Shown: positions 1-64,000, counted from the stretch's first letter. The stretch is DNA of 64,000 bases from an uncultured Chloroflexia bacterium (GCA_963725685.1 CAVRYZ010000005.1:1-64000), one strand, 5' to 3'. The notes: generated by a model from the sequence alone, not told the origin. Translations and numbers: made by a program.

Positions 1-47
1 ATCGCCATGGAAACCAGCACTACCGTAACGAACTTTAACTTTCTCAT
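1..47 (-). CDS. Start (N-terminal 15 codons) of a probable periplasmic sugar-binding protein; gene runs off the window start
   Basis: Reverse complement of 1-47 reads ATG AGA AAG TTA AAG TTC GTT ACG GTA GTG CTG GTT TCC ATG GCG = MRKLKFVTVVLVSMA (signal-peptide-like), preceded by AAGGAG RBS; downstream of ATPase and permease on same strand (RbsA-RbsC-RbsB-like order). Identity is inference from context. Confidence 0.4.
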   Translation of the reverse strand, partial: MRKLKFVTVVLVSMA

Positions 48-152
48 ATCATTCTCCTTTTGATTTTTTCCCAGTCCATACGGACTAGGTTTAGTGTCTG
101 CACGTTTAGACGCCAGCCTCGGCGTTGCAGACGCACGAATTTGGGCCGATGC

Positions 153-1175
153 TCATTTGCGGTTCCTGAGTCGGTCAACTGTCACTGCACCAATGACGAC
201 AAGCCCGATAACGATCTGCTGCATAAAGTAGTTTGCACCCGACATTGTGAGGCCCACCGTGAGTATTCCGATGATAAAGGATCCGATTACTGTTCCTCCC
301 ACTGTACCCACGCCTCCCATCAGGCTTGCGCCGCCAATAACGGCAGCGGCAATTGCGTTCATCTCATAGCCAACTGCACTGTTGGGCTGGGAGGTGACCA
401 TCCGGGAGGCGAGAATGATGCCGACCAGGCCTGCAAGTAGACCGGAGAAGATGTAGTTAATATTTTTGATCCGGTGGATCTTGATCCCGGAAAGCCGTGC
501 CGCTTCTTCATTCGATCCTGTGGCGTAGGTATACCGGCCTAGCCGTGTTTTACTCAGAATGAAGGAAAAGACGAGAGCTACGACAATCATGATGATCACC
601 GGGTAGGAGATGCCAGGGAATTTTTGCCCGGTCCCTAAGATAGTGCCGTTACCAAGCTCACCGAAACCTTTCGGTGCTGGCCACGCGTTGGCGTTCGTAA
701 TAGTGAGGGCAACCCCTCGTGCGACCATCATCATGCCAAGTGTTGCGATAAACGGTGGAAGCTTCATTTTAGTGATCATGAACCCATTGAGGAGGCCGCA
801 TATACCTCCCACAAGCAGGCCAATGATCCAGCTGAGCCAAATCGGAACTCCTTCAAGGGCCACCATCACAGCGATCGTACCAGTAAGGGCAACAACCGAT
901 CCGATGGAAAGATCAATGCCACCCGTAATAATGGTGAAGGTTACTCCGATGCCCATGAGGGTGATCGCACTTGTCTGCAGAGCAAGAGTGAGGACGGTTC
1001 GCACTGTGAAGAAATTGTTCGCCGTAAACGAGAAAATGATAAACAGGATGATAACCGCGATAAAAGGAAGAAATTTCATCAGAGTCCTAAGAAGTAATGC
1101 ACCCCAATATCGCCCCGATGATCCTGCAATCTCGGGGGTTTCTTCCTTAATAGGTTCCGCTATAATATTTCTCAT
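153..1175 (-). CDS. ABC transporter permease, sugar (RbsC/AraH-like) family
   Basis: 340 aa, about 8-10 hydrophobic helices; typical monosaccharide ABC permease sequence (GIDLSIGSVVAL, ATLGMMMVARG); follows ATPase gene on same strand. Confidence 0.85.
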   Translation of the reverse strand: MRNIIAEPIKEETPEIAGSSGRYWGALLLRTLMKFLPFIAVIILFIIFSFTANNFFTVRTVLTLALQTSAITLMGIGVTFTIITGGIDLSIGSVVALTGTIAVMVALEGVPIWLSWIIGLLVGGICGLLNGFMITKMKLPPFIATLGMMMVARGVALTITNANAWPAPKGFGELGNGTILGTGQKFPGISYPVIIMIVVALVFSFILSKTRLGRYTYATGSNEEAARLSGIKIHRIKNINYIFSGLLAGLVGIILASRMVTSQPNSAVGYEMNAIAAAVIGGASLMGGVGTVGGTVIGSFIIGILTVGLTMSGANYFMQQIVIGLVVIGAVTVDRLRNRK

Positions 1176-1402
1176 GGTTGCTCACTCGTTAGGGTTAGTT
1201 TTTGGCTGGCCATACATGCGTCTCCTTCTTTGTGAGACGTAGCGAGTCTGGACACTCAATCGAGCACGCCATCTGGAGGCGTTTCCGAAGTGGCGAATGT
1301 TGCGGCGAGTTTACCCTCACAAAGCACCAGGATGCATTCGTCAAGCCGAATAACTCTAGCAGGTCGGAAGAGTCCAGAATGATACCATTGCCCCCACACA
1401 TA

Positions 1403-2188
1403 TTAGTCAATTGTGACCTCGGGAAAATCATTACGAGCGCCGACTATGTAGGCCACCACCCGCTCGCGGAACTCGTGAATATCACCGGTGACAGGATAGT
1501 CGCAGACTTTGCGCCCGTGACGTAGCACGATCATTCGGTCACTCACCTGGTAGATATCTTCCAAGCGGTGACTGATGACGATGATCGAACAGCCCTGCGC
1601 CTTAAGCTCACGCACCAAATCGAGGACCTTGCCAATGGCTGCCACACTCAGAGCTGCCGTGGGCTCATCCATGATAATGACTTTAGCATTGAAAGCTGTT
1701 GCGCGGGCAATGGCCACCGCCTGGCGCTGGCCGCCAGACAGCTGCTCCACATCCAAGCGCATGGATGAGATGTCGATCTTGAGGCTATCTAGCAAGCGTT
1801 TCGTCTCTTGTTCCATGCGGCGGCTGTCAATTACACCAATCATGCCTAATTTTCGGGACATCGCTTCACGTCCTAGGAAAACGTTGGCTGCCACGTTCAG
1901 TTTGTTGACAAGGGCCAAGTCTTGATACACCATCTCGATGCCTAGGTGACGCGCATACAAAGGATCGCTAATATGTACCTTCTTACCATCAATGAAGATC
2001 TCTCCTTCATCAGGGATGTAGGCTCCGCTGAGAACCTTCATCAGGGTAGATTTACCGGCAGCGTTGTCGCCCACCAACCCCAATACTTCATTAGTGTGCA
2101 ATTTCAGGTCTACCCCACGAAGCGCCCGGACAGCAGCAAAGCTCTTCTTGATGTTCCGCATTTCTACGACGGGTATAGCTTCTGTCAT
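1403..2188 (-). CDS. ABC transporter ATP-binding protein (single NBD)
   Basis: Walker [13 protein letters not shown] signature LSGGQRQ, Walker B IIMDEPT, H-loop SHRL. Confidence 0.9.
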
Positions 2189-2672
2189 AGGTTTTATCGC
2201 TTTCCCTTGAGTTTAGAATAAAAATCCGTTTTCACCGACAAGGCAGTGAATCTCAGCCTCGACGACACAAAAGCTTATGTTGTTCAATGCTTTCACGCCG
2301 CGGAATTCCTTGGTAATGTTTTTCGTTTCCAGGATGAGTTTCATCTACTGATAGACAATATCTATGCCTGCTTTATGAGACTGGATTTCTTTGCGGAAGG
2401 ACACCTCGTGTATGCGATATGTCTCCAACTTACAATGGTACCGGTACCATATTATTATACTATCAGAAATGATTACCGTTGTCAAGCATTCGACCTTGTA
2501 TTCGACCTTGTATTTTCACCAAAAAAATCCCGTCCGGCAGTCATACGGTTATAAAAGGGGGGAGCTCGCCTCTAAAGTAAACACGGGGTTGATCAACAAT
2601 TGAATATACTCCCCAAGTGTCATTAACCCTGTAAGGCATCGCCTGGACACCTGGGGAGTGGGGGTATTCAAG

Positions 2673-2872
2673 TGGACCTGGCGGGATTCGAACCCGCGGC
2701 CTCTTCAATGTGATAGATGATCAAGTAGGGGAAAAGGGGGAAAAAGCTGTCTATTACGTCTATTTTGTGCCAAAATCACCATACTGATATTGCATATCTG
2801 GTTCCAAATTGTTCCCGATTTGTACACGCAGTGTACCCGATATGCATCGGTATGAAACAAGGAAAAGACCTG
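2673..2872 (-). repeat. Copy A of ~200-nt dispersed repeat with tRNA/tmRNA-like 3' terminus (T-arm + acceptor fragment), minus orientation
   Basis: Reverse complement of 2673-2704 = GAGGCCGCGGGTTCGAATCCCGCCAGGTCCAC (T-stem GCGGG/CCCGC, loop TTCGAAT, 7-nt acceptor strand). Remaining ~170 nt is about 85-90 percent identical by eye to 5576-5787 and 30608-30812. No 5' tRNA half is present. Confidence 0.7.
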
Positions 2873-3065
2873 TCGCCCTGGCATGAAAGTAAGATGTAAG
2901 TAACATTGGAAGTAAAGATATTATGGGTTATATGATTATAAGACGATCCACCACTAGATTGACCTTTTGTGTCCTTATTGCGATTTATTGTCAATAGCCG
3001 GGCGATGTTTACCACACATAGTCGGGTTATGTTTACCAGTGATGATCGGGTTGGTGTTTACCACT

Positions 3066-3839
3066 TTAAGCAATCTTTTCCGTTTTTACTTTTAATAACG
3101 CCTCCTTTCTGCGGGAGAGTTGGCGGTAACTTTCACCCTGAATGACCAGGGTATGAGCATGATGGGTCAGACGATCCAGTGCGGCCGATGAAAGTAAGTC
3201 ATTGTTGAAGACCTCCGCCCACTCTTCGAAGGCGCGGTTGGAAGTGACCAGGATCGAGCCGCGTTCGTAACGCTCGCAGATAATTTCGTACAAGTCCTGG
3301 ATAGCAGCAGGCGGTAACACCTGCAAGCCGAAATCGTCCATGACTAACAGGTCGCATTTGAGCAGGGCGGTCAAATGGCGGTTGTAGGAACCGTTGGCTC
3401 GGGAAGCGTTGAGATCCGCCAGCAGTCGAAAGGTGGGTTTGGAGATGACCCGCAGGTCTCTTTTGAGGGCTTCGATGCCCAGGGCATTGGCTAAATGGGT
3501 TTTCCCCACTCCGGTAGGTCCGCAGAACAACACGTTTTCATGGCGCTGGATGAAAGCGCAGGTAGCCAGGTCGACGATGAAGGAGCGGTTCACCCCAGGA
3601 GTGGCCGCAAAGTCGAACTGCGACAGGGTCTTGGCAGGGTTGCAGCCCGAGGTGGACAGGCGATAAGCCAGGCGGTTCTGCTCGCGGCGTTCCAGCTCAT
3701 CGTCTAGCAACAGGGCAAAAAACTCCATGGGAGCCAGCTGCTCCTGGATGGCCTGCTCCACGCGCAAATCCAAGGTGTTGAGCATGCCGGAGAGGTTGAG
3801 CTGCCTGAGCTTGGGCAGTAAGGGATGGATAGAGATCAT
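3066..3839 (-). CDS. istB: IS21-family transposition helper ATPase IstB
   Basis: 257 aa, Walker A GPTGVGKTHLANALG, DnaC-like AAA+; start overlaps istA stop by 4 nt (ATGA). Confidence 0.95.
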   Translation of the reverse strand: MISIHPLLPKLRQLNLSGMLNTLDLRVEQAIQEQLAPMEFFALLLDDELERREQNRLAYRLSTSGCNPAKTLSQFDFAATPGVNRSFIVDLATCAFIQRHENVLFCGPTGVGKTHLANALGIEALKRDLRVISKPTFRLLADLNASRANGSYNRHLTALLKCDLLVMDDFGLQVLPPAAIQDLYEIICERYERGSILVTSNRAFEEWAEVFNNDLLSSAALDRLTHHAHTLVIQGESYRQLSRRKEALLKVKTEKIA

Positions 3840-5380
3840 GGCTGGCCTCCCGGGTGGTGTTCAAAGAATTCCCTGGGTTGGCGGGAGAAAGCGAATCCCT
3901 GTGGGTTGGGAGTAGCCACGAGCTGGTCCGGCAGCGGGTCACGATCAAGGGCAGCGTTGAGGATGTCCTTGATGCGCCGATAATGGGGATCACCGTAATA
4001 CAGGGCGCGCCTGCAAGCAGCTTCCAGGCGGCTCTGGCCTACGCTCTCCTCCAGCGCCAGGATGGCCTGCACCGAGCGCAGCCGGTCTAAGGGACGATCG
4101 GCTAACAAACGCTCGACCACCTGGTGGGTATGGGGGCCCATTCGCAGGGCAAGTTTGAGACAGAATTGCGGTGTTTTCAACAGGTACTGGGCCTTGGAAG
4201 GAGGATAATCCTCCATCTCCGTGCGCCATTGACCTTTCTGAGTTGCCCTGCGGTGCGTGCGCACCAGCTCGTGATGAGCATAGATTTCAACTATCCGTTC
4301 GTGCACATGTACTTCCACTTCAAATCCTACCAGGGTGTGGGACACTGAATAGAAGCTGCCGTCCACCACAATGTGGCAATCACTGTGCACCTTGGCCATG
4401 AGGATGGCGTGCAAATCAAAACTTTCGGCAGGCAGGGCTTGCAAGGCGGCTTGTTCGACCTCCCGAAACAACTTCAAGGGCGCCTGGTGCGTGGTGCCAT
4501 GCTCGCGCACCCCGGCCGTGTCCATTACCCAGGCCTTCAAACGCAAGTTGGCCCGCTCGAGATCCACAAATTCCTGCCCGGCGAAGAAGTTGCGCTTGAC
4601 GTAATTGACCCCATTTTCCACTTTCCCCTTGTGGCGTGGAGTAGCGGGACGGTTAGGACTGATCAGGAAGTGATAGTGCTGGGCCAGCTTGCGATAGGCT
4701 TCCCCAAGGATGGGATCCAGTACCAGGGCTTTGACTACCGCCGCCTTCAGGTTATCCAACACTACCCGCCGCGGCACGCCTCCGAAAAATACAAACGCGC
4801 GCTGGTGCAATCCCAGCCAGGTGTTGATCTTCTGGTCACAGACAATCTCGGCATATTGGTGGCGGCTGTATCCCAGGGTGGCCACAAATACATAACCTTT
4901 CCGCATCTTTCCGGCTTTCGGGTCATAGATGGGACCAATGCTTCCAAAATCCACCTGCAGCTCTTCCCCAGGTTCGGTATGTACCCGTACGTAGGCTTCT
5001 TTCTCTTCCGGCTGCAAGTGGTGCACAAAGCGCCGTATCGACGAATAACTGCCCTGATAGCTGTAATCATCACGCAGTCGCTGGAAGATGGCAGTCATTT
5101 CCAGCCCTTGTTGAAGATATTTTTCCACTACTTCCTGGTATCCTTCAACGGTGCTGGGCACTTTGGGCGGCTGAGGAACGAGGCCAAAGCTCTTGGCAAT
5201 CTCTTCCTTTTCAGGAAGTTCTTTTTGACTATCCAGGTAACCTTCCAAGAAGGCCTTCAGCCGATATTTGTGTACGGTCGGTCGGCTGATGCCTAGATCG
5301 CGAGAAATCCTGCGTTCACTTTCCTTCGCTCGCAATCGATAGATGATTTCGGTGTAGATGTTCATGTGGATCCGCTCCAT
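3836..5380 (-). CDS. istA: IS21-family transposase IstA
   Basis: N-terminal HTH (ISRDLGISRPTVHKYRL) and DDE integrase core. Start chosen at MERIHMNIY (ATG 5378-5380, GGGAGAGG RBS upstream); the 545-aa ORF in the track reads further upstream through the terminal repeats (repeated RCLPP). Confidence 0.9.
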   Translation of the reverse strand: MERIHMNIYTEIIYRLRAKESERRISRDLGISRPTVHKYRLKAFLEGYLDSQKELPEKEEIAKSFGLVPQPPKVPSTVEGYQEVVEKYLQQGLEMTAIFQRLRDDYSYQGSYSSIRRFVHHLQPEEKEAYVRVHTEPGEELQVDFGSIGPIYDPKAGKMRKGYVFVATLGYSRHQYAEIVCDQKINTWLGLHQRAFVFFGGVPRRVVLDNLKAAVVKALVLDPILGEAYRKLAQHYHFLISPNRPATPRHKGKVENGVNYVKRNFFAGQEFVDLERANLRLKAWVMDTAGVREHGTTHQAPLKLFREVEQAALQALPAESFDLHAILMAKVHSDCHIVVDGSFYSVSHTLVGFEVEVHVHERIVEIYAHHELVRTHRRATQKGQWRTEMEDYPPSKAQYLLKTPQFCLKLALRMGPHTHQVVERLLADRPLDRLRSVQAILALEESVGQSRLEAACRRALYYGDPHYRRIKDILNAALDRDPLPDQLVATPNPQGFAFSRQPREFFEHHPGGQP

Positions 5381-5575
5381 GTTCGCTGTTCCTCTCCCAT
5401 TGTGGTCTTGGGAGAGATTCTGCCACAGTGGTAAACACCGGGCGACGATGGGTGGTAAACACCGAGCGATCATGCCTGGTAAACACCGAGCGGCTACGCC
5501 TGGTAAACACCGGGCGACTATGACTGGTAAAGTCTACCCCGGTCAATGACAAATGTCATCGGTGACTTTGATCTC

Positions 5576-5787
5576 CCCCTTAGGGCAGGGTTTGGGGCTG
5601 CCTTTCCTTGCTTCATACTGCTGTACCCTTCGGGAACAATTTGGGAACAGATATGCTAGAACAGTATGGTGATTTTGGAACAAAATAGACGTAATAGACA
5701 GCTTTTGTCCCTTTTTCCCCTACTTGCTCATCTATCGCACTGTAGAGGCCGCGGGTTCGAATCCCGCCAGGCCCACCTCAACGACCC
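5576..5787 (+). repeat. Copy B of ~200-nt repeat with tRNA/tmRNA-like 3' terminus, plus orientation, ~20 bp from IS21 left end
   Basis: Ends GAGGCCGCGGGTTCGAATCCCGCCAGGCCCACC (5755-5787). Body CCTTTCCTTGCTTCATACTG...CGGGAACAATTTGGGAACAGATATGCTAGAACAGTATGGTGATTTTGGAACAAAATAGACGTAATAGACAGC is shared with copies A and C. Contains stem CATACTG/CAGTATG. Confidence 0.7.
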
Positions 5788-6069
5788 CATTCTCTATCTT
5801 GTAAGAATGGGATTGTTTAATGTCTCATTACACAAATTATTAAATCAAACCAAATCTAAATATTACAGCTTCCACGTCGTTTACACATTCATAGGATCGG
5901 TGTAATCTTATTTTATATGGTACAACAATAATTGGATCTTTCCATCAGTATCATCATGTCAATATGCACATATTTTATTTGATTAACTGTAATATTGCTC
6001 GATCTATACTCTTCGAACTTATTTACATTATTTGATATGAGTTCAGGATGAATACTTGCTAGACCTTAT

Positions 6070-7560
6070 TTAAAGAACCCAAGATCCGGTTTTTCCGGAT
6101 TCCAGGTGACGAGTGCCAATCCGCATTATACCAATTGCATCAATATCAAAGGTCAGCTCGACTTTCCCATCTTTACATTGTTCAGGCAATATATCAGCAT
6201 ATTTTATTTGGCCAAGGCAGTAATTGTTGTCAGCAAGTGTATCCTCGCCTTCAATGATATTGACATATCGGTCGCTCTGTTCTGTATTTCGTAGGGTAAT
6301 CATGACAGATTTGCGAGTGGGTATGGTAGTATATCGCGCTATTAAAATTTTCACTCCGCCTTGACCTGAGGTGATTCCAAGTGATAGCGGCACAACATCG
6401 AGAGGAAGAACGTCCTTTATTACTCCCTCATACACTCCGCCCAGGATGGCTGCTCCCTTGGCTATTGAATCATCGGGGCATTGGATTACTTTTACATTTT
6501 TATTCCTGAACTGATCCAAAAGTATTTTGATCATCGTCATCCTTGTAGCGCCACCGACCACAAGCAATGTCTTTATTTGTTCGATCGGCACACCCGAGTC
6601 AGCTATTACCCTATCTAGATGCTTTTGGCACGAGTCGACCATATCATGGGTAATTTCCTCAAATAACTGTCTGGATAATATTAATTCCAAATCTTGTACT
6701 CCCTTTTTTGTCCGCGTAATACTGGGGATACGTAAGGCAGTCTGTGTGAGGGTAGATAATTCTATCCGTGATTTTTCTGCTGCATCGCGAAGCCGTACAA
6801 GCGCCACCGGATCAAGCGCAAGGTCATAATTATGCATTTCCTGGAAACGGGAGAGAGCGACACGTATGATACGCTGGCTCCAGTCATCCCCACCCAGGAA
6901 TGGATTTCCTCCAACTGACCGAATTTGAGTTATCCCATCACCGTAGGTTTGGACTGATAACTCTAGCTTACCACCCCCTAAATCAAATAGCAGAATGTTT
7001 TCATTTAAATACTTTTTTATAAACGTATAAGCTAAAGAAGCTGCAAGAGACTCTTTTCTTACACAAAGCACATGAAGACCTGCCAAATTCCCAGCTTCAT
7101 GCAGTGCTTTAATATAATTGTAGCCATAACAACCAGGTCCGGTGATGACGGCTTGTGAAACTGTCTCCCCGAGGTAGGATTCAGCGATATACTTAATCTT
7201 CGATAAGATCAATGCGGCTACTTCAATTGGCGATAAGCTCTTTCCAATAGCTGGAATATGTAACAGGATATCATCCTTAGGCCAAGGTTTTATCAGCTGA
7301 GGGGTTATTAATAAGTTTTTCCGTATAACACTGAACGATTGCCCGATGAACCGCTTTACCGAAAAAACAGTATTTTCTGGATCATAGACGGCATTTTGTT
7401 TAGCCATTTGACCAATGATTGGTTCCCCATCATGCCTATAAGCTACCACCGAGGGAAGAATATCCAGACCATCAAGTGACCTAATAATGACGGGTTGGCT
7501 TTGCTGAACTACTGAAACCGCACATTTAGTGGTGCCAAAATCGATCCCAATTATCGACAC
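6070..7560 (-). CDS. Divergent Hsp70/DnaK-family ATPase lacking the C-terminal helical lid
   Basis: 496 aa; N-terminal IGIDFGTTKCAVSV (Hsp70 phosphate-1 motif), FDLGGGKLELSV (FDLGGGTFD-like), LVVGGATRM (VGGxTRiP-like), LDVVPLSLGI and TFDIDAIGIMRIG (substrate-binding beta domain, cf. DVtPLSLGiE and VtFdiDanGil). Ends after the beta-sandwich, so the lid is absent. Lower GC than core genes. Confidence 0.75.
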   Translation of the reverse strand: MSIIGIDFGTTKCAVSVVQQSQPVIIRSLDGLDILPSVVAYRHDGEPIIGQMAKQNAVYDPENTVFSVKRFIGQSFSVIRKNLLITPQLIKPWPKDDILLHIPAIGKSLSPIEVAALILSKIKYIAESYLGETVSQAVITGPGCYGYNYIKALHEAGNLAGLHVLCVRKESLAASLAYTFIKKYLNENILLFDLGGGKLELSVQTYGDGITQIRSVGGNPFLGGDDWSQRIIRVALSRFQEMHNYDLALDPVALVRLRDAAEKSRIELSTLTQTALRIPSITRTKKGVQDLELILSRQLFEEITHDMVDSCQKHLDRVIADSGVPIEQIKTLLVVGGATRMTMIKILLDQFRNKNVKVIQCPDDSIAKGAAILGGVYEGVIKDVLPLDVVPLSLGITSGQGGVKILIARYTTIPTRKSVMITLRNTEQSDRYVNIIEGEDTLADNNYCLGQIKYADILPEQCKDGKVELTFDIDAIGIMRIGTRHLESGKTGSWVL

Positions 7561-7837
7561 GTTACATTACCTTCCACTGAATAACAGATGCACTAAAAAT
7601 GATTGGCGATCGCATAAAACCCCAGCTTATTATCAACTTCTGAGATGCAAATGTCTATATCATGACCAAAGATTTCAGATAATCACAATCAAGAAAGGTG
7701 TGCCACGAACTTCAGACATATAGGCTAGGGTCGTTCAAGTGTAGGTAATTAATAATTTACTAAACGGAATAAACCGCTGCTCATGAATGTCAATTCGAAC
7801 GAATAACATACTGTAGCCTATATTAAATAGATATATT

Positions 7838-9112
7838 TTACTCATTGCATTTAGTAATTTTATCGCTGTAATTTATGACAATAACCGGACTGGCACTAAT
7901 TTGCTGAATATCCGCCCGCACCCACACACAATCGCCCTTTTTAAATTCCGAAAAATCCTTATCGTAAGACAAGAAATATAAATCCTGCTTTTCCGGTCCA
8001 AAGGCTAAATAAAAAACCCCTTGATCGCTATATTTACCAATAATATATCCCCATACACACCTTTCATTACCTCCTACATCTTTAAGTGTAATGATCGACC
8101 ATTGCGCACAGTCTGGGGGAACGTTTTGAGTAGGCGCCTCCGCCTTACTAGTAGGAAGAAGATTGGTTGGCAATGTAACAGGAGGAAGATTAGTGGGCGT
8201 AGTTTTCGAAGGTGGATTTGTCGGTAGAATTCGGGATGGCAATGCCGTCATAGTCGGTAGGTAGACACGAGTAGCTATAGGCACATAGTTCAATGAACCA
8301 TATCCTTGGATGATGGTTATTGGCGAACGTCCATAAAAGTACACGAAAACTGCTAAACTAACACTGAATGCAACACCTAACGAAATAATTTGCGGTTTCT
8401 TGTTTACAATCTTCGGACATTGGGTAAACGTATAATAATATTTGGCTGCGTTCCATGAAGGAATCAGAAATAATATTGGCAGATATGAAAGAAACATCAT
8501 CAACAAATAGCCTGATGTTTTTGTATTGGTTGGATTTTGACCTTTGGCTCCCAATATACCTATAATTGCCCTATCAATTATTGCGAAAGGCAGCGCCATC
8601 GCGGTAACAATTTGAAAATCCTTCCCAATAAATAAAAGCGATCCGCAGATAAAAAAAATAACGGTTCCCAATGCTATACAATATTCAATAAAAAGCATCC
8701 AAGCAAAAATTGCCCAGTAAGATGGTCCGTTTTGGGTTTTTTCTTCTGAAGGTTTCTCTATGGGAGTTATAGCCTCTGGAGGTTTTTCCCCGGAGGCTTT
8801 TTTGCTTGAAGATTTATCCGGTGGAATGCCCTCTGAGGATCCATCTGCTAGAGGAATAGAGCGTGTCGATTCGCCTGATGAAGATATACCATTAGGTGAT
8901 TTATCTTCAACTGGAGTATCACTTGTGGTTTCGCCCGCTGAAGATATAACCTGTGGGGTTTTTTCTTGTGGCGGAGTAACTCCTATCGGTTCATCTATTG
9001 AGACTTCTTCTCTTACAGATTTATCTTCCGCCTGTCCTGTGTTTCCACCGCAATTAGGGCAGATGAGAATCTCATCTTCCATCTCAGTTGCACAATATGG
9101 ACACTTTTTCAT
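7838..9112 (-). CDS. Membrane protein with N-terminal zinc ribbon, S/T/P-rich linkers and Cys-containing C-terminal domain
   Basis: CPYCATEM...CPNCGG ribbon; long low-complexity segment with SSxGE repeats; about 4 TM helices; P/T-rich extracytoplasmic linker (LPTNPPSKTTPTNLPPVTLPTN); ~90-aa C-terminal domain. Confidence 0.6.
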   Translation of the reverse strand: MKKCPYCATEMEDEILICPNCGGNTGQAEDKSVREEVSIDEPIGVTPPQEKTPQVISSAGETTSDTPVEDKSPNGISSSGESTRSIPLADGSSEGIPPDKSSSKKASGEKPPEAITPIEKPSEEKTQNGPSYWAIFAWMLFIEYCIALGTVIFFICGSLLFIGKDFQIVTAMALPFAIIDRAIIGILGAKGQNPTNTKTSGYLLMMFLSYLPILFLIPSWNAAKYYYTFTQCPKIVNKKPQIISLGVAFSVSLAVFVYFYGRSPITIIQGYGSLNYVPIATRVYLPTMTALPSRILPTNPPSKTTPTNLPPVTLPTNLLPTSKAEAPTQNVPPDCAQWSIITLKDVGGNERCVWGYIIGKYSDQGVFYLAFGPEKQDLYFLSYDKDFSEFKKGDCVWVRADIQQISASPVIVINYSDKITKCNE

Positions 9113-9248
9113 ATCACGTCAAAGTTACAGAATATCGACTGCCCAATCTTGATGATAAATTAATTTTCCCATGTGTAAAAGCATAATCAAGCATACATAA
9201 CTGAAAGGGGGAAAATGTAATCCATGTACTAAGGAGATATATCCCATA

Positions 9249-10130
9249 TCATTGAAGCGAATTCAACCAGATCTTTACCTGAGTCAGGATTTGTCCTGGA
9301 AGTAGATAAAATCCTGTATTGATCAATAAGTAAGTCCCGGCTACGAATAAAACTAGTACGCCTGCAACAATAATTACTCTATATGATGCCCGAAGAATAT
9401 TCCGAGATCTTTTTTGTACGGCCTCCTGGATACGCAGGTTGCTTATAAACGGATTTGGTGTCAGGGCGGAATCATAATCTTTGGTGACTTGGGCAACATT
9501 CCGCTGAAGCAGGTTCATATCATTATTAGTGATGTTACTTCCAAGACAAATCCTGGCTGGTATTTGACTAAGTGGCTTATGGAATGTTGAACGCGGCTGA
9601 TTTATTGTTGATAGAATATAGTTTTCAACATCATGATCATCGACTTGCCCTACCACCATCGCATCATATGGAGGCGTTGTAAATGGGGTGGTATTTTGTA
9701 ATAACTGTAAGCCGTTGATCCACAGGGTGGGGCCGATTTTCTCTACTTGTTCGTTCATTGGCTTATCAAGTTTGATCGCCAGGCATTCTACCCCTTTGTA
9801 TACGCTTATGTCATCATTACAATCAGGGCAGCAGCCATAATAGACTTTTTGGCCGTACGCCATTTTTTCATATCGTTTTCTAAAACGCAATAGATGATCT
9901 TTACATACAGCTGACCATATGTCACCGCCTGTTTGGGTGCGATTCCGAATACTATGAAAACGTTTCGTGATAATAAGTTTCCATCGCAGTAATAGGCTCT
10001 GATATATAGAAAACATTGCATTTCTAAATACTGAAAAGGGAACTGTAAACATACCAGATAGTTTTAATGCCAATCCACTAGGATATGCTAAAAAAACGCC
10101 ACAAAACAGGATCATTTGCCAGTCTTGCAT
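9249..10130 (-). CDS. Polytopic membrane protein, hypothetical (start uncertain)
   Basis: ORF 9249-10400 overlaps the next gene by ~320 nt in another frame; an internal start near MQDWQMILFCG is more likely. TM-rich, contains CCPDCND motif. Confidence 0.45.
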   Translation of the reverse strand: MQDWQMILFCGVFLAYPSGLALKLSGMFTVPFSVFRNAMFSIYQSLLLRWKLIITKRFHSIRNRTQTGGDIWSAVCKDHLLRFRKRYEKMAYGQKVYYGCCPDCNDDISVYKGVECLAIKLDKPMNEQVEKIGPTLWINGLQLLQNTTPFTTPPYDAMVVGQVDDHDVENYILSTINQPRSTFHKPLSQIPARICLGSNITNNDMNLLQRNVAQVTKDYDSALTPNPFISNLRIQEAVQKRSRNILRASYRVIIVAGVLVLFVAGTYLLINTGFYLLPGQILTQVKIWLNSLQ

Positions 10131-10911
10131 TCCGTATCTCCAGCCAGTAAATAACAGGTTGGCTAAACCTAAACCTCCTAGTAATATGAAGGTTATTTTG
10201 ACAAGCACGCGGTGGAATATTTTTCTTATTATTAATGCAAATATTCCGACTACACCTAACGCGATGAATACCCAATACCAGAAATGTGATAAAACTGGTA
10301 CGAAAAACGCCAGATAATATGACCAATAAGAAGCCGACTCGAATAAATTGAAAAAGAAGAAATGCAATCGGATATAGTGTAATAATAGCCAGTGTGCCAA
10401 CGAACGTGGTCATGGCTAACCACACGATTACCTCAACGTACCGAAGCGGGAATCTAATATATACAGGAGGAGTATCGCGGCCAGACCAGAATTCAATCCC
10501 CCTTAAACGCTCTATGAATTTATTCGAGCTGAATAACAGAACCTCTGCAAAAATGATCACTAACAACATAACCAAAAGGTAGGTGTTATCCGTATAGCGC
10601 TGCGTTGTCACCCAATTTGGGTCAACCCATATGCCAGGTCGTGATATTTTGAGGAATTGAGCTGCTTGATGAATAAAAGCTGTCAGGCTATAAGTTAATG
10701 CAATGATGTAAACGATGAGGAAGATGGCTGTAAAGAACAGGCCGATAATGAACTTCGAGAATATGGTGATCCAACCCGGGCTTAGGCGGTCAATCCGGGC
10801 TAAATACCGAATGATCCGCACCGTATCGAAATCGCGGATCTTGTCGACTGCTTCGATCATGTCGGGAATTGTTTGAGAGATCCGGATATCAGTGGGAATA
10901 TCAGGACTCAT
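10078..10911 (-). CDS. Polytopic membrane protein, hypothetical
   Basis: 277 aa, about 5 TM helices; stop/start overlap with the upstream gene (10908/10911), suggesting translational coupling. Confidence 0.55.
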   Translation of the reverse strand: MSPDIPTDIRISQTIPDMIEAVDKIRDFDTVRIIRYLARIDRLSPGWITIFSKFIIGLFFTAIFLIVYIIALTYSLTAFIHQAAQFLKISRPGIWVDPNWVTTQRYTDNTYLLVMLLVIIFAEVLLFSSNKFIERLRGIEFWSGRDTPPVYIRFPLRYVEVIVWLAMTTFVGTLAIITLYPIAFLLFQFIRVGFLLVILSGVFRTSFITFLVLGIHRVRCSRNICINNKKNIPPRACQNNLHITRRFRFSQPVIYWLEIRNARLANDPVLWRFFSIS

Positions 10912-12566
10912 CTATCATTCTCGTCTTTTTGTTTTCCGGATTGATTTTTTCCTGTAAATACCGATTTTAGTTTTTGATAGACCGATTCGGATTGCTCGAC
11001 ATGTGTATCAAAAAATCGGTGGAGCTGAGGTGCATATCCTTTATAGGATTTAATCCAACGTCTCAGTAATTGCTTATCATTAGGTGAAAAGTCGCTCCAT
11101 AAAACCGCTAATGAATTTACCGGGTAAAGTTTTTCATTGCGGTCTATCTGATCAAGTATGGACTTCAATTCGCCTGATTTTATGTGGCCTGTGGATAACT
11201 CGCACCAGATTTGTAGCCTGCTTGGAAGGAAGGCCTCGCTGGCTGTAACGATATTTGCATCCAGTAAACTAGAAACTTGCGTTTTATATGCATCTACATC
11301 CAGCAGCTCCAAAAACTTTTTCCATGCGGTTGTGTCCCCTTTGTTTAGCTGTAGTAAACTTTCTAAACCAGGGTAATGGCTTTCCTTGGCTAAATTTCCG
11401 AGGATCTTCCGGTCACTTGGAGTGAGAGGATATTTTACGTTCTTAAGAATCAATTGATAAAATAATTCTGCCAGGGACGTTTTGTTTACGCCAGTCACCA
11501 GCCATTGTAAGTAATTTTGTGGATTTGTCTTAATAGTACTCAATATATCGCTGACTAGCTGATTTGACAAACCGCTTATAGAAGTAATTATCTTTTCGCT
11601 GATAGCTTTGGAGTTTATCCGTGCGAAGTCCGCCACGAATGCCGGTTCAATATTTATTAACAGCGAATTACTTATTTGTTTACCCTGGATGACCATATCG
11701 AGCTGTAAGGCCGGATTACGATGGACGTTGAAATTTTCTAATTTGTTCGGGATTGATTGGGTTGCAATCCAATTCTCATAAGGTGTATCCTCGTTCGATA
11801 ATAATTCAGCGTCAACGTGATGGTTGGCTGTATCGATAACAATATACTTATTACCTTGATCTGCTTTCTCATCACCCCATACCCAGAAAGGCCAATCCCT
11901 GCTCCAATCACATCCATTAACAAAAGTATCAAAGGTTAATTTGGACCGTTTCTGCGGTGCGGTTAATAAGAAAATTATGGCCAATGTCTCCAAAATTTGC
12001 TGTGTCGAACCAATAAGCCGGATGCCGCGCTTATTTTTCTGCAGCTGCGTCGCTTGCCAGCCGATACGGGCTAATTTCATCAGCTGATCCTCAGGCCAGA
12101 ATCTTGCAACCTGTAAAGCTCGGTCTTGCCAGACGTCCACGCCTTCAATGATCTTGGAAGGCACATTACCTTTATCCTGGTTCACATTACCAAATGCATC
12201 CTCGACTCGAGAGATAAAATTCTTGTTTTGAATGAACCCTAAAGGGCAATACTCAGTGGAGGCGAATTCCATGGTGGTGATAATCAGGTTGTGGGTCAGG
12301 TAGCGGCCTCTGCGCCCGAATTCATCCGGTTCAGGCAGCGGTACAGTCCGAGAAATCACAACTTTTTCATCCGGCAGAGTATAGTATTGATATTTAATAA
12401 TTTCCTGTTCACCGGCAATATATTGAGACCGGTTCTCTAATATTGTCAAATCAGCTTGCGATATTCCTGATCGACTATAAGATATTGTCTGAAAACCACG
12501 ATGACCCATGGGAGACTGCTCCTTGGGTACATTGCTGAAGATGTGTTGAGAAGCGGTAATCTGCAT
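10908..12566 (-). CDS. Hypothetical protein, 552 aa, no recognisable motif
   Basis: Long uninterrupted ORF in co-oriented operon; shares a start/stop junction with neighbours (12566). Confidence 0.6.
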   Translation of the reverse strand: MQITASQHIFSNVPKEQSPMGHRGFQTISYSRSGISQADLTILENRSQYIAGEQEIIKYQYYTLPDEKVVISRTVPLPEPDEFGRRGRYLTHNLIITTMEFASTEYCPLGFIQNKNFISRVEDAFGNVNQDKGNVPSKIIEGVDVWQDRALQVARFWPEDQLMKLARIGWQATQLQKNKRGIRLIGSTQQILETLAIIFLLTAPQKRSKLTFDTFVNGCDWSRDWPFWVWGDEKADQGNKYIVIDTANHHVDAELLSNEDTPYENWIATQSIPNKLENFNVHRNPALQLDMVIQGKQISNSLLINIEPAFVADFARINSKAISEKIITSISGLSNQLVSDILSTIKTNPQNYLQWLVTGVNKTSLAELFYQLILKNVKYPLTPSDRKILGNLAKESHYPGLESLLQLNKGDTTAWKKFLELLDVDAYKTQVSSLLDANIVTASEAFLPSRLQIWCELSTGHIKSGELKSILDQIDRNEKLYPVNSLAVLWSDFSPNDKQLLRRWIKSYKGYAPQLHRFFDTHVEQSESVYQKLKSVFTGKNQSGKQKDENDR

Positions 12567-13696
12567 TAGTGCTCCCTCCTGATCAATCTAAACCCAAAAT
12601 ATCGCAGACGGACATCGTGACGGATTGGTTTTGTCGGCTCATCGGTGAGTGGGTCGGTAAGCTTGGGGCGGAACGATGGGCGGGTTCTCCCCAAACCGGT
12701 CCACTCGGGCGATCTCAGCCATTCGATAACCCCTTGGTTCATTAAGGACAGGTCAAGCATAGATGTTGGAGAAATCTCCCCGATCAATCCTTCCCAGATT
12801 CTTTCTGCTGAATATGAAAGGCCCTCTTTAACAAGCTCGTGTGGCGGTAATTCTGGTGGTTGGTGATTAAACCATTTATGAATATTGCGCCATTCTTCTA
12901 CTGTGGGCAGGGAATATTCGGGACCTAGCCATTGAGAAAAGGCCTGAATTTCCTCTGGGAAAATCCCAGTGAGAATCAGCTTTTCATAATTAGAATAATC
13001 GCGATTATTGTATGAAAGACGAGGGTTCAATTCAAGCAGGGCTTGATACCAGGAATCGCCGAGATTATTTTGGTTAGAAAGATAAGCTTCAAATTGGGGT
13101 TTGAAGACTGGAAATAAGTGAGCCCAGATTTGAAGGGGTTCGACAAAAACCAGGGGGAAACCAGAGCGATCAATAGACCAGTACTGCACAGAGGAAGACC
13201 AGGTAGAAGTAATCAGTTTGGAGACAGGGATTGGTTTGGAAGTTAGAGTTTGCAACCTGGTTATTGCTGAAGTCAAATCGGAGGCTTCATATTCTGGAAT
13301 GCAACCTTCGATAGGAAGTAGAGACTCAGTTCCAACCCGGATTGCCATCCAGTTCTGAACCCATTTGCTATCCAAATAATCTGCCAAATCGAATACTTTA
13401 CCTGAACCAATGATAAGTCCATTTAGAATACGTTTATGGTTTTGTTGTAACTCAGCAATTATGGGAGCGATTAAGCTAACACCATGCGGCCGGACAGTAT
13501 TGGATTGCTCGTGGTAAGAGTTGAGCGGGACGATTCCGTGAGTGCCGAGTAAATATATATTGTCAATATTCGGTTGTTTAAGTTCATCTAATATATTCCA
13601 GATCACTTGGTTAATCTCATTCCAAACGAGCGAGGCGCTTTCACTGGCATCCGCCACCAGAAGGGTTGAATGAATTTGATCAGATAGATTAATCAT
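12566..13696 (-). CDS. Hypothetical protein, 376 aa, W-rich, no recognisable motif
   Basis: Long ORF, first gene of a run of overlapping or coupled genes 13696->7838. Confidence 0.6.
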   Translation of the reverse strand: MINLSDQIHSTLLVADASESASLVWNEINQVIWNILDELKQPNIDNIYLLGTHGIVPLNSYHEQSNTVRPHGVSLIAPIIAELQQNHKRILNGLIIGSGKVFDLADYLDSKWVQNWMAIRVGTESLLPIEGCIPEYEASDLTSAITRLQTLTSKPIPVSKLITSTWSSSVQYWSIDRSGFPLVFVEPLQIWAHLFPVFKPQFEAYLSNQNNLGDSWYQALLELNPRLSYNNRDYSNYEKLILTGIFPEEIQAFSQWLGPEYSLPTVEEWRNIHKWFNHQPPELPPHELVKEGLSYSAERIWEGLIGEISPTSMLDLSLMNQGVIEWLRSPEWTGLGRTRPSFRPKLTDPLTDEPTKPIRHDVRLRYFGFRLIRREH

Positions 13697-13844
13697 GAAT
13701 TTATTAGCGATTTAGGTGTTTACCTGGGTTCCACAATAAATGCAAAATTTTTTAGGAGGGTGCAACGGTTTGTGGCATTGTGGACACAATTTTTCACTCT
13801 CCATTACGCCTGGTGTACTGTCATTTTCAGTAACAGGCGGTGGT

Positions 13845-14048
13845 TTAGACAGGTGTTTCTTTTGTTTGAACTCGATTGATCTGATCACCACCGCTGACGA
13901 AATTCATATGAGACGCTGAACTATCCATTTGGATCCTGTTGATTTGATCTCCCTTACTTACAGGTCCATAATAGGCATTTTCTATCACTACCGCTGGCGC
14001 TGGTTGGTTAATTGTGTTGCCTCCAGGCCTTGATTGCTCAGTATTCAC
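13845..14048 (-). CDS. Small protein with tandem GDQINR[IV]Q motif
   Basis: 67 aa; motif [SG]GDQINR[IV]Q occurs twice; start overlaps upstream gene stop (14045/14048). Confidence 0.35.
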   Translation of the reverse strand: MNTEQSRPGGNTINQPAPAVVIENAYYGPVSKGDQINRIQMDSSASHMNFVSGGDQINRVQTKETPV

Positions 14049-14581
14049 CGTTGTTTTGGCGAAATCGGAGGTTTTTGTATACCCGGCCAGGGAATCATAT
14101 CTGGGTCGGAGAGACGAACGAACGCGGAACCAAGTGATGTAACTGTTGCCTTATAGGCATTGTCGATTGCTTCACGCAGCACATGACCTTCGATTAGTGA
14201 AGCACATAAATTGACTAAAAAATCGATAGCCCCATTCGTTCCCGGGTCAGATTGAAATGCAATTCCAGCTTGAGCCTGAGGAAACCAGCTTTCCACCTGG
14301 GATTGATCTAACTGTCCCGGAAGAATTAGAATTAGGCTTATCCTTTTTATGCAGCGTTGAATTTGTAATGGATCGATGCAACCGAAATCTTCAGCTGGGA
14401 TCACTAGGATATGATAGTACCCAGCTTGTTGGACATGTCCGCCTAATTCATGGATAGGTACGAGGTTCAAACTAAGTCGACACGTAGTAATTAACTTAGC
14501 CAGCGCCCGGTGTAAACGGGCTCCTTCGTCTCCAGACCAACAAGCTAAAATCCGTAATGGTTGAGAAGGTTGAGTGGACAT
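14045..14581 (-). CDS. Hypothetical protein, possible degenerate receiver-like (CheY-fold) domain
   Basis: 178 aa; LRILACWSGDEG...HILVIPAEDFG...ISLILILPGQ alternating beta-alpha pattern reminiscent of REC domains but without the phospho-acceptor Asp. Speculative. Confidence 0.45.
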   Translation of the reverse strand: MSTQPSQPLRILACWSGDEGARLHRALAKLITTCRLSLNLVPIHELGGHVQQAGYYHILVIPAEDFGCIDPLQIQRCIKRISLILILPGQLDQSQVESWFPQAQAGIAFQSDPGTNGAIDFLVNLCASLIEGHVLREAIDNAYKATVTSLGSAFVRLSDPDMIPWPGIQKPPISPKQR

Positions 14582-14602
14582 ATATCAGTAATTAGGTGTA
14601 GT

Positions 14603-15886
14603 TTATGATTCTGAAGTTTCTGATTTATCGGGAATCGATTTAATTTGCTCCCCATTCATATCTTTTACAACATTTTCGATAACGTTTTCTGCAGTTGCCT
14701 CAGTCAACCCATCACCCTTATGGAGTGCATAATCAACGACCTTCTCTCGAAGATCAAATTGACGGTTATATCTATCGATTTCAATTTCGAGTTTCTTGCG
14801 TTGCTGCTCGTTCAGGAAATTTAAAGCTTCATTTGAATCCATCTTGTTATCCGCCAGGTTCATTGCCAAGAGCTGCCATTGACCCTTTTCGATCATGGGG
14901 GCATAAAATTCTACAGCCAGCTGTTGCTTCTTTTGAGAACGTTCTAGCTGGACCATTGCTACTGCTGCTTTCATTTTCTCCAGAGCAACCTGGTCTTGTA
15001 ATGCCCCCATTTCTGCGGTTTTTTCAAGGGATTCAAGATCGATGGAGACCTGGATCGAGACAATTTCAAGTCCATGATCGCTGTATATTTCTGACTCCAC
15101 CGCATCCTGTAGTGATTGTTCGGCTTTGGCAATATTATCAATCGTATATTTTCGACCTCTCTGCGCAAGGTTACTAGCACACGGCTCCACAACCACTTTT
15201 CAGCTTCCGCCAAGGTTTTCGTGGGGAGGCGGTTATAGTCGGTTACCTTATAGTTGACCGTTACAGAGGCATGAAATTTAGCATCGTCATCCATGGTGGG
15301 TAATATGGATGTATGAAGGGTCTGTTGTGGAACGTTCATCGCTCTGACCAATGCTTTTAAATTATTGCGTTCTTCCTCAATGAACTCAATCTCAACATCC
15401 CTGTATAATAGCTCTAAGCCATACTTAGCCAATACTTCTGGCTCCAGCATATCTTCGATCATAATTTCTAGAGCCTCATATTGATACAGCGAATATTTGC
15501 GTGCCTCCTTTCTCAGCAAAGGTGTTAATGCTGAGACGATGATTGATTCGGTGTCTTTTATATCGTCTTCAACCATTCGACGTGCATCCAGAACCCGGTA
15601 TTTCAATTTTATCGCAAGAGGGAATGACTTCAGGCTCATCTTTTGAAATTAGTTTCACATACCATGTTGTTTCATGTGGGGCATGATCAATAATATACAA
15701 CGACAATCCACCTACCAGGCGATCCTCCAAAGTCAGGTTGTCTCCCGGTTTCAATACCCTGCGAATTCTTCCATGACCGCACAAGATACCCTGTTCATTG
15801 AGTTCTATTTTTATACTTGTAAATCTCGGTAAGTCTTTTTTCTCTTTAATAGGGTTGTGTTTGTTGGTAAACGATTTGTTAATCAT
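14603..15886 (-). pseudogene. SPFH/band-7 (stomatin/flotillin-like) gene split into three ORFs by two frameshifts
   Basis: 15886-15569 encodes an SPFH N-terminal segment (GRIRRVLKPGDNLTLEDRLVGG, cf. Gk..r.l.PG.hf.iP.id). 15639-14971 encodes the middle (KYRVLDA, FHASVTVNYKVTDYN, TLAEAEKWLWSRVLVTLRREVEN). 15196-14603 encodes the C-terminal part (YTIDNIAKAEQSLQDAVESEIYSDHGLEIVSIQVSIDLESL, then coiled coil). Frame switches lie near 15600-15640 and 15150-15196. Confidence 0.6.
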
Positions 15887-16024
15887 CGGACATTCCTCCT
15901 CTAGAAGTTATGACAATATCGCAGCTTCGTTGTAGACAATAATCGATTTCATGCTGTGAGTAAGTGGGTATCTGACCAATTTATTTCAGCCAACAATGTT
16001 TGCGCGCATTTACTTTTTTTATCT

Positions 16025-16738
16025 TCATTTGGGTGTTTTGCCCAGCGTTGAAAATAAATTTTCAACCTGTCTTGCTCGCGGTCGGAGATCACTTTGTTTA
16101 ACATACGCATCAAAGACCATTTTTAAGGATGGCAGCAGATTGTCATCATTATCCACACATAAAAACCAGATATGTATCAATTCTAAGGCTGCCTGACGAT
16201 AGAATTGATTGTTGAGTGCATCGCGGAGAAGCCAGATCAAATTGGCAAGTGCATGTGGGTTGGGGTTTTCTGCATCAAACATCGACAGCAATGCAGGGGG
16301 CTTGAATGAAATTTGCCGTAGCCTATCATCTGTAGGCATTGGGATGCCCATCATTATCAAGAAGAGCGGCAATCCTAAGGAGCTCTTGCTCTTTGGCTCA
16401 CGGTCCAATAGGATCCAATTCTTGAGGGCTTCCAATAGCTGTTCATAAATGCTGTGAAAGCGATCTGGCCATTCAAAAGCGCTGGTGAATAGATATTCAA
16501 TCGCATCGATAAGGCTGATCAACATACCATCACCGTGAATGATCATCGTATCATGATTGATTTTAAGTTCCCCATCAGCGGATTCGACGATTGAGCGCCA
16601 AACTTCCATGGCTTCCTGCGGGTAGCGTAATCCGACCGAAGAATATGCGCGCACTGCTGCCCAGACCAATGCCTCATCTTTGTATTCTGACCAGTAGCGA
16701 AGTAAACCGAGGACATCAGTAGCGTGGCTGTCATCCAA
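16025..16738 (-). CDS. Alpha-helical repeat (HEAT/ARM-like) protein
   Basis: 237 aa, helical repeat character (LANLIWLLRDALNNQFYRQAALELIHIWF); start overlaps stop of the upstream gene by 8 nt. May be the C-terminal module of the upstream NTPase-like protein. Confidence 0.5.
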   Translation of the reverse strand: MDDSHATDVLGLLRYWSEYKDEALVWAAVRAYSSVGLRYPQEAMEVWRSIVESADGELKINHDTMIIHGDGMLISLIDAIEYLFTSAFEWPDRFHSIYEQLLEALKNWILLDREPKSKSSLGLPLFLIMMGIPMPTDDRLRQISFKPPALLSMFDAENPNPHALANLIWLLRDALNNQFYRQAALELIHIWFLCVDNDDNLLPSLKMVFDAYVKQSDLRPRARQVENLFSTLGKTPK

Positions 16739-18389
16739 GATTAGTGTTAATATAGCAGTGCTTAAAGCCCTGCGGAATTTGCGCTAATTTCCGGTCGCCA
16801 TCATACTTAAATGCCCATTTAACCAGGACACGTAAGCGAATACTTTCGAAATCAATTCGAGCCAGAGCTCCTACAGCTGCAGCCGCTCGTTCGCGGATGT
16901 CAGCATCATACCTGACTGCAAGATCGCTCAACCAGTCCAAAAATGTGTCTTGAAATGATCCATACTCCTCCCAAAGGTATTTGATTAACGCGTATTGGTA
17001 ATTTTGATCATTCAAACATATAATCTTAACCTCTGCATTATCGCTGTATTCTGTGGGAATGTTTACGGTTTCTATATGTGCGCGAGACCTTTCCAGCCGA
17101 GGGCTCCTTGGTCGGGAGAAAGGTGATGCAGGGATTGGTGCTTCTATTGGCAATTCTTTGAGTACTTCTTTTCTCGTCTCTTTTATCGTTTCTTTTGTCG
17201 TTTCTTTTATTATTTCTTTTGTTGTTTCAATATCAAACTCGGGAGGGGTCTTAAGCCGAGTTGATAAATTTCTGGCAGCGATGTCAATAGAGTTTACACG
17301 TGCCCCGTTAAGAACTGCCAGAGCAATCCGATAAGCACGCTCATCGAGATCATCTCCACATTCTTCAAACCACTCCTGAACTATTTTTTCCGAGTGGACG
17401 GAATATTTTTGAATGATCTCCTCCAGCGGACACTCACCTTTGAGATACTGCGTTAATAAGATGGAAAGATGGAATATCCTTTCCGGGTCAAGTTTCCCTT
17501 CCATGAGCAATCGAACTTGCTCATTTTCTAAACACTGCCTAATCGATTCTGGATCTGCAAAATCATCACTGCCAGACAACATGTATTCGATATGCTTCTC
17601 GACCAATCGCGAGACAGTTACCTTGGGTAATCGAATTGTATGACACAGATTTGCATTCGCATAATTAGCTAATCGAATATCGCTTGTGACACATACAACT
17701 AGGTAGGCCGTTTGATTGCGCAGTCTTTCTCCAAGGATTTCCCAATCTCGCTCCGCTAATTTCTCTGCCCGACTACCCAGTAAACCGTCAACGAGATACG
17801 CTGTATCTGGTTTTATGTATTCAGGCTTAATGCGATCTAATAAATTAGCATCTTGTGATAATTCCTCAATGCAAGCCTCCGCACCGAGCGTATCCACTGC
17901 CAGTTTGATGCCAGCCGCATGCTTCCCCACATGAATCGGGCCTTGTAGAATGATAATATGCTGGGATATGAATTGTTTATGAGCTGCCTCATATCCAGGT
18001 GGAATTTCATACACATAAACAATCCGATCTATTTCTTCTTGAGTTATTTGATAGGATATGACTTGAGGAGGTCCGAGTGTGGTGCTATATTGAGTTCCGC
18101 CTCCCTGATTGACAACAACTTGGCCAATATGTGCAGTGCCGAAATAGCTTCCGACTGCCTTAAGCATCTCATGCTGCTCAGCTCGGTTCTTACGATTTTC
18201 AGCAGTATCCTTTTGTGTGGATTCAGCCCTACCGAATTGTTTCTCCTCTGCCCCGACTGTTTCTTTAAGATTTTCGTCTTGTCTGGCGGGTTTCTCTAAA
18301 TCCTTTTTATTCTGCCCTTGATTACCCGGAGAATCAGAAGTTTGCCCTGACGTTGACGGTTTTTCTATGCCCAACTGCTCCGTTTCCAT
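16731..18389 (-). CDS. Degenerate P-loop NTPase-like protein with C-terminal repeat region
   Basis: HIIILQGPIHVGKHAAG (Walker-A-like GxxxxGK but H in place of S/T), AYLVDGL (Walker-B-like). C-terminal KETxKE tetrapeptide repeats encoded by 12-nt tandem DNA repeats at ~17150-17225. Low-complexity K/E-rich N-terminus. Confidence 0.55.
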   Translation of the reverse strand: METEQLGIEKPSTSGQTSDSPGNQGQNKKDLEKPARQDENLKETVGAEEKQFGRAESTQKDTAENRKNRAEQHEMLKAVGSYFGTAHIGQVVVNQGGGTQYSTTLGPPQVISYQITQEEIDRIVYVYEIPPGYEAAHKQFISQHIIILQGPIHVGKHAAGIKLAVDTLGAEACIEELSQDANLLDRIKPEYIKPDTAYLVDGLLGSRAEKLAERDWEILGERLRNQTAYLVVCVTSDIRLANYANANLCHTIRLPKVTVSRLVEKHIEYMLSGSDDFADPESIRQCLENEQVRLLMEGKLDPERIFHLSILLTQYLKGECPLEEIIQKYSVHSEKIVQEWFEECGDDLDERAYRIALAVLNGARVNSIDIAARNLSTRLKTPPEFDIETTKEIIKETTKETIKETRKEVLKELPIEAPIPASPFSRPRSPRLERSRAHIETVNIPTEYSDNAEVKIICLNDQNYQYALIKYLWEEYGSFQDTFLDWLSDLAVRYDADIRERAAAAVGALARIDFESIRLRVLVKWAFKYDGDRKLAQIPQGFKHCYINTNLG

Positions 18390-18420
18390 TTGACTCCCTG
18401 TAAACAGACATTGAAGAAAT

Positions 18421-19228
18421 TTATGTTTTATCGAGCACCCAAAGGAGCGGATCTACTACCCGCCTTGGCTGCATAATTTCACTTAATTTATGGTTTTCTG
18501 GGGGACTTCCGAGGGCAGAGGTTGCACAGAACGAGATACTTTTGAATTGTGCTCTAGCCAAGTTCATAAAGTTATCTGCGTGTAAATCGTTGATGGTAAA
18601 ACTAGCCAGGTCATTAGATATTTGTAACATACCCGCCATATAACGTTTTAGATCATTTATCTCTGCGGGACGGCTTTGTTGTAAATATTCCACTACCCCA
18701 GGATGCCGACCCAAGAAACGTTCTCCTAATAACCAATCTGCTTTTGTATATACAACGACCAAGTGCTGGTTTCGCAATTTAGCCTTCAGACGGTTCATCC
18801 CGAGTGTATAAACTTCCAATAAACGATGCATCTCAACTGACAGAGGCTGCATCCAAATCCACTAAACTTATTGAAAAAGAGCATCGTTTTTGCACGGGTG
18901 ACAAAGCTAGCAAATTCTTCCATCGCCAAATCTTCCTCGAATGCTTCTCCTGGAGGATCATATATAATGAATTGCCGATCTTTATATTTGGGCATTCGAG
19001 CTAAGAGATGCAGGCTGGGGCGAGGAAAATTACGGCGAGCGTTGAGATTCTGGTAGGTCGCCTTGTTCCAATAATTTCAAATTGTTCTTGACATTGTCGA
19101 TCGTGGCTTGGTCAAGCGCTTGGCGATAAAAACCATGTCCAGACCCGGGTTAGATAATTCTCCAGCTCGTGTAACATCGCTGCCAGGTATACCGTCTTAC
19201 CATGTCCACTAAAACCAACAGCACTCAT
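18421..19228 (-). pseudogene. TRAFAC-class small GTPase disrupted by in-frame stops and frameshifts
   Basis: G1 on minus strand at ~19215-19175: MSAVGFSGHGKTVYLAAMLHEL. G3 IIYDPPGE in ORF 18795-18995. G4 VVVYTKADWL and G5-like CATSALGS in ORF 18421-18852. Translation of 19228-18860 meets TGA/TAA stops in every frame between the motifs. Confidence 0.6.
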
Positions 19229-19732
19229 TACAACAGGAGGCTGGTGTTTATGTAAAGCTTAGCGCATAGGATCGGGGAAGTGGCTCATTGCAAGATTTGC
19301 AATTTGTATTCGAGGGCGTGTTAGAAAGACAGTACGGACATAGTATCATAGACCCCTGTATCCCTTTTCTATCATTTTATTGGAATGGTGTCGGAATATA
19401 TCGGTTTAATTATTTCACGAAACCATAGTATTGTAAAGTATCCATCACTTACAACTAAGTTCGTATTTTTTAAGTCTTCTGTGCATACATATTTTGTCAT
19501 CGTTAGAACCATAAAAAGAACGTAATAAATCTGAGGCACGTAACGATCATATGTTCAAGTCTACCAGCCAAGATAATCCAGACAATTTGTGAGAATTCAA
19601 CGAAAATACTCCTTTGGTCCATCCAACTTTAGCCGTTCCCAAGCAGCGGTATACATGGCTCGCGGATCATACTTTACCCGAGGGTCAAGGCTGCTGAGAA
19701 GCGCTAGGCGGGTATCTGGGTGCTGGCACGGG

Positions 19733-20923
19733 TTAGAACTCCACCTGCCGTGTGAAGCTAGATCTGTCTAGATGGCGAAGATCTAGGTCAGGCGGGTAGG
19801 TGGCGATCAGCACAGCATACGGTATAGCCTGAATACCCACCCTTGACTCCAATCGGGCAAAGTACAACATCCCCAGCACTTGGCTGATGGTGTAGCCTGT
19901 TAGCTCTTGCATTTTGGCGTCGTGAGCCTGGCACACTGCGTTGGTCTGTAGGAGCAGCTTGTGAAGATTTTTGGTCAGGATATCACTCTCTTCCAGGAAT
20001 AGGAAGCGGATCAGGTCGAGCAGATTAAGCAGTCGAAGACGCACTCCTTCAACGTAGATATAAAGTGGAAAAAGGTTGACTACCTTCTGGACCAATTCCA
20101 GCATCCGTCCAGGACGCCGGTGTGACAGCAGGCCATTGCCAACCGCATGCCTGGCTTTGAAGAGTACGAATTGACTTACCCAATCCTGCCAGCCTGCGAT
20201 CAGCAACGTCCACGTGCTGCTGAGGGCTTCTGCAAGGGGTTGAGTTGTTTGTAATCCAAGACGACAAGAGAGCAACCCAGGGAAGAGACCTGCTTCCACT
20301 GCCTGGCGACCAAGGCTTGTGTATTCCAATATGTAACCCCATCCCCAGCGCTCGAGGGCGACTTCAGCTACAATTTCAGCGTGCTCGAGGTGAACTATAT
20401 CCGCTGATGGTTGGGGGGAGTGCCAGTGCGCGAAATGCTCCCGGTTAATCAGTGTGCCTATGCCAGGCAAGTGCAACGCACCCTGCTTGTGTTGCGATAG
20501 TTCAGGCATTTCATCAATCTGACAGGCTTGGGCGATTGCTTGCTGCATGGCAGCATTATCGGCAAGGAAGCGCACTGGGGTAGCCAGACCAGCTGGTATG
20601 GGAAAGCGGTTCAATCCCAGCTCGGTGAGCATCATCGCATCCATTTCCGACAGCCATTCTTCCAGTGTGTCTGCGGGGTGAGAAAAGGGGGGCCATGGGC
20701 GAGTCTGTTCACCCTCAGGAGCGGGAGGCTCAGGTGGGAGCTCAGTGATGTGTGTTTCTCCACGGTATTCCGTCAGCCGCTGATCGAGCTGGTCTTCCCA
20801 CGATTTCATGTATGATTGAAGATCGGAGGTTTGATCGTAATATACATCATTCTGACCACGCTCTTTGACCATGCGGTCCAGCTGGTGGGCGAATTCTTCT
20901 TTTTTGGAGTCAAATCCCGGCAT
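19733..20923 (-). CDS. Hypothetical protein, 396 aa
   Basis: Long ORF, co-oriented; no recognisable motif. Confidence 0.55.
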   Translation of the reverse strand: MPGFDSKKEEFAHQLDRMVKERGQNDVYYDQTSDLQSYMKSWEDQLDQRLTEYRGETHITELPPEPPAPEGEQTRPWPPFSHPADTLEEWLSEMDAMMLTELGLNRFPIPAGLATPVRFLADNAAMQQAIAQACQIDEMPELSQHKQGALHLPGIGTLINREHFAHWHSPQPSADIVHLEHAEIVAEVALERWGWGYILEYTSLGRQAVEAGLFPGLLSCRLGLQTTQPLAEALSSTWTLLIAGWQDWVSQFVLFKARHAVGNGLLSHRRPGRMLELVQKVVNLFPLYIYVEGVRLRLLNLLDLIRFLFLEESDILTKNLHKLLLQTNAVCQAHDAKMQELTGYTISQVLGMLYFARLESRVGIQAIPYAVLIATYPPDLDLRHLDRSSFTRQVEF

Positions 20924-21101
20924 TATAGTAGGTCCTTAATAAAAATATTATGCTGGTACATCGAAGAGGTGCTTGTCCATAAACTCGCCTGATCAAGGCA
21001 GCTCCAGGATTTCGTATTTTCCAAGTTTTCGGGAAAAAATAAACCACACACTCTCTTCATCGTTTATTCCTACCAGCTGTCTTTGATATTCGAAGGATGA
21101 G

Positions 21102-23300
21102 TTATCCCACCCCTTCGAACTTGATTCCACAGTGGGTACAATGCCGCGCATCCGCATCGACAAACTGCCCGCAGTTAGGACACACCTTTTTACCCGCAGG
21201 TGCTGGTTGCCCGGTGTACCCGCCCTGACCAGGTTGGATCACCTGTGGGCCGCCTGCACCTGGGACGACGATTATGGGTTGGCTCCCGCCGCCTCCACGC
21301 GCAATAGCCTGGGTGGTGTCAGACATTCGATCCAGGGCACGTTCAGATATGCCTTTCAAGTTATCTATATCATGTTCGTGCATAGCCATCAAATCCTGCT
21401 GGTGCTGTCTGTCCTTTTCTTCTTGTTTGCGAGCAGCCTCTTCCTTGTCAGATAGCCGTTGTTCGTATATTTCCTTGGTTTGTTTTGTAACCTGCTCATT
21501 GGTACTTGACTTATATTTTTCTTCGAGCGCATGCGCTGCTGAGTCAGATTTAGCTGCATCTGCTGCCAGGATCTGTTCTCCAGTCATACCTTTATATATC
21601 TCTACCTTCTTTATTTCACCCTCGAGTTCAAGAGTGCGCAGCTTCATTTCGTGCTCCCGCTCAGCCTGCAGGCGTCTTTCATCAGCTACCCATCTATCCA
21701 GCTCTAGCTTTTGCTCTTCGCGCCGCATTGCAAGTTCATGCTCACGCTTGATGCGCAAGCTTTCCTCATCATCCAGTCGGTGGATTTCTTTATTCTTGGC
21801 CAGGACTTCCAGATCCAACATATCTTGTTCTCTCTCAGTAGCCAATTCTATCCTCTGCTGAAGTTCGCTAATTTCGAGCTCTTTTTTTCTGCGTTCATCC
21901 TGAATCCGCTGGCGTTCCTGCTCCAACCGTAATCCTTCATCGGTGTTCTTACGGCGCATATCAAACTCGTAATCAGCTTTCTTACGTGCTAATTCAAGCT
22001 CCATATCAAGTTTTGCTTGGCTAAAATCCTGTTGAAGCTTAAGCCCCGCCATTTGCAGCTCGTAATTATATTCAATATCAAGTTTTGCCAGCAGGTGCGC
22101 TCTGGCTTTATCGTGATCTTCTGCCTGATCGGCCCACGTCTTTTTGAGGTCTTCCCGCTCTTTAACACGTAAAAGTTTATCAAAATCTTGCTCATCAAGG
22201 AAACGGTCAAACTCTTTCTCAGAGCGCACCTCATTCATCTTGTCGCTCAGTACTGCCTGGCGCATGCGCTGGTAGAGCTCAGATTTTCGCTCTTCAAGCT
22301 CGACCTTGGTTGTCTCCTCCGCCAGGGCTTGCAGATCTACCTGTTTTTGGATCTCGGTAAAACGGGCTTTGGCTTTGGCTTCTGCTTCAGCCTTGCTGAT
22401 CCGATTGTGGGTTTCAGCATCGAACATCTCCTGCTCACCAGCAGCATTGACGTTAACCTCGGCAACCTTGAGCTTATACTGGCTGCGAATGCCTTTGATG
22501 TGGTCAAACGGTTCTAGGTTCAGTTCGGCGGTCCGCACATGTAAGAATCGCAGCCCAGTCTGAGAAAAAGTCATCCGCAAGCGTTCATCCAGAGCCAGCT
22601 CCAGGCGTAGGCGGAGCTCTAGGTCCTCGGTGAGTTGCTGCAAGGTGTGCTGGCGCAACCAGGTATCAGCAACCTGCGCTACCTCCGGGAAGAGGTAGGC
22701 ATGCAAGTCATCCTGAGTAAAGCGCTCGCGTCCCTTGAGAAGATTTACCAAAAATTTGCCTGGTTCTGTCACCTCAGCCTGTAAACGTATGCTGATACCG
22801 ATTGGCAAGTCGTCTTTGGTATAAGAGGTATCCAGGCGAAATACAAGCTCGGTAGGCACGACCTCAACCAGCAAGATGGTCGCCCGTTCGGGAATATCAC
22901 CGGTGAACCAATCTTTAACTCGCTGCCCGAGCGTCCCAAGGGTATATTCCCCGGGTGGAAGGATACCTCGGCTGGTTCCCTGGTAGATAAACATAGCATT
23001 GGTGCCGGGTTCTACCTTTATGTCGCGCTTGAGCAGTCCTTGTAGGTCATCTGCTTCCACACGCACAGCAAACTCATTTGCACCGCGTGTCCAGCGATGA
23101 CTGTAGACCTGAGGAGTGGAAGTCTGACTCAACGGCTGACCGCACTTTTTACAATAGATTGCGTCACTCAGGTTCTCAGTGTTGCATGAACTGCAGCGAA
23201 TGATTCCACTGCCAACTGGAGATCCACAGCTCGCGCAAAACCTGGCGTCTTGGGGTAACTTCGTCCCACAGTTGGGGCATTTCTTTGTATTTAGAAACAT
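21102..23300 (-). CDS. Flotillin/SPFH-like protein with N-terminal double zinc ribbon, long coiled coil and C-terminal zinc ribbon
   Basis: CPNCGTKLPQDARFCASCG and CSSCNTENLSDAIYCKKCG ribbons. SPFH-like core (KVEPGTNAMFIYQGTSRGILPPGEYTL; VVPTELVFRLDTSYTKDDLPIGISIRLQAEVTEPGKF; TFSQTGLRFLHVRTAELNL). ~300 aa E/K/R-rich heptad-like coiled coil. C-terminal CPNCGQFVDADARHCTHCG. AGGAGG RBS upstream of ATG at 23300. Confidence 0.75.
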   Translation of the reverse strand: MFLNTKKCPNCGTKLPQDARFCASCGSPVGSGIIRCSSCNTENLSDAIYCKKCGQPLSQTSTPQVYSHRWTRGANEFAVRVEADDLQGLLKRDIKVEPGTNAMFIYQGTSRGILPPGEYTLGTLGQRVKDWFTGDIPERATILLVEVVPTELVFRLDTSYTKDDLPIGISIRLQAEVTEPGKFLVNLLKGRERFTQDDLHAYLFPEVAQVADTWLRQHTLQQLTEDLELRLRLELALDERLRMTFSQTGLRFLHVRTAELNLEPFDHIKGIRSQYKLKVAEVNVNAAGEQEMFDAETHNRISKAEAEAKAKARFTEIQKQVDLQALAEETTKVELEERKSELYQRMRQAVLSDKMNEVRSEKEFDRFLDEQDFDKLLRVKEREDLKKTWADQAEDHDKARAHLLAKLDIEYNYELQMAGLKLQQDFSQAKLDMELELARKKADYEFDMRRKNTDEGLRLEQERQRIQDERRKKELEISELQQRIELATEREQDMLDLEVLAKNKEIHRLDDEESLRIKREHELAMRREEQKLELDRWVADERRLQAEREHEMKLRTLELEGEIKKVEIYKGMTGEQILAADAAKSDSAAHALEEKYKSSTNEQVTKQTKEIYEQRLSDKEEAARKQEEKDRQHQQDLMAMHEHDIDNLKGISERALDRMSDTTQAIARGGGGSQPIIVVPGAGGPQVIQPGQGGYTGQPAPAGKKVCPNCGQFVDADARHCTHCGIKFEGVG

Positions 23301-23335
23301 TGCAATCCTCCTTCGTTTATCAGTTTCAAAATGCT

Positions 23336-24964
23336 TTATGATGGATATGCTTCTTCAAACTTCTGCAGGTCTTGCTCAGAAACCTTTACCGCGTTCTGGC
23401 GCATTGAGAAATCGTGACGGAAGGCATCGATTTTTTTCTCCAAACGGGTAAGATCCTCGCCGTCACTTCCTCCAACCACCAGTTTTTGTTGAATATTGTG
23501 TGCACCCAGACTTGAACTGGCAATATGAACTAGCAATTTCTCATCATAATCCAACAGATGGCCCCACATATGCCTATCGATTTTCAAATCAGACAAATAA
23601 GGTGGAGCTCCAAAAGATGGATTAAGGACTTCTGTCCGACAATTTTCCACCTTGCCTTCCAATTGCTTAATCTGAAGGGCCTGGTTTTCGTCGCCACCCT
23701 TATATACCCGTGATCTCACATCTACTAACGTCTCTCGTATTAATTGCAACTCCCCTGCACATTGTTCACGAACCAGCTGGTCTGTGCGTTTGCGATTGCC
23801 CCTCGAAAGGTCATCGATGAAAGTCATTCCCTGTGCAGTCCACAGCGCTTCAGATATTTCCTCGCGTTTCTTCAAAAACGCTATGAGCGATTGGATAACT
23901 ACTGCCAGAATTGGTCCCCAAATGATCAGCATAAATTCCCAGCGGATACTCCACGATGGCTCTTTGCTGTTAGACATAATAAGTGCAGTGATGAAAAAGC
24001 CCACCAGAATAAGGACTAGCAAGGTGATACCACGACCTATCAACCATTGGCGTATCTGGCGTCTACCAGGATGTGGCTCTTCACCTGCCGGTTGGCTTCG
24101 GTGGAACAAGCGGCCTATACGCCAGTTGCGATCGCTGCTTGACGATGGTTTTAACGAGGACAACTTTGACTGGAGTTGAGCTATCAGCGGTATCGCGGTC
24201 GCTTTGATGGATTGGACTTCAGTGGGAGTAACCTCACGAATGCCTGCATGTTCTACTAATTCGGACCGTATTTGCCGGGAGAAATCCTCTAGCTTTGCAT
24301 TGTCCTCCATCTCAGCCATTTTCCCTTCCATAGATACTTCGCGCAGGCGTGCCTCAAGCTCCTGGACCTTTTGAGCGACCTTCACCTGGTCGGCAGTCCG
24401 GCGGAAAGAAAGCATCTCCAACCCGATAAGGCGGATTCCCTGGTTGGCCAAAGCTGGATTTAATTGTGTTTGGATCTCAGTTGCTAACCGGAACGTTGGT
24501 AGACCCTGCATCAGGTCGGCCGCTTCGTACCGACTGACCAGTGCCGCCAAGCCCTCGATAGCTATGTCTCCACTCAGCTCCATTGAAGCTTCATTGATGA
24601 CCTGGTTTGGCTGTACAAATTGAGTGAAGAAGCACGCCGGATCGGTAACATCAACCAGACCGACAAGGCTGGCATCCATTAGTTCTTCATCACCACTTAA
24701 CATGTTAGTGGCTTTGAGGCATGCGCGGAATGGCTGGGTGGGTATATATCCCGCCAGCAGTTCTGCCCCTCGGCCGGAAACTCGTTCGAATTTTGAAAGC
24801 GCCGCATGCTTGCCAGGAGGAAGGAACCTGGCAGGTGCGTTTCCCAGCAAAATAATACCCTGCCGGTTCTGTGGTATGACAATTTGCTTGCTCAACCAGC
24901 CCGCCAGCTCCTTCAAACGGAAGGCTTTGGCCAGGGGCGTAGAGTGGTCAGGGGTAGCGTCCAT
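23336..24964 (-). CDS. SPFH-like domain protein with C-terminal TM helices
   Basis: GIILLGNAPARFLPPGKHAAL (SPFH N-terminal-like), LVGLVDVTDPACFFTQF, QGIRLIGLEMLSFRRT (GieV..v.i.di-like), coiled-coil segment, two hydrophobic helices (ITLLVLILVGFFITALIM; MLIIWGPILAVVIQSLIAFL). Confidence 0.6.
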   Translation of the reverse strand: MDATPDHSTPLAKAFRLKELAGWLSKQIVIPQNRQGIILLGNAPARFLPPGKHAALSKFERVSGRGAELLAGYIPTQPFRACLKATNMLSGDEELMDASLVGLVDVTDPACFFTQFVQPNQVINEASMELSGDIAIEGLAALVSRYEAADLMQGLPTFRLATEIQTQLNPALANQGIRLIGLEMLSFRRTADQVKVAQKVQELEARLREVSMEGKMAEMEDNAKLEDFSRQIRSELVEHAGIREVTPTEVQSIKATAIPLIAQLQSKLSSLKPSSSSDRNWRIGRLFHRSQPAGEEPHPGRRQIRQWLIGRGITLLVLILVGFFITALIMSNSKEPSWSIRWEFMLIIWGPILAVVIQSLIAFLKKREEISEALWTAQGMTFIDDLSRGNRKRTDQLVREQCAGELQLIRETLVDVRSRVYKGGDENQALQIKQLEGKVENCRTEVLNPSFGAPPYLSDLKIDRHMWGHLLDYDEKLLVHIASSSLGAHNIQQKLVVGGSDGEDLTRLEKKIDAFRHDFSMRQNAVKVSEQDLQKFEEAYPS

Positions 24965-24985
24965 TTAAATCTCCTCAAAGTACAT

Positions 24986-25963
24986 CTATTTGATCTCTGG
25001 AGGTACAGAATAACTCAGCTCAGCCTGTGCTTGTCCAACCAGTTCCCTCAACGACCCGGCCTCAGTAATGTGGAGGCGACTCAGGCAGGCCAATCGTGTG
25101 TCCGGATTCAGCCGTGGATCTTCGGCAAAAAGGCTAGCCAGGTCATTAAGGCTGATTTGAGCAGGATCAAAGGTTAAATTAGCAGAAATAATGGCAACAT
25201 AGGGTGTGCACAATGCACCCAGGTTAGTTTCTGCCTGCATGAACAAAAGCTCGCCCACAGCATAACGTAAAGGTTGGTGCAGAGCATGAAAAAAATGATC
25301 GTCCAGCTGGGCTCCCAAATTCTCGAGGAGGCGCACAGCAGTATGGACCGTCGTATCGGGCTGTTCCTTGCTATCAAATAGCACAGCCAGGCTCGTTTGC
25401 AAAGCTTCCACTATCTGCTGGCGGTCTGGCATGTCCTCCGGTAGATCTAACGTGGCTTTCCAGATGGACTGCAGGGTGTGCCTGGGGTGATCGCTTCCGC
25501 CCAACCAGCTTTCTGCCAAGTAGTTTTGCAGCCAGGTAGCCCACCCCTCTTCCAACAGCTGGGAGGCGGTGAAGAGCAAGTTGTACTGAGCCCTTCGTAG
25601 TGTAGAAGTTGGGTCATCCGCCGGGCGCAGTCCAAATCGGCTGGCTATTTCAACCATCCCCAAACCTAAGCGCGACTTAACATCACCCATAGCAGTATAT
25701 AAATCTAAGAATCGATGCCCCAATTTTTCATGAGCCGCAGTTCCCAGGATACTCATTAACAGCTGCTGATCATTGAACGCCTGGCGCGGGGCAATTTGAT
25801 GATCGTAAACAAACAACCAGCCATTCAGGTAGCAACCTTTGCCAGATAAATTGTACCCAAAGATTCCACCTCCTTGAGTTTGCCTGGCGATAGTTTCTGC
25901 TTCACTGATCATCGCTCCCAGCTGGGCTTCCTGCGCTTGCGGAGATAGATCTATGAATTTCAA
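24986..25963 (-). CDS. Hypothetical protein with HExxxH-like motif (AAHEKLGH)
   Basis: 325 aa; possible metal-binding motif, not a canonical HExxH. Start may be the internal MISEAET (25909) to avoid a 61-nt overlap. Confidence 0.5.
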   Translation of the reverse strand: MKFIDLSPQAQEAQLGAMISEAETIARQTQGGGIFGYNLSGKGCYLNGWLFVYDHQIAPRQAFNDQQLLMSILGTAAHEKLGHRFLDLYTAMGDVKSRLGLGMVEIASRFGLRPADDPTSTLRRAQYNLLFTASQLLEEGWATWLQNYLAESWLGGSDHPRHTLQSIWKATLDLPEDMPDRQQIVEALQTSLAVLFDSKEQPDTTVHTAVRLLENLGAQLDDHFFHALHQPLRYAVGELLFMQAETNLGALCTPYVAIISANLTFDPAQISLNDLASLFAEDPRLNPDTRLACLSRLHITEAGSLRELVGQAQAELSYSVPPEIK

Positions 25964-26414
25964 CTAATGGCTGGAAGAACTCACTTAGTGTTTCGCAATA
26001 CTGCGTCATATACTGCAGGCGTTCAGCCGGGTAATAATCACCGAGCCTGAAATGTTCCCAAAAGACTTGGTCAATCTGGCGTAGCTGGTCCAGCTGACCG
26101 ATATTCACCAGGGTGGGAAATTTGATCATATTTCGCTTGTTTTCCGCTAATCTTGTCTGCGTTGGGTTCAGACTATTATCCACCTCTCGTAATGTTTGAG
26201 CCGCTTCTGCACGTAAAGTTGGAGGTACCATTCCCAGCAGGTGGCTGCGCAGTTCTTGGATCTCTGCCTGCAGGTCGGCTTCGTGATGAATTTTGCGTTC
26301 GTCAAGCCTGCGGGAGAAGGAAGATTTGATATTGTCAAGATTGGACATTGTATTACCTACGCAAAGCTGGTTGATTATTTTCGGTAACAAGTTGTTTGCT
26401 GGATTTAAATTCAC
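25902..26414 (-). CDS. Hypothetical protein, 170 aa
   Basis: ORF in operon orientation; coiled-coil-like middle; weak support. Confidence 0.4.
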   Translation of the reverse strand: MNLNPANNLLPKIINQLCVGNTMSNLDNIKSSFSRRLDERKIHHEADLQAEIQELRSHLLGMVPPTLRAEAAQTLREVDNSLNPTQTRLAENKRNMIKFPTLVNIGQLDQLRQIDQVFWEHFRLGDYYPAERLQYMTQYCETLSEFFQPLVEIHRSISASAGSPAGSDDQ

Positions 26415-26919
26415 TTTTGTAAGTGTTCATTCTGTGTTTCTTTATGCCCACTAAGGTTATAGAAATAAATAAATACAAAGGGAACATGTATTCAAAGAAT
26501 AATGACCAACTAGGCATCGGTTTGGCGAAAAATGGAATTGGAGATACTTTATCGCTCATTTTTTACTTCCCTGGTTGTGAAATCAGTGTCGCTGAAGATC
26601 TATCTGCGTATCCCGGTTTGATGATATCGAATCCCCTAGCCTCGACTGAATTGATCACATTACTGATATGCAGGTCGATGGGGATCGATATCATCCGGCC
26701 TCATGAATCTCACCTGAATAATTCACTTCGTTGGCTAATAAAGTCTGCCTGACTTCCTTGTGTGCATCAACTCCCATGAAAATGATATTCTGCCTCCGGA
26801 TCACCTCGGTTTCCTCCCCGGAGCCTGAATTTTCAAAAACCTTATCCACAAAAAACTTCCTCATCGTTTACTCACTCTAAGGGCTTATTCGTCAATATGT
26901 GCTTTCCCCAGCACCTCGC

Positions 26920-28115
26920 TCAGCCTTGGACCTTCTTCATCCATTCATCGTACAGGCGCAGCATGCGTGAATTTGTGATCGGATGAATTTGCTCAAAGGC
27001 AATCCTGAAATCAGGCGCGGTGAGCGCTTCAACTTTGATCTCGTAGTTGCGCACAGCTTCCTGCCCTTTATCTACTACATCCATCAATCCGGGATTCAGC
27101 CGCTGGATCATTTGTGTGATGGCCGTCTGGCAGAGCTGCTCGATCTCCCTTCCAGAATAGCCTGCCGTGCGGCGTGCTAGCTCAGGCAATGGCACAAGAC
27201 TCTTGTGGCCATGACGGGTGAGGTTGATCTCAAGGATCGCCATACGTGCAGGTTCATCCGGCAACGGAATATAGATACGGCGTTGGAAACGGCTGAGTAT
27301 GGCTGAGTCCAATAGCCAGGGTACGTTAGTGGCACCGATCGTCAAGACAAAGCTTTGATTTTCCTTATTGGCTAAACCATCCAGCTCAGCCAGGAATGTG
27401 CTGATGATGCGCCTTTCGGCGCCACTCTCTCCTGAACCACGCGGGGAGTAAGCGCTTCAAACTCATCCAGAAAGATCACCGATGGTTCAAGGCGCCGGGC
27501 AACCGTGTATAATGCGCTGATCAATTTGGATGATTCACCGAAGTACTTGGATAGAAGACTGCTAATTTTGACATTAAAGAAAGTGGCTTCCAGGCTGCCA
27601 GCCGTCGCCGCTGCCAGGAGTGTTTTACCTGTGCCAGGGGGACCATATAGCAGGAAGTTACGCCATCCACTAATCTCAACCCCCTTGGGCTTACGCGCGA
27701 GTGCAAGGCCATATGCCGATTTGATGGCTTGTTTGGTATCATCAAGGCCACCTATATCTTCCCACTTGATCCCGGTCCGCGTGATCAGGTCTAAGACCAT
27801 CGTCTCGTAATCATCCTCGCGGGTAAGTTCTGCGGTCTGGCTCGCGGCATGGTTAACGTCTTTCGGTCTGGTTTTGATGGAGCTCGAATGGGATAGACGA
27901 TCAGCTATATCATCCAACGCTGTAGCACGTTCAAGCCGTTGCTTGCGGACATTTTGATCGAGCGTTATTTGAGCATATTGGCGCATCAGTGTCGCAGACT
28001 GTCGGTAAGCTGTGGCTGCCACCTGCAATGCACCCTGCCTCTCGGCATCTTCGGCGCGCTTCCGTGCCCGTTTGTATTGTGCATAAATTGGACCGCTTAG
28101 ATCAACGGTCTTCAT
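26920..28115 (-). pseudogene. Vps4/katanin-like (meiotic-clade) AAA+ ATPase with N-terminal MIT-like domain, interrupted by one frameshift
   Basis: N-terminal three-helix MIT-like segment (ERQGALQVAATAYRQSATLMRQYAQ...RKQRLERATALDDIADRL). IKWEDIGGLDDTKQAIK. Walker A LLYGPPGTGKT. Walker B VIFLDEFEAL. Frame switch near 27395 (PKGASSAH -> RIISTFLAELDGL). Second ORF ATNVPWLLDSAILSRFQRRIYIPLPDEPAR is near-identical in pattern to Vps4 [26 protein letters not shown], plus a Vps4-C-like tail. Confidence 0.75.
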
Positions 28116-28128
28116 GTTTGCCCCCTGA

Positions 28129-28815
28129 TCAGAGATCTTCTTCAGGACTTTCCTTGGCGTTGGAGGTCAGCTTGTTAAATTCCTTGAACTTTTCATCAAT
28201 GGCTTCAGTAGTATCCATCGATTCGCTTACCTGTTGGATGGCATTGAAGATTTCCATCACATCCTTGTCCTCGCGAAACTCAGGAGCAACCAGCTCTGCA
28301 TCTTCCAAACCACGCAGGATTTCGTCGAATTTATCCATGTGGAACTCACCATCCGCACTGGCGGTATCTATATACCTCAGCAGCTCTCCCATGTCGATTT
28401 GAGATAGGATGGTGTTCAGTCCGGCCTCAGAAGCCTTCTCAGTACGCTTCTTGAGCAGGTACAGGCCGTTGACCGCCCGCTGTTGGCGTGAGTTCATCTG
28501 TAGCTCTTTATCCAGGCTGGCTGCCTCAACATCAAGCTGCTTGATCTTGCGGGCAAAGGAAAGTTTTTCTCGATCGCTGCCAGCGCTGACCGCAGCGGTG
28601 AACAGTTGCTTCTTCTTTTCTTCGATTTCGCGCAGGTTGGCAAGGGTCTTGCGCTCATCCTGCTCGAGTCGGACCAATTCATATTTCAAGTCATCTTGCG
28701 AGAGATCTTGCAAGCTGACCTTCTTGGCAGGAGCAGGCTGAGTGGTTTTAACTCCGAGCAGCTCGCGTACAACATCGATACCGTAATCTAGTAGGGATTT
28801 CTTTTTCTCTGCCAT
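28129..28815 (-). CDS. ESCRT-III/Snf7-like coiled-coil protein (candidate Vps4 partner)
   Basis: 228 aa. Basic N-terminal helical hairpin (ELVRLEQDERKTLANLREIEEKKKQLFTAAVSAG..DREKLSFARKIKQLDVEAASLDKELQ) follows the Snf7 pattern ...kk...L...i.....k.g..nkr.Al..LkrKk..E.ql. Acidic C-terminus with MIM-like amphipathic helix (DKFDEILRGLEDAEL; ...ESPEEDL). Immediately upstream of the Vps4-like gene. Confidence 0.6.
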   Translation of the reverse strand: MAEKKKSLLDYGIDVVRELLGVKTTQPAPAKKVSLQDLSQDDLKYELVRLEQDERKTLANLREIEEKKKQLFTAAVSAGSDREKLSFARKIKQLDVEAASLDKELQMNSRQQRAVNGLYLLKKRTEKASEAGLNTILSQIDMGELLRYIDTASADGEFHMDKFDEILRGLEDAELVAPEFREDKDVMEIFNAIQQVSESMDTTEAIDEKFKEFNKLTSNAKESPEEDL

Positions 28816-28956
28816 TTTATATTCCTCCTAAGTCTTGTGAAATGAAGTTTAGTCTGAACATTTATTGACATCAGTTTTTTAGTAGAGATAAACCCAGATT
28901 GGGTACATCAGGTCAGGGCATATCTACCTCCTGTAGCAAGGCGTTCAAAAGCACTC

Positions 28957-29620
28957 CTAAGCAGGGTTACCAGGATAGGGTAATATTTCGGATGCATATT
29001 GTAGGGAGAGACTATTATAGGCAAGCATCTCTTTCTCGATTACTTTAATAGCTTCTTCCAGCTCTTCAGCCGGGAGGGCAGGGGTAAATAATTCGGCATA
29101 CAGGCGCAGCCGATCATCTCGAGGATTAAAGAGTAACTCTCCGCGTTCGATGTCATAGAGATAAAGTAGGAATTGGCGGTGAAAAAATGGTTTTTCACTT
29201 TCATCACCCAGTATAACCCGATGAGCTGCGAGATCCCAGCCAGATGTGGCCGCCAAGACAACCATATAAAAAGCTGCTCCTCGCTGAGTTGACTCATTCA
29301 GACGCTCAATCCGATTTAAAAGTAGGTCTTCAGTGAGCGCTTGGGTATCAAAACCATCGCGTAACATGGTTGCCAATCGACTGATTACCTCAAGACGTAT
29401 CTCCAGCGGCAACCCCTTTTGATTTTTCTGCTGGTGGAATACGGTAAGTCAGGGCAGCATTAAGTGGGACTTCAGCCAGCATTTCCGTATCCAGGATAAC
29501 TTTTCCCCGAAGGCGCATCACTTCTGCACGCTCATCATGTTGCTCCAACAGAGTGTTCCAATCTTGAATGGTAAGGGTCTCACCAGTCTGCGGATGGATC
29601 AAGACTCCTAATCGACTCAA
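28957..29620 (-). CDS. Hypothetical protein, possibly one gene split into two ORFs (29620-29390 and 29412-28957)
   Basis: Two overlapping ORFs in adjacent frames; the second begins with TTG. A junction frameshift is plausible but unproven. Confidence 0.35.
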
Positions 29621-30107
29621 GGCGCATCTGAGTACGGTTGAGAAAATTGAGCTCGCGCAAACGAGCTGTGCTGCTCTTGAGTAATAGTGGCAGTTCGCCC
29701 TGCTGATGGTTATGCAAGGCAGTCTCCCATTTCTGCTCTCGGGTGGGTGAGTGACGGGCGCAGTACTCGACGCCCTCTCCTTGACATTGGCTGCAGATCA
29801 GTTCGTCACATCCTTCGCTTTTACAGACATCACCGATCTGAGCATCCGACTCGAGCAAACGATAGCACGAGCCACACTTGATCTGGGTACTATCTATAAC
29901 CCTGGGTTGATTATCCTCGATAAATGTACGCTCCCCGCTAAGCATGGCCTGCAGTGCTTGTCGAGGAATGAAATATAAGCCGCCAACCTTGTTGGCCGGA
30001 AGCTCACCACTCCAAATCCTTCGATAAACCCAGCGCCGTGACACACCCAAAAGTCGGGCAGCTTCATCTATCTTGAGATACTGAGAAGGATCATCTTTTG
30101 GGAGCAT
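29580..30107 (-). CDS. Excisionase-family (MerR-like) HTH DNA-binding protein with Cys-rich C-terminal region
   Basis: YLKIDEAARLLGVSRRWVYRRIWSGELPANKVGGLYFIPRQAL matches the excisionase/HTH_17 pattern, followed by CGSCYRLL...CKSEGCDELICSQCQGEGVEYCARH. Confidence 0.6.
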   Translation of the reverse strand: MLPKDDPSQYLKIDEAARLLGVSRRWVYRRIWSGELPANKVGGLYFIPRQALQAMLSGERTFIEDNQPRVIDSTQIKCGSCYRLLESDAQIGDVCKSEGCDELICSQCQGEGVEYCARHSPTREQKWETALHNHQQGELPLLLKSSTARLRELNFLNRTQMRLESIRSLDPSADW

Positions 30108-30607
30108 TGTAATTTCCTTTGATGAGAAAATCCATCATGATATTAATCATACCCAGTAATATTGTACATTATTGTACACGATATGTCAAGTAGGAATGGA
30201 CAAAAGTGGACAATCCTTCCGTCTTCGAATTTATCTATAATGATAAAGCTAAATTATTTATCGTTGATAGGAGATAATATCTAGATAGGGATCTTCATTA
30301 GAAATATCAAATATCCAATAATTCAATTGTAAACATCCTTATTTGTCAGTGGTTCAATTATTCATCAATTACAAACACAGATTAATCGTATACATTGTGA
30401 AGTAGATCAACTAGAAACTAAATTGTTGACTGGGCTTGAATAACCACATCCAATGTACTTGCTTGTTTTCTGTCCAGTGGCTTGGGCAATAATGGCAGGA
30501 CATTGGATGGGAGAAGTATTTTTTGGTAGCGTCCTATTAAACCATTAGTTGAGCGTTCGAGTCGCTCCAATCAAAACTAATTTCTGAAAACGGTCTTTAC
30601 TTTTTTT

Positions 30608-30812
30608 CCCCCTCAGGACAGGTTTACGGATCGTCTTTCCTTGCTTCATACTGCAGAGCACAATTCGGGAACAATTTGGGAACAGATATGCTATAACAGT
30701 ATGGTTATTTTGGAACATAATAGACGTAATAGACGGCATTTTCACCCTTTTCCCCTATCGTGCTCATCTATCGCACTGAAGAGATCGCGGGTTCGAATTC
30801 CGCCAGGTCCAC
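30608..30812 (+). repeat. Copy C of ~200-nt repeat with tRNA/tmRNA-like 3' terminus
   Basis: CCCCCTCAGGACAGG...TCTTTCCTTGCTTCATACTG...CGGGAACAATTTGGGAACAGATATGCTATAACAGTATGG...GATCGCGGGTTCGAATTCCGCCAGGTCCAC. Confidence 0.7.
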
Positions 30813-30840
30813 AAGTTTACAGAGGTGATTAAATCATATC

Positions 30841-30910
30841 CCTCTGCGGGACAGGGTTGCGAGTTGCCCTTCCTTGCTTCATTCTGAGGTGCAGTTCGGG
30901 TGCAATTATT
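30841..30910 (+). repeat. Partial copy D (5' module only) of the repeat, tandem to copy C, subfamily variant
   Basis: CCTCTGCGGGACAGGGTTGCGAGTTGCCCTTCCTTGCTTCATTCTGAGGTGCAGTTCGGGTGCAATT. Confidence 0.55.
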
Positions 30911-31127
30911 CTGTATCTTATTCTCGTTCACTATGCTGGTAGTATGTGCCGCGCCTACTCCTACGCCTTCAATTACTCCCATTCCACCTACGCCCACACC
31001 AACCCAATCAGCTCTTATTGTCAGACCCGGTTTGATCACCGGAAAAGTGGATGTCGGCGGACGGAGTCTTTACATCCTTTACATGGGCGAAGGGAGCCCT
31101 CCGGAGTGGATTTTCTGATGAAATGAC

Positions 31128-31172
31128 CTCACAGGTTAGGAGATCTGCGTCGTCTCCCAGACCTGTGAGGTC
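31128..31172. terminator. Nested GC-rich hairpin just downstream of the LRR gene; possible terminator, no T-tract
   Basis: CCTCACAGGT tag GGAGA tctgcgtcg TCTCC cag ACCTGTGAGG: 10-bp outer stem enclosing a 5-bp inner stem. Confidence 0.3.
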
Positions 31173-31191
31173 TGGAGTGATTAGCTCGAAC

Positions 31192-33570
31192 TTAGTTACG
31201 AATGACCGTCAGGAAGACCCGTAGGGGTGTGCCAAACACACCGAACTCTGTCAAGTGACAGAATGGCAAGGCAAGCAGGTTGCCAACCAGGTCTCGAGTG
31301 TACTCACCTCCTGGGCAGCTTGAGACGGCATCCGTCCAGGAGCTGGTCGTGCTTTCCCAGTAGTACAAACCCAGGGATGCTTCGGGGAAACCGGTGGTGT
31401 CCGTATCGGTATAGGTGAGGGTTACCGTCAGGGGTAGGTTAAATTCCGTCACCGGGTTGCCAGCAGAATCATCCGCAGTCAATTCGAAGGAGGTATTGGC
31501 AGAATCCAGCCAAGTCGAGCCGTGGTGAGATGCTGGATGCGGGATGAAAGTGAAATTTGTGTCGCCATTTAATGCTCCGGCAGGGATTAGGAAATCCGTC
31601 CGCCCATCCAGCGAGGTGAGCTCACCACCTGCAATGCCGATTACCTGCTCAAAGCCCTGGTACAGCTGCCAGTCTGGGTCCATATGGCTCAAGAAAACCT
31701 GCAGCGGGTCAGCAGGGTCCGGGTATCCCGCTGGAACATTTAACCTGTTATAACCCAAATTCAAACCATCAAAACAAGTAGGACTCGGATTATCCAGGTA
31801 AACAAGGTTTATAAATGTGGCCGGTACATCGCCATATAACTTATTATCTTGTAATTGGAGCACACATATTTTCGTCAGGTTGCCCAATTCAGAGGGTATG
31901 TTGCCGCTCAATTGATTACCATTTAGATATAAATGGATCATGTCGGGGGGATTGCCCAGCTCGGGCGGGATATTGCCAGTAAATTGATTGTTGGCCAGGT
32001 CCAGGTAATTCAGGCTGGAGATAATACCCAAACAACTTGGGATCATACCACTCAGCTGGTTCGCGCTCAGATGCAATTGCCAAACATCGGAGAGATTGCA
32101 CAACTCGGCAGGCAGACTACCCATTAAGAGATTAGAATTTAATGTGACAGTGGCTACATGCCCGTTGCTGACCATCACTCCATACCAATTGCCCGGTGTG
32201 CTGGTTTCCAGCCAATGAGTTCGGATTGCCCATTGGGGTCCATTGGTGCTATTGTATAACGATACCAGGGACTCGCATTCTGTCTGCGGGATCTCGGTGA
32301 CGGTCGAACAATCGACAAAAAGTTGGATCTGGCTTAGCTGCCAGTCAGGTTCTTTTTGACTAAGGAAAACTTGAAACGGATCAGTGGGGTCTGGGTAGCC
32401 AAGAGGGATGTTGAGCAGGTTATAATCCAGGTCCAGCCCATCATAATAGAAACCAGGATCCAACAGGTTAACCAGGTTGATCAATGTAGGTGGAACATCA
32501 CCTTCCAGCAGATTGTCTTGCAGCCATAACATATCCAATTTGGTTAGGTTGCCCAATTCATCGGGTATGCTGCCACTAAGCTCGTTTGAGTTAAGCATCA
32601 ACCTTCTCAGGCTGGTGAGGGTTCCCAGAACAGGAGGGATGTTGCCGGTTAATTGATTGCCCTCCATCGAAAGCCAGGTTAGATTGGTGAGACTGCCCAG
32701 CCACTCCGGAATACTGCCACCCAATGGATTCCCGGATAACCAAAGTTCATCCAGGTTGGTAAGGTTGGCCAGCTCTCCTGGGATGCCACCGCTCAATTGA
32801 TTGCCGGATAGATACAGTTTTTTTAAGTTGATCAGATTACCTAGCTCATGGGGGATATCACCACTAAGCTGGTTTACATTGAGATATAAATAATGTAGAT
32901 TGGCTAGATTGCCAAGCGCGTGGGGGATACTGCCACTTAATTGGTTGTTTGTTAAATTCAAACTCCCTAGGTTACCAAGGTTGCTCAATTCTGATGGAAT
33001 AATTCCACTCAAATGATTAAAACCTAGGTCTAGCCCTACCAGGTAAGTAAGATTACCCAGTTCTGGTGGTATAGTGCCATTCAATTGATTATTATCCAAG
33101 AGTAATTGCCGCAGGTTGGTCAGGTTTCTTATCTCGTGAGGTATGTTACCGCTTAGTTGGTTTTGGTAAAGAGACAGCGTCGTCAAGTTGGTAAGCTTGC
33201 CTAGTTCTGGGGGTAGATTGCCAGTCAGACGATTTGCACGTAAATCCAAATTATTCAGACTGGTAAGATTGCCCAGCTCGTGTGGAATACGTCCATTCAA
33301 CTGATTAGAGGTTAAATTTATCTCCCTTACATGTCCGTTGAATAATGCTACTCCATACCAATCGCTGGGTGTATTCGTTGTCAACCAATTGGTACTGTCC
33401 GTCCATCCATCACCATTGGTGCTGTTGTAGAGCACCACCAGGGCTTCACACTCGATCTGGGGTATCTCAGTGACATCGATACACAAGAACTCAGGGCTTG
33501 CAGCTGTAACTGGCAGCGAAGTGGTTATAGCAACCACGATGGCTAGTGCTAAATAAACTATACATTTCAT
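31192..33570 (-). CDS. Secreted leucine-rich-repeat protein with plant-type LRRs, two LRR blocks each preceded by a Cys-containing cap
   Basis: Signal peptide MKCIVYLALAIVVAITTSLPVTAASP (start chosen at 33570). Cap CIDVTEIPQIECEALVVLYNSTNGDGWTDSTNWLTTNTPSDWYGV is repeated as CSTVTEIPQTECESLVSLYNSTNGPQWAIRTHWLETSTPGNWYGV. About 20 repeats of LxxLxxLxLxxNqLSGxIPxELGNLTN. Confidence 0.85.
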   Translation of the reverse strand: MKCIVYLALAIVVAITTSLPVTAASPEFLCIDVTEIPQIECEALVVLYNSTNGDGWTDSTNWLTTNTPSDWYGVALFNGHVREINLTSNQLNGRIPHELGNLTSLNNLDLRANRLTGNLPPELGKLTNLTTLSLYQNQLSGNIPHEIRNLTNLRQLLLDNNQLNGTIPPELGNLTYLVGLDLGFNHLSGIIPSELSNLGNLGSLNLTNNQLSGSIPHALGNLANLHYLYLNVNQLSGDIPHELGNLINLKKLYLSGNQLSGGIPGELANLTNLDELWLSGNPLGGSIPEWLGSLTNLTWLSMEGNQLTGNIPPVLGTLTSLRRLMLNSNELSGSIPDELGNLTKLDMLWLQDNLLEGDVPPTLINLVNLLDPGFYYDGLDLDYNLLNIPLGYPDPTDPFQVFLSQKEPDWQLSQIQLFVDCSTVTEIPQTECESLVSLYNSTNGPQWAIRTHWLETSTPGNWYGVMVSNGHVATVTLNSNLLMGSLPAELCNLSDVWQLHLSANQLSGMIPSCLGIISSLNYLDLANNQFTGNIPPELGNPPDMIHLYLNGNQLSGNIPSELGNLTKICVLQLQDNKLYGDVPATFINLVYLDNPSPTCFDGLNLGYNRLNVPAGYPDPADPLQVFLSHMDPDWQLYQGFEQVIGIAGGELTSLDGRTDFLIPAGALNGDTNFTFIPHPASHHGSTWLDSANTSFELTADDSAGNPVTEFNLPLTVTLTYTDTDTTGFPEASLGLYYWESTTSSWTDAVSSCPGGEYTRDLVGNLLALPFCHLTEFGVFGTPLRVFLTVIRN

Positions 33571-33735
33571 AATGTCCCTACTTCGTGGTTGAAACTGAAA
33601 TAATGATACATCAACCCACATCCCAACATTATTTTTATATAACTATGGTTGAATTATTTTATATACACTATACATCGATATAACTTATATGTCAAGTTTT
33701 GCCTTCTCGAAAAGGGAGTTGTATTAACGTGATCC

Positions 33736-33822
33736 GCGCAGGTCGCCTTTCCTTGCTTCATACTGGTGCAGTTCGGTGCAGTTTGGGTGCAAATATCCTG
33801 ATACAGTATGGTAATCGTGGAC
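33736..33822 (+). repeat. Partial copy E (5' module) of the repeat, same subfamily as D
   Basis: CGCAGGTCGCCTTTCCTTGCTTCATACTGGTGCAGTTCGGTGCAGTTTGGGTGCAAATATCCTGATACAGTATGGTAATCGTGGAC. Confidence 0.55.
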
Positions 33823-34087
33823 TTAATGGACTAAACCATCGCCAATTTAGTCGCATTATTGGACGTATTAGCACCAAAAATAGGTGCTGGACATACTGGA
33901 CAGCCCTTGATACCTCCCTTCCGGGGAGGGTACTTTTAAGGACTTCAGGGACATCTCACAATTTTTGATGCATTTCCTCACAATTGCTGAGTGGCTAGCC
34001 GGCTATTACATCCTTTCTTGTGCATCAAGTGGAATTCCCCTATTAGTAGAATGCAACATCTGCTCAAGTAAGTGGTTTTTAAAAACA

Positions 34088-34330
34088 ATGTCTAACAAGA
34101 TCCCTAACAAATTTCAGGTTTGGATTGATGCGAAAAAGAAATATCACTTGACTGATGCCCAAATACAGATGGTCCGCGAGCTAGGCTTAAATCCCAAGAA
34201 ATTCGGCGGTCTGGCGAATACACGACAGGAGCAATGGAAACTACCACTGCCAGAATTTATCGAAGAGCTATACTTTAAGCGCTTTGGCAAACGCCAGCCT
34301 GATGTCGTCAAGAAACTTGACAGCAATTAG
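34088..34330 (+). CDS. Small hypothetical protein (~80 aa)
   Basis: Start at MSNKIPNKFQVWIDAKKKYHLTDAQIQMVRELGLNPKKFGG; the only plus-strand ORF in the island. Weak support. Confidence 0.3.
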   Translation: MSNKIPNKFQVWIDAKKKYHLTDAQIQMVRELGLNPKKFGGLANTRQEQWKLPLPEFIEELYFKRFGKRQPDVVKKLDSN

Positions 34331-34374
34331 GTATAGAGGATTTTAACCAACTCCGCCTATTTGATCTGCGATAC

Positions 34375-35277
34375 TTAGGACCGGTCCAACTCGCTTATTG
34401 CATCTTCCAGATCTTGCTGCCCAGGGGTTGTATAAATGCGGGTTGTGTTCAGATTGCTATGCCCAAGTAAGGTTGCCACCTTGTCCAGGCTCACACCACT
34501 GTCAATCAAGGATTTGGCAAAAGTATGCCGTAAAGTGTGAGGGGTTACATCCCTCAGCCCAATTGGATCGGTGAATCGAGTCACCGACCTTTGCACCGTC
34601 TTGCTTTTTATCCCTTCATTCCGCTGACCAAGAAACAAGTAGTTGCTTTCAATCTCTGGCTTGACTTGCAGATAATCGAGCATCGCCTTCCGGGCTTTGA
34701 CATTCAAAGGGATCTCTCGCCTCTTGGTACCCTTCCCCTCGCGAACGATTACACTTCCTTTACGTTCATCCAGAATAATGTCACTCAGACGCAACTGTAT
34801 AATCTCTCCTACTCGCAGACCAGCATATAGAATGAGCTTAACAATCGCAGCATCGCGGAGATACATCAATCGCAGGCGCGGGTAGCGACGCAAAGCATCT
34901 TCAACTTCCTTATCCACTGCCCGCAGTAGAGCTGCACGCTGCTTCTTATCCAGCCATTTCGGAGCCAGTGCCACCTCTTTCACAGCCTTAACTCCCTGCA
35001 CCGGGTTACGACCATTCTTGACGTACCCGGCCTGCTCCAACCAATGAGCATAGGCTGCTAGGGAAGCAAGCCGTCGGTTGATCGTCTTGGGCTTATTAGC
35101 CTGATCAAGCAGATATTGCTTGTATCCTCTCACGGCATCATTCGTCAAAGCTCCAGGAGTCAGTGACTCTTTATATTGCTTTTCAAACCAATGCCCGAAC
35201 AGGCGCACATCCCCCATATACCCCGCGATTGTCACCGGCGAGCGATCCTCTGCTAACAGGTAAGCCTTGAAACTCAT
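34375..35277 (-). CDS. Tyrosine site-specific recombinase (XerC/XerD-like integrase)
   Basis: 300 aa; N-terminal SAM-like core-binding domain; catalytic region HTLRHTFAKSLIDSGVSLDKVATLLGHSNLNTTRIYT (R...HxxR...Y pattern). Confidence 0.9.
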   Translation of the reverse strand: MSFKAYLLAEDRSPVTIAGYMGDVRLFGHWFEKQYKESLTPGALTNDAVRGYKQYLLDQANKPKTINRRLASLAAYAHWLEQAGYVKNGRNPVQGVKAVKEVALAPKWLDKKQRAALLRAVDKEVEDALRRYPRLRLMYLRDAAIVKLILYAGLRVGEIIQLRLSDIILDERKGSVIVREGKGTKRREIPLNVKARKAMLDYLQVKPEIESNYLFLGQRNEGIKSKTVQRSVTRFTDPIGLRDVTPHTLRHTFAKSLIDSGVSLDKVATLLGHSNLNTTRIYTTPGQQDLEDAISELDRS

Positions 35278-35407
35278 TGAGATGTAATTCGTCTGTCATT
35301 TTCGTATCCATCCTTTTTGTTCGTGTTTGCCCTTTTCAGGGTGATTCTTTATCCTCATGACCTGAGATAGCCATTTGCTTCTTTGCGAAGCTCCTGGGCC
35401 TTCCTGG

Positions 35408-35503
35408 TGGCGTAAAGGACGTCCTATCCTCGATAATGAAGAATTTAGTAGGACGCCCTAATAGGACGTCCTTATAGGACGCCTCATCTTTTGGCATAGG
35501 ACG
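35408..35503. promoter_or_regulatory. Array of five palindromic 10-12-bp sites TAGGACG(T/C)CCTA between the par genes and the recombinase gene: candidate centromere or operator
   Basis: AAGGACGTCCTAT (35408), GTAGGACGCCCTAA (35442), TAGGACGTCCTTA (35456), TAGGACGCCTCA (35469), ATAGGACGCCCTAT (35490). TAGGAC|GTCCTA is a perfect palindrome. Confidence 0.5.
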
Positions 35504-35505
35504 CC

Positions 35506-35928
35506 CTATCTGGTGCTTTTTTCACCATTTCTGAGAACCTCCTCAGCATGGCGCTGGAGGTCAATATTCCACTCAAATTTCCTGCAGCCCGAGGAAGTCT
35601 TGTAGCCCCACAGGCTGATCATGCGTGTCTCAAGCTGGTGCACCGGGCCGTAGAGTAGGAAGGCAACCAGCTGGCTTACCGGCACACCTTCTTTCTTGGC
35701 CAGGATTTCCAGGCGCTTCTTAAGGTCGACCGGCAGGTCCAGGTTGACCCGGTTCGCCAGGCGTTTCTGTGCGCGCTCCCGTTCTTTCCTACGCTGAGAG
35801 CGCAGGTTTTTCGGCAGGTGAGATTCGACGTTGCGGCGCTGTCCCTGGTTCAAAAGGGACTCGACGGCTGGATCGACAGCCGAAAGGTCATCAAAACCGG
35901 TGAAGCCTTGTTTGTTAGTGTTTTTCAT
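35506..35928 (-). CDS. Small DNA-binding partner of ParA (ribbon-helix-helix/ParG-like, inferred)
   Basis: 140 aa; basic region plus C-terminal DLPVDLKKRLEILAKKEGVPVSQLVAFLL resembling an RHH/CopG fold; start overlaps parA stop. Confidence 0.5.
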   Translation of the reverse strand: MKNTNKQGFTGFDDLSAVDPAVESLLNQGQRRNVESHLPKNLRSQRRKERERAQKRLANRVNLDLPVDLKKRLEILAKKEGVPVSQLVAFLLYGPVHQLETRMISLWGYKTSSGCRKFEWNIDLQRHAEEVLRNGEKSTR

Positions 35929-36722
35929 ATCAACTCCTGGATTCGTTCCAAAACCTGAATGTATCCTCCAATTCTTTTATTGCCCTGGTCATAACCGGTC
36001 AGGGCTTTGGTGCTCGGTTCGTATTCCCAGAGGGTCTTCCCGAAACGACTGGCAACCCGGCATTGGGTATCCTGAGGAATAGGCGGCAGCACCAGTCGCC
36101 CAAAGGTCTGCGCCAGGTGGACGAGCTGCTCGTGACTCTCCAGGGTGACCCGCTCGTAGAAAGTCGGGAGGATGCCTGCCACCTGGCAGTGGCTGATGCG
36201 TTTCAACGATGCCAGGGTTTGCAGAGCATCCCGCACACCGTTGACCGCCAGCTTGTCCAGGCGAGTGGGGATTAGTAGATAATCAGCGGCAACTATAGCA
36301 GCAAAGTGCAGTAGATCCACTGATGGGGCACAGTCGAGGGCAATCACATCATGGCCTGAGCCCTGCAATACATCCGCCAGTACATATTCCCGCAAAGTCA
36401 TGCCTGCCAGGGATTGCTTCAAGGCGGTTGTGCTCTTGTCGGATCGGATGATCGCCAGGCGATCCAACCCGCTCGGGCTGATTGCCTGATCCAGCGGAAT
36501 GCGTAAATCGGGTGAGAGCAGGCGACGCAGATCGTCGCCGTGAGGCAATCCCAGGCTGTCGGCGACATTGCCCTGGGTGTCCAGATCGACCAGAAGCACG
36601 TGGTATCCCATCCTGGCCAGGCCGGAGGCAAGCGTGACCGCTGTGGTCGTTTTACCCACCCCGCCCTTCTGATTCAGGATTGCGAAGATAGTTGGCATAA
36701 AATAAAACCTCCTTGACTTCAA
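35925..36722 (-). CDS. parA: ParA/Soj-family partition ATPase
   Basis: Deviant Walker A ILNQKGGVGKTTTAVTLA; LVDLDTQGN; ParA-type Walker B region. Confidence 0.9.
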   Translation of the reverse strand: MKSRRFYFMPTIFAILNQKGGVGKTTTAVTLASGLARMGYHVLLVDLDTQGNVADSLGLPHGDDLRRLLSPDLRIPLDQAISPSGLDRLAIIRSDKSTTALKQSLAGMTLREYVLADVLQGSGHDVIALDCAPSVDLLHFAAIVAADYLLIPTRLDKLAVNGVRDALQTLASLKRISHCQVAGILPTFYERVTLESHEQLVHLAQTFGRLVLPPIPQDTQCRVASRFGKTLWEYEPSTKALTGYDQGNKRIGGYIQVLERIQELI

Positions 36723-38001
36723 ATTGACCTAATGGTCTAGCTCCACCAATCATGAGGAAGATCTACGAAATCATGAGCGTCTCCATCCTCATGGCCTTGC
36801 GATAGTAGCTGGTTCAACAGCCACTGCTGCTCAGTGAACATTGCTAGGCTGAGATCGGATTCCTCGGCTTTTCTCGAGTGCACATCAGGATCATCATATC
36901 CACGTGCTGGAAATAAACTTTCGGTATGCACGTCCAATCCGGATCAGCCGTCGGACGAATGTGATACAAAGCCATGCCGAATAGCAGAACGAAAACTAAC
37001 GTGACCAGCAGCAGAATAAGAACCAGGCTATGGTCGAGGTTATTCATGCTTCTGGGCAACCTGCGCAGCTTTGAAAACCCTCAAATCCTGTGGGATATCC
37101 ACCACATTGCCTCTTGACCCATAGGCAACCATTACAGGTAGAAACAGGATGAAGAAACCGATCTTTTTCATATCACACCTCCGTGATTTTGAATGATTAC
37201 TACTGACAGTGTTAGGAAGAGCTATGCCAAGCTGATACGCTAACTTTCTCAAGCGATCTCATGGCGCCTTCCATACTTACAAAACATTTTCAATGATTTA
37301 TCTTGCTTTCCCCCTCCGGACAGAGCTGCGGATCACCTTCCCTCGTTGATTGGATAAATCGTCTTCTTCGAACCCATCCCCAAAATGGTGTAATTATGGT
37401 GTAATTGGTGAATATTTTGGTGGATTCAGAAGACCTGTTGGATAAAACTACCCCCATATATGGGATGTACTGGATAGTCAATACCCATATGTACGGCTTG
37501 GACTTCGGCGGGTTCGGCTCTTAATCGTTAGGTTAGGCGTTCGATCCGCCTCGGGGTCACCAAAGAAACGTTCTAACGTTTATTCGTTGGAACGTTTGAA
37601 CGTTTAAAATGATCCCACGCTTCTAGATAGTATCTTCTAGAATCTATTTTTGGGATATTCCACAGCCCTTCAAGGATATCGCGGAGCAGGTGCTTTGGCT
37701 GGAAGACGGGCAGTTCGAGCAGATGGCTGTACCTCATCGATAATATCCGTAATTGATCAAGATCCGGAACTTCTCCGAGTGTATCTGATGCGGTATACTG
37801 AAGGCTGTGCTTATTGCCTGCTGTAAGGTACCGCGAAAAGTAGATAAACTGAAGTGATGAAAATAGTTGATCATTACCTTAAGGTTGTGACCTGTTTTTC
37901 AGGTTCTTTTTGTGAATATCTTCAACGTTCAGCGGTACTGCAAACAGTATTTACCAGATTCAGCCAACAAATTATGAATTATTGAAAAATCAGGAGATAC
38001 G

Positions 38002-39138
38002 ATGAAAGGAATTGAGAGAAAGCCAAAATATAAAATCGCCTGGTTGCCCGGCGACGGCATTGGTGTAGATGTGCTCGATGCGACCCAGATTGTGCTTGAT
38101 AAGCTGCACCTGGATGCAGATTACATCCATGGTGATATCGGTTGGGAGTTCTGGTGTAAAGAGGGTGATGCGTTACCAGAACGGACGATTGAGCTGTTGC
38201 AGAATGTAGATGTCGCCATGTTTGGAGCGATCACCTCTAAGCCTGTGAAAGCTGCAGAAGGGGAGCTGGTACCCGCGCTAAAGGGGACAGGGCTCGTATA
38301 TCGATCTCCGATCGTGCGCATGCGCCAGATGTTCGATTTGTATATCTGCCTACGACCGTGCAAAGCCTACCTTGGAAACCCGCTTAATTATAAAGATGAT
38401 ATCGACCTGGTGGTGTTTCGTGAGAATACAGAAGACCTGTATTCAGGGGTAGAGTTCTATCCCGTACCGCAGGAGCTGGCGGATGTTTTGGGGAGGTTAT
38501 CTAAGCCATTCGCGATGTTCAAGGATTTACCCCTCGACCAGTACGCCATCTCGAATAAGGTGGTGACGCGGAAAGGGTCAGAGCGGATTATCCGGGCAGC
38601 GTTTGAGTATGCACGCAAATATAATCGCAGGAAAGTGACGGTAATCCATAAGGCGAATGTGGTGCGGGCAACAGAGGGCTTATTCTTGGATATAGCCAAG
38701 GAAATCGCCCGGGAGTATCCTGAGATCGAGATGGATGATGCGAATGTCGATGCAATCTGCATGTGGCTGTTGAAAAACCCAAAGAATTACGATGTTATGG
38801 TAGCAACCAATATGTTCGGTGACATCATATCTGACCTGGCAGCTCAACTGGTGGGCGGGCTGGGATTTGGCTGTTCTGGCAATATTGGCCAAAAATTGGC
38901 TGTATTTGAGCCAGGTCACGGTTCAGCACCCAAGTACGCAGGTTTATATAAAGTTAATCCAATCGCAGCCATTCTCTCCGCCAAAATGATGCTCGATTGG
39001 CTCGGAGAGGTTGAGAAAGCTGCCTCTATAGAGCAGGCGACTGCGTCGGTGATCCGGGAAGGAAAAATTCGCACCTACGATATGGGAGGAACGCACACAA
39101 CGATACAAATGGGCGAAGCCATTGCTGCGAAATTGTAG
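38002..39138 (+). CDS. Isocitrate/3-isopropylmalate dehydrogenase family protein (LeuB/homoisocitrate-DH-like)
   Basis: 378 aa; IAWLPGDGIGVDV N-terminus, MFGDIISDLAAQLVGGLG substrate/metal region; AGGAGA RBS. Confidence 0.9.
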   Translation: MKGIERKPKYKIAWLPGDGIGVDVLDATQIVLDKLHLDADYIHGDIGWEFWCKEGDALPERTIELLQNVDVAMFGAITSKPVKAAEGELVPALKGTGLVYRSPIVRMRQMFDLYICLRPCKAYLGNPLNYKDDIDLVVFRENTEDLYSGVEFYPVPQELADVLGRLSKPFAMFKDLPLDQYAISNKVVTRKGSERIIRAAFEYARKYNRRKVTVIHKANVVRATEGLFLDIAKEIAREYPEIEMDDANVDAICMWLLKNPKNYDVMVATNMFGDIISDLAAQLVGGLGFGCSGNIGQKLAVFEPGHGSAPKYAGLYKVNPIAAILSAKMMLDWLGEVEKAASIEQATASVIREGKIRTYDMGGTHTTIQMGEAIAAKL

Positions 39139-39148
39139 AGGACTGGCA

Positions 39149-40066
39149 ATGAACAAGATCTTTATTCATGACGTAGGACTTCGTGATGGCCTGCAAGGGG
39201 AGAAAGAAATTGTTCCGACTGAGGTGAAGATCCGCTGGGTTGAAGGATTGTTTGCTTCAGGCGTTGAGTTCATCCAGATTGGCTCTTTCGTTCACCCGGA
39301 AAAAGTTCCACAGATGGCAGATACCGATGCCGTGTTCGCCTATTTTAGGGATAAAAAGCCCAATCATGTTACTCTGTCTGGTCTGGTATTGAATGAACGA
39401 GGCCTGGAGCGCGGCATGGCTTGCGGTGTTGAAATGTTCTGTATGGGTGTCTCCGCTAGCGAAACGCACAGCCAGAAGAACACCGGAATGACCACTAATG
39501 AGGCAGAGGTGCGGATAGTTCAAATGGCGAAGCAGGCCTTCAAGGCAGGGAAGTCTGTCCAGGCATCGGTGCAGTCAGCATTTGGATGTGGTTATGAAGG
39601 CCCGATTGCCAAAGAGAAAGTGCTGCGGATTATCGATGCCTATCTGGAGGCTGGTATCCGCAATATTAGCCTGGCCGACACAGCAGGACACGCAAATCCG
39701 CTGCAGGTAGAAGATCTATTCGGGGCGATCCGCCAGATGGATTCGGGTGTGGATCTGGCTTGCCATTTCCATAATACTTACGGCTTGGGATTAGCCAACT
39801 GTTTTGCAGCCTTGAGGAGCGGGGTTTCTTATTTCGAATCAGCCTTTGGCGGGCTGGGTGGATGTCCCTTTACCAAAGTGCCGGCTGGAAACGTCAGCAC
39901 CGAAGACCTGGTGCATTCCCTGCAGCGGATGGGCTTCTGCCGGGAGATAAAGCTTGAGGCATTGCTGGATGTGGCCAACCAGGTGAGTGCTTTCTTCAAT
40001 CGTCAACTGCCCGGTTTTATCTTGCAGTCTGGCTCGATCGTGGATTTCCAAGGAGATGGTTTATGA
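39149..40066 (+). CDS. HMG-CoA-lyase-family (DRE-TIM) lyase, possibly citramalyl-CoA lyase
   Basis: MNKIFIHDVGLRDGLQ N-terminal signature of the HMGL-like subfamily, ~306 aa (too short for a synthase with a LeuA-dimer domain); HFHNTYGLGLAN metal-binding region. Confidence 0.85.
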   Translation: MNKIFIHDVGLRDGLQGEKEIVPTEVKIRWVEGLFASGVEFIQIGSFVHPEKVPQMADTDAVFAYFRDKKPNHVTLSGLVLNERGLERGMACGVEMFCMGVSASETHSQKNTGMTTNEAEVRIVQMAKQAFKAGKSVQASVQSAFGCGYEGPIAKEKVLRIIDAYLEAGIRNISLADTAGHANPLQVEDLFGAIRQMDSGVDLACHFHNTYGLGLANCFAALRSGVSYFESAFGGLGGCPFTKVPAGNVSTEDLVHSLQRMGFCREIKLEALLDVANQVSAFFNRQLPGFILQSGSIVDFQGDGL

Positions 40067-41259
40067 TGAGGATGCTTGAAGGGATCCGCGTTTTGGATAT
40101 GACCAATGTGCTATCGGGCCCGTTCGCCACCTTGCACCTGGCTTTATTAGGTGCGGATGTGATCAAAATTGAAAACCCTGATGGGGGCGACCTGGCGCGT
40201 AAACTGGGTAATGTCCCGAAATATAACCAGGAACTACTGGGAACCAGTTTCCTGTCTCAAAATGCCAACAAGCGGTCCCTCACTCTTAACCTCAAGACAG
40301 ATGAAGGGAAGGCTATCTTTCGCCGCCTGGTCAAGACTGCGGATGTGCTGGTGGAAAATTTCCGTCCTGGCGTTTTGCCACGCCTGGGGTTTTCGTATGA
40401 AAAACTGTGTGAAATCAATCCAAAATTGATCTACTGCGCTATCTCCGGCTTTGGACAGACAGGACCAGATGCCTTCAAGCCAGCATATGACCAAATCATC
40501 CAGGGGCTGTCAGGGGTGATGGCAATCAATGGGGACGAACGTCTCAACCCACTGCGTTGTGGATTTCCAGTATGTGATACAGTTGGTGGTTTGAACGCAT
40601 CTTTCGCCATCATGGCTGCCCTGTATTATCGTGAACATACTGGCGAGGGTCAATTTATCGACATTGCCTTGTTAGACTCGATCATGCCATTGATGGGTTG
40701 GGTGGCTGCCAACCTGCTGATTGGAGGCCAACAACCAATCCTGCTGGGTAATGATAACTTTACCGCCGCTCCATCCGGTATGTTCCGTACACAGGATGGA
40801 TATATCAACATTGCTGCCAACCAGCAGCAGCAGTGGGAAGATTTGGTGGACGTACTTGACCTGGTTGAGCTGAAGACAGATGCGCGCTTCAAGGAACGGG
40901 ATGCTCGCAAAGCAAATCGCTTCCTGCTTACCCCGCTGTTAGAGATTAAACTAACCGAGAAGACGACTGCATATTGGGTGGAAGCATTGAATGCCAAAGG
41001 CATCCCTTCTGGAGAAATCCTTAGCCTGGAGGCAGCACTCCAATCTGAGCAAACCAAGCATCGCCAGGTCTTGGAAAGTGTTGAACAACCAGGTATTGGT
41101 CCAATCAAGATTTTTAATATGACAGCCAAGTTTTCCAAAACTCCAGCTAAGATCACTGCTCCACCTCCGTGTTTGTCGGAGCATACCGAAGACATCCTGG
41201 TCGAGCTTGGGTATACAAGCGAAGAAATTAAAGGCTTAAAAGAGAAGGCAGTTATTTAA
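40063..41259 (+). CDS. Family III CoA-transferase (CaiB/BaiF family)
   Basis: MLEGIRVLDMTNVLSGPFATLHLALLGADVIKIE N-terminal signature; start overlaps upstream stop. Confidence 0.9.
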   Translation: MMRMLEGIRVLDMTNVLSGPFATLHLALLGADVIKIENPDGGDLARKLGNVPKYNQELLGTSFLSQNANKRSLTLNLKTDEGKAIFRRLVKTADVLVENFRPGVLPRLGFSYEKLCEINPKLIYCAISGFGQTGPDAFKPAYDQIIQGLSGVMAINGDERLNPLRCGFPVCDTVGGLNASFAIMAALYYREHTGEGQFIDIALLDSIMPLMGWVAANLLIGGQQPILLGNDNFTAAPSGMFRTQDGYINIAANQQQQWEDLVDVLDLVELKTDARFKERDARKANRFLLTPLLEIKLTEKTTAYWVEALNAKGIPSGEILSLEAALQSEQTKHRQVLESVEQPGIGPIKIFNMTAKFSKTPAKITAPPPCLSEHTEDILVELGYTSEEIKGLKEKAVI

Positions 41260-41317
41260 TAATATTGATTGCGCTGCCTATGTGTAGCTAATTCTTAAAA
41301 GGTCTGAAGGAGAAGTT

Positions 41318-42622
41318 ATGGTAGAAAAAGTACAAGCAATGACAATGGTGGAAAAGATCCTAGCAAAAGCGAGTGGAAAACAAGTTGTCTGTGCAGGCGA
41401 CGTGGTCGAGCCGAAAATTGACCTGGCTATGTCACATGAGAATGGTGCGCTTGTGCTCAACCAGTTCTATGAGATCTACAAGGGCACAGGACTGGAGGCA
41501 AAGGTCTGGGATCCCTCAAAAATTGCAATCATCTTCGACCATCGTGTTCCAGCCGAAACTGCAAAGACTGCCTCGAACCAGAAGAAATTGCGCGAGTTCG
41601 TCAGTAAACAAGGGATTACGAAATTTCATGATATTCGCGGGGATGAAGGTGGCATTTGCCACCAGATATTGCCAGAGAATGGTTATGTTCGACCCGGTAC
41701 AGTGGTGGTCGGCACAGATAGTCACACTACGAGTCATGGTGCGTTGGGAGCTTTTGCTTTTGGGATCGGGGCGACAGAAATGGCTTCCATCTGGGCTCTA
41801 GGTCGGGCGTTAAATATTGAAGTTCCTGGCACGATCAAGGTTGTGGTGAAGGGCAAATTTGCGAACAATGTGCTCCCAAAGGACCTGATTTTATACCTGA
41901 TCGGCCTATTAACCGCCGAGGGGGCGAATTTCAAGGTTATCGAATATCATGGGAATGCAATTCACAATATGCCCACTTCTGGTCGCCTGACGATATGTAA
42001 CATGTCGGTAGAAGCCGGAGCCACCTCTGGGATTGTGCTGCCAGACGCTGAAACGCTGCGCTATCTCAAGGAGATTGCCGGCGTTACCGAAGCAGTGCCG
42101 ATCAGTCTCCCAGATCCAGATGCTGTTTATGAAAGGACAATTGAGATCGATGTATCAGCCCTCGATCCGCAAATAGCCTGTCCTCATACGGTGGACAATG
42201 TCAGGCCAGTGCAAGAAGTTGCTGGGAAAGCCATTCACCAGATCGTAATCGGCTCTTGCACCAATGGACGCCTGGATGATATCGAAATTGCGGCGAATAT
42301 CCTGCAGGGCAGGAAGGTTGCACGCAATGTTCGAATGCTGGTTTTTCCAGCCTCCTCTCGCATCTACCAGGAAGCAATGAAATTGGGTTACCTGTCTACA
42401 TTGATGGAAGCCGGAGCGGTAGTGATGAACTCGGGTTGTGGACCATGCCTGGGTGTCCATCAAGGTGCGCTGGCGGATGGCGACGTCGCGTTGGCAACGA
42501 CTAACCGCAACTTTAAGGGCCGCATGGGCAACCCTTCGGCTGAAGTTTATCTGTGTTCTCCAGCAGTGGCTGCGACCAGTGCAGTAACTGGTGTGATCAC
42601 TGATCCACGCAAAGGAGATTGA
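41318..42622 (+). CDS. Aconitase-family hydro-lyase large subunit (LeuC/homoaconitase, archaeal-type)
   Basis: 434 aa; MVEKILA...DLAMSHENGA; Fe-S cysteines in IGSCTNGR and NSGCGPCLG. Confidence 0.9.
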   Translation: MVEKVQAMTMVEKILAKASGKQVVCAGDVVEPKIDLAMSHENGALVLNQFYEIYKGTGLEAKVWDPSKIAIIFDHRVPAETAKTASNQKKLREFVSKQGITKFHDIRGDEGGICHQILPENGYVRPGTVVVGTDSHTTSHGALGAFAFGIGATEMASIWALGRALNIEVPGTIKVVVKGKFANNVLPKDLILYLIGLLTAEGANFKVIEYHGNAIHNMPTSGRLTICNMSVEAGATSGIVLPDAETLRYLKEIAGVTEAVPISLPDPDAVYERTIEIDVSALDPQIACPHTVDNVRPVQEVAGKAIHQIVIGSCTNGRLDDIEIAANILQGRKVARNVRMLVFPASSRIYQEAMKLGYLSTLMEAGAVVMNSGCGPCLGVHQGALADGDVALATTNRNFKGRMGNPSAEVYLCSPAVAATSAVTGVITDPRKGD

Positions 42623-42623
42623 A

Positions 42624-43118
42624 ATGATAAAAGTCGTTTTGAAACTTGGTGATGATATATCGACGGATATCATTTATCCAGGCCGGTATATGGCCACCGT
42701 CTTACCCACTGAGACGCCGCAGTACGCCTTCGCCGATTATGTGGAATTCAATAAGCAATTGACCGCGGGTAAGATCCCATCAGGGAGCGTGATCGTAGCG
42801 GGCAAGAACTTTGGCTGTGGATCGTCTCGCGAGCAAGCAGCTTCATGTTTGAAGGGAGCTGATCTTGTTGTTGTGGCGCGGCATTTTGCCCGTATTTTTC
42901 TGCAAAACTCAATCAACCTGGGTCTTCGTACGGTCATTTGCCCAGATATTGATGCGGAGCAGGGGGATGAGTTGGAAGTTGGTTCTAATCAGGTAACGAA
43001 CAAAACCAACGGTAAATCATTTGCTGTTTTATCCCTACCAAAGTCACGCCAGGCGATCATAGAGGCGGGTGGACTGATCCCATACACTCGCCAGCTTGTT
43101 TTGCAGGAGAAGAAGTAA
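42624..43118 (+). CDS. Aconitase-family small subunit (LeuD-like swivel domain)
   Basis: 164 aa; GDDISTDIIYPGRY; GKNFGCGSSREQA motif. Confidence 0.9.
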   Translation: MIKVVLKLGDDISTDIIYPGRYMATVLPTETPQYAFADYVEFNKQLTAGKIPSGSVIVAGKNFGCGSSREQAASCLKGADLVVVARHFARIFLQNSINLGLRTVICPDIDAEQGDELEVGSNQVTNKTNGKSFAVLSLPKSRQAIIEAGGLIPYTRQLVLQEKK

Positions 43119-43274
43119 ATTAATTTTCGCTCAGCCAACACCAGTCAATGACAAGGCTTTATTATAGATCTCCTGAGGCCTTTCAGTCCTCTAGCAGAAT
43201 TCTGACTGAACCACACCCTGGTGTATCCAGGGTAAAGCTACGATGCCGGAAACGCTTATATCAATTAACTCTCC

Positions 43275-44774
43275 TTATTTTTCTCCCTTGGAGATCAGGT
43301 GCCCCGAGCTAGAAATATTCTGACGGATAGTTGGGCTGCCGTAATAAGCGACGTTCCCCGAGCTGGAGAGCTCCGCATCCAGGCTTTCGACCACCCACAG
43401 CGTGACATTGCCGCTCGAGCTCAGCGACACATTAGCTTTTTGCACTTTTAATTCCTCTGCCCTGAAGTTTCCAGAGCTGGTGACACGCAGCACGAGCGAA
43501 TTGGCACTACCCTGGATGGTGATATTACCGGATGAGGTTATGTTGGTAGTGATCTTATCAGCCTGGATGCCCTGGATGTTCACGTTACAACTGCTGGTAA
43601 GGTTGAGTTCGAAATTGCCAGTTGTGAGTGGTCCAACATTGACTGTTCCCGAACTGCTCAACCTCAAGCTGCTCAAGTCTTTAACCGTGAGCACCAACTT
43701 GGGCTGATGAATCCCGCGGACATTCACCGTTGGCTGGTAGCGGATGTTCAGCTTACCACCCACCACATTTGTTTGCAGCACCGATACGATATTGTCATCT
43801 GTGGTGACCTGGAGGGATTCTTGCAAGCCCTGACGGATCTCCAGGTTAGCGTCGATCATCAGCTCAACACGCCTTACACCACTGGCAGGCCTGGTTTCTG
43901 TAATCAGCTTGCCAGATCCGGTAATTGTTTCCCCTATACCTTCAAACTGGAACTGACTGGTACCAGAAAACCAATCCACGCCCGAAGCGAGTCCCAGCTG
44001 TGCACCTGCAAAACCGACCACAAACACACCCGCGATGAGGATCAATCCCAGAGCCGCACCGATCCAGGGAGATCGGTGGCGGAAAATCAATCCTACCCCT
44101 GCCACGATCAGCAGCACCGGCCATAAGTTGGCCATTCTCCCCAAATTGTCGGCGGTCATCCAATTCATCTGCGTAAAAATCCCGACGAGGCCAACTCCAA
44201 TCATAAGAATAGGCCAGAATAGATCTACCTGTTCAGCACCAGGTTTTCCGATCTTGAAGATACGCGTGACCAATAAATACACTCCCACCAGGGACAGAAG
44301 AATGGACCACAGCAGCAAGCTGCCCCAATGAGCTTCTCCAGAAAGAGAAAAGATGAATTCCATGATCACACCAAAGATGATGAATAGGATCAACCCACTG
44401 CGCAAGGAGGCAAAGCCGCGTTTCTTGAGCTCAGCCTGGTTGCTCCATTGACCGTTGATCCACATGCCTATGCCAGAAGCACATATGATGAGTGCCCAGC
44501 AGTAAGACCAGGCTTCCCAGGTGTCGGTGAGGTTCATGACAAACAGGATCAACCCAATTGTGACCAGGATACTGCCAGGCACTGCCAGACCGCCCCAACT
44601 CTTATCTCCTAGCAGCATAATAACGAAAAATACGGCCCCCACTACGACTACAATAAGCGGCCAAAGATAATCCATATTAAAGAACACAAAGAAGCGCCCA
44701 AACATTGAATATATGCCAATGAGAACCAATACAATGCCAATAATTAATCCGGTAATATTGCGATTTTTATCCAT
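43275..44774 (-). CDS. Membrane protein with N-terminal multi-TM region and C-terminal DUF4097/LiaG-like beta-helical 'putative adhesin' repeats
   Basis: About 8 TM helices followed by repeated SSSGNV/SSGxI beta-strand motifs (LSSSGTVNV, TSSGNITIQGS, LSSSGNVTLWV, ISSSGHL). Confidence 0.7.
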   Translation of the reverse strand: MDKNRNITGLIIGIVLVLIGIYSMFGRFFVFFNMDYLWPLIVVVVGAVFFVIMLLGDKSWGGLAVPGSILVTIGLILFVMNLTDTWEAWSYCWALIICASGIGMWINGQWSNQAELKKRGFASLRSGLILFIIFGVIMEFIFSLSGEAHWGSLLLWSILLSLVGVYLLVTRIFKIGKPGAEQVDLFWPILMIGVGLVGIFTQMNWMTADNLGRMANLWPVLLIVAGVGLIFRHRSPWIGAALGLILIAGVFVVGFAGAQLGLASGVDWFSGTSQFQFEGIGETITGSGKLITETRPASGVRRVELMIDANLEIRQGLQESLQVTTDDNIVSVLQTNVVGGKLNIRYQPTVNVRGIHQPKLVLTVKDLSSLRLSSSGTVNVGPLTTGNFELNLTSSCNVNIQGIQADKITTNITSSGNITIQGSANSLVLRVTSSGNFRAEELKVQKANVSLSSSGNVTLWVVESLDAELSSSGNVAYYGSPTIRQNISSSGHLISKGEK

Positions 44775-45203
44775 TTTGAGCCCTCCTCCAAATATTGAAT
44801 TATTTGATGGTCACGAATTCTTGTGGTTGGTTTGCCTGGATTTTTTCTTGGTTTTCGTAGACCAGGTAGCTATACTATCGAACAATCTATTTCACCATGC
44901 TTCATGATTATCGCGTTAAATAACAAATTGTGTATCCTGTTAAAACCTACTTCAGAACTTTTTCAAAGCTAAGAAAATGATAGCCAAAAATAGTGATGGT
45001 AAAAGGATGAAGAATATATCGAAAGGCAGATTGTCTACAATAGTAAAAAAGGCTTAAAATGATTCGATTCATCAGGTGACCTTCAATCGCGTACTTGCGA
45101 TAAATATTATCTCCCTCTAGACAGGGCTCAGATGGCCTTATATCGTTAATCGGTTAATTTCCATCTCCAAGCTATAAACCCACAATGGTGCAGTTGTGGT
45201 GAG

Positions 45204-46070
45204 CTACCCTTTCACCGCCCCGGTCAATCCTTTAATAAACTGGCGCTGGAGTATAACAAAGAACAGGATCATCGGTACAATGGTCATCACCACACCGGCG
45301 GCAGTACCACGTGAATCACTCACAAAAGCCCCTTGTAATGCCACCAGTCCAACCTGCAGAGTCTTGTTGGTTAATGTGGGGAGTACCAGAGAGGGCCAGA
45401 AGAAGTTATTCCATTGCTCGACGAAAGTGATGATTGCAACGGTTGCAAGCGAAGGGCGTACCACTGGCATGACGATATCCCACCAGATTCTTAATTCGCT
45501 GGCACCATCCATACGTCCCGCATCCAGCAAGTCATCGGGAACACCCTTGAACGCTTGCCGGAGTAGAAATATGTTGAACACGGTGGCGAGATAGGGGAAG
45601 ATTGCTGCCTGAATATGGTTGTAGTAATGAAAAAACTTAACCGCCAGGATGTAGCTTGGAATGGCAGTCAGTGCCGGAGGTATGATGTAAGTGGCTAAGA
45701 GTAGATAGAAAATTGCATTAGAGCCACGGAATTTCATCTTTGCCAAGGGATACGCTGCGAGCGAGGTGAACAAAGTGTTCAAAACTACAACACCACCTAC
45801 CACGATAATACTGTTCAGGAAGAAACGGCCGACCGGCAAGAGATTCCACACCCTGATGTAGTTATCCAAAGTTGGATGTTGTGGAAGTAGTTGGGGTGGA
45901 ACAGAATAGACCAAATCTGTTGGTCCTTTGAATGAGGTGAAAAATACCCATAGAAAAGGGAAAACGGTCACTATGGCGACGCAAGATAGGACGAAATACA
46001 AAATAATGGTCTCAAACGAACGGCGAACTACGAGTACTGTATGATCTTTGCTCGATTGGGTTTGATTCAT
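45204..46070 (-). CDS. Carbohydrate ABC transporter permease (MalG-like, CUT1)
   Basis: 288 aa, 6 TM, EAA-like loop LLDAGRMDGASELRIWWDIVMPVVRPSL. Confidence 0.9.
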   Translation of the reverse strand: MNQTQSSKDHTVLVVRRSFETIILYFVLSCVAIVTVFPFLWVFFTSFKGPTDLVYSVPPQLLPQHPTLDNYIRVWNLLPVGRFFLNSIIVVGGVVVLNTLFTSLAAYPLAKMKFRGSNAIFYLLLATYIIPPALTAIPSYILAVKFFHYYNHIQAAIFPYLATVFNIFLLRQAFKGVPDDLLDAGRMDGASELRIWWDIVMPVVRPSLATVAIITFVEQWNNFFWPSLVLPTLTNKTLQVGLVALQGAFVSDSRGTAAGVVMTIVPMILFFVILQRQFIKGLTGAVKG

Positions 46071-46945
46071 TACTCTGCCTCCGTCCCTCGTTCGAGCAGG
46101 CGGATATTCATGATCGAAAAGACCAGTGTGATCAGTAAGAGAGCCATGGCGATCGCCGATGCCTTACCTGCATGACTCAACCTGAAAGCTTGCTGCCAGA
46201 GGTAATACACCACCGTATATCCACTCTGCAATATGCCCCCGGTTCCATTCGTAAGAGTAAACACTTCATTAAATACCTGCAGCGCAGCCAAACTTGAGAT
46301 AACTGTAACGAACGTGATCTGCGGGCGCAGACCCGGGATGCTGACATACCAATGCTTTTGCCAGGAATTGCATCCATCAATCTGAGCAGCATCGTACAGC
46401 TCATCCGGGATGTTTTGCAGTCCAGCCAGAAAGATCATCATGTAATAACCCACCCCCAGCCAGATGGTCATTAACATGCAAAACGGCAGGGTATACCTCG
46501 GCTCAGCCAGCCATTGAACTGGCTCTTTGAGGATGCCCATTGAGAGCAGAAAGGCGTTGATAATTCCATTGGTATCCAACATTAACCTCCAGGCAATGCC
46601 GACTGCTATACTTCCACTGATGACTGGGATAAAAAACAAGGCACGATAAGCACTGATCCCGGGGAGTTTACGATCAACAATGATTGCGAGGATGATGGAC
46701 AGGAAAATAAGCGTCGGTGTCACCAACAGGTATATCAAAGAATGACTCAACGCCTTCCAAAAGGTGGTGTCGTGGATCAACCAATTGTAATTATCTAAAC
46801 CAGTCCAGACTGGCGGGTTCACGATGGTGTAATCGGTAAAGCTATAATAAACGACCGCCAAGATAGGATAAAGGACAAAAATAGAGATTGCTAGCAGCGC
46901 GGGTGCTAGAAAAAGATAAGGCGTCAGGGAAAACTTTTTAATCAT
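46070..46945 (-). CDS. Carbohydrate ABC transporter permease (MalF-like, CUT1)
   Basis: 291 aa, EAA loop LYDAAQIDGCNSWQKHWYVSIPGLRP. Confidence 0.9.
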   Translation of the reverse strand: MIKKFSLTPYLFLAPALLAISIFVLYPILAVVYYSFTDYTIVNPPVWTGLDNYNWLIHDTTFWKALSHSLIYLLVTPTLIFLSIILAIIVDRKLPGISAYRALFFIPVISGSIAVGIAWRLMLDTNGIINAFLLSMGILKEPVQWLAEPRYTLPFCMLMTIWLGVGYYMMIFLAGLQNIPDELYDAAQIDGCNSWQKHWYVSIPGLRPQITFVTVISSLAALQVFNEVFTLTNGTGGILQSGYTVVYYLWQQAFRLSHAGKASAIAMALLLITLVFSIMNIRLLERGTEAE

Positions 46946-47010
46946 TTGGGAATTGCCACCTGGGTTAGCCCTCTCCCGTAAGGGAGAGGGCTAGGGTTGA
47001 ATGCGCGGAG

Positions 47011-48471
47011 CTATTTAATTAAGGCATTCGCCTCGGCAACTGCGTCATCCAAAGCTTGTTGAGCGGGTACACCGTTGAAAAGAGCTTCCTGGATGTACTT
47101 GAGGACAATTGCGTTGACATCGGCTTTGTTGGGGATTGTGGGGACGATATCAGCCAGTTTGGAAATGTATTCCTTGGCTGCGGGTTTGGCACTATCCTCG
47201 ATAGCCGCTGACGGGGCCGAGAAGAACGGATCGTCATACGCAGATGGGGAGGACGGATAAACGGCCACCAACTTGGCGAACTCGGTCATGCTCTTTGGGT
47301 TGGTGAAGAACTGAGCCAGGGCGATGGATGCATTGGGATACTGTGTCTTTGCGCTCACCGAAATTCCCATACCACCCTTTCCAGCGACACCTGATTTTCC
47401 AACCGGAGCAGGCGCAACTGCCAGATAACCATACACGCCCGGGTTGTTGGCACGCACGTCACGGATCAGGTTAGGACCCGTCTGGTAGAAGGCAGCTCTT
47501 CCAGTTTCGAACAGGTTGAGGCCGTCGCGATCCTGATCAGATACAAGGATAGTCTTGTCCACTGTTACGGCATTGACCATGTCCACATACATCTGCAACC
47601 AGGCAACGCCTTCTGCTGAGTTGAAGGTGAATGACTTGCCATCATCGCTGATGACCTTTACGTTACCTTCATAAACCATCTGCGCCAGCAGATCATTGAC
47701 GGTCAGGCGGATGTCGCACAGGGTATTCGTCTTCTCCTTGATGGTCCCGCAGAGGGCGGGAAGGCCGTCTATGGTCGTGGGGAAGTCCGCGACTTTCAAA
47801 CCAGCCCCTCCTGTATAACCAGTGATCGCTCCTGTGTCATCTATCTGTGGGGTACCGATGTAGAGCTGGGTGTTGATGAGCTCAACGGCAACAAAGTTGT
47901 ACCACGGGAACTGATAGTTCACACCGTCGACCAGCTGTTCTTTCCACAGCCCAGGGAAATATACATCCTTCACGCTCTGGGGCACTTTATCATCGAGTGG
48001 CAGCAGCAAGCCCTGGGTTGCATAATCGCTCACCCACCCTTCACCAACCGACAGGTTGATGACATCCGGCGCATTACCGGCCGCAAAAGCAGCTTTTAAG
48101 TCGTCCTGGAATGTAGCCTGATGATCTTCCCAATTCACCGTCACACCGGGGTAGGCTTCGTTGAAACGAGCGATCGTGTTCTTGATGTAATCATCGAAGG
48201 TTGGCGAAAGCCAGAAAGTCCAGAAGGTGATCGTGGCACCAGGCTCAACATTCTGGATTACAGCTTCAGGGTTGGGACCAGGTGTGGGAGTTACAACAAC
48301 CTCGGAGACGACCGTCTGAATGATTGTTTGAGGGGTCTGGGGAACCGCTGTCTCCCTGATAATCTGGGCAGTCGGTGGGACGACATTAGACGGCGCCTGG
48401 GTGGTTGCTGTTGCGCAGCCTGATATCAGGATGCTCATGAGCAGTAATAAAATAAACAGTTTCGTACGCAT
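47011..48471 (-). CDS. Extracellular solute-binding lipoprotein, family 1 (sugar-binding)
   Basis: Lipoprotein signal MRTKLFILLLLMSILISGC; P/T-rich linker; SBP_bac_1-like body. Confidence 0.85.
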   Translation of the reverse strand: MRTKLFILLLLMSILISGCATATTQAPSNVVPPTAQIIRETAVPQTPQTIIQTVVSEVVVTPTPGPNPEAVIQNVEPGATITFWTFWLSPTFDDYIKNTIARFNEAYPGVTVNWEDHQATFQDDLKAAFAAGNAPDVINLSVGEGWVSDYATQGLLLPLDDKVPQSVKDVYFPGLWKEQLVDGVNYQFPWYNFVAVELINTQLYIGTPQIDDTGAITGYTGGAGLKVADFPTTIDGLPALCGTIKEKTNTLCDIRLTVNDLLAQMVYEGNVKVISDDGKSFTFNSAEGVAWLQMYVDMVNAVTVDKTILVSDQDRDGLNLFETGRAAFYQTGPNLIRDVRANNPGVYGYLAVAPAPVGKSGVAGKGGMGISVSAKTQYPNASIALAQFFTNPKSMTEFAKLVAVYPSSPSAYDDPFFSAPSAAIEDSAKPAAKEYISKLADIVPTIPNKADVNAIVLKYIQEALFNGVPAQQALDDAVAEANALIK

Positions 48472-48633
48472 GTCTTCCTTCTCCTTTTCATAATTCTCAG
48501 GTTTACTATCTGTTTGAAGTAACGGTTGAACTGGTTTAGGTTTCGAGTTCGTTCGAGTTTTACCAGAACCTCCTTTCAGGTTATTGCTAGGGCAAAAGAT
48601 GTACGGGAACTTTCCTTAAATAATTTCATGGGT

Positions 48634-49506
48634 TTACGAATTACGATAGCCTAAGCGGGTCAGGCGGTTGGCAACGTCGTGGGTAAAGTGTTGGATACAT
48701 TCCTGTACAAAACGGATGACATCAATTTCAGGAGAGAGGATCAGGGGAGTCAGGTCCATCGCATAAGATAATCCGGTGGCCACATCCACTCCGTGGGATT
48801 CATAATAGGTCGCATTGGCACGACGGCGTCCCATCGTTGCCAGATCATAGCGTTTACCCCCGCAAATCTGGGAATCAAAAACACCCAGGAGAGAGGCTTG
48901 TAAATTCTCGTGGGAGGTGAGGTCGAAGGCGACTTTGTCACTATCTATCATCCAATCCAGGTCACGCCAGACTTCACATCCAAAAAGCTTTTCCGGGCGT
49001 TCTGCAGCAGGCAAGCTTCGGATGGCCTCAATGACCTTCAGCGCCGTACCCACATGGGTATCATGTTTGTCGGCAAGATTGTGGGTGAAAATGAATTGAG
49101 GCTGGGCAGCTTTCAAGATCTGGGTAAGATCCTCGATGGGCTGTTGGTCCGATCCATCTTTGATGGCTTTGCTGGGGTAATCCAGCAGCACCTGGGCAGC
49201 GTATTCACCGACGATGGCCGCTTTCTTTTGCTCCTTGAAGCGCACCTTGTGCATGGCATCATCAGAGTAATCTTTATACAAGTCATCCCGCGGTGAGCCG
49301 CGTCCATCGGTCATCACAACTCCGGTAAACCACAAGTCTTCATTTTGGAAACATTGCAGGATTGGCGCAGCTGCCATGATTTCGATATCGTCCTGGTGAG
49401 CGCTGATCGCCAGGTGAGTGGTGCGCCTCAGGGCTTGTTCAGCGGGCAATCCATCAGGGACAAAGATTTCGGCAGTGGAAAGGTGAAATTGCATATCACA
49501 CTCCAA
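48634..49506 (-). CDS. PIG-L/LmbE-family N-acetylglucosaminyl deacetylase
   Basis: AISAHQDDIEIM (AHPDDE-like zinc motif); HNLADKHDTH second His cluster. Confidence 0.8.
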   Translation of the reverse strand: MECDMQFHLSTAEIFVPDGLPAEQALRRTTHLAISAHQDDIEIMAAAPILQCFQNEDLWFTGVVMTDGRGSPRDDLYKDYSDDAMHKVRFKEQKKAAIVGEYAAQVLLDYPSKAIKDGSDQQPIEDLTQILKAAQPQFIFTHNLADKHDTHVGTALKVIEAIRSLPAAERPEKLFGCEVWRDLDWMIDSDKVAFDLTSHENLQASLLGVFDSQICGGKRYDLATMGRRRANATYYESHGVDVATGLSYAMDLTPLILSPEIDVIRFVQECIQHFTHDVANRLTRLGYRNS

Positions 49507-49557
49507 AGGTCTGAAACAGGATATTCAAAATATTCAGGAACAGGATTTTTAACCCGT

Positions 49558-50970
49558 TCATGCCATCTGCTCCGTTGGTTTGTATATTTCGGGTAAGCTG
49601 GCGGCGGCGATTGACTGGCCCACCCGACGATTACCCTCGTCCGGGAGTTGCACCTGCAAGCGGGCAGCAAGCTCCGGGAATTCGGCCTCCAGCACCTTGC
49701 GTGCCCCGTCCAGAATCAAGTTTCCACCCAGTCCGGATGTACACCGGCCTAAGATGAGCACATGCTTGATCTCGTAGAAGTCTGCATAGTGCGCCAGGGC
49801 GTAACCCAGGTAAACTCCCATACTCTGCCAAATCTTGACAGCGCCGGTATGTCCTGCATCCAGTTTTTCCTGGACGAATTTCAATTTCTCAGCATCAGTA
49901 ATATTGCTGGGAATTTGGATGCCGGCCCGTGGCGCCAGCCGGAAGACACATTGTTGAGAAAAATACTGTGCACCGCAGCCGATATCACCGGACCACTCAT
50001 CGATTGGTGCAGAAGGACTGTAGTCGATTGGGGCAAAAGCCAACTCATTCAACCAGCCCATGATGCGACCGTTCATATCGACATACCCAGCAGCCTGACT
50101 TGAGCCCATTGCAATTCCAAGAATGCCATTATCTTCGAGGGACATCGAGCCTGCCAGCGCGGTAACATCCCCATCGTTAATGACTTCCAGGGGTACATTC
50201 AACTCGTCACGAATACGTAGGAAGAGATTGCGGATATCGTTGAAAAGTTCAGGCGGGACGCCGCGAAAAAGGGAAGCTACCATTGGGCGGTTGTTGATGA
50301 ATATTCCAGCCGAACTACCGCCGATGGCGTCGACACGCGGCATCTTGGATGCAGCAGTTTTTAGCGCGGTAATGATCTCGTGATAATGATACTCAGGCTC
50401 AGAGTGACTGCGTGGCTCCCAGATCACTTCTTCGCTGTAAACCACACGACCGTCGATGACTGCGCTGACTTTACGATCAGAGGCACCCAGGTCAAAACCT
50501 ATCCGGCAACCTTCTAAATGTCGACCCAATGCTTCCCCCGTATCATGAGCAGGTGGTATCTGCGATGGGTGGCAAAGCTCAATGCTGAAAGCCCGTTCGT
50601 AGACCTGGTCGCTCATGAAGTGAAAATCGAAATCCCGCTTCCCACCCGGCGTGTAGCAATGTTGGAGGTATTCTCCGATACTGCGGGGCCCGCCGATATA
50701 GACTTTACTGCCACCCCGCTGCCAGATCAGGAATTTTAGGAGGCGTTCGGCATAATAAAGATTAGCGCCTGCACGCGGGTGGGTTTCTGGGAAAACCCGG
50801 GTTTCAAAGCGGGATAATTTCCCCGTAGCTCTTTCCAGACCAAAGACGAGCGGCACACTTACATTAAGGGCTTCTTTTTCGATGGCGCGATTTGCTAAGA
50901 CAGCGGGACGAAACTCATCATCCATTGGCGGTACAAATTGGGGTTTGATCAGATTAAACTGATCAGACAC
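49558..50970 (-). CDS. ROK/BadF-type sugar kinase-like ATPase with ~170-aa N-terminal extension
   Basis: GFDLGASDRKVSAVIDGRVV (phosphate-1), EVINDGDVTALAG (ROK-like), GIAMGSSQAAGYV; lacks the ROK Zn motif. Confidence 0.7.
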   Translation of the reverse strand: MSDQFNLIKPQFVPPMDDEFRPAVLANRAIEKEALNVSVPLVFGLERATGKLSRFETRVFPETHPRAGANLYYAERLLKFLIWQRGGSKVYIGGPRSIGEYLQHCYTPGGKRDFDFHFMSDQVYERAFSIELCHPSQIPPAHDTGEALGRHLEGCRIGFDLGASDRKVSAVIDGRVVYSEEVIWEPRSHSEPEYHYHEIITALKTAASKMPRVDAIGGSSAGIFINNRPMVASLFRGVPPELFNDIRNLFLRIRDELNVPLEVINDGDVTALAGSMSLEDNGILGIAMGSSQAAGYVDMNGRIMGWLNELAFAPIDYSPSAPIDEWSGDIGCGAQYFSQQCVFRLAPRAGIQIPSNITDAEKLKFVQEKLDAGHTGAVKIWQSMGVYLGYALAHYADFYEIKHVLILGRCTSGLGGNLILDGARKVLEAEFPELAARLQVQLPDEGNRRVGQSIAAASLPEIYKPTEQMA

Positions 50971-51006
50971 AGAATTCAGGCCTCAGGGACAAGTCTGTAT
51001 ACCTCC

Positions 51007-52212
51007 TCAGTTGCGTGACAGTCGCGAAGTAAATAGCAGTGAATAATTATTCGCCAACATTGCCGAAGCTCCCAGGATGACGTTGTTCTCTCCCAATTGT
51101 CCAATCTCTATCCGTGTTTCTTGCGCTAACCTGGAGAGTGTCGCTTGAGAAACGATCCCTTGGATCACTTCAAGCCAGGGTTGGCCGAAACGAGTCATGT
51201 CACCTGTGAGCACGATTTTTTGAATATCGAGCGCGCCGACTAGGCTGGAGATAGCCATACCCATGTAGCGTGCAGTTTCCAGAACTGCCTGGTGAGCCAG
51301 AGGATCACCATTTTTGAAAGCCTGCTCGATCGTAGCGAGGGTAATCTCCTGCCCCGCTTTTGGTAGTTGGGTTGTTATGGATTGGGAAACGAGTAATTGA
51401 GTCCGTTTGACAAGCGCTTGAGCACTGGCAACGGTCTCGAGACAGCCACGGTTGCCGCAGCGACAAAGTTTACCGCCTTCCGGCACTACAACAACATGCC
51501 CGATTTCTCCAGCACCACCACCATCCCCATGAAACAGCTTTCCGTTGATGATTATGCCAGCGCCGATGCCATGCCTGGCATTGATGACGATCATGTTGCT
51601 TTCTGTTGCATGGCCTTGACCATAGGTATATTCACCCACTGCGGCTGCCTGGCTGTCATTCAGGATATATACTGGTAAATGGTAGCGTTCAGCCATCAAG
51701 CGGGTCAGTGGCAAATCCTTCCAGTCGAGGTTCACAGCATTGACCACTAACCCCTCGGAAATGTTCACCAGACCCGGTGTGCCTATCCCAATACCTACCA
51801 GGGGAAGACAGGAAGCTTTCATTAACCGGTCCAGGATTTCGTAAACCAGGTCCAACGCTTCATCACCATTGTTGCTGTTCACGGGAAGAGTGACTAATTC
51901 ACGAATTTTGCCGCGTAAGTTAACCATGGCACCTCGAAACTGGTTATGAGCCAGATCGAGACCGATGAGATATCTTGAGTCCTCCACAAGGCTCAGCAGA
52001 ATAGGGGATTTTCCGCCGATCGATGAGCCGATTCCGATTTCGCTGACAAGGCCTTCATCGAGGAAATCTGCCACGATATCCGAGACCGTGGTTCGGGTTA
52101 AGCTGGTGAGGCGTGAAATTTCTGCCCGGCTGATGCTGTTGTGCTCGAAGATCGTTTTTAGGACCAGGTTGCGATTATGTTCTTTCGTATGTTGGCGGGT
52201 TGCTTTTTGCAT
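51007..52212 (-). CDS. ROK-family transcriptional regulator (NagC/XylR-like)
   Basis: N-terminal HTH (ISRAEISRLTSLTRTTVSDIVADFLDEGLV), GIGIGTPGLV, Zn motif CRCGNRGCLE. Confidence 0.85.
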   Translation of the reverse strand: MQKATRQHTKEHNRNLVLKTIFEHNSISRAEISRLTSLTRTTVSDIVADFLDEGLVSEIGIGSSIGGKSPILLSLVEDSRYLIGLDLAHNQFRGAMVNLRGKIRELVTLPVNSNNGDEALDLVYEILDRLMKASCLPLVGIGIGTPGLVNISEGLVVNAVNLDWKDLPLTRLMAERYHLPVYILNDSQAAAVGEYTYGQGHATESNMIVINARHGIGAGIIINGKLFHGDGGGAGEIGHVVVVPEGGKLCRCGNRGCLETVASAQALVKRTQLLVSQSITTQLPKAGQEITLATIEQAFKNGDPLAHQAVLETARYMGMAISSLVGALDIQKIVLTGDMTRFGQPWLEVIQGIVSQATLSRLAQETRIEIGQLGENNVILGASAMLANNYSLLFTSRLSRN

Positions 52213-52641
52213 GAGCGCTGCCAGATGAGTTTGGATCGGTTGGTTTGTTAGTCCAATGGACTTACAAAGTAAAGTGTAGCAGACTTTTTACAAATGTCAA
52301 TACCCAAAACTGACCCTCGGACAAAACATCGGACAATCATCATAAACCTCTATCATTGCGAAATCCCCTTTGTTTTTGGGGAAGAAGCAAGTGCTCTTCT
52401 TGCGACGAAGCATTCTTCTACCAGACGCTTTTCAATAGGCAGACCTTGCACGATCACCACTTATAAGGTAATGTCCGAACTCTCGTCCGACCCTAAGCCA
52501 AAAAACTGATTCACATTCAAGAATTTGCACCGGACTATAGGCTCCCCTTCCCCGTTGATAATATATACCGTCTTCAATGAATGGCTTGGGGGAGAGGGTA
52601 TAATTCTTACATATCACCCATCTCCATTTTGGAGGTTCAGC

Positions 52642-55140
52642 ATGGAAACTGTAAAAACAGATACGCTCATCATGACGAATGCACAACTCCAGGCGGAATT
52701 ACTCCGCTGCGAGTATTGTGAGGAAAAGCCGTGCAAAGAGGCCTGCCCGGCCGACTGTTCACCGGCGGATTTTATCATGGCGGCGCGCCTGGGAAATATA
52801 TCGGACATTCGACGGTCGGCGGCTGAGATCATGCATGCCAACCCATTAGGTGGAGTATGCGGGATGGTCTGCCCCGACACATTGTGTATGGCCGCCTGCA
52901 CGCGCAAGAAATTCGACGGGGCAATCAATATTCCTCTGGTACAGGCGAGCATTATAGAAATGGCTAAACGCCTGGGTGGAATACCAGAATTTTCCACGCC
53001 TGAGCTGAATGGGAAGAAAGTGGCTGTCATTGGGGGAGGTCCTGCTGGATTGGGTGCGGCGGCAGCCCTGGCGCAAATGGGTTACGTGGTGGATATCTTC
53101 GAAGGCCGAAATCGGCTGGGAGGGATGATGGGCTTGATCCCTGAGCACCGGCTGGACAAGAAGGTGATCGAGACGGATATTCAATTCGTGCTGTCGTTGG
53201 GAAATATCGGCGTAAAAACGGGTTTTAAGGTTGAAGACCCCAATGAATTGCTCAAGGAAGGCTACCGCGCGGTGTGTATCACCGCCGGATTGTGGAAGCC
53301 GATCGAGCTAGGCATTCCCAATGAAGACCTGGCGATCAAGATGGTCGACTTACTGGCAAAACCATATGCCTACAAGTTTGACGGGAGGGTAGCAGTCATT
53401 GGCGGTGGTGCCACCGCCATCGATTGTGCTATCACAGCCCGGCAGCGCGGCGCATCGCATGTAGAGCTTTTCATGCTGGAAAAACTGGCCGAGATGCCGC
53501 TGACTATCAAAGAGCGCCAGGAATTGGTGGTTTTCGACGTCGAAGTGAACGGACGCATCCGGGTGAGCAAGATTATCAAGAGCGGAAAGAAAGCCAGCGG
53601 ACTCGAGACCATTAAGGTTGAGCTTCCGGAAGGGAATCCGTTCAGCCCAGCAAATGTGGGTGACATACCCGCTTCGGAGGCAATCCGTACAGGCTTTACT
53701 GCGGTGGTTATCGCGATCGGGATGCGCGCGGCGTTGCCTCGCCAGCAAGCTGAAGACCTGTTTTACGCCGGTGACATGTTGACGGGACCCAAGACGGTTG
53801 TCCAGGCTGTCGCGTCAGGCAAGAACGCAGCCCTTGAGATCGATGCCTACTTAAAAAGTGAGCCGAAACCGGTGATCGAAAAGCCAATCAAGTCGTATTA
53901 TGCCTTGCCCGGGTACAACCCGCTCCCGGTCTCACTGGGCACCGAGTTCTTCGGTCGGTCGATTATCTCCCCATATCTGATTTCTGCTTCTCCATCCACG
54001 GATGGTTTGGAGCAGATGAAGCGGGCATATGAGGCCGGTTGGGCGGGAGGCGTGATGAAAACTGCCTTTGATAACGTGCCCATCCATATCCCGGGTGAGT
54101 ACATGTTCACATACAATTCCTACACCTATGCCAATTCAGATAACGTCTCCGGTCACTCGCTTGACCGGGTGTGTCGTGAAGTGGAGCAATTGGTAAAACA
54201 GTGGCCGGAACGGCTAACGATGGCATCGACGGGTGGACCAGTGAGTGGCAACGAAGAAACTGACTCGGCCGGTTGGCAATCCAACACCCGTAAGCTGGAA
54301 GCCGCTGGCGCGATGGGCATCGAATACTCGTTATCCTGCCCGCAGGGAGGCGATGGGACGGAGGGAGCGATCGTCTCGCAAAATGCGGCCTTGACTGCCA
54401 AAATCATTGACTGGATCATGCAGGTCGGCGACCCAGACATCCCCAAGCTGTTCAAGCTGACGGCGGCAGTGACGTCTATCGCACCCATCCTGCGCGCAAT
54501 CCGCAAGGTGCTGGATAAATACCCGGATAAGAAAGCTGGAATCACCCTGGCGAACTCATTCCCCACCCTGGCATTCCGCCCGGCGATGGGTCGCAGTTGG
54601 GATGAGGGGGTGATCGTGGGGATGAGCGGGGAGGGTGTTACCCCGATCTCGTACCTGACGCTGGCGCAGGCGGTGCCGGAAGGGATCGAAATTTCGGGTA
54701 ACGGTGGACCGATGAATTACAAAGCTGCCATGGATTTCCTGGCCCTGGGAGTTAAAACGGTGCAGTTCTGCACCATCCTCATGAAGCAAGGTTATGGCAT
54801 TATTCATGAGCTTGAATCAGGCACTTCGTTCATGATGCAAGCACGCAGCATTCGATCGATGAAGGACCTGATTGGGATTGCCCAACCGAACCCCATCACC
54901 GACTTTATGGCGCTCACGAGTGTCAAGAAAATCTCAGAAGCCAACCACGAGTTCTGCGTTTCTTGCGGCAACTGCGCCCGCTGCCCCTACCTGGCAATCA
55001 CACTGGATGAAAAATATCTGCCGCACACCGACCCTGCCCTGTGCATCGGTTGCTCGATCTGTGCCCAAAAGTGCTTTGTGGGTGCCATCAGCATGCGGGA
55101 ACGCACTCCAGAAGAACTGGCTGTGCTGAGAGAGAATTAG
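52642..55140 (+). CDS. Fused dihydropyrimidine-dehydrogenase-like flavoprotein (PreT-like FAD/NAD(P) module + PreA/DHODH-like TIM barrel + C-terminal 2x[4Fe-4S])
   Basis: Start at ATG 52642 with GGAGG RBS. N-terminal Cys cluster (CEYCEEKPCKEACPADC). Dinucleotide fold KKVAVIGGGPAGLGAAAALAQMG and a second VAVIGGGATAIDCA. DHODH-like barrel. C-terminal CVSCGNCARCP and CIGCSICAQKC ferredoxin motifs. Confidence 0.8.
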   Translation: METVKTDTLIMTNAQLQAELLRCEYCEEKPCKEACPADCSPADFIMAARLGNISDIRRSAAEIMHANPLGGVCGMVCPDTLCMAACTRKKFDGAINIPLVQASIIEMAKRLGGIPEFSTPELNGKKVAVIGGGPAGLGAAAALAQMGYVVDIFEGRNRLGGMMGLIPEHRLDKKVIETDIQFVLSLGNIGVKTGFKVEDPNELLKEGYRAVCITAGLWKPIELGIPNEDLAIKMVDLLAKPYAYKFDGRVAVIGGGATAIDCAITARQRGASHVELFMLEKLAEMPLTIKERQELVVFDVEVNGRIRVSKIIKSGKKASGLETIKVELPEGNPFSPANVGDIPASEAIRTGFTAVVIAIGMRAALPRQQAEDLFYAGDMLTGPKTVVQAVASGKNAALEIDAYLKSEPKPVIEKPIKSYYALPGYNPLPVSLGTEFFGRSIISPYLISASPSTDGLEQMKRAYEAGWAGGVMKTAFDNVPIHIPGEYMFTYNSYTYANSDNVSGHSLDRVCREVEQLVKQWPERLTMASTGGPVSGNEETDSAGWQSNTRKLEAAGAMGIEYSLSCPQGGDGTEGAIVSQNAALTAKIIDWIMQVGDPDIPKLFKLTAAVTSIAPILRAIRKVLDKYPDKKAGITLANSFPTLAFRPAMGRSWDEGVIVGMSGEGVTPISYLTLAQAVPEGIEISGNGGPMNYKAAMDFLALGVKTVQFCTILMKQGYGIIHELESGTSFMMQARSIRSMKDLIGIAQPNPITDFMALTSVKKISEANHEFCVSCGNCARCPYLAITLDEKYLPHTDPALCIGCSICAQKCFVGAISMRERTPEELAVLREN

Positions 55141-55156
55141 TCACGAAAGGAATGTT

Positions 55157-56485
55157 ATGACTACTCGCTTTGAAAATGGAATAGTTGTCACCCTGGGAAA
55201 TAATAATCGGGTGCTGTGGGATGCCACCGTAGTCACAGAAGGGGAACGGATTGCAGCAATAGGCGATGCACAGGCGATGAAACAACGCTTCCCGGTAGCT
55301 GATGCGGTGGACTGCGCGGGGAAGATCATCTTGCCCGGTTTCATTTGCACCCACCATCACTTTTATTCCACCATGGCGCGTGGGATGAGCATCCCTGGCG
55401 AGCCAGCGGAGAACTTTGTTGAGATCCTGGAGCGGTTGTGGTGGAAAGTGGATAAGGCTTTAGACGAAGAAGACATTACCCTTTCAGCCCAGTTACCGTT
55501 GATCGATTGCATCCGCAACGGTACGACCACAGTGATCGACCACCATGCCTCTCCAGGGATGCGGGATGGCTCGTTGGACCTGATTGAGAGCGCCGTCCGC
55601 CAGGCGGGCCTCCGTGCTTCGCTGTGTTATGAGGTTTCTGATCGCAATATTATGGGTGGAGGGATCGCTGAAAACCAGCGCTTTATCAAGAAGGTAGGCA
55701 AGGGTGATGGCCAGGTTGCAGCAATGATGGGTATGCACGCCTCATTCACGCTATCCGATGCGACCATCGAGGAATGCGTGGATATTGCCAGGGCAGCTGG
55801 GGTTGGTTGTCACATCCATGTGGCCGAAGATGCCGCTGATCGTGAAGATTCGCTCAGCAAATATCATCTGCCCACTGTAGAGCGGCTGGATAAGCTTGGT
55901 GTAACCGGCGAAAAGTCCATTTTCGTGCACTGTGTTCACATTGATGAGGCTGAGATAGACATCCTGGCTGCAACCCGGACGAGCGTGGTCCACAACCCTG
56001 AATCGAACATGAACAACGCCGTCGGCGTCACACCTCTGCTCAAGCTGCTAAATAAAGGTGTTTTGGTTGGGCTTGGTACCGACGGGATGGGTTCAGATAT
56101 GCTGGTGCAGATGCGCTGTGCCTACCTGCTGCACAGGCTTGCCAACCATGATCCACGCGTGGCATTTTTAGAAGCTCCGCAGCTGCTGTTACAGAACAAT
56201 TCGGCGATTGCCGAGCGACAGTTTGGTCTGCAGTTAGGCGAAATTGCGGAAGGTAGACCTGCCGATCTTGCAATTCTAGACTACCAACCACCCACGCCAC
56301 TGAGTGAGGCAAATTTCCTTGGGCACCTCATCTTCGGGCTGGTGGATGCGGTGGTGGACACGACCGTTTGTAAAGGTAAGATCCTGATGAAGGGGAAGCA
56401 AATCCTGAGTATGGATGAGGAACGACTGGCTGCGCGTTCACGCGAATTAGCTCCCAAGATGTGGAAACGCTTGCAAGCGCTTTAG
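55157..56485 (+). CDS. Amidohydrolase-family protein (SsnA/chlorohydrolase/cytosine-deaminase-like)
   Basis: 442 aa; metal-binding HxH (GFICTHHHF), HIHVAED, HCVHI, GTDG motifs in amidohydrolase order. Confidence 0.75.
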
Positions 56486-56532
56486 AAAGCCAGTCGTCAC
56501 CTGCAATCCCAAGTCTGAGAAAGGATGAATTG

Positions 56533-57525
56533 ATGGAACGCGTTGCCCTTTACCTGCAAGATACACACGACCTGCGTGACGGGCTCGATTATGTGAAGTA
56601 TGCCGAGAGTAAAGGCTTTGAAGCCGTCTGGCAGGCTGAAAGCCGGCTGGTGAGAGATGCGATTGTGCCGATGGCGGCGTATGCAGCAGTGACCGAACAC
56701 ATCAAGATTGGCTCGGGGGTGATCAACAACTGGTCGCGCAACATTGGACTGCTGGCTGCCACCTTCCTCACCCTGGATGACCTGGCTCCCAACCGCATCA
56801 TCTGCGGAATAGGCGCCTGGTGGGATCCGTTGGCGAAAAATGTGGGTATTGATCGCAAGAAACCGCTGACCGCGATGAAGGAAACGGTCACCATCCTGCG
56901 TCGCTTGTTGAACATGGAGCGGGTGACTTTCGATGGTGAATTCATCCACGTTAATGGCATCGAGCTGGACGTGGTGCATGGACGGCGTGAGCCGCGCCAT
57001 GTGCCGATTATGATTGGTGCAACAGGCGACCAGATGATGGAGCTGGCCGGTGAAATTGCCGATGGCGTGGTTTTAAATTATTGCGCACCACCTGAACATA
57101 ACGATCACACGCTGGAATTGCTTGAAAAAGGTGCGCAGAAGAGCGGCCGCAGCCTGGAGGATATCGACCGACCCCAATTGGTAGTCTGTTCAGTGGATAA
57201 CGATCATGCAGTGGCCTATGATTCCACCCGCGGTTTGCTGTGCCAGTACCTGGCCCAACAGCCGCATATTGCCAAGGCGTCGGGGGTGAGTGAAGAAATC
57301 GTCAAGCAGATCCAGGCTATATTGGGTTGGCCTGCCACCGAAGAGCAGATTGACAGGGCCAAGCACTTCGTGCCTGATGAGCTGATCGACCGCATCACTG
57401 CCTCGGGCACACCCCAGGAAGCACGCATCTGTGTGAACGAGTTTCGCAAGCACGGCTGCACCTGCCCAATTTTGTACCCGGTGTGCGGAGATGTGAAGTT
57501 GCTGGTGGATACATTTGCACCGTAA
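56533..57525 (+). CDS. Luciferase-like monooxygenase / F420- or flavin-dependent oxidoreductase family
   Basis: LLM pattern ([18 protein letters not shown]...IKIGSGVIN...). ATG at 56533 chosen (AAGGATGAA RBS) rather than GTG 56461, which overlaps the upstream gene. Confidence 0.8.
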
Positions 57526-57754
57526 TCCAATATTCTCAGATCGCGATCGATATAATTCGCAGTCATTTACCTCCCAAAGATCATATTTACCCGGCAGTTA
57601 TGGATGCCAGCTTCATTGCGGTGAGTGTGCATGGATATCGCTTGCCGGTTGCTGTGCGATTCTATTGAGAACACTGTAAAATAAGAGCAATTGCACCTGT
57701 TACGATTGAACGATACTGTTATTGAGATTTGGATTCTTATAGTTGGGAGGAAAC

Positions 57755-59197
57755 ATGCACATTCGTGATGAATTTGGCCTGACATTTGATGATGTTCTAT
57801 TGGTTCCACACCGTTCATCGATCCAAAGTCGTAAAGACGTCTCCACTGCATCCTGGCTCGTGCCGGGAATCCGTTTATCCATCCCCATCGTCTCTTCGAA
57901 TATGGACACGGTTACCGAAACCCGCATGGCGATTGCCATGGCTCAATTAGGTGGGATTGGGATCTTGCACCGGTTTATGAATGTTGAACAACAAGCAGAT
58001 TGTGTCGCGCGGGTGAAACGCTCTGAAAGCCTGGTAGTTGAGTCACCGCTCACCATCTCTCCTGATGCCAGTGTGAACCAAGCTCGCCAACGTATGGCTG
58101 AGAGCGATGTTGGCGGATTGGTGGTGGTGGACGAGGATAACTATCTGCTGGGAATGATCACTCACCGCGATGTTTTGCTGGCGCCAAATCAGGAAATACC
58201 CCTGAGCAAAGTAATGACCCCGCGCGATAGGCTCATTGTTGCCTTACAGGATGAAACCCTCGAGAATGCGCGCCGCAAGCTGTATGAGCACCGCATCGAA
58301 AAACTACCTCTGGTGGATGCCGAAGGGCGTTTGGCAGGGCTGATCACTGCCCAAGACATCCTAAAAATCCAGAAACATCCAGGCGCCACGAAAGACAATC
58401 GAGGGCGGCTGCGGGTTGGGGCAGCCATAGGGGCTCACCCAGAGGATTTGGAACGTGCCGCTAGCTGTGTGGCCGCGGGGGTAGATATTTTGGTGGTGGA
58501 TATTGCTCACGGACATTCAGACCATGTGATCAACATGGTGCGAAGTTTAAAACAACGCTTTCCCGGAGTACCGATCATTGCAGGCAACGTGTCCACTGCT
58601 CAAGGGGTAAAGGATTTGGTTGAAGCAGGGGCGAATGCAGTCAAAGTGGGGGTGGGTTCCGGCTCGATCTGCACGACGCGTATTGTGACCGGGTTCGGCG
58701 TTCCGCAGCTCAGTGCGATCAGCGAGTGTGCTGAAACAGGACGCGGGTTGAACGTGCCAATTATCGCCGATGGGGGCATCCGCAATTCAGGTGATATGAC
58801 CAAAGCCCTGGCTGCAGGTGCAAGCACGATCATGATCGGTGGTTTGCTGGCCGGCACGGATGAGAGTCCAGGGGCGACCATCATACGCGAAGATAGGCGT
58901 TATAAGATTGTGCGTGGGATGGCATCCATCTCTGCCAATATTGGCCGGAGGATGATGGATAAAAATGGGCTTGCAATCGAAGAATGGGGCGAAGTGGTAC
59001 CGGAAGGGGTTGAAGCTGTGGTGCCTTATAAAGGAGCTCTGGTGGACGTATTGCACCAGCTGGTGGGTGGGTTGCGCTCTGGACTAAGTTATGCTGGTGC
59101 CTGCTCAATTGAAGAGCTCTGGCAAGCTGCCGAGTTCATACGCATAACGCCCTCCGGCATGCAGGAGTCACACGCACATAATGTAGAGCTGATTTAA
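57755..59197 (+). CDS. guaB: Inosine-5'-monophosphate dehydrogenase (with CBS pair)
   Basis: [22 protein letters not shown] insert, catalytic loop [19 protein letters not shown]; GGGAGG RBS. Confidence 0.9.
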
Positions 59198-59437
59198 CAG
59201 GTAATCATTTGGTCCAGAAGATATTGGGTTCATGTCCACAATAGGTCACTTAATTGTGAATTTTTCACTTTAATTTATTTATGACAGATCCAGGGCGGTT
59301 GTAGGGTTTGATTTGTTTCCTAGAAATTCATTAATATTGGTAATTTTCAGCTGAAACCAAAAAAAAGCCTTAGGTTTAAAAATTGGGTTTATCCTTGAAT
59401 ACCCAACCACCGTCTGTTTCAAACCTGATTTTTTATT

Positions 59438-59466
59438 GACATGAGAGGTATCCTTTGATATATTAT
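59438..59466 (+). promoter_or_regulatory. Sigma-70-like promoter candidate upstream of the response-regulator gene
   Basis: TTGACA (59438) - 17 nt - TATATT in an AT-rich intergenic region, ~120 nt upstream of the ATG at 59589. Confidence 0.3.
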
Positions 59467-59588
59467 CCATAGACTAGTACAAAAAGAGCTCATATCAATA
59501 GTATTAAGATAATACAAATTCCCACCCCATTCCTGATTCTTGTTACTTATTCCGAAGGAATTATTGGGGGAAAATTGACCCTGGTAAT

Positions 59589-60275
59589 ATGTCTGTCTTA
59601 ACAAAAAACCCTATTCGAATTGTCATTCTTGACAACCATACCCTTTTCAGGGCTGGTTTACGTTACATAATCGAAAAACACAATGGGATGGAGGTCGTTG
59701 GTGAAACAGGCAGTTGTTGCGAAGCGCTTGAAATCATAGCGAGCCTGAAACCAGATATTATTCTACTTGAGCTGAATCTAACCGGATCATCCGATCCTGA
59801 GATGTTGTCATCGATCGTAAAGGCATCTGAAGGAATGCGGTTGATCCTCGTAACGGAGACGAATGATCCCAAGATTCATCAAAAAGCAGTTGAAGAAGGC
59901 ATCGTTGGAGTTGTATATAAGACTCAATCCCCCGAGATACTATTAAAAGCGATTGAAAAAGTTGACGCTGGTGAAGTCTGGCTGGAACGTTCACTAATTG
60001 CCAATGTACTGTCGCGCTTATCGCGGAAACAACCAAGCAGCAAAGAGGATCCAGAGCTAGAAAGTATCAACCGCCTCAGCGAGCGTGAGAAAGATGTTGT
60101 TAAATTAATTGGTCAGGGATTAAAAAACAAGAGAATTTCCACAGAATTGTGCATCAGTGAGACGACTGTGAGACATCACCTGACATCCATATACAGTAAG
60201 TTGGGGGTCTCTGATCGGTTGGAGTTATTGGTATATGCTCATCGGAATGGTTTGGTCGCTGCGCAGAAGAACTAA
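59589..60275 (+). CDS. Response regulator, NarL/FixJ family (REC + LuxR-type HTH)
   Basis: IRIVILDNHTLFRAGL receiver with Asp pocket; C-terminal LSEREKDVVKLIGQGLKNKRISTELCISETTVRHHLTSIYSKLGV. Confidence 0.9.
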   Translation: MSVLTKNPIRIVILDNHTLFRAGLRYIIEKHNGMEVVGETGSCCEALEIIASLKPDIILLELNLTGSSDPEMLSSIVKASEGMRLILVTETNDPKIHQKAVEEGIVGVVYKTQSPEILLKAIEKVDAGEVWLERSLIANVLSRLSRKQPSSKEDPELESINRLSEREKDVVKLIGQGLKNKRISTELCISETTVRHHLTSIYSKLGVSDRLELLVYAHRNGLVAAQKN

Positions 60276-60469
60276 CATAGCATAGATAATTATTGAACAC
60301 GCTCGTGCAGATGGTCGGTTTTATTCTCTTGAAGTCAGCTTGATTTTACTGTTACCTGAAAAATATTTACGATTTTATCTCGGTGCGATATTGTTATTAT
60401 CTCTGATTGTTGAAAATAATGTTCTCAACAATTATCATCAGTTAATGTAGAGGTGTAGCAAGATAATTT

Positions 60470-60790
60470 ATGAGTATTTCTCTTGACAGACGAATTAAAC
60501 CACGCGTCGATTGCGATTACCCGGCGGTCATTGAGGGGTATGACCCGAACGGGAAAAGATACAACGGATACGCCCGGCTGGCAAATCTGAGCGCCAGTGG
60601 ATTGTTTATGAAGACGAATCGTCGTGTTGAAAATGGCACTGAATTATCAGTGCTCATCCTGCTCGCCGGCTCAATCATTGAATCAGATGCCCCAAAAATC
60701 GCCACGAATGGTACTGTAGTACGAACGGAACCTCAAAACGATGGGACTTGTGGGGTCGCAATCAAATTCAATCGTTATCGATTTCTATAA
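60470..60790 (+). CDS. PilZ-domain protein (putative c-di-GMP binding)
   Basis: RRIKPRVDCDYPAV (RxxxR motif) ... ANLSASGLFM (D/NxSxxG motif); 106 aa. Confidence 0.6.
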   Translation: MSISLDRRIKPRVDCDYPAVIEGYDPNGKRYNGYARLANLSASGLFMKTNRRVENGTELSVLILLAGSIIESDAPKIATNGTVVRTEPQNDGTCGVAIKFNRYRFL

Positions 60791-61006
60791 ATATCGTGTA
60801 AGGTACGTTTACCATAATAAATTTGAGTGCTTGAGGGGAAAATGGATTTTCGATGTTCACCCGTGTAACCAAAAGGGGCAGCCTCAACCCAATATACAAG
60901 CCATACCACTTATAAGCTAAGCCCGGGCACAACCGGGCTTGTCCATTGCCGTTGGTTCAAAAATTGACTCTCGATTTATCAGACTTGATCAAAAGGACGG
61001 ACTACG

Positions 61007-62245
61007 ATGTCTGATATCTTGCTCACCCCCTCACAACTTAACTTGCGCAATGAAGCACGGACCTTTGCTCGCGAGAAGGTTTCTCGTCAATTATTGCTCG
61101 ACATGGACGCGGAGAAAGTCCGCTATCCACACGAGTATATTCAGTTGCTTGCCGGGCAACGAATGCTTGGCTTACGCTTCCCGGAAGAATGGGGCGGGCG
61201 TGGTCTTGATTGGTCTCATGAGGTCCTGGCGCTGGAAGAAATAGGTGTTCTCGGCGCCAGCCTGGCATGTTTATTCTCCCTGCCATCCATTGTTGGCGAA
61301 GCGATTAATGTCTTCGGCTCGTCTGATCAAAAAACGAGGTATCTCACGCCCATTCTTTCAGGCAAATTGACAGTTGCCGAAGCGCTTACCGAACCCCGCG
61401 GTGGATCAGATTTTTTTGGTGCCACGACTACGATGAAACGCAAGGGTGATTTTTATCTCCTAAATGGGCAGAAGCGTTTCATTGTAGGCGCTGAAGGAGC
61501 TGACCTGTTCCTGGTATACGCCCGTTCAAGCACAGAACCCTCCGGTCACAAAGCCATCAGCACGCTCCTGGTGGAACGTGGGCCGGGCGTGGAAGTCCAA
61601 CATGTTTATGGGCTTATGGGCACGCGCGGTGGAGGCACTGGGCGGGTATATTTTCGAGATGTGCCAGTTCCGGTGCAAAACCTGATCGGTCAGGAACACG
61701 GGGGCTATGAGATCTTCAACCAGATGATGATCCCGGAAAGGATGACCAGTGCCGCGGGTGCCCTTGGCCTGGCGCGGGCAGCCCTGGAGATTTCCGCCCG
61801 CTACGCCGACCAGCGCAAGGCTTTTGGGCAGGTGATCCGTGAGTTTGAGGCGGTTAGTTTCAAGATTGCAGACAGCCTGACCCGCCTGGATGCGGCCCGC
61901 GCCCTGGTCCACGAGACGGCGCGCAGCATCGATATGATCAGTAATTCGAGCTATATCCGGCGCATGGTTTCGGAAGCAAAAAAGTTCGCCACCGATACAG
62001 CCTGGGCAGTGGTCAATGACGCCATGCAGGTGATGGGCGGCATCGGCTACACCAACGTTTACCCCATCGAGCGCCTGCTGCGGGATGCCCGCCTGATGAC
62101 CATTTGGACCGGCACGAATGAGATCATTAATCTGGTCATCCAGCATGAGTATTATCGTGAATTACTCTCGAAATCTTCATCTGCCAGGGACGTGGAATCG
62201 GATGCCTTGAATGCTGGTGCTGAGGGTGAAAAGGTGTACGAATGA
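61007..62245 (+). CDS. Acyl-CoA dehydrogenase family protein
   Basis: 412 aa; ACAD pattern ([32 protein letters not shown]; [33 protein letters not shown]). Confidence 0.9.
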
Positions 62246-62907
62246 TTGGCTGCCTGCGAAATGAACTTATATAACTGACCGCCTACCAGGATAGAAAATC
62301 CGCCTGAATTTCCAGTAATCTAATTTCTGTAAACCAAACGCCTCTTTACAGTGGGTTGGCAGTTCAACAATCGAACCTGCTGGATTCATCCACAAGCATC
62401 ATCACCCGGCAAATCTCCTGGCTGAGAATCAATACCTTTCTAAAATGTATGGCTCAGGTTGATTGGACTTTGATATGATTGAGCAGTATTTGCTCCGCTA
62501 TGTGAATATTTGGTAGGAGGTGCTGCCCATCAAATTGTGTAACGGTGAGGAAAAAGCAATTTACTTCAATTTGCATTAGTTTTTCAACAACCATTGATGT
62601 TGGCTGGTATTATTGCAAGCTACAGATGAGCTGTTTGAATTTGTACACTTGGAATTCCTTCCGGATTACAGATTCATCAAATCATTAAATGTGTATTAGA
62701 ATAAAGAAATTCTACTCTCGTGTAACATATTTTTATTGGTAATGTCAAACACTGTCAGGTTGAGCCAAAATCCCAAACTAGACTTTACGACTCAATGTGT
62801 TTTCATATTGGGTCCGTTAAAATTTATAGCCAGAGCCCTGAAAGATAATTGCTGGCATGGCTGTATTGGGGAGATGGCAATTCGCAGTCCGAGGAGAAAA
62901 GCGATTA

Positions 62908-64000
62908 ATGGATCCAGATGATGATGCCTCCACTGTTGTTGAATTACGAAAAGAAATAGCCAGATTACGTCAGGAGAATGAAGAGTATCGTCACCTGGCT
63001 TCATTCCCTCAATTAAATCCCTACCCAGTGCTTGAATTTGACCGATTTGGTAAGGTGGTTTATCTCAATCCTGGAGCACGCCAGATTCTTACTCAGCTTG
63101 GTCTTGATGACCCACATGTATTTCTCCCTGATGACTTTAAAGAACTGAACAACATAGGCAACGGAGATGCTGCTTCGCAATTCTTTAGGGAGCTGAAAAT
63201 AAACGGGAGGACATTTGGAGCATCCATACACATTTCAGAAGAATTTGGCACTACCCGTATTTATGCCAGCGATATCACTGAACGCAAGCAGATTGAAGAA
63301 GCGCTAAACTCCAAGACGCTGGAGCTGATTCAGACGCAGGAATTCCTTGAAGCGGTGACTAAAGGAACGGATGTCATCATTGCGACGATAGATACAGATT
63401 TCTGTTTTACCTACTACAACCAGGCATATCTCGAAGAGGCTAAACGCTTGAGCGGTAAAGATATCCAGGTTGGGATGAACATCCTTGACGTCTTTGCCGA
63501 TTTGCCTGAGCAACAAAAATTTATCCTCGAAGAGTGGACCCCGGTGTTGGGCGGCGAGAGCACAAACAAGGTATTCGATTTTGGTGATCCAGGCAGCTAC
63601 CGCAGAGTCTACAATGTGCTCCACACCCCCATCTGGGATAACAAAGGTAACGTGGTTGGTGCGGGAGAAGTGGCCTTCAATATTTCAGAGCAGATTCATG
63701 CCCAGGAGGCATTACGGGAAAGCGAAGCCCGCTTCCGCATGGTGCTAAAAAATGCCCCGGTCACGGTTGCTGCCCAGGATAAAGATTTACGGTTTATCTG
63801 GGCATACAACCAGCGGACGGTCGATCCAACGAGTGTGATCGGAAAAACAGATACCGATATATTCCCACCCGAGGTGGCTGCCTGGACGATGGGGCTTAAG
63901 CGTCAGGTGCTTGAAACCGGGAAAGAACTAAGTACTCAGGGCTGGGTGTCAATCGGTGACCAGCGCTTATTCATTGATCTTTTCCTTGAGCCAATCCGTG
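62908..64000 (+). CDS. Multi-PAS sensor protein, 5'-partial view (continues beyond window end)
   Basis: ATG at 62908 with GAGGAG RBS; open to 64000. Coiled-coil N-terminus, then PAS-like segments (ITERKQIEEALNSKTLEL...; ARFRMVLKNAPVTVAAQDKDLRFIWAYN). Absent from the ORF track only because no stop codon lies within the window. Confidence 0.75.
   Translation, partial: MDPDDDASTVVELRKEIARLRQENEEYRHLASFPQLNPYPVLEFDRFGKVVYLNPGARQILTQLGLDDPHVFLPDDFKELNNIGNGDAASQFFRELKINGRTFGASIHISEEFGTTRIYASDITERKQIEEALNSKTLELIQTQEFLEAVTKGTDVIIATIDTDFCFTYYNQAYLEEAKRLSGKDIQVGMNILDVFADLPEQQKFILEEWTPVLGGESTNKVFDFGDPGSYRRVYNVLHTPIWDNKGNVVGAGEVAFNISEQIHAQEALRESEARFRMVLKNAPVTVAAQDKDLRFIWAYNQRTVDPTSVIGKTDTDIFPPEVAAWTMGLKRQVLETGKELSTQGWVSIGDQRLFIDLFLEPIR

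Follow-up and report, generated by a model that had tools for sequence, protein, structure and literature searches.

Repeats ending in part of tRNA-Ala(CGC) are probably attR-type junctions of accreted integrative elements in Anaerolineae

In Dehalococcoides, which belongs to the same phylum as the organism studied here, genomic islands specific for the ssrA gene are known. In attP sites of the lambda type, arm-type integrase sites lie on both the P and the P' arms, together with sites for Xis and IHF. Work on streptococcal elements of the ICESt3 type has reportedly described accreted integrative elements, as well as CIMEs that are flanked by att sites and have no recombination genes of their own. 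Displaced fragments of tRNA genes at the ends of islands and prophages, with tyrosine integrases, and a class ('A') with crossover in the anticodon loop are likewise said to have been described, by Reiter in 1989 and by Williams in 2002. Among the islands analysed with Islander, the ends are marked by a regenerated tRNA gene and a displaced fragment, attP was assigned to an anticodon-centred site in 2083 of 3919 islands, and tandem island arrays occur (PMC4383910).

We analysed a 64-kb stretch of DNA (the window) that contains a dispersed repeat with a tRNA-like 3' end, together with related loci, designated here by L numbers. It is probable that the copies are attR-type junctions of accreted integrative elements in Anaerolineae, each made of an integrase arm and a displaced tRNA fragment, and so the product of a well-known and ordinary mechanism, not a new RNA family. 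As in class 'A' islands, the 3' part of the tRNA is duplicated from the anticodon loop, the fragment stands between element DNA and either the native flank or that of the next element, several junctions follow each other in direct orientation as in tandem arrays, and some cassettes contain integrase and excisionase-like genes. Unlike in those islands, no intact (regenerated) tRNA gene marks the opposite island end anywhere in the 64-kb window, junction A is inverted, and most cassettes lack an integrase. Arrays of att sites that divide modules, some of them without an integrase, and very short or cargo-less units between att sites recall ICESt3-type accretion and CIMEs, whereas the host here is a member of the Chloroflexota, class Anaerolineae, conjugation genes were not seen, and mobility is putative. 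Dehalococcoides islands, too, are arranged in tandem, with the 3' end of a tRNA-like gene repeated directly at their boundaries, but here the target is tRNA-Ala(CGC) instead of tmRNA, and a 42-nt gene part from the anticodon loop is combined with a long conserved arm.

All five copies reported in the initial annotation (A, on the minus strand, and B, C, D and E) were recovered at their positions, and we found a sixth, F, which belongs to a third subfamily. The six copies are clustered within 35 kb, and at other loci copies occur in pairs or triplets. In a repeat search of the window, A and B appear as 171-nt inverted arms with 87% complementarity, and B and C are 90% identical over 94 nt and 84% over 74 nt. 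The pattern TTCCTTGYTTCATWCYGN{35,65}CAGTATGG matches four times in the window (0.00 expected by chance), where T-arm-like motifs number 7 against 1.1 expected. Copies A, B and C belong to subfamily 1 and consist of a body, the putative element arm, and a tRNA-Ala(CGC) 3' part. In A, on the minus strand, the body spans 2715-2893 (nhmmer score 207; TCGGGAACAATTTGGAACCA repeats at 2799-2818) and the tRNA part, from the anticodon loop to the discriminator base, spans 2673-2714, matching the tRNA 42-mer at 40/42 positions. On the plus strand, the body of B (5571-5733, score 220) has repeats spaced 11 nt at 5630-5649 and precedes a tRNA part at 5734-5775 (40/42), and the body of C (30604-30769, score 220) has repeats at 30665-30684 and precedes a tRNA part at 30770-30811 (39/42). 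Copies D and E had both been taken for partial. This holds for D (30841-30910, plus strand), which by nhmmer and alignment is a subfamily 2 arm truncated to a 5' fragment, with GGTGCAG repeats, its nhmmer match being restricted to model positions 8-81, but E (33733-33938, plus strand) is a complete member of subfamily 2, with GGTGCA and TGGAC repeats. The 3' end of E is a hairpin, CCTCCCTTCCGGGGAGG (33913-33929), with a T run and, contrary to what a junction would show, no T arm or other recognisable piece of a tRNA; after it comes a flank motif, CAATTTTTGATGCATTT, that is found behind the tRNA parts of L002 as well. Copy F (37309-37562, plus strand) carries a subfamily 3 arm with ATGGTGTAATT twice at 37385-37406 and ends in AGGCGTTCGATCCGCCTCGGGGTCACCA; its tRNA-like 3' part, AGGCG-TTCGATC-CGCCT CGGGGTC A CCA, is unlike that of subfamily 1.

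The T-stem/T-loop and 7-nt acceptor strand at the copy ends are as originally described, and they belong to a longer segment: the last 42 nt of subfamily 1 are those of tRNA-Ala(CGC), the match beginning at base 1 of the anticodon loop and running to the discriminator base. The tRNA part of the proposed tRNA/tmRNA resemblance is therefore real, but a tmRNA source is not, the Rfam tmRNA model reaching 18.8 bits, where the gathering score is 47, and aligning with the T arm and acceptor strand only. The mean match to the 42-mer is 37.5/42 (n=29 copies), with individual copies at 36-42/42 except for a few that are degraded or interrupted, and four copies from related genomes match at 42/42. In a metagenome scan for genes of tRNA size with this T arm and a 5' acceptor strand to match, at least 120 were recovered, among which ARAGORN recognised at least 97 tRNA-Ala(CGC) and at least 13 tRNA-Ala(GGC); the same 3' 42 nt are carried by at least 97 tRNA-Ala(CGC) genes. 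A common variant of the gene ends in GCGCTTCA directly followed by ATCGCACTGAAGAGGCCGCGGGTTCGAATCCCGCCAGGTCCA, and the subfamily 1 copies end in GCTCATCT followed by ATCGCACTGAAGAGGCCGCGGGTTCGAATCCCGCCAGGTCCA; the GAGATCGCGGG variant of copy C is also present in the intact tRNA of L135. Full-length tRNA genes with an identical 3' end thus exist, as the initial annotation had envisaged for simple att remnants, but the upstream body, which it had expected to be unconserved in that case, is conserved among the copies, since it would be element DNA and not chance flank. The T-arm and acceptor sequences differ between subfamilies, as expected if related integrases use different tRNA targets (by eye, perhaps Val-like for subfamily 2 and Lys-like for subfamily 3), and the 5' third of the body is common to subfamilies with different tRNA-like ends.

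Downstream of the copies, three sets of loci show the flank of an intact tRNA gene, as an att junction would. In an alignment, the intact tRNA loci L135 and L148 and the copies at L011, L024 and L005 have a common sequence that starts at the anticodon loop and extends into the downstream flank for at least 150 nt, and diverge upstream, where the copies carry the body and the intact loci the tRNA 5' half; the next gene is common to L011 and L135 and encodes a 430-aa protein (79% identity). The flank downstream of the intact tRNA at L129 is the same as that after the copy at L028, and a related form follows the copy at L010. At L022 and L027 a spacer and a tRNA-Ala(GGC) gene come next after the copy; native loci (L144, for example) have this spacer and gene behind their intact tRNA-Ala(CGC). 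It is on the body side that the DNA varies: L010 and L011 share 98% identity as far as ~200 nt (L011) or 3.2 kb (L010) upstream, and beyond that they differ. Less in keeping with integrative elements, at other loci the upstream neighbours are often ordinary metabolic genes (GH31, FGGY kinase, PHO4, aminotransferase), and the sequences upstream of copies fall into several unrelated groups. No tRNA-Ala(CGC) was found within the 2-8 kb surrounding other copies, nor any complete subfamily 1 island, from tRNA to fragment, on one contig.

The ~165-nt body would be the element-borne arm of the attachment site. It carries two to four direct repeats, 11 nt apart in 39 of 40 cases and at a distance of 100-160 nt from the core. 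Each subfamily has its own repeat sequence (GGGWACA for subfamily 1, GGTGCA for 2 and GGTGTAA for 3), and the number of repeats varies between copies. As in lambda-type attP, the direct repeats are one helical turn apart and there are related repeats on the opposite arm, direct in L002 and, for subfamily 1, inverted in L010, L008 and L030, where two inverted TTCGGGACA sites lie downstream of the tRNA part. The 11-nt-spaced repeats would be putative arm-type sites, probably bound by the N-terminal domain of the integrase, and the paired T(A/G)GAC motifs may be sites for an accessory protein such as an excisionase. Unlike those of the lambda system, the protein-binding sites here are putative, and the recombinase of the window, with 300 aa comprising SAM_1 and catalytic domains, has no arm-binding domain recognised by Pfam. 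Body identity is 85-90% across genomes with differing flanks, unusually high over ~165 nt for class 'A' islands with unrelated cargo; this exceeds what is expected of neutral scars and therefore implies ongoing function or recent spread.

Arm-type repeats on both arms of one element were found in L002, a contig from a viral collection. Here a 10.5-kb element is bounded by 105-nt direct repeats (3420-3524 and 13989-14093, 82% identical), which consist of a tRNA 3' part and flank, and GGGTGCA occurs three times on both arms (3568-3608 and 13826-13866). Pfam recognises an integrase gene (3753-4727), adjoined, in further likeness to lambda-type systems, by an HTH_17/AlpA-like gene (4823-5035), and a DnaB_N/AAA_25 helicase at 5281-6600.

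Each copy, then, would be an attR-type junction that arose when a tRNA gene received an integrative element, either a genomic island or a prophage-like element, mobilised by a tyrosine integrase. The 42 nt at the end of the copy would be the 3' part displaced from the target gene, which is tRNA-Ala(CGC); we infer that the crossover site is at the anticodon loop, and the anticodon stem would provide inverted core sites. Related elements would integrate repeatedly (accretion) and then decay, leaving an array of junctions between cargo modules, which would explain why copies stand at module boundaries. The suggestion, made in the initial annotation, of attachment sites for a tyrosine recombinase was essentially right, but the sites are junctions from several related integrative elements and not degenerate sites of a single neighbouring recombinase.

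The copies could instead be mobile units themselves, cargo-less or autonomous miniature integrative elements and not the scars of larger islands. The unit would be the attachment site alone (arm Y, arm X and the 42-nt tRNA segment, ~0.5 kb), an integrase-dependent analogue of a MITE served by trans-acting integrases encoded elsewhere. In L010, the segment 7096-7562 between two 42-nt tRNA parts contains just a terminator, the two inverted TTCGGGACA sites and an A-like arm; the sequence upstream of copy A in the window is the same as that upstream of this arm and, up to the IS21 insertion point, also matches copy 2 of L010. The absence of an integrase near most copies, the similarity of bodies between genomes and the short distance between some copies (17-480 nt in L002, L010, L026 and window C/D) also fit such units. 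However, deletion of cargo from ordinary islands yields the same picture, no occupied-versus-empty pair was found for the mini-unit, and the unit in L030 is preceded by a tRNA-Ser gene in place of a tRNA-Ala part. We consider miniature elements unlikely.

A structured non-coding RNA family, as also proposed at the outset, is less likely still. The copies would then be genes for small RNAs of ~200 nt whose 3' end mimics the T arm and acceptor of tRNA-Ala, which may aid stability or processing by tRNA enzymes, and integrative elements would insert alongside, as at tRNA genes. A terminator-like hairpin and T run within ~10 nt after many copies, a compensatory change of a T-stem pair from CG to AU in five copies, a 5' GGAC or GGGC able to pair with a 3' GTCC or GCCC, and the strong conservation of primary sequence agree with this, but the terminators and T-stem variants are those found at real tRNA-Ala loci. 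The T-stem pair is also the sole clear compensatory change, with no convincing covariation outside the T arm; the body folds no more stably than shuffled sequence (z = 0.0 and +0.39), and RNAalifold gives a consensus fold of just -14.7 kcal/mol for about 215 nt. The repeat matches no Rfam family, no conserved promoter was seen in the unrelated upstream sequences, and the number of 11-nt units changes from copy to copy. As to the two helices that had been proposed, the inverted repeat CATACTG/CAGTATG is there, but its sixth pair is broken in 12 of 25 copies without compensation, and its first five pairs are invariant and therefore uninformative on pairing; the GGCAG...CTGCC hairpin exists in copy B, while the other copies read GGACAG... 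at this place.

We regard as very unlikely the further proposal of a tRNA-derived, MITE/SINE-like transposable element, spread by transposition or retroposition together with its tRNA-like end. The family is multicopy, with up to 13 pattern matches in one fragmented MAG, and A and B form their inverted pair around an IS, but MAGs with long contigs show just 1-3 pattern matches, clustered, and the IS21 between A and B is outside the repeat family, with its own ends unrelated to the repeat. Inspection of the flanks of single copies revealed neither target-site duplications nor terminal inverted repeats, and the downstream sequence is collinear with that beside intact tRNA-Ala genes at their native loci; a transposed copy would not carry such flanks. 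Scarcely credible, finally, is a functional tRNA-Ala gene that is split (the long leader of the 3' half being joined to a separate 5' half), intron-containing (the body being the intron) or tmRNA-like: the break at the anticodon loop, the usual interruption point of split or intron-containing tRNA genes, and the weak local match to the tmRNA model are in its favour, but no 5' half of tRNA-Ala(CGC) was found, with up to 3 mismatches allowed, in the window, in agreement with the initial annotation, or in ~190 kb of related loci, ARAGORN found no tRNA or tmRNA in the 64 kb or at any copy, the window copies have substitutions within the anticodon loop, anticodon stem and acceptor strand, and intact tRNA-Ala(CGC) genes are present in related contigs.

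With the copies read as attachment-site junctions, the window divides into modules. Between A and B lies an IS21-family IS (2989-5551, minus strand; istA 3836-5473 and istB 3066-3839, with Pfam matches rve/Mu-transpos_C_2 and IstB_IS21), whose termini are TGTCAATAGCCGGG and TGTCATTGACCGGG and whose flanks, GATTTAT and AATGTCA, show no target-site duplication; the same IS interrupts a copy in L015. Copy A is inverted with respect to B-F, and the tRNA ends of A and F both face outward, to core genes. Simple accretion does not predict this orientation, and a rearrangement must therefore be invoked; we infer an IS21-linked event that turned copy A round and deleted the intact tRNA gene, with the missing target-site duplication of the IS as circumstantial support only.

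The B-C segment (5776-30391), characterised by composition and Pfam, is cargo DNA of ~25 kb, with a lower G+C of 0.40-0.45 over 6-20 kb. It encodes an HTH_17 protein (excisionase-family fold; 29580-30107, minus strand) and, at odds with the junction reading, no recognisable integrase, and none of ten large cargo proteins scanned with PADLOC gave a match. The 3.4-kb E-F cassette contains the tyrosine recombinase gene (34375-35277, minus strand; Phage_integrase, 6e-37, and Phage_int_SAM_1), adjoined by RHH (35506-35928) and ParA (35925-36722) genes. Within bounded segments, an integrase gene is thus present in this cassette and in L002, with a remnant in L004, and absent from B-C and most loci. 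Directly upstream of copy C is a conserved module, u1 (30392-30603, plus strand), common to L010, L015, L029 and L008, which contains a T-arm-like hairpin of its own, GAGCG-TTCGAGT-CGCTC, at 30551-30567.

Sequence comparison shows a clear relationship among the three long repeats that the initial annotation placed at 2673-2872 (minus strand), 5576-5787 and 30608-30812, and it also ties the shorter pieces (30841-30910 and 33736-33822) to them. We refer to these as copies A, B and C (subfamily 1; 2673-2893, 5571-5775 and 30604-30811), D (a truncated subfamily 2 arm) and E (33733-33938), which had been taken for a partial copy and is a complete member of the second subfamily. A sixth copy, F, belongs to a third subfamily (37309-37562, ending AGGCG-TTCGATC-CGCCT CGGGGTC A CCA). 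A repeat search of the window returned A and B as inverted arms (171 nt, 87% complementary) and matched B to C with 90% identity across 94 nt and 84% across 74 nt, and a pattern made of the conserved 5' block plus the CAGTATGG block has four matches in the window against none expected by chance. The six copies occupy the span from 2.6 to 37.6 kb, and the genes on either side of it are ordinary metabolic ones.

A full-length tRNA with the same 3' end as the copies does exist. We scanned metagenomes for tRNA-sized genes that combine the T arm and acceptor 3' strand of the copies with a matching 5' acceptor strand and found at least 120, of which, among the matches listed, ARAGORN called at least 97 tRNA-Ala(CGC) and at least 13 tRNA-Ala(GGC). 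The common tRNA-Ala(CGC) variant reads GGGCCTGTAGCGCAGTTGGGAGCGCGCTTCA ATCGCAC TGAAG AGGCC GCGGG TTCGAAT CCCGC CAGGTCC A, and in subfamily 1 copies the same series from ATCGCAC onward follows ...GCTCATCT. The identity therefore covers 42 nt, beginning at the anticodon loop's first base and ending at the discriminator base, and is complete (42/42) in four copies, 40/42 in A and in B, and 39/42 in C. The five bases 5' of the loop partially resemble the anticodon stem's 5' strand, and nothing resembling a tRNA 5' half is present in any copy, as had been noted. ARAGORN found no tRNA or tmRNA in the 64 kb, and an intact tRNA-Ala(CGC) is absent from the window and from the few kb around other copies.

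The flanks connect copies and genes further. Three metagenome contigs (L135, L148 and L129) carry an intact tRNA-Ala(CGC) followed by the downstream sequence of subfamily 1 copies: the flank of L135 and L148 is common to the copies in L011, L024, L005 and L004, and that of L129 follows the copy in L028 and occurs in a related form in L010. When aligned, intact genes and copies agree from the anticodon loop to at least 150 nt downstream and diverge upstream of it, where genes have the tRNA 5' half and copies have the body, or arm, of about 165 nt. The next gene, for a 430-aa protein, is common to L011 and L135 (79% identity). In many contigs, L144 for example, a short spacer separates tRNA-Ala(CGC) from a tRNA-Ala(GGC) downstream, and in L022 and L027 a subfamily 1 copy occupies the place of tRNA-Ala(CGC) before the same spacer and tRNA-Ala(GGC). 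Judged from sequence, this is the pattern left when foreign DNA joins a tRNA gene at the anticodon loop. The displaced 3' tRNA fragment would stay beside its original flank, a principle described in the Islander paper, where anticodon-centred attP sites account for 2083 of 3919 islands and tandem arrays are also reported (PMC4383910). Two near-identical genomes (L010 and L011, 98% over 3.7 kb) differ exactly in the body-side DNA of the copy, which is what the island model predicts. Among the matches listed, none of the 120 metagenome tRNA-Ala loci contains the subfamily 1 body.

By most tests, the copies are att junctions from the anticodon-loop class of tyrosine-integrase elements that target tRNA genes. 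The tRNA fragment comes from the canonical sublocation, native flanks are shared, repeats occur on both arms and a related element has integrase and excisionase-like genes; a regenerated tRNA gene at the other end is absent from the window. Of the three readings offered initially, the attachment-site one stands; the copies belong to no Rfam family and are neither a tmRNA nor a MITE or SINE. The 35 kb form a worn hot spot of accretion in which the tRNA-Ala(CGC) target has apparently been lost; the codon of this tRNA is probably readable by another tRNA-Ala. A standard mechanism displaces the attractive idea of a new tRNA-like RNA or SINE, and the junctions mark borders of mobile modules in the poorly studied genomes of Anaerolineae. 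Their main value lies in mapping these modules and the integrase specificities, and they may explain some of the contig breaks that metagenome assemblies show near such repeats.

The 3' ends attached to subfamilies 2 and 3 are different (...GTAGGTTCGAGTCCTATTCCGCCCA and ...AGGCGTTCGATCCGCCTCGGGGTCA). By eye, they are putatively Val-like in L002 (a viral-collection contig) and L013 and Lys-like in F, with no confirmation among the tRNAs compared; copy E ends in a hairpin, CCTCCCTTCCGGGGAGG, plus a T run and has no T arm. Subfamilies with different tRNA-like ends suggest composite elements that carried older junctions along.

The body contains short direct repeats of two to four units, spaced by 11 nt in 39 of 40 cases. 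The units are GGGAACA, GGGTACA or GGGCACA in subfamily 1, GGTGCA in subfamily 2, GGTGTAA in subfamily 3 and GGGACCA in one L002 copy; paired T(A/G)GAC motifs are also found in bodies. The body is 85-90% identical among genomes and elements with unrelated cargo, suggesting that it is still in use, and the GGGWACA, GGTGCA and GGTGTAA repeats are candidate integrase arm sites that could be matched to integrase subfamilies. In L002, a 105-nt direct repeat composed of a tRNA 3' part and flank (3420-3524 and 13989-14093, 82% identical) encloses a 10.5-kb segment, and three GGGTGCA units lie on the arm beside each repeat, at 3568-3608 for the left one and within the subfamily 2 body (13826-13866) for the right one. 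Pfam matches beside the left arm identify a tyrosine integrase (3753-4727), a small HTH_17/AlpA-type protein (4823-5035) and a DnaB_N/AAA_25 helicase (5281-6600). L002 resembles lambda in having candidate arm-type sites on both attP arms, with integrase and excisionase-like genes beside one of them. For subfamily 1, two inverted TTCGGGACA sites, close in sequence to the TTCGGGAACA units of the body, are found on the other side of the tRNA part in L010, L008 and L030. The promoter region of the HTH_17 gene of the window (29580-30107) has TGGACAAAAGTGGACAA at 30197-30213, which resembles the TGGAC pairs of bodies, a hint that HTH_17-type proteins might bind TGGAC-like sites. Elsewhere in L002, between two tyrosine recombinase genes, a dense array of about ten copies of 10-nt A-rich repeats (TAAAAGGCAC and variants, 9416-9836) may be an iteron-like or regulatory region.

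In a collection of species-representative genomes, the pattern was found in 29 stretches, all from Anaerolineae/Chloroflexota MAGs, and in the viral collection in one contig, L002. There was no match in E. coli genomes, the phage collection or the plasmid collection, and a second scan of viral contigs gave one chance match only, inside coding sequence (L032). With a profile made from 25 copies, additional, more divergent ones were detected, frequently paired or in triplets within a few kb. Long-contig MAGs have one to three pattern matches each and one co-assembled, fragmented MAG has 13, a number that strain variants may inflate. Contigs encoding window proteins were the same strain's contig or none. 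We found no recurrent protein-coding neighbour and no integrase homologue beside most copies; the genes just upstream of copies in other genomes are often metabolic.

An alternative worth weighing is that the arm plus the 42-nt tRNA segment constitutes an attachment-site element complete in itself, about 0.5 kb long and free of cargo, copied in trans by integrases encoded elsewhere, the integrase-dependent counterpart of a MITE. Locus L010 has a 467-nt unit (7096-7562) between two 42-nt tRNA-Ala parts, which contains a terminator, two inverted TGTCCCGAA sites, an arm of the copy A type and nothing else; it is an attachment-site unit with no cargo. This unit, the conserved body, the metabolic neighbours and the B-C segment, in which no integrase was found, leave room for such an element, and mobilization in trans would explain both the 85-90% arm identity across genomes and the lack of an integrase beside most copies. 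If this is true, recombination hot spots and cassette-like arrays in Anaerolineae genomes would arise from such units; we regard it as improbable and favour attR-type junctions of accreted integrative elements.

The other readings fare worse. The body does not behave like structured RNA: against shuffled sequences, folding gave z = 0.00 for copy B and z = +0.39 for the 42/42 copy from L009, and RNAalifold on 25 copies reached only -14.7 kcal/mol, with one T-stem pair as the sole clear compensatory change. The proposed CATACTG/CAGTATG stem has five invariant pairs and one that is broken, uncompensated, in 12 of the 25 copies, the GGCAG...CTGCC hairpin described as shared by the full copies is present in copy B only, and no Rfam family reached its gathering threshold; the structured ncRNA reading is not supported. 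Nor is the MITE/SINE-like reading, since the flanks fit integration into a tRNA gene. A tmRNA origin is rejected as well: the 5' GGACAGGGCUACGGAUCGCC of the copies resembles tmRNA 5' ends, but the Rfam tmRNA model gave no support, aligning the T arm and acceptor 3' strand only in a permissive scan (18.8 bits against a gathering threshold of 47), and ARAGORN reported nothing. Repeated TGTTCC motifs prompted a comparison with Tn7/CAST-like transposon ends, which was dropped: paired ends bearing a terminal TGT were not seen, and the flanks fit integration into a tRNA gene. Integron attC-like cassettes were rejected: the sites are 200 nt long and carry part of a tRNA gene, and no integron-type integrase with attI was seen. 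Finally, the number of 11-nt units differs from copy to copy, and such indels break the frame and rule out a reading frame across the body; ORFs across the repeats cluster only because the DNA itself repeats.

Along the plus strand, the window opens with core genes (ABC transporter), followed by copy A, inverted and with its tRNA part toward these genes, an IS21-family element (2989-5551), and copy B, after which come about 25 kb of low-G+C cargo with the HTH_17 gene at the right end. A conserved module then precedes copy C; truncated copy D lies 29 nt past C and is followed by an LRR gene, copy E, a 3.4-kb cassette (tyrosine recombinase at 34375-35277, RHH protein and ParA) and copy F, whose tRNA-like end, CCA included, faces core genes (isocitrate/isopropylmalate dehydrogenase family onward). 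Copies B to F all face the same way, the direct orientation that accretion of elements should produce. The IS21 genes are istA (3836-5473) and istB (3066-3839), with four to five 24-nt subterminal repeats at the right end (TGGTAAACACCGRGCG..., 5429-5548) and related ones at the left (3000-3060). No target-site duplication is present (flanks GATTTAT and AATGTCA), so the sequences on either side were probably not neighbours originally. An IS-linked inversion or deletion fits this and would account both for the orientation of copy A and for the lack of an intact tRNA gene. Another subfamily 1 copy, in L015 (1269-1514), is broken by the same IS21 terminus (TGTCATTGACCGGGG...) directly after ATCGCACTGA, within the tRNA-derived part.

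The cargo encodes an Hsp70-like protein (6070-7560), zinc-ribbon proteins (7838-9112 and 21102-23300), a GAP1-N2 domain protein (10908-12566), a weakly SPFH-like protein (23336-24964) and an AAA ATPase split in two ORFs (26920-27345 and 27372-28115). Many cargo ORFs (6070-29000) have no Pfam match and PADLOC returned none for ten large cargo proteins; the B-C cargo may be an undescribed conflict system. The module of about 200 nt just upstream of C (30392-30603) recurs in front of copies in L010, L015, L029 and L008, and its T-arm-like hairpin (GAGCG-TTCGAGT-CGCTC, 30551-30567, then CAATCA) may be a remnant of a different tRNA fragment. The LRR gene (31192-33621, 809 aa), bounded by D and E, has internal DNA repeats of 114 nt (31795-31908 and 32464-32577, 70% identical).

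A 16-kb metagenome contig (ENA ERZ25039554 contig_28116; L001/L153) is 100% identical to the left flank of the window over the matched ORF and stops at about position 2465, roughly 190 nt short of copy A, in what looks like an assembly break near a repeat. An intact tRNA-Ser(CGA) precedes a subfamily 1 copy by 180 nt in L030 (6753-7290), and this copy has a GC-rich hairpin of about 40 nt inserted between T loop and acceptor strand (about 7236-7275). Short tandem repeats are found just outside the outermost copies of the window, (G)AACGTT(T) four times to the right of F (37567-37605) and AATACAAGGTCG twice to the left of A (2491-2514), the latter preceding a site that resembles a TTGACA-type promoter. 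They have the look of arm or operator sites belonging to further elements or to the flanking gene.
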